Shown here piece by piece: positions 1 to 26,551 of a stretch of 26,551 nt of DNA. Position 1 is the stretch's first letter, and each line of letters begins with the position of its first letter. A program made the translations under genes and the position numbers. This DNA comes from a virus. Its lineage: Duplodnaviria; Caudoviricetes. The notes beneath the pieces are model-generated. The model ran no database searches. It was not told the DNA's origin and saw nothing but the letters and a program-made list of their open reading frames with translations. The stretch covers positions 1-26,551 of the IMG/VR virus record IMGVR_UViG_3300020045_002813; one strand, 5' to 3'.

Positions 1-35
1 ATGGCATCGTATGAAGTGTATGTCGTTACGACCAT
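1..35 (-). CDS. 5' start of a gene (MVVTTYTSYDA...), possibly a head-tail adaptor; appears inverted relative to the late operon
   Basis: The minus strand reads ...CAGGAATGA-TTAAAGAGGTATTTTA-ATG GTC GTA ACG ACA TAC ACT TCA TAC GAT GCC: an upstream stop (54-52), SD GAGGT (46-42) and ATG (35-33), running off the window edge. The product call is inference. Confidence 0.4.
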   Translation of the reverse strand, partial: MVVTTYTSYDA

Positions 36-65
36 TAAAATACCTCTTTAATCATTCCTGCCTGA

Positions 66-176
66 TGTTGTGAAGCTACTGTTACAACTGTAAAGCCTGG
101 AGATACTATTGGATCTTACAAAGTGAGATCAGTAGCTGATCGTTCAACCTTCTGGACTATTCATGGGAGGAAGTGA
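66..176 (+). CDS. 3' fragment of a head-tail joining/neck gene (..EATVTTVKPGDTIGSYKVRSVADRSTFWTIHGRK*)
   Basis: Open frame ending in TGA at 174-176, overlapping the next ATG (TGATG). There is an in-frame TGA at 63-65, so the 5' part is missing. Position just upstream of an HK97 gp10-like gene. Confidence 0.5.
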   Translation, partial: CCEATVTTVKPGDTIGSYKVRSVADRSTFWTIHGRK

Positions 177-709
177 TGGGTAAGTGGGAAGTGAAATTAG
201 GCGAGGATATGTTTAAGAGATTTCAAGCACTTCCGTCTGATGTCTCCAGAGCTATAGCTGGTCAGATCTACGAAGTGTTTGAAGACATGGTAAAAGGTGC
301 TCCCCAATATTCTGGTAACTTCGTAGCCCACATGAATATAACTGCTGGTTCTAAAAAATCAGTCACTAAGATTGGAGCTTTGCCAATCCCAGACTCACCA
401 GAAGAAGCCATGAGAAAAGGCAACGATCCTGCCGTAAGAATAGCTCTAGGCAACGCTAAGAATTTTATAAAAAATGCTACAAGAACTCTTAGCAGTGGAG
501 GTTCATGGCACTTACCTCCTACAGTCACTATCTATAATGAGCTTGATTATGCAGAAGCCGTTGAAGAACTTGATGATAAAGAACTCCGAGCTGTAAACAG
601 TGGTGGTGCTCACCCTATAACAAAAGCAGAAGCAGAGATGCAATCAAGAGCACTTGATATTTTATTGTATGGATCTCCTGAGTTTGAGAGGTTAAAAAAT
701 CTGGCATGA
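176..709 (+). CDS. HK97 gp10-like neck/tail-completion protein
   Basis: About 177 aa with 'PQYSGNFVAHMNI' (like P.DTG.....W) and 'VTIYNELDYAEAVE' (like I.N...YA..LE) motifs. SD GGAGG upstream; ATG at 176 coupled to the previous stop; synteny. Confidence 0.65.
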   Translation: MGKWEVKLGEDMFKRFQALPSDVSRAIAGQIYEVFEDMVKGAPQYSGNFVAHMNITAGSKKSVTKIGALPIPDSPEEAMRKGNDPAVRIALGNAKNFIKNATRTLSSGGSWHLPPTVTIYNELDYAEAVEELDDKELRAVNSGGAHPITKAEAEMQSRALDILLYGSPEFERLKNLA

Positions 710-1119
710 CCCCATACGAAACAACTCGCCAAGCTATAATGACTTTTGTAAAAGCATTTCACGATGCAAATTATCCAACAACTGAAGTTAACTATCCTAA
801 GAAGTTCATTACTGACGTTGAGAACTCAACCTCTCCTTTCGTGACTGTAGAGCTTTCCATGAAGTCCAAGACCATGTGTCTTAACCCAAGGAAGGATCTG
901 GAAGTCTCAGGGGAGCTTATACTTATTTTATACTCCAGAGCTGGTTCTGGTGAAAAACTATTTACTACCTATAGCGATTTGTTGTATACTTACTTCGGGT
1001 ATAAGACTTTAGGCAGTATAAACTTTTACGGCGTGTTGCCGTATGACAGGTCTGGGATACCAGGATTTGATGGCGTGATCAATTACATCAAGTTTGATAC
1101 AGACTATTTTAATATTTAA
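706..1119 (+). CDS. Tail terminator protein
   Basis: 137 aa, ATGA-coupled, immediately before the major tail protein; 'SGELILILYSRAGSGE' resembles the G.....++...G.G motif of terminators. Confidence 0.6.
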   Translation: MTPYETTRQAIMTFVKAFHDANYPTTEVNYPKKFITDVENSTSPFVTVELSMKSKTMCLNPRKDLEVSGELILILYSRAGSGEKLFTTYSDLLYTYFGYKTLGSINFYGVLPYDRSGIPGFDGVINYIKFDTDYFNI

Positions 1120-1130
1120 AGGAGAATAAA

Positions 1131-2339
1131 ATGCCTGCTAGTTCATCAAATGGTGTGTTTCGTTACTTGCTTGAGACTACTACTGGCGAGATAGAAACTG
1201 GAAATCCCCAGGTCTACCGTGTCACAGGTGGCACTCTTGCTCAAACTACAACTTCAACCGAGGACAACGAACTTCGATCAGACCGTGGACGAGGTGACTC
1301 TGTTCTTGTTTCCGGCTCTGTTGGTGGTCCGTTGAACATCAACCTTAGCCACAAGACTCACAATGATTTCTTGTCAGCATTGCTCGCTGACGAGCCTACC
1401 CCTGCCTCTACTAATGGTATCAAAACTATTAGTGATATGGCATTTAATGCAACCACTCACACTATTAGTTCTGCTACTACTTTGCTGCCTGTTCTTGAGA
1501 AAGGTCAATGGTTTCAGATCCTTGGTGCCACTGATGCTGGCAACAACGGAATTTATAGAGCGAGCCTGACTACTGCTCCTACTTCTGGTGCTATTGTTGT
1601 TGAGGTTGCTGTTAAAGACGTTGCTGTTACCGCCACTGCCCACTCCTGTACTATTTCTTCTACTCGATTCAAACAAGGTAATGACGCTCCCAAGACCTAT
1701 ACTATTGAACGTGAATTATCTGATGTCGGTAAGTTCTTTACCTGGGCAGGATGTCACGTTTCTTCTCTTAATCTTTCTTTCAGTCCTACTGAGAAAGTCA
1801 CAGGAACTTTCAACTTCCTCGGACAGGTATCTGAAGTACACGGTGACGCTTCTCTGTTCCCTGGAATTGCCTCTGCTGTTGCTGCTCCTACAACCCCTCA
1901 GTTTAACTCTGTAACTGGGTGCCACGTTTTGCTCGATAGCACAGACCTTGGCTCTTCCTGTGCTGCAAGTTTTTCAATTGATATTAACGCTAACCTTCGT
2001 GAGCGTAGATGTCTTAGTGGTGGACTTGCTGCGTCTAGTATTGGTTACGATCAATTTTCTGTGTCTGGAACACTGTCTATTTTCTTCGGATCAGCATCAA
2101 GCTCTACATTCTATAATAAGAACCTGAGTGACCTTCCTTTTACGTTTGCTATTGCTTGCACTGATAGCGCAGGAAATGCCTTTTGCTTAAACGTATATCG
2201 TGCAAAAATTACTAGTTGTAGTGTGGACGGTGGGAGCCTCGGAAGTGACTGTATGATGTCAGTTACTTTTAGTGCATCTACTGATTCAACAATAACTAAT
2301 TCCCTAATTGCTATTGATGTTGTAGGTAGCACCGCTTAA
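1131..2339 (+). CDS. Major tail tube protein, with an inserted beta-rich domain at about aa 90-175
   Basis: 402 aa, Ser/Thr/Gly-rich; 'EDNELRSDR', 'YTIERELSD', 'VSSLNLSF..VTGTFNFLG', 'FSIDINANLR', 'VSGTLSIFF'. Strong SD AAGGAG; followed by terminators. Confidence 0.85.
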   Translation: MPASSSNGVFRYLLETTTGEIETGNPQVYRVTGGTLAQTTTSTEDNELRSDRGRGDSVLVSGSVGGPLNINLSHKTHNDFLSALLADEPTPASTNGIKTISDMAFNATTHTISSATTLLPVLEKGQWFQILGATDAGNNGIYRASLTTAPTSGAIVVEVAVKDVAVTATAHSCTISSTRFKQGNDAPKTYTIERELSDVGKFFTWAGCHVSSLNLSFSPTEKVTGTFNFLGQVSEVHGDASLFPGIASAVAAPTTPQFNSVTGCHVLLDSTDLGSSCAASFSIDINANLRERRCLSGGLAASSIGYDQFSVSGTLSIFFGSASSSTFYNKNLSDLPFTFAIACTDSAGNAFCLNVYRAKITSCSVDGGSLGSDCMMSVTFSASTDSTITNSLIAIDVVGSTA

Positions 2340-2352
2340 TTAGCCTCAAGAG

Positions 2353-2379
2353 AGAGGGTTTGTTAATTACAAACCCTCT
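2353..2379. terminator. Stem-loop after the major tail gene (possible bidirectional terminator or mRNA-stability hairpin)
   Basis: AGAGGGTTTGT-TAATT-ACAAACCCTCT, a perfect 11-bp stem between convergent genes; weak U tract. Confidence 0.55.
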
Positions 2380-2432
2380 GCTTATTAAGCTAAGTCCTCA
2401 TACTTCACAAATCCCTTCGCCCACTCTACTAT

Positions 2433-2456
2433 AAAGTAACTTTATAAAGTTACTTT
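2433..2456. promoter_or_regulatory. Doubled AAAGTNACTTT site (24-bp perfect palindrome)
   Basis: AAAGTAACTTT-AT-AAAGTTACTTT; the same unit recurs at least 11 times in the window. Confidence 0.7.
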
Positions 2457-2638
2457 CAAGCCTGACGAGGACTCTCTTCGTCAGGCTTTTTGTATTCAAA
2501 CAGCCTGTAGCTATCTATAAGTATTCGAATCATTTCACTTTTTGACACGCCCAATCGAGCACAACTAGCTTCCAGCTTCGCTAGATAGAATTCTGGAAGT
2601 GTTATCATCACAGCTTTTTTATTAGGCTTTATAGTCAT
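2456..2638 (-). CDS. Ribbon-helix-helix (CopG/Arc/MetJ-like) DNA-binding protein
   Basis: 60 aa 'KKAVMITLPEFYLAKLEASCARLGVSKSEMIRILIDSY' fits the RHH pattern (alternating beta strand, L..L...A...G.S.S..IR..I). SD AAAGGAG and its own promoter. Confidence 0.8.
   Translation of the reverse strand: MTIKPNKKAVMITLPEFYLAKLEASCARLGVSKSEMIRILIDSYRLFEYKKPDEESPRQA
2460..2491 (+). terminator. Rho-independent terminator on the + strand, overlapping the 3' end of the antisense RHH gene
   Basis: GCCTGACGAGGA-CTC-TCTTCGTCAGGC (one G.U pair) followed by TTTTT. Confidence 0.75.
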
Positions 2639-2682
2639 ATCACTTTCTCCTTTACAAGACTTTATTAATGAGTTATATATTG

Positions 2683-2711
2683 AATATACAGGCTTGTTAT
2701 ATATTAGTCAA
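2683..2711 (-). promoter_or_regulatory. Sigma70-type promoter for the RHH gene
   Basis: Minus strand TTGACT (2711-2706), 17 nt, TATATT (2688-2683). GTTATATATT direct repeats lie at 2672-2681 and 2696-2705. Confidence 0.65.
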
Positions 2712-2733
2712 ATACTTTATAAAGGAGTGAGAG

Positions 2734-3159
2734 ATGGATCTTAAAAAGGTTTATGGATTTTCGAAGAAACTGGCTGAGGGTGGAGCACGTATGGTCATCG
2801 GACCTGACGAGGAGAACGACTTCCTTCTGGTTCGTCGTATCCCAAACGATTCTTACAAAGCTCGGATGAGTGTTGTCATGATGGCTAACAAGAAGCAACT
2901 TGACATCCTCAAGGCTCAAGACGAGAAAGCACATGCTGCGAAAGACGCTGAGATATTCTGTGAAGTCCTGGCCGATACTGTACTCATTGGCTGGGGTGCC
3001 GGGATTACTGAAGGTGGGGAATCTATCCCCTACTCAACAGAAGCTGCTAAGAATCTCCTCCTGAGTTACCCTGAATTCCGAAGCGACATCGTTGACTTCG
3101 CTACCTCAAAGTCAAACTATCCCCTCGAACCGGATGTGGATGATATAAAAAAGAATTAA
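2734..3159 (+). CDS. Tail assembly chaperone (lambda gpG-like)
   Basis: 141 aa between the tail tube and tape measure genes; 'LADTVLIGW.G....GESIPYSTEAAKNLL..YPEF' motif; ends in slippery A AAA AAG. Confidence 0.85.
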   Translation: MDLKKVYGFSKKLAEGGARMVIGPDEENDFLLVRRIPNDSYKARMSVVMMANKKQLDILKAQDEKAHAAKDAEIFCEVLADTVLIGWGAGITEGGESIPYSTEAAKNLLLSYPEFRSDIVDFATSKSNYPLEPDVDDIKKN

Positions 3160-3515
3160 GCCGATATTTAGAGTGGGAACTTGAGTGGGGAGCACAACTC
3201 CCCACCCTTCTTCAGTACCAGGAACAATTCGGCAAGACTCCGCAAGCCCTCTACGACAGACCAACTATCTTCTTTTATTACACGGAGATATACAGGCACT
3301 TCCTCGTTTTATCATCTTCAAGATCTCACTACACAGAATCCATCCCTACCAAAGGCTTCGGGACACAGACTTTCCGAAGACCTAATCCAATTGACATCAC
3401 AGCAATTCTCAGCTACAATAGGCACATAGCAAAGATTCTTAGTGCCGAGGACTTCCTTGATATTATCCAAACCCTCGACACTTTATATTTAAGAAACTCT
3501 TTTAAAAAGAGGTAG
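3147..3515 (+). CDS. -1 frameshift extension of the tail assembly chaperone (gpGT-like), absent from the ORF track
   Basis: Heptamer A AAA AAG at 3147-3153. The -1 frame is open for 120 codons (ELSRYLEWELEWGAQLPTLL...HFLVLSSSR...PNPIDITAILSY...LDTLYLRNSFKKR) to TAG at 3513-3515, 3 nt before the tape measure ATG. Confidence 0.85.
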   Translation, partial: KKELSRYLEWELEWGAQLPTLLQYQEQFGKTPQALYDRPTIFFYYTEIYRHFLVLSSSRSHYTESIPTKGFGTQTFRRPNPIDITAILSYNRHIAKILSAEDFLDIIQTLDTLYLRNSFKKR

Positions 3516-3518
3516 AGA

Positions 3519-6500
3519 ATGGCTGTTCAAGTACAAATAAATACTCAGCAAGCCCAGCAACAAGTAAACGCTCTGACTGCTGCTTTTCAACAATTGCGTA
3601 CTGGGGCAACTGGTTTGCAGACTGGGTTCAATCAACTCACTACAGTAAATGCTACTTTAACAGCACAACACAAAAATTTAACAACAACTGCTAGTGCTGC
3701 TGCTAAGTCATTAACTTCTTTGACTACAGCAATGCAAAATAATAAGACAACACTAACACAAAATACAAACTCATTAAACACTAATACTGCTGCTAATGCT
3801 AAAAATACTGCTAGTATAAGAAACAACCAAGCTGCTGTTGCAAGTCTTACTGCCAGTTTTGCAAAACTGACTCCTATGATTACTGCTTTGTCCACTACCA
3901 TAGCAGCAGCTAACGCAGCATTAACAGCTCAGACAGCTATTATAACTTCAAATGCTGGAGCTACTACCAGAGCAGCAGCTAGTGCTGGAGTAATGACTCA
4001 ATCTATGAGATCACTTCACGCAGCAGCCAGAGGAGCTTCTGGTGCTATGGGGAGTTTGTGGCTTACTTATGGGCAGACTATATTACCGATGGTTACTGCC
4101 TTTGCTGCCGTTGGATCTGCCATGCAGATATTTAAGAAGGGGACTGAGTTTGAATGGCTGAATACGTTCTCCTCATCCTTATCAGAAGGGGCTGTCTCTG
4201 CTGGTAAGTTAAATGAAAAACTTTTAGAAATGAAAGGAGTAGGGCAGACTCCTACCCAGTTAGCTAAAGGTTTCCTGGAACTACAGAAAGCAGGGCAAAG
4301 CGTAAGTGCGTCTTTAGAAAATATAGGAACAGTAAGTAAGTATTCAGCAGTTGCTCAGTTAGATTTAGGTCAGGCCACAGAACAGTTAGTAACTATAACC
4401 ACAGCTTTTGAGAAAACTTCTAAAGGTGCTGCTGGTGGTATGTTAACTGTAGCTGATACTGCTGATATTGTTGCGTACTCTGCTCAGAAGTCTACTGCCT
4501 CTTTCTCTGATATGCAAGTAGCTTTCAGATATATGACAGGTACTGCCAGTACAGCAGGGTTCTCGATACAAGAAGTAGCTTCTGCTTTGATGGTTATGGC
4601 TAATCACGGTCTTAAAGGGTCTATGGGAGCAACCAGTCTTAGGACTGCCTTTGAAAGATTGATAAACCCAACACATAAAGCCTCTGAATTATTTAAGGCT
4701 GCCGGAGGAAATTTATCTGCTATTTATGAAGATGGGCAGTTCCAAGGAATACAAAGTATAGGTAAAGAATTAGAAAGATTAAAAAACACGATGAGTGCTA
4801 GATCTTGGTCTGAGTTCTCTTTTCAGACTTTTGGAATGCGTGGTATGCAGGTAAACGCACTCGTAACAGATATTGCTAATTTAGATAAAAATCTGAAGAA
4901 CATAGCCGAATCAGCAGGGTTTGTAGATAGAACTTTCAGTCAGTTATCAGATACTACAAAAATGAAAATGACTGAGCTTGCTGCTTCTTTCGAAAGAGCT
5001 TTTATTAAAGCGTTTGAAGGAGAGAAAGCTAGGGAAGTTATTAATGATCTCAATAGAGTTATTTCTGATCAAGGTTTTGCAACCTCTCTCGAACATATAG
5101 CTACAGGTGCTTTTGGTTTAACCAAGTCCTTTGTTTGGATGGCTGATAAACTTTTGAGCTTGCCCACTTGGGTACTTGAGGGAGGTGTAATAAGCGCATT
5201 CTTCTTTGGTATGGCTGGTAAGTTGGTCATAGCTGGATTATTGGCCGCTGCTACTGCTATAGATGATGTTATTAATAAGATGAACGAGGCGGAAGCTACT
5301 TACAAGAAAAACACCGAGATAGGCGGAGAGCAGTACGCTAAATTGAATAAGCAGTTGTTAGAAACAGAGACAAGAATAGCAGCTATAAAATCCCAACAAT
5401 CAGACACATCTATAGCTGGGAGTTTGGCAGGCGATATGTCTGGTGAGCTGGCTAAGGAGTTGAAAAATCTTGATTATATAAAATCTCAAATAGAGAATTA
5501 CAAAATAACTACTAAGTCAACCACAGCAGATGGCTCAAATTCTAATGCTCTAAAGTCACTTTCAGACTTCCACGATAAGAAAGAGCTGCTTGAGGAGCAG
5601 TCATATATAGACTCTGTTAAGCGAGAGCAAGCTAGAACAGCCAAAGACATAGTAATGGTTAATGAGAGGGAAGAGAACAAGAAGAAGAAAGCCGAGGATT
5701 CACATACAAAGCTAATGAATCTTACTTCAGAACTAGAAACATTTAATGCTAACTCTGATAACAAAACTCTAGGTACAAGATTAGAAAATATAAGTAAGTA
5801 CGAAAATGCCCAAGAGTTATTTATAAAAAATTCCAGCGCAACTGAAGCGGAGAAAGAGAAAGCTCTCTTAGAGTTGCATAAGAAAACTACTACTCAGATT
5901 CAACAAGCCAACGAAGAACAAGCAAAGAAAGATGAAGATAAAGCATCAAAAAGATTACTGCTTGAAGAAAAACTTAATTCTGAAATAGGTCTTTCAGATG
6001 ATATAAGATTAGCTAGAAAGTTAAGTAAACTAGATGAGGAATATTATAAAACTGTAGAAACAATAAAGAAAACTTATGACGCTGAGAAAGAGTCCTATGA
6101 GCTTGAAGAAGCTATGGACAAAGCATTTCATGATAATGCTATTCAGCGTGGTGAGTTGATGACTCAACAGCGTATAAAAGAAGCTGACGCTATAAGAGAC
6201 TTCAATACAGAACTCAGAGAAATGGCTTCTGACGCTGGAGTTGGTGGACTTTCTGAGTTGGATAAAGAGTTAGCAGATATTCAAGACAAGTTTGATAAGA
6301 TGCTTGGTAAACTCAAGAAAGATGGAGTTTCTGGCGAAGAGTTTGATGAAGCTGCTAAACAAGCAGCCAAGTTAAGAAAAGAGATGGAGGATATTGCCAA
6401 AGCCAAACTAGGCGACGACATCTTCGCAGGTTTCATAGCTGGTCTTAAAGAATCTCAACGTGAAGCTATAACTCTTGGCAAGATAGGTGCTGAATTAGGT

Positions 6501-9500
6501 AGAACTTTCACCAGCGAATTAGCTACAACCTTCAAGGATATATTCACAGGAAGTAACGAGAACAAGTACGCTGATGAGATGGTTACTATCTCAGAGAAAA
6601 TAAAACAGATGCAGTATGAGTCTTTAGAGGGTGGGCTTGCACAACTCGAGTGGTTGCGTAAAGAGTATGATGCTTCTCTTGAAGGTGCAATGTCTGGTAA
6701 CGAAGATATGTTCCAGCAATACACTTCCAACCTTGACGAATATCTAGCTAAAGCTAAAGAGAACATGTCTCCAGAGGAGTATGCAGAAGTCTATGCTAAA
6801 ACTATGGATGACCTTAACAAACTCAATGAGGAATACGCTGATAATACTGAATCCACATGGGAACGTATAAGCGACTCTTTCGGAGATATGGCTGATCGTA
6901 TCCTCGATAAGTTCATGGATATGATAGCTCAAATGGCTGCTCAGGATTTGATGAACATTGTTTTAGACTCTACTCCTGGAGTGACAACTAGCGGTGGGAA
7001 CTCAACAACTAACACTATAACATCGGCTATAAACAGCATAGACTGGAGCTGGTTGAGTGATAGTTCTAGCTCAGGCATGGACTCAACATGGGGGGATAAC
7101 GGTGATTATACCTTTGCTGATGGTGGAGTTACTGGTTACGGAAAACTTCAAGGTGGGTCAGGAACTACTGATGATCTTTATCTTGGGAAAGTGAATGGTA
7201 AGAGAGTCTTAGCCAAAGGTGGAGAGTACATCATGCCGCCAGAGCAGACTAATAAATACTTACCTATGCTTGAGCAGATGCGAACAGGTGCAGCTTTAGC
7301 GTTTGCTGATGGGGGTATGACTTCCAGTAGACGTGCGACATCTTCTGGTAATATGTCACTTGAAGACTTGATTTCGTTGTTCCGGCAACTGTCTGAGAAC
7401 GGTTTTATGTCTGTTGATGCTATGAGAGAGTTGACCAAGACAACTCATCAGGTAACAGACGCCAACAGTAGAGAAACAGAAGTTAAAGACAAATCTCTAC
7501 AAACTACTCAAGCATCTACTCAAGCAATACAATCATCTACTCAAGTTTCAAAAACACACACGCAAACCACTAAAAGTTTTGCACAATCTGTTGAAGATGC
7601 TACAACTAAAACGTTTAACTCCATAGCTACAAGTAAGGCTTTAGGATTAGCAATAGGAGCATTAGCTTCTGCTACAAGCCCTGTTATAGGTATTCTTGGT
7701 ATACTTGGATATAACATGGCTAAGGACACTGAGCTTGGAAAAGAGCTTGGAAAGGCTTTTGGATCTCTTGGAGAAGTTGTTGGTGACTTGGTGGGAGGGG
7801 TTGTTGGAGCTGTAGCTGAAATAGGAAGTGCTGTAGCTGATATGGTGGGATTCGCAGGAGCTGCGCAAGAAGCCTCTCAGTCTATGGGGTTTGCTCAATT
7901 TGATTATGATGCGTCTGAGTTTTCCACAGACTACTCATATGGTTATTTAGATAATAGTTGGTCCCCCGGCATGAATCCTGATAATAATGCCCATGGTATG
8001 CTTGGAGATCCTGATATAGATTCAAGGGATAGAACTGATGATACAACTCCCGGAGGATTACTTGGAGATTGGGGAGGGGGAAACGAAAACGATAACGATC
8101 AGGATAGTGGTAATGCCAAGGGGGGCTGGCTAGGTAAATACGGATCTGGTTGGATAAATCAAGGTAACGGCTATGAAGACGATGTATATCTTGGAACTAT
8201 GGGCAACACCAATTCTTATGGAATGGGCGGTGAATTTGTAGTTAATAAACGCTCCGCTGCTAAGTATGCTGGTTTGCTTGAGATGGTGAACAAAGACTAT
8301 GCTGATGGTGGTACTATTGGACCTTCATACTTGGAAGCTAGCGTATTAGCAGGGTCTGCTCTATCTCAATACAATAGCCAAATCACAGTTATAACAGATG
8401 ACATGGAGGATAATCTCAGGGACATTGCTAAGATAACCGAAGATGTCATTTATACTTTTATAACTGAGACAATGGACGATCTGACTAAAGAGATCTTCGA
8501 CCTTAACAAATCTTACGACGAACAGGTAAAAGAACTTAAAGACTTAGAGGCTGCTGAATCTGATTATGCCCTAGTTGAACAAGCAAGGAATCTTGAGCTT
8601 AATAAAATACAAGAAGAGTACAACAAAGAGCAACTAGAAACTGCTAAAGAAATGGCTGATGAATTAGCTGATATGATGTACGATATTCGCTATGACTTGC
8701 GTGTAGGAACTTTAGAAGATTTTCAACAATCCATACAAGGTATATGGGAAACACAGAAAGAGACAGTAGCTAAGTTAAAAGAACTTGGAGCTTCGTTTGA
8801 AGAAATAAGAGAAGCTGTAAGTCTTACTTGGAGAAAGATAAACGAAGAATTATTACAACAGGCTAAGGATGAATTAACGGACGCAACCCAAGTATTAAAA
8901 GACGCTTTCTCAGCAGAGAAGGACTCCATAACTACTCGCTACGAGGAAGTTATGAAAGGACTTAACGAACAGCTCTCTCTGGCGAACGAGAAAGTATCTG
9001 AACTTGAGGGTATAATATCGGCACTTGACAGTGCTCTCGATACCTTAAAAGGTTCCGATGTACTACAAGAAAATACTTTTAGAACAGCACAAGCTGATCT
9101 TAGACGTAGAGGTCTGTCTGGTGATATTTCTGAAGGACTTGATAAAACTCTTTCAGAAGCAGTAAAATTTAGCACAGATTATTATTCAACTGGAGCAGAC
9201 TATAAAATAGCTTTGAAGAAATCTGTAGGGTTTACTGAGAACTTAAAAGATTTGGCAACTGAACAATTAACAACAGCCGAAGCTCAAGTAGCAACAATTG
9301 AGGCACAAATAGAGATGGAAGAAGCCAGCTATAATGCAATGATAGCTTCTCTTGATTCTCAATTAAACTCATTGCTTGGTATTGAGACTACTGTCATGTC
9401 AATAGCTGATGCCATAGCTATGTATAACAAAGCATCTGCTGCTGTTAGTGCCGTTGCTGGTTCTGGTGGAGGCGGTACAACGTTTAATACTTCTGATTAT

Positions 9501-10115
9501 ATTCAGGCCAAAGCAGAATCTTTAGTTAAAGGCGGCTGGGCTACCAGCGTTGAAGAGGCTGCGAATATGTTCTTACAAGCGTTGACTAAGGACGGAGTAA
9601 CCCCATATCAGCATTATCAGCAATGGGGGGAGATGGAGAATGTGTACGGGCTGTCCAGCAGAGACTCTGCTATGTCTCCTACTCAATATGGGTCTGGCTC
9701 ATTTAACACTGCCGACTATATCCAGGCAAAAGCAACAAGCCTATTTGATAGTGGATACGCTGTTTCTATAGAATCGGCAAAAGAGGCATTCCTAACAGCT
9801 ATAGCAAAAGATAGTGTAACCCCAGAACAACACTTCGCAGCCTGGGGAGCTTCTGAGGGAATATACAGCTTCGCCACAGGCGGCAGTTTTTCTGTTGACG
9901 GACCATCAGGTATTGACAATCTAGCTATTCCTAATGTAAGATTGACAGCAGGTGAGGTAGTTAACGTGACAAGTGGAGATACCATGAAGGAACTGAAAGA
10001 GGAGCTGGCTGCTCTCAGACAGGTGATGGCAGCTATAGTTTCTAACACTGCCGTTACTGCAAAGCAACTTTCAAGATGGGATGGGGATGGTATGCCTGAT
10101 GTGAGGGTTGTATGA
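3519..10115 (+). CDS. Tail tape measure protein
   Basis: 2198 aa, Ala-rich and helical; TP901-like core ('ADIVAYSAQKSTASFSDMQVAF', 'MANHGLKGSMGATSLRTAFERL'), long coiled coils and FA.GG C-terminal motifs. Confidence 0.95.
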   Translation: MAVQVQINTQQAQQQVNALTAAFQQLRTGATGLQTGFNQLTTVNATLTAQHKNLTTTASAAAKSLTSLTTAMQNNKTTLTQNTNSLNTNTAANAKNTASIRNNQAAVASLTASFAKLTPMITALSTTIAAANAALTAQTAIITSNAGATTRAAASAGVMTQSMRSLHAAARGASGAMGSLWLTYGQTILPMVTAFAAVGSAMQIFKKGTEFEWLNTFSSSLSEGAVSAGKLNEKLLEMKGVGQTPTQLAKGFLELQKAGQSVSASLENIGTVSKYSAVAQLDLGQATEQLVTITTAFEKTSKGAAGGMLTVADTADIVAYSAQKSTASFSDMQVAFRYMTGTASTAGFSIQEVASALMVMANHGLKGSMGATSLRTAFERLINPTHKASELFKAAGGNLSAIYEDGQFQGIQSIGKELERLKNTMSARSWSEFSFQTFGMRGMQVNALVTDIANLDKNLKNIAESAGFVDRTFSQLSDTTKMKMTELAASFERAFIKAFEGEKAREVINDLNRVISDQGFATSLEHIATGAFGLTKSFVWMADKLLSLPTWVLEGGVISAFFFGMAGKLVIAGLLAAATAIDDVINKMNEAEATYKKNTEIGGEQYAKLNKQLLETETRIAAIKSQQSDTSIAGSLAGDMSGELAKELKNLDYIKSQIENYKITTKSTTADGSNSNALKSLSDFHDKKELLEEQSYIDSVKREQARTAKDIVMVNEREENKKKKAEDSHTKLMNLTSELETFNANSDNKTLGTRLENISKYENAQELFIKNSSATEAEKEKALLELHKKTTTQIQQANEEQAKKDEDKASKRLLLEEKLNSEIGLSDDIRLARKLSKLDEEYYKTVETIKKTYDAEKESYELEEAMDKAFHDNAIQRGELMTQQRIKEADAIRDFNTELREMASDAGVGGLSELDKELADIQDKFDKMLGKLKKDGVSGEEFDEAAKQAAKLRKEMEDIAKAKLGDDIFAGFIAGLKESQREAITLGKIGAELGRTFTSELATTFKDIFTGSNENKYADEMVTISEKIKQMQYESLEGGLAQLEWLRKEYDASLEGAMSGNEDMFQQYTSNLDEYLAKAKENMSPEEYAEVYAKTMDDLNKLNEEYADNTESTWERISDSFGDMADRILDKFMDMIAQMAAQDLMNIVLDSTPGVTTSGGNSTTNTITSAINSIDWSWLSDSSSSGMDSTWGDNGDYTFADGGVTGYGKLQGGSGTTDDLYLGKVNGKRVLAKGGEYIMPPEQTNKYLPMLEQMRTGAALAFADGGMTSSRRATSSGNMSLEDLISLFRQLSENGFMSVDAMRELTKTTHQVTDANSRETEVKDKSLQTTQASTQAIQSSTQVSKTHTQTTKSFAQSVEDATTKTFNSIATSKALGLAIGALASATSPVIGILGILGYNMAKDTELGKELGKAFGSLGEVVGDLVGGVVGAVAEIGSAVADMVGFAGAAQEASQSMGFAQFDYDASEFSTDYSYGYLDNSWSPGMNPDNNAHGMLGDPDIDSRDRTDDTTPGGLLGDWGGGNENDNDQDSGNAKGGWLGKYGSGWINQGNGYEDDVYLGTMGNTNSYGMGGEFVVNKRSAAKYAGLLEMVNKDYADGGTIGPSYLEASVLAGSALSQYNSQITVITDDMEDNLRDIAKITEDVIYTFITETMDDLTKEIFDLNKSYDEQVKELKDLEAAESDYALVEQARNLELNKIQEEYNKEQLETAKEMADELADMMYDIRYDLRVGTLEDFQQSIQGIWETQKETVAKLKELGASFEEIREAVSLTWRKINEELLQQAKDELTDATQVLKDAFSAEKDSITTRYEEVMKGLNEQLSLANEKVSELEGIISALDSALDTLKGSDVLQENTFRTAQADLRRRGLSGDISEGLDKTLSEAVKFSTDYYSTGADYKIALKKSVGFTENLKDLATEQLTTAEAQVATIEAQIEMEEASYNAMIASLDSQLNSLLGIETTVMSIADAIAMYNKASAAVSAVAGSGGGGTTFNTSDYIQAKAESLVKGGWATSVEEAANMFLQALTKDGVTPYQHYQQWGEMENVYGLSSRDSAMSPTQYGSGSFNTADYIQAKATSLFDSGYAVSIESAKEAFLTAIAKDSVTPEQHFAAWGASEGIYSFATGGSFSVDGPSGIDNLAIPNVRLTAGEVVNVTSGDTMKELKEELAALRQVMAAIVSNTAVTAKQLSRWDGDGMPDVRVV
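9483..9866 (+). repeat. Two ~55-aa repeats (73-aa period) in the tape measure C-terminal region
   Basis: FNTSDYIQAKAESL...LTKDGVTPYQHYQQWGEMENVY (from 9483) and FNTADYIQAKATSL...IAKDSVTPEQHFAAWGASEGIY (from 9702). Confidence 0.85.
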
Positions 10116-10697
10116 AATTACTTAGACCTACTGAAATAACTGACGCTATACTTGTGTCAACAAATGTTGCTGAGACTGAGTACGCTACTTGGTCGGCAGC
10201 AACAACGTATGACGTGGACGCAAAGGTTATTAAAAATCATGTTATTTGGGAGTCGTTACAGACTAGCAATACCAATCATGATCCTGAAGAAGCTGAATCT
10301 ACTTGGTGGGCAGAGTATTCAGCTACTAACGCTTGGAAAATGTTTGACTCTAAAGTAGGTTCGCAAACAACAAATGCAAACTCCATAGAGTTGGAACTTC
10401 TTCCTGGAAGAGTATCTGGTATAACTTTTCTCAATCTGTCAGCTACTTCTATAGACATAGTTATGACTGATCCTGAAGAAGGAGAAGTTTACAACGAGAC
10501 TATAGACCTTACTGATGATACTGTTGTTTATGACTTATACACTTACTTTTTTGAGCCTATAAGACAGACAAAAAACAAGTTCATAGCTTTACCAATCTTC
10601 TCCATTAATAATTTATGGATACTATAGAGACTTTAAAATAACAGTACAGTTTTATAATGAAAGTACGTGTGAACTTGAACTTGAAGGATTAACATAA
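10112..10697 (+). pseudogene. Tail-tip protein with a CBM5/12-like N-terminal motif; frameshifted and probably internally deleted near 10600
   Basis: The first frame (MKLLRPTEIT...WSAATTY...ATNAWKMFD...YFFEPI...LPIFS) stops at 10627. The +1 frame 10599-10697 encodes SPLIIYGYYRDFKITVQFYNESTCELELEGLT*, which resembles the usual C-terminus of this family and ends just before the next SD. Confidence 0.65.
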
Positions 10698-10709
10698 TAG
10701 AGGTAACAA

Positions 10710-12416
10710 ATGAGCATAACAGCATTACCAACACCTCCTAGTAGACAAAGACCAACAACTTTTTCGTCTGAAGGCGATACCTTCCTAGCAGCATTGCCTA
10801 CGTTTGTAACTGAAGCTAATGACCAAGCAGCAGACATAGCCAGCACAGCAGATGAAATAGATGTGAATGTAAACTCTGCTTACCTAGCAGCACAAACAGC
10901 CAACTTTAAAGGAGTCTGGTCAGACCTTACAGGGGCGTTAGCTATACCATCATCTGTCCTTCACTCAGGGTCTTATTGGATGTTACTTTCCAATTTAGCA
11001 GACGTTACTTTAAAAGAGCCAGGTGTTGATCCTGAGTGGGAGGTTATATCTATAGATACTTCTTCTACAGGTGGAAAGAAAGTATGGAGCGTTTCAACAA
11101 ATACAACGCTAACATCTGAAAGGCTAAACTTAATAACAACAACAGTTGATAATTTGTATATTTCCCTTCCGTTACCAACAAGCAGTAAAGAAGGTGGACC
11201 CCTGTATGTATTGTCAAATACTGGAGACTATAAGTTTTATGTAAAGAATTATGACGGAGATATTATAGGAGAGCTTGAACAAGGAGCTACCGCTATTATA
11301 ATGCTTGACGACTCAGCAGATAAAAAATATAGTTTTCTTAATGTAAATCTTGATCATAACTCTATTTCAACTGGAACTCCCACAGTAATAAAAACATCCA
11401 CTACAACTTATTCGTCTGCCTGTATGGTAGCTAGCAATAAAGTTTTGGTTGTTTATGTAGTAAGCACAACTATGTATGCTGTTGTTCTCACGATAAGTGG
11501 ATTAGATATATCCATAGGAGCTGAAGTTAGCCTAGCTACAGTAAATTCAAAAAAACCAGTAGTCTGTAGGGTAGAAGATAATAAAGCATTGGTTACATAC
11601 TGCGCCACTTCTACAGTCTACGCAACTGCCGGTATAATAACTGTTACTGGTACAGTACCAGCTATGGGAACCCCTATATCTATAAACTCTACAAGTTGTA
11701 CCGTTTATGATTTAATAGGTATAGACACAAACAAATTTGTTGTAGCCTATGCCGAGACTACTAGTGGCTATTGTAGAGTTATATCTATTTCAGGAGCAAC
11801 TATAACTGTTGGTACTGCCCCTACTGCCACTACTGTAGATAATGCTATTGATTTGTACCTTACAAAAATTTCAGCAAGTAAATTCTTATTCACGTTTAGT
11901 GCCACACTTTATACAAAGGTCGGAACCATAACAGACACTTCTATATCTTTAGGTTCCCAGGTAGCACTTAGCGGCAGTAGCTATTATTTTAGCTACATAG
12001 TAGTAGAGTCAGAAAGCCTTATATACTGCTGTAGTTATACTGCTCTTGCTACTGATTACTCTTCTGCTGTGTATAGAGAATTCTCCATAACTGGTACAGT
12101 TATATTGCAAACTAATACTATAACTTTACCGTCTAGCTTTTTAACTACTGGTGAGGAAGGGTTTACTAGGGTAGATCTTCAAGACGGAAGACATTTATTT
12201 GTTAAGACTTTAACTGAAGGTTTAGAGGTTTATACGGCGGCTACTAGGGGTAAAGATGTGCCTAAACATATAGGAAGTTCAAGAGTAATAGGTGTTACAA
12301 AACCGTTGTCTAATAAATATAAGTCCCTAGTAACGGTAGATACAAACACGTTTGTAGTAATGTGTGCTGCTTCGTCTCCAGCTTATGAGATGGTTTTCGT
12401 TGTAAAGGTGGGGTAA
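10710..12416 (+). CDS. Tail fibre / receptor-binding protein
   Basis: 568 aa. N-terminal 'ITALPTPPSR..PTTFSSEGDTFLAALPTFVTEAN' anchor, 'NFKGVWS' motif, and ~48-aa beta repeats (NKVLVVY / NKALVTY / NKFVVAY / SKFLFTF) suggesting a beta-propeller. Confidence 0.75.
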   Translation: MSITALPTPPSRQRPTTFSSEGDTFLAALPTFVTEANDQAADIASTADEIDVNVNSAYLAAQTANFKGVWSDLTGALAIPSSVLHSGSYWMLLSNLADVTLKEPGVDPEWEVISIDTSSTGGKKVWSVSTNTTLTSERLNLITTTVDNLYISLPLPTSSKEGGPLYVLSNTGDYKFYVKNYDGDIIGELEQGATAIIMLDDSADKKYSFLNVNLDHNSISTGTPTVIKTSTTTYSSACMVASNKVLVVYVVSTTMYAVVLTISGLDISIGAEVSLATVNSKKPVVCRVEDNKALVTYCATSTVYATAGIITVTGTVPAMGTPISINSTSCTVYDLIGIDTNKFVVAYAETTSGYCRVISISGATITVGTAPTATTVDNAIDLYLTKISASKFLFTFSATLYTKVGTITDTSISLGSQVALSGSSYYFSYIVVESESLIYCCSYTALATDYSSAVYREFSITGTVILQTNTITLPSSFLTTGEEGFTRVDLQDGRHLFVKTLTEGLEVYTAATRGKDVPKHIGSSRVIGVTKPLSNKYKSLVTVDTNTFVVMCAASSPAYEMVFVVKVG

Positions 12417-12418
12417 AT

Positions 12419-13024
12419 ATGAAGATAATTGTAGACAAGAAAACTTCAGTAGTTCTTTATGTAGGCAATTTCATACTAACTGATTCTAAAGTAGTTGGCT
12501 ATAGACTTGTAGACCCAACAACAACTTCCTCAACTGCCTATGAGATAGAAGTTGAAAGCGTTCCAGACGATATTCAACCTTTAATATACAAATACTTCGA
12601 CTCAAAATTTGTTTACGCTTCTCAAGATATAGCTAATAGTATTCTTAATAGAGAAATAGAGACTCTGTGTGATAATGTTGACTCTTTGAGAATTTCAAAA
12701 ACTTACTCAGATGTAGAAGTAGACTTCCCTGCTGGAAAGAAGTTTATTCAATTCAGAGATGAGTTTGATAGAGCTAATCTTTCTAACGTAGCCCAAGCAG
12801 CACAGTTATTGGTTATCTCTGGGCTAGGGTCAAGTATTGTCCCTTACAGAACTCTTGATAACGAGACTCAACTGCCGACAGCTCAAGAGATGCTAAGTAT
12901 TGCTGGAGAAGTTATGACTATCAAACAAGCTATAGTAACAGCAGCTTGGACACATAAAGACACGATAAGATCTCTCACATCAATAGAAGCGGTAAGAGCT
13001 TATAATATAAACGAAGGGTGGTAA
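12419..13024 (+). CDS. Tail fibre assembly/chaperone-like protein (DUF4376-like)
   Basis: 201 aa after the fibre; 'IQFRDEFDRANL', 'YRTLDNETQLPTAQEM', 'HKDTIRSLTSIEAVRAYNINEGW'. Confidence 0.6.
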   Translation: MKIIVDKKTSVVLYVGNFILTDSKVVGYRLVDPTTTSSTAYEIEVESVPDDIQPLIYKYFDSKFVYASQDIANSILNREIETLCDNVDSLRISKTYSDVEVDFPAGKKFIQFRDEFDRANLSNVAQAAQLLVISGLGSSIVPYRTLDNETQLPTAQEMLSIAGEVMTIKQAIVTAAWTHKDTIRSLTSIEAVRAYNINEGW

Positions 13025-13025
13025 C

Positions 13026-13745
13026 ATGGCTAACTTTACTTGGCCTGGATTACTTATAGGAAAGATGAAGCTGCTGGCTGGTTCTATAGCTGACAGTCTT
13101 TCCATAACGTCTAGTGATATTACAACGGCAAATATAACAACCGCAAACGTCACTACTTTAAATTCTGGTGGAGCTGTTAACAAAGTTACTTTCGACAGTA
13201 ACGGCCATATGCTGTTGAATGGATCTGCTACTGTCTGGGAAGACATATCAGAGCCTTTAAGTGGAAAGAATCTTTACTCAACTCCAGGAACTGCCGACTA
13301 TGATTGGGTAGAAGAAGCTGTTGTGTTTCAACCATCTGGTGATATAGCAAATGATGGGGATATAGTAGCTCAGAAATATCAACTCAGACATAAAACAAAG
13401 CCTGGGTCTTTATTCATGTTTCATATCCATTGGGAGCAAACAAACGCTACTGCTAGAACCTTTACTTGGAAGTACAGAAAACAAAATCAAGGAGCAGCTA
13501 AGACAACAGCCTGGAGTGATCCAATAGTGGTGTCAACTGCTAATAGTGCCTATACTTATGTTTCTGGAACTCTTAATCAAATAACTCATTTAGGTGAAAT
13601 TGACACAACTGGATTGTCTCTGTCTTCCGTTATTCAAGTTAAGCTCACAAGATCTGACGCTGTAGCTGGAAATATTCTAGCTACTTTTATCGACATGCAC
13701 TACGAGGCTGACTCGTTAGGCAGTAACCAAGAATATATCAAATAA
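13026..13745 (+). CDS. Putative virion structural/fibre protein
   Basis: 239 aa, beta-rich, 'LNGSATVWEDI' and 'FHIHW' motifs; N-terminus similar to that of the next gene. Confidence 0.5.
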   Translation: MANFTWPGLLIGKMKLLAGSIADSLSITSSDITTANITTANVTTLNSGGAVNKVTFDSNGHMLLNGSATVWEDISEPLSGKNLYSTPGTADYDWVEEAVVFQPSGDIANDGDIVAQKYQLRHKTKPGSLFMFHIHWEQTNATARTFTWKYRKQNQGAAKTTAWSDPIVVSTANSAYTYVSGTLNQITHLGEIDTTGLSLSSVIQVKLTRSDAVAGNILATFIDMHYEADSLGSNQEYIK

Positions 13746-13757
13746 GGAGATTTTAAA

Positions 13758-14225
13758 ATGGGACTTTCTTTTTCATGGCCTGGAACTATTAAAGGCGTTG
13801 TTCAAGCATTAGCAGGATCAACTTTTGTAGGTTCTATTTCTGGAGCAAGTAGCTTCACTGGTACAACTGTATCTGCCACTGGATCTATCGGGTATGCAAC
13901 TGGGGCTGGTGGTGCTGTAACTCAGATCACCAGTAAAGCAACAGGAGTTGAACTCAACAAAATTTGTGGAGCTATCACTACCCATAACGCTACTCTTAAC
14001 GCTGGCGTTGAAGTTACTTTCGCCGTAGCTAATACCACCTGTGCTGCTACTGATGTGGTAGTTGCTTGTGTAAAGTCTGGTGAGGCCACCCCAGGTTCAT
14101 ACGCTGTTGTAGCAAGTGAGCCTACCGGGACCGGCTTCAACCTAACCATAAGTAACCTCACTGCCGGAAACCTTGGAGAGGCACTGGTGATCAACTTCAT
14201 CATCATCAAGTCCGTGGCGGCATAA
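13758..14225 (+). CDS. Putative virion structural/decoration protein
   Basis: 155 aa, Gly/Ala/Thr-rich, 'GAGGAVTQITSKATGVELNKICGAITTHNATL...INFIIIK'; strong SD AAGGAG; followed by a long hairpin. Confidence 0.55.
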   Translation: MGLSFSWPGTIKGVVQALAGSTFVGSISGASSFTGTTVSATGSIGYATGAGGAVTQITSKATGVELNKICGAITTHNATLNAGVEVTFAVANTTCAATDVVVACVKSGEATPGSYAVVASEPTGTGFNLTISNLTAGNLGEALVINFIIIKSVAA

Positions 14226-14290
14226 AAGTTACTTTACATTTTTGACCGAAGAGGGTAAAGTTACTTTATAAAGTAACTTTACCCTTTTTC
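14225..14290. promoter_or_regulatory. Three AAAGTNACTTT units, two forming a 34-bp perfect palindrome that may also act as a terminator
   Basis: AAAGTTACTTT at 14225-14235; AGGGTAAAGTTACTTTATAAAGTAACTTTACCCT at 14252-14285, followed by TTTT. Confidence 0.7.
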
Positions 14291-14303
14291 ATTGGAGGTC
14301 TAT

Positions 14304-14597
14304 ATGGCTCTCGCTGTTCTTATAAATGCCCAAACCGCAGTCGTGGCTGTAGCAGGAGCTACGGCTTTCTCCCCTACAGGAGCTTTCGTAATTGATGCTT
14401 CTGGTCTTGGTCCTGAACAATATGTTCTTCTCTACAAGCTATTTTCTGACGGAGCTTATCACCCAGCTACCGATAAAAGCGGAGTGATAAAACTATCAGA
14501 CAATCCAAACAACGTTATCGTTGACGCTCCTGGAACTTACAAACTAGTCAAGCCTACAGTCACAGCGGCCGTTACTGCTGGTTGGGAAGAGATATGA
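14304..14597 (+). CDS. Small beta-rich putative virion protein
   Basis: 97 aa from ATG 14304 (SD GGAGG); ATGA-coupled to the next gene. Confidence 0.5.
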   Translation: MALAVLINAQTAVVAVAGATAFSPTGAFVIDASGLGPEQYVLLYKLFSDGAYHPATDKSGVIKLSDNPNNVIVDAPGTYKLVKPTVTAAVTAGWEEI

Positions 14598-15013
14598 GTA
14601 TTTCTAGGTTTATAACTAGAGGTGCTAGTAGGAGTATCGGATCTCACGCTGGAGGAGGTATTCCCCGCACCGGCCTTATCTTCTACGCTCCTGATGGGGT
14701 TGATAGTATCGGGCTGTCTGCCGCCGAGCTGTGGGCATCATTACCAGCCGAGCACAGGGCAATCTACCTCGTTGACGAAAACACTTTGCGAAGTGCTGAG
14801 ACTATTATCACCAACATCGAGGCGAGTGAATATCTCAATGTGTCGGGGGGATTGGTTGGCAATAGCACCATGGGTTACGCGCAGTATGCACTTGGCACTC
14901 CTGCTAGAACAATTTGCCGAGCAGCTAGGTATCTTGATGAGACATGTACCGTTGCAGAAACTGAAATGATAAACAGCCTTGAATTACTAGACACTTTTGA
15001 GGTGTATATATAA
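14594..15013 (+). CDS. Hypothetical protein, putative fibre adaptor
   Basis: 139 aa from ATG 14594; TAATG-coupled to the next gene; its C-terminus is repeated in the mini-ORF at 16673. Confidence 0.5.
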   Translation: MSISRFITRGASRSIGSHAGGGIPRTGLIFYAPDGVDSIGLSAAELWASLPAEHRAIYLVDENTLRSAETIITNIEASEYLNVSGGLVGNSTMGYAQYALGTPARTICRAARYLDETCTVAETEMINSLELLDTFEVYI

Positions 15014-16665
15014 TGGCAATCGAGACAATTACAGGCGGAGCTGGTGTGTTATGGTCAGCCATAAAAACCAAACTTAATAATATGTTTGGCGAGTTATATG
15101 CCTCAAAAGGTTTTGAATCGAGCTATCTCAGACACATCTATACAGGTGTCTCCGAACCATCAGCACAAGATTCTGTTGCTAATACATTTGGCCCAGGAGA
15201 CACGCGAGTTTACGGCGCAAGTTGCGACTATGCTGACATTGTTGCTCTATGGGATTATTTTACCAGTCTCACAATCGCGGGGTTGACAATTGCAAAGGCT
15301 AATCTCGGCACTGATGAATCAGGAACATTGCAACTTCACAGCTACACATTTACCCCAGATTATTATGACCGTACTGTGATGATTGTTTCTGGCCATCACG
15401 GAGAGGAAATCTCAAGCATGTTAGGGTTGTGGAGATTTTTTTACCGGGCGATTGGGTACACTGGGACCGATAAATCACTGCTTAAAATGCGTAACACTCG
15501 GTATGTAATTATCCCCTGCGTGAATCCTTGGGGGCTAAATAACAGTCGTGACCACAATAACGTAAACGGCGTGGATCTGGTGCAGAACTACGGTTACAAC
15601 TGGACTGATTATGTTAGTGCTACCAAGGGGTCAGCAGCTTCTTCAGAAGCTGAAACAGTTATAGTAAGAGACTTATTTTTATCAGTTTCCCCTGTCGCAG
15701 TAATTGATTGCCACGATTATGTGGGTTCCGCTGGAACCACGTTTCCCGGTTATGTTCCGTATTGGGAAATAGGAGCAGATCCTGCGCCTGTATTAGCCGC
15801 AATATCTGCACAATGTGTAACAAATGATACAACATCAATTTATGGCAGTCTCGAATCCCCTTTACTTACCTCATGGGCTGCTTCACAGGGGGCTGCGGCT
15901 TTCCTTTGTGAGTGTGGCGCACTCACAAATACCTATCTCGATGCGGACTACATGACTCGTCAGGTTGCATGGATTGGAGGGATTATAACTGCATATTCTC
16001 ATGCAGAAAAAGGCAGTGTGGTAGAAAAATCACTGGTGTTGTTTGAGGCAACGAAAGTAGCAACCAAGAGGCAATGGTCAGGTTATTTGGATTACCGCGA
16101 TTTAACCGATAGAGGTGATACGGCAATACTTGCTACTGATGCACCGATTGCCAACGAGTTAGGCAATTTCAGGTTAAAGTATCGTAGCGGCGTTACTAAA
16201 AAATTAAACATCGGTTGGGATAATACCCTTGGTAGCTATTATATCCAAGCGGTTAATACAGGTACTGGTAAACTTCCGTTGTTGTTTTCGGCATCGAAAT
16301 ATGGATTTAATAAAACCGGGCCGACTGGTTTTGCTCATTTTAAATCCCCTGGTTCAGCGTGGACTGACGGATGGCGGTTAGAGCAATCGGCAGATACAAC
16401 CTACTATGATTTAATCCATGCACTCAATACATTGTATATTGGGCATAATGGTACAGCTATAGCTCGTTTCGATGAGGATGGTTTTTATGTTATAAATGCC
16501 GGTGGCGCAGATGTTTTTACAGCAAAACGTGCCGCTCCGTTTAAGTTTTTACTGAGTGTCGTCCCAGCATATGCAAATAATGCTGCCGCGATTTCTGGTG
16601 GGCTTGTTGCCGGGAATATTTATCGGACAAACGGCGACCCAGATACGCTATGTATAGTTCATTGA
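15013..16665 (+). CDS. Tail spike/fibre with an M14-family zinc carboxypeptidase-like domain
   Basis: 550 aa. N-terminal anchor 'KLNNMFGELY'; M14 motifs GHHGEE (HxxE), NPWG, NGVDL.QN, SEAET, IDCH and FLCE; fibre-type C-terminus 'YANNAAAISGGLVAGNIYRT'. Confidence 0.75.
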   Translation: MAIETITGGAGVLWSAIKTKLNNMFGELYASKGFESSYLRHIYTGVSEPSAQDSVANTFGPGDTRVYGASCDYADIVALWDYFTSLTIAGLTIAKANLGTDESGTLQLHSYTFTPDYYDRTVMIVSGHHGEEISSMLGLWRFFYRAIGYTGTDKSLLKMRNTRYVIIPCVNPWGLNNSRDHNNVNGVDLVQNYGYNWTDYVSATKGSAASSEAETVIVRDLFLSVSPVAVIDCHDYVGSAGTTFPGYVPYWEIGADPAPVLAAISAQCVTNDTTSIYGSLESPLLTSWAASQGAAAFLCECGALTNTYLDADYMTRQVAWIGGIITAYSHAEKGSVVEKSLVLFEATKVATKRQWSGYLDYRDLTDRGDTAILATDAPIANELGNFRLKYRSGVTKKLNIGWDNTLGSYYIQAVNTGTGKLPLLFSASKYGFNKTGPTGFAHFKSPGSAWTDGWRLEQSADTTYYDLIHALNTLYIGHNGTAIARFDEDGFYVINAGGADVFTAKRAAPFKFLLSVVPAYANNAAAISGGLVAGNIYRTNGDPDTLCIVH

Positions 16666-16672
16666 TGAATGA

Positions 16673-16768
16673 ATGATACTCAACAAAGCACTAAAATATT
16701 TTAAGGTCAATACTGAGATGCTTGACGCACTTGAACTACTTGACAGCCTTGTAATAATAGGAGTGTAA
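16673..16768 (+). CDS. 31-aa mini-ORF or remnant paralogous to the C-terminus of 14594..15013
   Basis: MILNKALKYFKVNTEMLDALELLDSLVIIGV* versus ..ICRAARYL..ETEMINSLELLDTFEVYI*. Confidence 0.55.
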   Translation: MILNKALKYFKVNTEMLDALELLDSLVIIGV

Positions 16769-16769
16769 C

Positions 16770-17633
16770 ATGGCACAACAAACAATACTCGGTGGTTCAG
16801 GGGTTTTATGGGGCACAGAGAAGGTAAAAATAAATTCCAATTTCTCTGAACTTTATGGGCGTCCAGCCTATAGCAATCTTACCTCATTCGTTGCTCAGAC
16901 AGCTTGGAGGTTATTCTATTCCAACGCCGATGGAGATGTAATCGAGTTGGCACTTGGTGCCGATGGGACATATCTTAAATCAAACGGGGCAAGCGCAGCA
17001 CCTACGTTTGCAACTCCCTCTAGCGGCGACTCACTGCCCAGCCAAACGGGTAACACTGGCAAGTTTTTGACGACAGATGGCACAGATGCTTCGTGGGCTG
17101 ATGTTTCTGGTGGATCAATGACATACCCAGGGGCAGGTATCCCAGTTTCAACTGGATCTGCGTGGGGAACAAGCCTAACTCTTGATACAGATCTATCCTC
17201 TGTGTCTGCAAGTGATGATACCATCCCAAGCGCAAAAGCAACAAAGGCAGCTCTTGATTTAAAGGATAACAATAAACCAGCAACTCTTATCTGCACAACT
17301 GATACCTCAGTATCCGAGGATCAACTCCTTGCAAATAAATACATTACAAATTATGGATCAACAGCCGAGGTAGATATAACTCTACCGGCAGTATCCTACA
17401 ATATCAGCCGCACAATTTTAATTGATGCCGCATACATTGTGGAGCTAAACCCGCCAAGCGGTGAGGCGTTTGATCTATCAGGATCTACGCTTGATGCAAA
17501 TGATTGTGTTGATTCCCCAAATGTTATCGGGGCTAGTGCAGTAGCAACCAGGCGACAAACCGGATCTGCTACATGGCGATGGTATATTGATGTTGTTCGG
17601 GGAACATGGGTTGATACGGGAGCGACAGATTAA
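16770..17633 (+). CDS. Tail fibre protein
   Basis: 287 aa. Anchor 'GGSGVLWGTEKVKINSNFSELY'; fibre shaft motifs 'LALGADGTYLKSNG..AAPTF' and 'LPSQTGNTGKFLTTDGTDASW'. Confidence 0.7.
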   Translation: MAQQTILGGSGVLWGTEKVKINSNFSELYGRPAYSNLTSFVAQTAWRLFYSNADGDVIELALGADGTYLKSNGASAAPTFATPSSGDSLPSQTGNTGKFLTTDGTDASWADVSGGSMTYPGAGIPVSTGSAWGTSLTLDTDLSSVSASDDTIPSAKATKAALDLKDNNKPATLICTTDTSVSEDQLLANKYITNYGSTAEVDITLPAVSYNISRTILIDAAYIVELNPPSGEAFDLSGSTLDANDCVDSPNVIGASAVATRRQTGSATWRWYIDVVRGTWVDTGATD

Positions 17634-17635
17634 CT

Positions 17636-19174
17636 ATGGCTACTCCATTTTTTCTCGATACATTTACAGAGGCGGCAAACACCAGCCTCGACGTGCATAC
17701 GCCTGAGACTGGTGGAACGTGGAACGAGCAGACAACGGCAGCTGGTCAGGTATCATCTGCTGACTACCTTGCCAACACTGCTACTATATCAGGGTTGCAT
17801 TTTAATAATGTGACTCCGCCTACAAGCGACTATTCAGTCACCGGTAGTTTTAAACTCAATGCAACAAACGTATCTACAGCAATAGGCCCAGGAATTAGGA
17901 TCAATGACGATAGGTCTGGCTATTGTGCTCTTATATACAACGGATCGTTTTATATTTCAAGAAGGGCTATTGGCGGGGATAATGCCTCGCTAATAGCTGG
18001 CCCAATAAAAATATCTGGATACGCTCATACAAAAGAATACACAATTTCAATCACTGCGTTTGGATCAACACTGTATGGATGCGTAATCGAAAACGGGGTA
18101 ACTGTTTCGATGGCGCAAGCCACCGATGCAACATATGCTGGCCCAGGTAAGCCAGGAATAGTAATCTTAGGAATTAATCCAGTTTGTTATAACCTAGAAG
18201 CGCAATCAGTAGTTAAATACACTGTTGACCCTGATGATTTGTCTGACAACGTGTACGACAATGTTGCAACCCCACGACAATCGCCGTTTGCGCGACTAGC
18301 GTTTACGACCACAGCGAGTATATTAACGATTACTGGTACAACAGATATCTATTCAGTGTATCCAAATAATGCGAAACTCGGATTACGATATGATGGAGTT
18401 AACCAAACATCAATTGCATTTACGGCGAATGGTGCAAAAACCATATCTCTAGCTGTCCCTGGAAGTGGTACACGGACCGGAGATATAACAGCCGGTTTCC
18501 AAAATTATTCGTCGGGGATAAAGGGCACGTACATTGACTCTGTGATTTATCCGACAGACGAACTCACGATAATTCCGCCGACAACACGAGATAGAATTGT
18601 TGTATACGGTGATTCTATAGCAACCGGAGCTTTTGCAACTGACATTGAATACAACGGGTGGGCAATGCTGTTGCGATCATACGGAAAAAAAGTGCTACTC
18701 GAAGGTTATGGCGGAAGGTCTTTACACGCAGATACTAATACTACGATTCTTGAGGATGCTTTTGTTTCCAGGATTGCTGGGTATTCCCCGAACATTATCT
18801 ATTTGGAAATAGGGGCAAACGATTATTATCTAAACAAACAATCTGCTGCTAATTTCAAAACTGCGTATAACTCGTTAATTGATAAATTGGTTGCTGCTAT
18901 TCCTGGCGTTAGGATTATTTGTCAAACATTCACAATGTTTACCTCGGAAATCGCAAATACATTTGGCAATACTATGGATGATTACCGCACGGCTGTCTCA
19001 GAGGTTTGTGCGACTAAACAATTTTGCACCTTACTTGACTGCAAGACACTGTTAGTATCAGGTGATTTGGTTGATTTTGCTCATCCAAATTCAGGGGGAC
19101 ATTTGAAAATTGCTCAGAGAGTAAATACGGCGGTTGACACTATGGGTAAGGGCGTTGTTATTGCCGGATTTTGA
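17636..19174 (+). CDS. Virion-associated SGNH/GDSL hydrolase (esterase/deacetylase) with N-terminal beta-sandwich domains
   Basis: 512 aa with SGNH blocks YGDSI, GYGG, IGAND and DFAHP. Confidence 0.8.
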   Translation: MATPFFLDTFTEAANTSLDVHTPETGGTWNEQTTAAGQVSSADYLANTATISGLHFNNVTPPTSDYSVTGSFKLNATNVSTAIGPGIRINDDRSGYCALIYNGSFYISRRAIGGDNASLIAGPIKISGYAHTKEYTISITAFGSTLYGCVIENGVTVSMAQATDATYAGPGKPGIVILGINPVCYNLEAQSVVKYTVDPDDLSDNVYDNVATPRQSPFARLAFTTTASILTITGTTDIYSVYPNNAKLGLRYDGVNQTSIAFTANGAKTISLAVPGSGTRTGDITAGFQNYSSGIKGTYIDSVIYPTDELTIIPPTTRDRIVVYGDSIATGAFATDIEYNGWAMLLRSYGKKVLLEGYGGRSLHADTNTTILEDAFVSRIAGYSPNIIYLEIGANDYYLNKQSAANFKTAYNSLIDKLVAAIPGVRIICQTFTMFTSEIANTFGNTMDDYRTAVSEVCATKQFCTLLDCKTLLVSGDLVDFAHPNSGGHLKIAQRVNTAVDTMGKGVVIAGF

Positions 19175-19222
19175 TTTATACTTAACTACTATCTTGCAAC
19201 CACATAAAAATAAAGGAACAAT

Positions 19223-19759
19223 ATGAAACCAATGAAACCTGATTACTTCTGGCCTATACTTAACAGCTTACTTATTGTCTGCGTCATGCTTGCTACTTCA
19301 GGGTGTGCAGATCAGAGTATCCGTGAACTCAACACGCAGATCATGGAGAGCAATTCTCTTTCAAGGATTGCCTACGCTGAAGGTATTGCGGCTTGTGGAG
19401 ACAATGCAGCATGTCAGGTCGGAGTAACGGCCTCTTACTTTTCAACAGCAGGGCAGCAGCTCGTTAAGCCAGACACTAGCTTGGATTACGTCAAAGCAAC
19501 ACTCCCGTTCGCGCAGCTTGGTTTACAGGCTTTCGGAATGTACTGGTATGGTCAGGGGAATGGTACATCCGGTGATCGTGCATCGACCTACGTCAAAGGG
19601 GACGGGAATACTTTCGTCATGGGGAATAAACTCACCGCCGACAATCAAGGAAGCACAGCACTGTCGTTTTCGCAAGCCTACACTCGAAGTTGGGATGGTG
19701 GATATAATCGTGAGTACACCAACCAGGAACCGATTATGACGCTGGAGGGGACTGAATGA
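19223..19759 (+). CDS. Lipoprotein of unknown function
   Basis: Hydrophobic N-terminus ending in a lipobox-like ATSG-C; SD AAGGA. Confidence 0.6.
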   Translation: MKPMKPDYFWPILNSLLIVCVMLATSGCADQSIRELNTQIMESNSLSRIAYAEGIAACGDNAACQVGVTASYFSTAGQQLVKPDTSLDYVKATLPFAQLGLQAFGMYWYGQGNGTSGDRASTYVKGDGNTFVMGNKLTADNQGSTALSFSQAYTRSWDGGYNREYTNQEPIMTLEGTE

Positions 19760-19968
19760 AATGTGATTTTTGCGGTGGGCCAGATGGAACGGATTGTGGC
19801 AGTTTGATGTTTCAATGTCCAGAATGTACCAGGAAAGCCGGTATAGACGCAATGCCTCTGCCTCAGCGAACTGTTTACAAAATGAAAGATATTATAAGAA
19901 ACTTTCGCGCAACTTTTGCTTGTGCTGCCACCATTCGAGAAGCAAGAAACAAGGCGGCTAAATTATGA
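19756..19968 (+). CDS. Small zinc-ribbon protein
   Basis: 70 aa, CDFC...CPEC; ATGA-coupled on both sides. Confidence 0.55.
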   Translation: MKCDFCGGPDGTDCGSLMFQCPECTRKAGIDAMPLPQRTVYKMKDIIRNFRATFACAATIREARNKAAKL

Positions 19969-20384
19969 TAAAGTTACTTTCAATTCTCCTGTTGCTCCCC
20001 TCTCTCCTCTACGCTGGAGAGAGGGAAGATAATTGGGGAAGGTTCAAAGCTGGGGTAAGAGATCAGGTTATGGAGGAACATAAAGTTACTTTCATAACCT
20101 GTTATTTTACCGGGGTAGCAGTTCCGAAGGAAGCAATTCAGATCGACCATGTAGTGCCTGTCAATGTAGCAGAAAAATTAGGTGCTCTCAAATGGAGCAT
20201 GGATAAACGTAGAGATTTTTTTAATAATCCTGTAAATTTAGTTCCAGTAATAGCCGGATTGAATTCTTCTAAAGGGGATAGAAATCCAAAATCATTCCTC
20301 CCGAAGATCAATAAAGAAGACTACTTAAACAGATGGGAAACTATCTGTGCCTTATACCAAATGGATTGCTCACAGGAGTTCTAA
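19965..20384 (+). CDS. Secreted HNH endonuclease (DUF1524-like)
   Basis: Signal peptide MIKLLSILLLLPSLLYA; 'CYFTG..IQIDHVVP..A...GA..W...RR.F.N.P.NL..V...LNSSKGD'. Confidence 0.75.
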   Translation: MIKLLSILLLLPSLLYAGEREDNWGRFKAGVRDQVMEEHKVTFITCYFTGVAVPKEAIQIDHVVPVNVAEKLGALKWSMDKRRDFFNNPVNLVPVIAGLNSSKGDRNPKSFLPKINKEDYLNRWETICALYQMDCSQEF

Positions 20385-20573
20385 ATGGAATTTCTAAAAT
20401 GGGTTGCTGCTGCAGTATTGGTTATCATGGCTTACACTTGGTCACACATCAGCATAAACCTTGGAGTGATGGTAACTGTGTCTGACGAGTTCATGTATGT
20501 AGCTGGTATACTGGTTTCAATTGTCTCTGGCCAAGGAATAAAAGAAGGATTAAATAAGTGGAAGAAAAGCTGA
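20385..20573 (+). CDS. Putative holin (two transmembrane segments)
   Basis: 62 aa, two hydrophobic stretches and a basic C-terminus (KEGLNKWKKS), upstream of the lysozyme. Confidence 0.5.
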   Translation: MEFLKWVAAAVLVIMAYTWSHISINLGVMVTVSDEFMYVAGILVSIVSGQGIKEGLNKWKKS

Positions 20574-20755
20574 AGTTAGTAAGTCAGTGCTGTGTTTGCC
20601 ACAAGATAAAGTTTAGTGATGGTGAGTTCTACAGAGTACCAGGTGATTATATTCCAGGTACTGTAGCTAGTCATGGGTATTGCTACGATTGCGTACTAAC
20701 TGTCTTCGGTATTATAATGGAGAGGCCGAATGAAACACGTAACGATAAATTATAG
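20558..20755 (+). CDS. Stand-alone CxxC-KI...SHGxCxxC zinc-finger protein
   Basis: 65 aa, 'CCVCHKIKFSDGEF...SHGYCYDC'. Confidence 0.6.
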   Translation: MEEKLKLVSQCCVCHKIKFSDGEFYRVPGDYIPGTVASHGYCYDCVLTVFGIIMERPNETRNDKL

Positions 20756-21188
20756 TGAAATTAAACTTGAAGTACCGTACTTCATGCAATACTATTGGCC
20801 TCATACCATACGCATTGAAGACTTCCCAACTTACTGTGGGGCCGGTGACGGTATTGGAGATGCCTTAGTACCTGATAGTATTTATGGGATGAGAGTAGCT
20901 CCTGCCTGTCTTATTCATGATATTGATTGGCTAGTTTCTTCTGGAACTTATGCTGGTTTCTGTAGAGATAATGCTAGATTTCTTAGAAATCTTTTAGCAA
21001 TACGAGAAGTCAATAAAGATAAGTTTCCGTATCTCAGATATCTAGGATGCTACAGATATTACGGAGCAGTTCAATTATTTGGCCATAAAAATTACTTTCC
21101 TGTCGAATATAATCGTAAAGACCCAATGTCAACTCCAGCAATAAAGGAAAAATTATCAAAACTATATCGGAGTACCGCCAATGTGTAA
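20730..21188 (+). CDS. DUF1353 / prokaryotic phospholipase A2-like protein
   Basis: 152 aa, 'YCGAG...VPD.IYG....ACLIHDIDW...G.......NARFLRNL...YYGAVQLFG'. Confidence 0.6.
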   Translation: MKHVTINYSEIKLEVPYFMQYYWPHTIRIEDFPTYCGAGDGIGDALVPDSIYGMRVAPACLIHDIDWLVSSGTYAGFCRDNARFLRNLLAIREVNKDKFPYLRYLGCYRYYGAVQLFGHKNYFPVEYNRKDPMSTPAIKEKLSKLYRSTANV

Positions 21189-21603
21189 AATAGCAGAACT
21201 TAAAGTATTAGTTGTAGAATCAGACGATAATGAACTTGAGAAAACTTGCGCCAGCTTGGTTAAACTCGGAGTAGAAATGGTTGTCTGTGTTCACAGTTAC
21301 AAGGATGCTATGACAATTATTGAAAGTGATAAGGACGTTGATCTGGTAATAGCAGACCTCAGACTTGAGAACTTCAAACCCGCTGGTGTGTTCTTGTGCG
21401 AAATGGCGAAGAAAACCAGACCTGATCTCCTCTTCATCATAAGTTCAAGATGCTCTGGAGTTGCTTTTTTAGGGGAATCAATGTATGCTGGAGCTGATGC
21501 CACAGTTGACACCTCAAATCCCGAAGAGGTAGACATAACAATGAAACGCTGGCTTGGTCTAGCCCAGAAACGACGAGAAGTCGAAGCCATAATTAAGGCA
21601 TAA
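21181..21603 (+). CDS. Stand-alone response-regulator receiver (CheY-like) domain protein
   Basis: 140 aa: KVLVVESDD, DLVIADL (phospho-acceptor Asp), G..LC, PDLLFIISS, AGADA; the conserved Lys-Pro is absent. Confidence 0.8.
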   Translation: MCKIAELKVLVVESDDNELEKTCASLVKLGVEMVVCVHSYKDAMTIIESDKDVDLVIADLRLENFKPAGVFLCEMAKKTRPDLLFIISSRCSGVAFLGESMYAGADATVDTSNPEEVDITMKRWLGLAQKRREVEAIIKA

Positions 21604-21613
21604 GGAATTGATA

Positions 21614-21991
21614 ATGGACGAACTGGACGAGAAGTTGAAAGATGTCTATGACAAGATGGACAAACAGAAGGATAAGCTGATAATAGAGATTGACAAAAGT
21701 GAAGCGAGATCCGAGAAACTTTTTAGGGACAAACTCTTAGCCCTTAAAGAACTTATCGACCAGAGTAACACCGCTAGATCAGAGCAGGTTAATTCAGACT
21801 TGTCAAGGCTTAAACATTGTAGTGATGAGTGTGGAAAGAAATGCGAGGGATTTCGTGGAGGGTATGATAGTAGATTGAAACAACTTGAGGATTGGAAGAC
21901 TCTTAACTGGCAACGAACAGTTATATATTTAGGAGTTGCTGTTGTGGCTGCTGCGAAAGTTTTTGATTGGTTGAAAGCTCTGGTGAAATAA
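21614..21991 (+). CDS. Coiled-coil protein with a C-terminal transmembrane helix (holin/antiholin-like)
   Basis: Charged coiled coil followed by 'TVIYLGVAVVAAAKVFDWLKALVK'; TAATG-coupled to the lysozyme; SD AAGGA before ATG 21614. Confidence 0.5.
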   Translation: MDELDEKLKDVYDKMDKQKDKLIIEIDKSEARSEKLFRDKLLALKELIDQSNTARSEQVNSDLSRLKHCSDECGKKCEGFRGGYDSRLKQLEDWKTLNWQRTVIYLGVAVVAAAKVFDWLKALVK

Positions 21992-22461
21992 TGAATTTTA
22001 TAGAAGAATTAGAAGCAAGAGTTCCGTTTGTTTACTCTGACTCTAAGGGTTTACCAACGATTGGAATTGGCCACTGTTTGACTAAGAGTGAACTCTCTTC
22101 CGGCAAAATCATAATCAAAGGCATACCTGTTAAGTATTCTCAAGGACTTACCGATCAACAGATTGATGACCTGTACGATCAAGACCATAGGTTTGCTGTT
22201 GATGCCGTCAACAAACATGTGAAAGTAACTTTGACAGACAATCAATTCGCAGCACTTACGAGTTTTGTTTTCAATATTGGAGCTTCGGCTTTTGCCAACT
22301 CTACACTTCTTAGGAAACTAAACCAGGGACTCTATTCAGAAGTCCCTGGTCAGATGAGAAGATGGAAATATGAAGACGGTAGAATCTCTCAAGGGCTTAT
22401 CAATCGCCGGGAGAAGGAGATTCAGTTATGGTTAAAGGGGAGTAGTTCTCCGCAAATATAG
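21991..22461 (+). CDS. Endolysin, GH24 phage lysozyme
   Basis: E-x8-D-x5-T triad (E-ARVPFVYS-D-SKGLP-T-IGIGH), 'QFAALTSFVFNIG', 'STLLRKLN', 'GLINRREKE'; no SAR segment. Confidence 0.95.
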   Translation: MNFIEELEARVPFVYSDSKGLPTIGIGHCLTKSELSSGKIIIKGIPVKYSQGLTDQQIDDLYDQDHRFAVDAVNKHVKVTLTDNQFAALTSFVFNIGASAFANSTLLRKLNQGLYSEVPGQMRRWKYEDGRISQGLINRREKEIQLWLKGSSSPQI

Positions 22462-22785
22462 CTCCAACTCAGCTAGAGCATTCCATGCTTCGTGCGCCAG
22501 ATGAGGTAAGCCTGAATCTTTATCGAACTCTTCCCCTGCTGTCCGGTAGAGAAAGTGTCTAAGTCTAGCATCACCATATCTAGTCTCTCCATTCTCTACT
22601 TTCTGCCATCCTCCCATAGAATATTTTGATGCCCCGAAAGTTCCTACGTCTGACACTGCCAGTAGCGCATTGGCAAACATTCCAAGTATCTGAGCCGCCA
22701 GCGGTTTATTAGCATCCAGTTTAGCTCCAGGATCTTTAGGAGACTTCCCATTAGGGTCAAGTTCTTGAGCAAACACAGCGGTCAT
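22432..22785 (-). CDS. dATP/dGTP diphosphohydrolase-domain protein (DUF5664)
   Basis: 117 aa, 'GAKLDANKP', 'VGTFGASKYS..GW', 'DKDSGLPHLAHEAWNAL'. Confidence 0.85.
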   Translation of the reverse strand: MTAVFAQELDPNGKSPKDPGAKLDANKPLAAQILGMFANALLAVSDVGTFGASKYSMGGWQKVENGETRYGDARLRHFLYRTAGEEFDKDSGLPHLAHEAWNALAELELYLRRTTPL

Positions 22786-22931
22786 TTCTTTTCCTCCATC
22801 GCTTTTTTGAGTAAGGTCATACCTCTTATAATAGAGGCTTTAGCTTCCAATAGTTTCTCAAGATTCTTAACATCGACATCTTTCAAACTCATTAACACTT
22901 TTGTTAACTCTTCAATAGCTTTCTCAATCAT
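22782..22931 (-). CDS. 49-aa hypothetical helical protein (below the ORF-track cut-off)
   Basis: MIEKAIEELTKVLMSLKDVDVKNLEKLLEAKASIIRGMTLLKKAMEEKK*; ATGA overlaps with both neighbours. Confidence 0.7.
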   Translation of the reverse strand: MIEKAIEELTKVLMSLKDVDVKNLEKLLEAKASIIRGMTLLKKAMEEKK

Positions 22932-24196
22932 GATACGTCCACCAACCATTTGATTTCTTCATAAGTATTAGCCTCGTCTTTATCGTTAAACCTAGTCTCA
23001 ATAAAGCGAGCGTGAGTCATGCCATAGGTTTCACTACCTTTCGCCAAACTCAATCCAGTTATCCGCACAGTTACTATATCACCAGCATGAGAGTTCCACC
23101 AATCAACTCCCAGATTTCTATCAGCATCAGTGAAGCCCCCTCCAACATAACCAACTACCAAACCTTCTTTCGACTTAACAAGCAGTCTTCCCATAACCTT
23201 CTCGTACTTGTCACCAACATCACCATAGAGTGCCTTGACTATCTCCATCTCAATATCTGAATGAGGTTTGCATTTACAGCCGTACTTTGTACCGCTTGAC
23301 TCATCCTTCCACTTCAGGAGGTTAGCAACCTTGATCATTGCACCTTCTTCACCTCGCTTCTTAGCCTCTGAGTAGTAGTCCAGAGCTTCATCAAGTGACT
23401 TGACATGTTTGCTTTCTGATATGATCATGTTACTTGGCAGTTCCATAGACCTAAGTTCTATGAATGTATCATAGTAAGTTTTATCTGACTTTCCTGCTCT
23501 GAAATCTTCTTTAGTTACGAACCCCCAGGTAACATACACAACGTCATGCGTTACTGGTCCACCTTGGATAATGCTGTTGAGGATTCCGTTTCCGACTGCC
23601 CTCGGCATATACCGTCCGTCGATGTCAACTACCAACAGCTCTCCCATAAAGATCTTATCAAGCCCTACAAAGCCAGGAACCTTGAATCTCGAACCATTAC
23701 GAGTGAGGAAACTTCCATCCTCCATCAGATATGAAAACATGCCATCATATTTAACTTGAACCAGAACAGTATTACCTTCAAATTTTATCTTGTCAACATC
23801 TTTGAAAGATGAAAACCTTTGATAAGGAACTCTGAAAATGAGATCCTTCCAGACCTGATTTACGAGCTTTGCCCCTACTCCACATTTCAGATCCTTTTTC
23901 AGGATACGATTGACAACTTCTCTTGCTCTTGGGTCTGGACCTACTGCGTTTGATAAATTTTTAGCTTCTGCATGTGTGCACGATCCTTTGTTACTTAAAC
24001 AAGTCAAATACTCAAGTGGATCTACAATTCCCTCGTATTCAAACGGTGGTAGCTCTGTCAAATGATAATACTTATCCTGATCCAGCGCATATTTAAACAA
24101 CGCTTTGTATCCAGGGTTAGCTTTCAATATTTCTTTCTTCTCGTTACTTCCATCAGCGTTGTCAAGTTTAGTAAGCACATTGTAAAAATTAATCAT
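22928..24196 (-). CDS. ATP-dependent DNA ligase
   Basis: 422 aa; motif I VKYDG, 'TRNG', 'FMGEL', 'EGAMIK', 'KCKP', OB-fold 'VGGGFTD', 'HARF...RFNDK'. Confidence 0.92.
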   Translation of the reverse strand: MINFYNVLTKLDNADGSNEKKEILKANPGYKALFKYALDQDKYYHLTELPPFEYEGIVDPLEYLTCLSNKGSCTHAEAKNLSNAVGPDPRAREVVNRILKKDLKCGVGAKLVNQVWKDLIFRVPYQRFSSFKDVDKIKFEGNTVLVQVKYDGMFSYLMEDGSFLTRNGSRFKVPGFVGLDKIFMGELLVVDIDGRYMPRAVGNGILNSIIQGGPVTHDVVYVTWGFVTKEDFRAGKSDKTYYDTFIELRSMELPSNMIISESKHVKSLDEALDYYSEAKKRGEEGAMIKVANLLKWKDESSGTKYGCKCKPHSDIEMEIVKALYGDVGDKYEKVMGRLLVKSKEGLVVGYVGGGFTDADRNLGVDWWNSHAGDIVTVRITGLSLAKGSETYGMTHARFIETRFNDKDEANTYEEIKWLVDVS

Positions 24197-24393
24197 TGTG
24201 GAATCTCCTCATGGTGATCATTGGTTAAAACTTCTACTGTCTCTCCGAATGGAAATGTTATCCTGTATCCATCTGTCTTCTCTTCTCTGCAAATATCAAT
24301 TAAGATTCCACAAAGAAATTGTGTTGTCTTATCAACTCCATCTGCTACTATACATAACTTAATAAGTTTTATTAACGGTGTTCCGAATCTCAT
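24193..24393 (-). CDS. Hypothetical protein
   Basis: 66 aa; ATGA-coupled on both sides. Confidence 0.6.
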   Translation of the reverse strand: MRFGTPLIKLIKLCIVADGVDKTTQFLCGILIDICREEKTDGYRITFPFGETVEVLTNDHHEEIPQ

Positions 24394-26405
24394 AGGTCAA
24401 TCACCATGTCGGCGTAGGCATCAAATTTGTCTGAATGAGTGATTATTATCTTTTGACCTGGTATGCTCTCTAAGCAACCCATGATAGCGAAAGTCCTGTC
24501 GTCATCACTGTCGGAGGTTGGCTCGTCAAAAATTATAAATCCACATGTAGGTGCAAACAAAGTCCTAAGTGTATCCCGCATTGCAATCCCGAAGACGCTC
24601 TTTGCAGAACCTGAGAGTGACTTTGCCGACAGACCATTAGCAAGAAATCCCTTCGCAGTCTTCTCAACAGTCGTAGGTTCGTTACGCATAATGGAGAAAG
24701 CATAAGCTGCTGACTCTAACACAGTGCCCCAGACACTGTTTAGCACCTTCGGCTTTGCATCACGCACTGACTTCAGGATCTTCGAGTTGCGTTCGTCAAG
24801 CCGTAACCTCTTCGTCAGATCAGCGTGATTCACCTTCTCTTCTTCAATTCTGTTCTGGAGATTGGAGACTGCTGTTCTATGCTCAGTCAGTCTAGCTATC
24901 TCTCCTTGATTCTGTCTCGTCAGTTGTTCTATCATGGCTGTCAGATCTTGGATGTTTATTGTCAATGCTCCTATTAATTGTTGCACTTCCTCAGTTGATT
25001 TCTTTTCCTCAATAACAATGCCTTTAACTTGCATAAACTTAGTCGCTGCTTTGTTATTAAGTTCAACCAACTTAGCAGAGTCTTCTTTCCGCTGACGTTC
25101 TGAGTTAATATTATCTGAAAGTAACTTCGAAGCAGCCAAGATCTCAGCGTCTTCAATTACAACAGGTTCCACACCTACCCACTTATATCTGTGGGGAACT
25201 ACTGACTTATCCACCTCAACATTAATGTCATCAATGTTTGGCCTGTTCTTATGTGATCTCTGAACACTGTCAATTAAAGATAAATAATTGTCTGTCTGTT
25301 TTGTTTCAAAAGACAATTTAGATTCCTCGTTGATGTACCTTTCAAGATCCTCCTGGAGTTTCTTATTGTGTTCCTCTTTCTTTTTACTTATGTCTGATCC
25401 ACACAGAGAACATACATCCTCGTTAGACATACTGTTGCGAGTCATCTTGATCTTGTAATGCGCAGATCCTAGATCAGCATACAATCTCTTTTTCTTTTCA
25501 GTTTGTTCAGTTATCTCCTGCTGAAGAGACTCAGGAGATCCTTCCCACTCATCACCAATAGTAAAGGAGTCAACGAGTTTCTTCAAAGCTATAAGCCTAC
25601 GAGATTCAGCAGCTCCTGAAATTGTAGCCTCTGCTTCCTTCAGATCTTCTTTGGGGATTGATAAATACTCTTTTGCTGTTAGTACGTCAATCTCCTTGTT
25701 GATTTCAGAAATTGTTAGCTCAAGCGAAGACTTATGTTGAACAGCAAGGTCAACTGAGTTGTTGTGTTTAGTGGCTTCTAACAAGGCATTGTTTGCATTC
25801 ACTAACAGCGTGTTAGCAGCACGTAATGATAACTCTTTTTCTTTTATAACAATCTCAGTGTCTATAATGTCTAGTTCTATCTCATCTTCATCAAGCTCCT
25901 CAGATTTGTTTTTGAGTTCTTCGTTGAGCTTCGTTGAGGTGTCTTCTGACTTCACTATCATCTCCTCGATAACAGCCTTTGATCCAGAAGGGAAAGTTAC
26001 TTTCACTTTTTCAATCAGGTCGTCTATCTGGGAGAACCCCGCTGCTGCCTCTATGAAAGCCACTGCCTCGCCCTGACGCTTGGCAATTACTCCGGCAGTG
26101 TCACCCTGCTCAGACACCAGAACGTAGCTCTCAGCTCCTTTGGCAAGCCCGAACAGCTTGTAAAAGAACTGAGAGACTTCCTCCTGACCTGAGATCTGAA
26201 CTCCGTTGCCTATCACAGAAGCAGAGGATGGTGATCGCTTCACCGTGTATGGGCCATAGTCCAGCTCGACCAACATCTTCTTCTCACCAAGGCGAATCTG
26301 CTCGGCAACTGTGACCTCCAGAGTGGAAGCTCCAAACATAGCATATAGCGGAGCCTTTGAAAAAATCGTTGATTTGCCTGACTCATTCTTTCCTCTTACC
26401 CCAAC
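24390..26405 (-). CDS. SbcC/Rad50-like recombination ATPase (T4 gp46 / T5 D13-like); native N-terminus apparently missing
   Basis: Walker A GKNESGKST, coiled coils with a CSLC zinc hook, signature LSGS, Walker B FIIFDEP, H-loop IITHS. Confidence 0.9.
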   Translation of the reverse strand, partial: VGVRGKNESGKSTIFSKAPLYAMFGASTLEVTVAEQIRLGEKKMLVELDYGPYTVKRSPSSASVIGNGVQISGQEEVSQFFYKLFGLAKGAESYVLVSEQGDTAGVIAKRQGEAVAFIEAAAGFSQIDDLIEKVKVTFPSGSKAVIEEMIVKSEDTSTKLNEELKNKSEELDEDEIELDIIDTEIVIKEKELSLRAANTLLVNANNALLEATKHNNSVDLAVQHKSSLELTISEINKEIDVLTAKEYLSIPKEDLKEAEATISGAAESRRLIALKKLVDSFTIGDEWEGSPESLQQEITEQTEKKKRLYADLGSAHYKIKMTRNSMSNEDVCSLCGSDISKKKEEHNKKLQEDLERYINEESKLSFETKQTDNYLSLIDSVQRSHKNRPNIDDINVEVDKSVVPHRYKWVGVEPVVIEDAEILAASKLLSDNINSERQRKEDSAKLVELNNKAATKFMQVKGIVIEEKKSTEEVQQLIGALTINIQDLTAMIEQLTRQNQGEIARLTEHRTAVSNLQNRIEEEKVNHADLTKRLRLDERNSKILKSVRDAKPKVLNSVWGTVLESAAYAFSIMRNEPTTVEKTAKGFLANGLSAKSLSGSAKSVFGIAMRDTLRTLFAPTCGFIIFDEPTSDSDDDRTFAIMGCLESIPGQKIIITHSDKFDAYADMVIDL

Positions 26406-26551
26406 CTCCATCTCTGATTGCATAGGAGGTAGTAAAAGATGTGCTGTAATTGATAACGGAGAAATTTCTTTCATCGAAACCTGGAACAAGTCAGACTTCA
26501 TCGACGTTAACTACACAGAACTTGACAGCATTGGCGATCAGCACTTCATAA
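26401..26551 (+). CDS. Internal fragment of a probable SbcD/Mre11-like nuclease, in inverted orientation
   Basis: The + frame is open to the window edge: PTSISDCIGGSKRCAVIDNGEISFIETWNKSDFIDVNYTELDSIGDQHFI. It resembles the segment after the last metallophosphoesterase motif; the identity is inference. Confidence 0.45.

Follow-up and report, generated by a model that had tools for sequence, protein, structure and literature searches.

The 11-letter word AAAGTNACTTT, a perfect and mirror-symmetric 5-1-5 palindrome (AAAGT-N-ACTTT), was found in 11 exact copies in the window, that is, the whole stretch of 26,551 nt of phage DNA analyzed here, and the sequence comparisons supported its maintenance by selection at the DNA level, even where this entails a change of amino acid. 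With a probability of roughly 0.6, the word appears to be both kept by such selection and used for loading by a ParA-less dimer of the ParB/Noc/KorB type that the phage itself would encode, presumably in the half of the genome that is not sequenced. The support for this reading comprised the enrichment of the word, its placement inside genes, the amino-acid differences at these places, and the occurrence of the same word in three other phages that have one orphan ParB type in common.

Dinucleotide shuffles of the window yielded a mean of 0.13 exact copies (maximum 2, n=100) and a fifth-order Markov model predicted 0.2, while 16 words were found with one mismatch allowed, against 2.05 expected. 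All 11 exact copies listed in the initial annotation were recovered at their positions, as were its near copies at 14010 and 25118, and one-mismatch words absent from it were identified at 10061, 21088, and 24614 (Table 1). A near copy reported at 2261 proved to be a word at 2259 with two mismatches; such words are numerous, and it was given no weight. The doublet-junction word TACTTTATAAAG was present, and the identical 13-bp spacing of the two tandem intergenic doublets was confirmed. The sites were not significantly evenly spaced in the window (7 clusters, CV 0.56, P=0.21), and no RNA family or tRNA was found.

Six of the 11 copies were wholly intragenic, most of them far from any gene boundary. 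The expected number was 0.95 when the protein was fixed and synonymous codons were resampled (maximum 4, n=3000) and 0.064 under codon shuffling (maximum 2, n=1000), so that the earlier proposal of DNA-level selection was supported by a codon-preserving null, and chance or a codon artefact as the source of the word was rejected. The intragenic copies occurred in different frames and on both strands, as had been described: four in frame 0 (KVTF or KVTL) and two in frame 2 (LKSLS and IKLLS), with one copy in a minus-strand gene. The residues at these sites were unlike those of motif-less relatives. Conservation at synonymous positions, which had been suggested as a check, was not significant, with third positions differing from those of the close relative G002 in 1 of 14 cases versus 24% (P=0.12). 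The predicted role of the word as a site for a dimeric protein was also supported.

Table 1. Copies of the word and associated features along the window.
Feature	Position	Context and comparison
Doublet 1	2433..2456	Two copies 13 bp apart, a perfect 24-bp palindrome; lies 94 bp past the tail-tube stop; starts one base past a weak sigma70-like -10 hexamer (9/12); last base overlaps the RHH stop codon (minus strand); matches to related contigs resume at 2433 or 2446, the DNA upstream being different
RHH_1 gene, 60 aa	2456..2638	Minus strand; considered as reader, disfavoured
Doublet-junction-like word	2713..2724	Overlaps the chaperone SD and adjoins the RHH promoter (-35 at 2711, minus strand); not a full site
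Exact copy	5552..5562	LKSLS in frame 2 of the tape-measure gene; codon-usage probability 0.007
Exact copy	13182..13192	Gene 13026-13745, KVTF; aligned stretch differs in relative G008
Near copy, outer A>G	14010..14020	VEVTF; relatives AEVGF/AETGF
Exact copy	14225..14235	Starts on the final base of the gene 13758-14225 stop codon; same sequence in G002
Doublet 2	14257..14280	Within a longer inverted repeat, then T5; just 5' of the SD of the following gene; hairpin in RNA of -24.5 kcal/mol (z -7.8); surrounding 90-bp block identical in G002
Exact copy	19970..19980	IKLLS at codons 2-6 of a GmrSD_C/HNH-like gene (probability 0.0085); the same in G002 and in the related contigs compared
Exact copy	20082..20092	GmrSD_C/HNH-like gene, KVTF; unchanged in G002 and the related contigs compared
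Exact copy	22222..22232	Endolysin gene, KVTL; kept in G002
Near copy	24614..24624	SbcC-like gene; G002 has the exact word (one synonymous difference); S where 4/4 motif-less relatives have R (RLSG)
Near copy, outer T>C	25118..25128	SbcC-like gene; G002 carries this near copy as well
Exact copy	25993..26003	SbcC-like gene, KVTF; relatives EEAF/KETY/KEVY/KSKY; kept in G002

Among relatives of the window's phage, the lattice of sites was restricted to one clade: it was present in the window and G002 (10 copies in 21.5 kb, with no significant evenness of spacing) and not in the distant relatives G001, G008, G009, and G010 (0, 0, 0, and 1 copies in 34-81 kb), none of which matched the ParB profile A4. 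The window is 33% complete, and together with G002 it covers ~37 kb of an estimated 80-kb genome, in which neither a ParB-like gene nor a stand-alone DNA-binding domain was found; the gene link for the window's phage is therefore indirect. A primase-alignment scan for the missing half of this phage returned only three known relatives, and no prophage was found with the tube alignment in 401 genomes of one phylum.

The link to a protein came from other phages. The myophage G003, which shares only a PolA match with the window and G002, carries 36 copies in 62.8 kb and encodes an orphan ParB_N+HTH_ParB protein, a ParB-family fold with a CTP box and a helix-turn-helix (HTH). The best solved-structure matches of this protein were Noc, Spo0J, ParB, and KorB, and the top Foldseek match of its model was KorB 8qa9 (E 3e-11). 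When viral contigs were scanned with homologues of this protein alone, 23 loci were obtained, three of which carried the exact lattice: G003 (the seed), G316 (31 copies in 80.5 kb), and G317 (12 copies in 45.1 kb, a complete genome). The genes of the three proteins are at L253:14991-16088 (minus strand) for G003, L328:11856-12974 for G316, and L332:13342-14241 for G317. The ParB-type protein was the only one that G317 has in common with either G003 or G316; the latter two are related (~40 shared proteins), and hence only two independent lineages combine the gene and the lattice. The other 20 loci lacked this lattice, and most lacked any perfect dispersed palindrome. A recognition helix of the form H-I-x-D-C was present in the three lattice phages and in 0 of 18 other alignable loci (P=0.0008, for a split chosen after looking). 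Lattices were found in 2 of 22 new ParB-homologue loci versus 0 of 42 doublet-selected loci (P=0.11). In a tree that left out rows L310 and L325 (no alignable GHRR box), the three proteins grouped with weak support (77/88), together with one long-branch motif-less row.

In all lattice records the sites were spread from end to end, with no single centromere cluster; they were more evenly spaced than random in G316 (P=0.0015) and not significantly so in G003 and G317. In G003, 19 of the 36 sites were located 3-6 bases 5' of an ATG, and a junction consensus occurred that was specific to this phage, while most sites of G317 were within ORFs. ParA (AAA_31, PF13614) was absent from G003 (76% complete), G316 (95%), G317 (100%), G318, and G001, in a search whose control was detected in 14 of 14 cases. 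Genes led by an SD numbered 12 of 16 in the window versus 6 of 46 in G003, 3 of 57 in G316, and 3 of 38 in G317, such that either transfer across host groups or convergence must be assumed. Additionally, among cultured homologue carriers, G318 and phage Milano (of which the first 50 of 68.5 kb were covered) contained a related word, ACAAAT-N-ATTTGT, four to five times in one promoter-like cluster and no lattice, and no dispersed palindrome was found in the Edwardsiella phage ZHS (46 of 71 kb). Two short blastn probes for the lattice in cultured phages gave only single chance-level matches.

Over-representation of the word was not observed in 301 bacterial genomes of one phylum, in five other genomes, or among 120 doublet loci from 9/64 parts of the genome collection. 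A host-wide repeat of the HIP1 or uptake-sequence type was likewise not found in the genomes searched. As to the host, no usable taxon came from the protein atlas, and a single generic name from the ParB clusters. The word had no match in the literature searched, nor did that search, to which supplements that may bear on the point were external, return a report tying a phage ParB to genome-wide palindromes.

Several known systems share features with these lattices. KorB of the IncP plasmid RK2 is described as a ParB-family CTP clamp that loads at OB palindromes near promoters or more than 1 kb from them (PMC11790492). It is the top structural match of the G003 protein, and its palindromes are similarly dispersed in and between genes; in contrast, the present word is a different one, carried by phages at a much higher density, no ParA/IncC partner was found in the lattice phages, and the reader was not seen in the window's phage. 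Noc/NBS and chromosomal ParB/parS resemble the phage systems in the GxRR nucleotide box, the HTH, and the palindromic site. However, the phage proteins read GHRR, with a His at the E78 position (catalytic residues as given in PMC8494293), the ENLQR motif is lacking in the G003 and G317 proteins, no ParA was found, and the sites are genome-wide in lattice phages. Given the GHRR box with its His and the lack of ENLQR, hydrolysis by these proteins may be weak. BisD of ICEclc, described as an orphan ParB-like clamp that loads at bisS and acts at a distance (PMC12409273), is also borne by a mobile element and has intragenic, odd-centred palindromes, but it combines two sites with a fused activator domain, compared with one site per 2-4 kb here.

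Among phages, the apparently non-temperate Cluster O mycobacteriophages carry 34 dispersed 17-bp dyad sites, about a third of them in genes, and encode the ParB-like domain protein gp90; the relevant sections of that report assign the repeats no function and do not link them to gp90 (PMC4351075). The sequence and host differ from the present case, in which the same word was traced across unrelated phages via the protein. The stoperators of Cluster A mycobacteriophages likewise comprise many sites in and between genes, but they are described as asymmetric and oriented with transcription (PMC4351075), whereas the word here is symmetric, and the stoperator-like role initially proposed fails on this point. 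The suggestion of a partition or genome-organising site came closest, as three other phages carry both the word and an orphan ParB-type gene. Its classical partition form is not supported, because no ParA was found in these phages and their sites, unlike those of ParABS systems, are not clustered.

If the preferred reading is correct, each HTH would read one AAAGT half, and the ParB-type protein would bind CTP, close, and slide along the DNA. With a site every 2-4 kb, the clamp would cover the phage genome as it infects or replicates and have effects at a distance, its most likely role being that of a KorB-like regulator and organiser of the whole genome rather than ParA-driven partition. The window's clade may have acquired the ParB-type gene horizontally and then built its sites, which would have arisen in cheap intergenic gaps and terminators as doublets and later inside genes. 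A point against the ParB-type reading is that single pairs of the word were also found at numerous unrelated promoters in bacteria, which suggests that other HTH proteins can read it.

An alternative reader would be another phage protein that converged on the word, such as the RHH protein beside doublet 1 or an unseen HTH repressor, with the sites serving as dispersed operators or roadblocks. In favour of the RHH protein, its gene is adjacent to doublet 1 and has a junction-like word at the promoter, and tandem doublets suit cooperative RHH binding. A change of specificity is also possible, since its beta-strand reads AVMITL where relatives have TIPVTL, IIPVNL, and IVPVNL, and similar word pairs precede unrelated regulators, for example a MarR-like gene (family named by eye). 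However, RHH orthologues (42-46% identity) occupy the same place in G001, G008, and G010, which hold 0, 0, and 1 copies of the word in 70-81 kb and no other dispersed palindrome, and the RHH promoter has no full site. The RHH protein, initially named for binding tests, is thus disfavoured, and any other reader would need a coincidence to explain the exact 10-base identity with the ParB-linked lattices, which leaves this alternative unlikely.

Reading in trans, by a ParB-type protein supplied by the host, by a resident prophage, or by a co-infecting element, with the sites as decoys or a means of hitch-hiking, would account for a reader not seen in the window or G002 and for a lattice that is recent within its phage family. 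Doublets with the 13-bp spacing were indeed found in a satellite-like island in G005 and in a Desulfovibrio MAG. Yet the ParBs of G005 and G011 are distant (best E ~1e-23 versus 1e-62 to 1e-84 among lattice phages), no genome of the 301 exceeded 18 copies, bacterial loci returned by the doublet scan had at most three dispersed clusters each, and three other lattice phages carry the gene in cis, so that trans reading has a similarly low chance. The word could instead mark a point of module exchange or act in RNA, as a terminator stem or translation-start context, which we consider quite improbable. Matches to related contigs resume at 2433, 2446, 13180, and 19965, in each case at a site or no more than 5 bases from one, but an alignment ends by itself where a conserved site adjoins a conserved gene. 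Similarly, the strong hairpin of doublet 2 before T5 and the G003 sites just ahead of ATG would suit an RNA element, but single copies, with their one-base centre, cannot fold alone, and the intragenic copies of the window, like most of those in G317, count against either role.

Orphan ParB-fold proteins with no DNA target assigned are described as common in phages (PMC12704722), and dispersed dyad repeats such as those of Cluster O have had no reader assigned so far. What is new here is the sharing of one word by unrelated phage lineages, which probably have different host groups. Three proteins, one word, and a candidate recognition-helix signature provide a concrete candidate protein-site pair, and the lattice clade inside a phage family without the lattice offers a natural before-and-after comparison. 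More tentatively, and at somewhat less than even odds, a mobile, ParA-less, possibly hydrolysis-poor ParB clamp gene may move among unrelated tailed phages of different bacterial groups, the recipients of which would rewrite their genomes, and even their proteins, to the same site every 2-4 kb, with the resulting self-made nucleoid coat organising, regulating, or shielding the DNA in infection.

The palindrome AAAGT-N-ACTTT was found to be a selected, dispersed, and symmetric site. All 11 exact copies of AAAGTNACTTT listed in the initial annotation were recovered in the window, where 0.13 were expected, and 16 were found when one mismatch was allowed (2.05 expected). It was the sole gapped palindrome with 5-base arms exceeding three copies. 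Its proposed selection at the DNA level held under a codon-preserving null: six copies lie within genes, where codon shuffling predicts 0.064 and resampling of synonymous codons 0.95 (never more than 4 in 3000 resamplings). The window proteins permit the word at eight sites, of which six are exact and two are one base off. The centre base was A or T in 10 of 11 copies, and the commonest single mismatch in the window and its close relative G002 was outer A>G (6/9). The near copy claimed at 2261 carries two mismatches and was given no weight. The five intergenic copies comprise two doublets with 13-bp spacing and one single. Doublet 2 also forms a terminator-like hairpin, and both doublets overlap weak promoter-like matches, which occur at chance level; the doublets probably serve two roles.

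The window is a 26.5-kb piece of an uncultured long-tailed phage (estimated completeness 33%). Its genes run from tail terminator, tube, RHH (ribbon-helix-helix), chaperone, and tape measure to tail and fibre genes and lysis genes, followed on the minus strand by dGTPase-like, ligase, and SbcC-like genes. The phage collection contained no close cultured relative (tube identity no higher than 30%). Features are collected in the table below. The slippery AAAAAAG gives the usual programmed frameshift product, and the broken gene is a true deletion or an assembly error. Because the last 60 bases match G002 inverted, the contig end looks chimeric, which accounts for the unusual N-terminal part of the SbcC-like ORF.

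Coordinates of features in the window and other records
Record	Positions	Feature
Window	2433-2456	Doublet 1
Window	14257-14280	Doublet 2
Window	3146-3152	Slippery AAAAAAG ending the tail chaperone; open alternative frame past it
Window	10112-10694	Broken gene after tape measure; lacks residues 177-278 of the 307-aa G001 homologue; C-terminal part in another frame; related contigs diverge beyond 10596
Window	21181-21603	Gene for a stand-alone response-regulator receiver domain, lysis region; common to G002 and G009
Window	26492-26551	Final 60 bases, matching G002 11125-11184 in inverted orientation
G008, G010, G001 (relatives)	230-7372, 6166-7760, 19550-19625	Clustered operator-like palindromes close to primase/early region; AATTA-N4-TAATT, TAGGTG-NN-CACCTA
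G005:C1 (L258, L259)	2744555-2756129	Satellite-like island; integrase, PriCT-2/DUF927 primase, resolvase nearby; 4 copies including a 13-bp doublet, GC flanks resembling G317's
Agrobacterium phage Milano MK637516.2; similar G318	42973-49095; 27274-39122	ACAAAT-N-ATTTGT between TGAC-/TATA-like words, a short way downstream of a Noc-like gene

The word was retained in G002 (84-92% DNA identity), where all seven shared exact sites were kept, an exact copy lies at the counterpart of the window near copy at 24614, and two further copies occur in replication genes. The conservation anticipated at synonymous positions did not reach significance: 1 of 14 third positions at sites differed from G002, against 450 of 1875 elsewhere (P=0.12). 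Among related contigs from three runs, nine positions varied in 19965-20120 and none within its two sites, a comparison of weak power. More distant relatives, found with alignment A1 (tube identity 56-61%), contained zero copies in G001 (69.6 kb), G008 (74.8 kb), and G009 (34.2 kb) and one in G010 (81.3 kb); their palindromes are only ordinary, clustered, and operator-like. At one SbcC site, the window reads KVKVTF, against KVEEAF, RIKETY, KIKEVY, and KVKSKY in four word-less relatives; similarly, KSLSG at a second SbcC site aligns with RLSG in all four, and VEVTF at another site with EVGF/ETGF. These residue differences suggest that protein sequences were altered to create sites.

The same word was identified in unrelated phages. 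Doublets were scanned in half of the viral collection, yielding 124 loci, 43 of them with at least 10 kb, among which one, G003, has seven dispersed clusters. This 62.8-kb myophage fragment carries 36 copies (consensus TTAAAGTWACTTTAA), of which 19 lie 3-6 bases 5' of an ATG; its only protein match common with the window and G002 is PolA. Among its gene products is a 366-aa ParB_N+HTH_ParB protein with Noc, Spo0J, ParB, and KorB as relatives. The predicted structure of this protein has a confident core (pLDDT 83), with KorB as the top structural match. Separately, in a large group of phages (L012, L013, L014, L016, L017, L020, and some 50 comparable loci from viruses) the word forms a 12-bp-period tandem array at a single place, the junction after the terminase gene, beside GTGTAA/TATAAT-like words; neither dispersed copies nor a match to the ParB profile A4 were found there. 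No ParB of the lattice-phage subfamily was found in the G005 genome.

Homologues of the G003 protein were aligned (A5, 17 of 150 matches picked for common N-domain motifs), and a ParB-homologue scan of viral contigs, blind to the DNA word, returned 23 loci. The exact word occurred in three at 7-11 per 20 kb and in the other 20 at 0-1; as a counter-result, most carriers lack the lattice. New lattices were found in 2/22 loci, against 0/42 doublet-selected loci (P=0.11 only). Whole records contained 31 copies in 80.5 kb (G316, a relative of G003) and 12 in 45.1 kb (G317). G317 has the ParB-type protein alone in common with G003 and G316, and nothing in common with the window. Sites in G003/G316 have a T flank and A/T centre, those in G317 mostly a C flank and G/C centre, and those in the window a mixed flank; even spacing was significant in G316 only. 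The recognition-helix motif H-I-x-D-C was present in all three lattice-phage proteins and in 0 of 18 other alignable loci (P=0.0008, motif chosen post hoc). In the tree, the three cluster weakly, together with one motif-less long branch. L311, a 149-kb ParB-homologue phage, has two different dispersed words, TTAAG-NN-CTTAA and GTTTA-NN-TAAAC. In Milano-type phages, a related word is clustered at promoter-like sites rather than in a lattice; since Milano is cultured, a related protein and its site could be put to the test there.

A ParB-type protein is the likely reader in the window phage: the word is identical, its copies are dispersed and enter genes in the same way, and relatives lack both word and gene (no A4 match in G001, G008, G009, or G010). 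The protein-word link is better supported across lineages than for this phage itself: no ParB-type gene or stand-alone DNA-binding domain was found in the window and G002, about 37 of about 80 kb. Searches for the rest of the genome recovered only the three relatives already in hand (primase alignment) and no prophage in 401 genomes of one phylum (tube alignment). Window genes are SD-led and those of the three ParB phages mostly are not, so their hosts probably differ. It is unlikely that another phage protein is the reader. RHH, the candidate of the initial annotation, differs from its relatives in the beta-strand, which would allow a change of specificity, but is disfavoured because three relatives nearly without the word carry the gene at the equivalent place. 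That the reader is provided in trans is quite unlikely. A recombination signal, prompted by related contigs rejoining the window at sites, or an RNA-level signal is very unlikely. Neither 301 genomes from a single phylum nor the bacterial doublet loci showed the word as a host-wide repeat; the host may lie elsewhere.

The word itself was not mentioned in the literature found, nor was a paper found tying phage ParB to genome-wide palindromes (main texts). Of the published cases found, the Cluster O repeat comes closest; it has no assigned function, and its phages also encode a ParB-like protein (PMC4351075); Microbacterium Cluster EG phages are described with similar dyads, which are intergenic (PMC7302621). 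Orphan ParBs are reported as common on mobile elements (PMC12704722). The window lattice is probably a variant of the KorB-type arrangement. A ParB-type dimer would bind the word with one HTH to each half-site and, by analogy with accounts of KorB (PMC11790492) and BisD (PMC12409273), would take CTP, close, and slide, so that clamps would cover DNA between sites and act on distant promoters. Hydrolysis by the B. subtilis protein is described as requiring E78 and the E111NLQR motif (PMC8494293); since His occupies the E78 position in the phage proteins, and G003 and G317 lack E111NLQR, their clamps may be long-lived. Because no ParA match was found in the G003, G316, or G317 records, regulation of the genome, or its organisation and protection, is a more likely function than partition.
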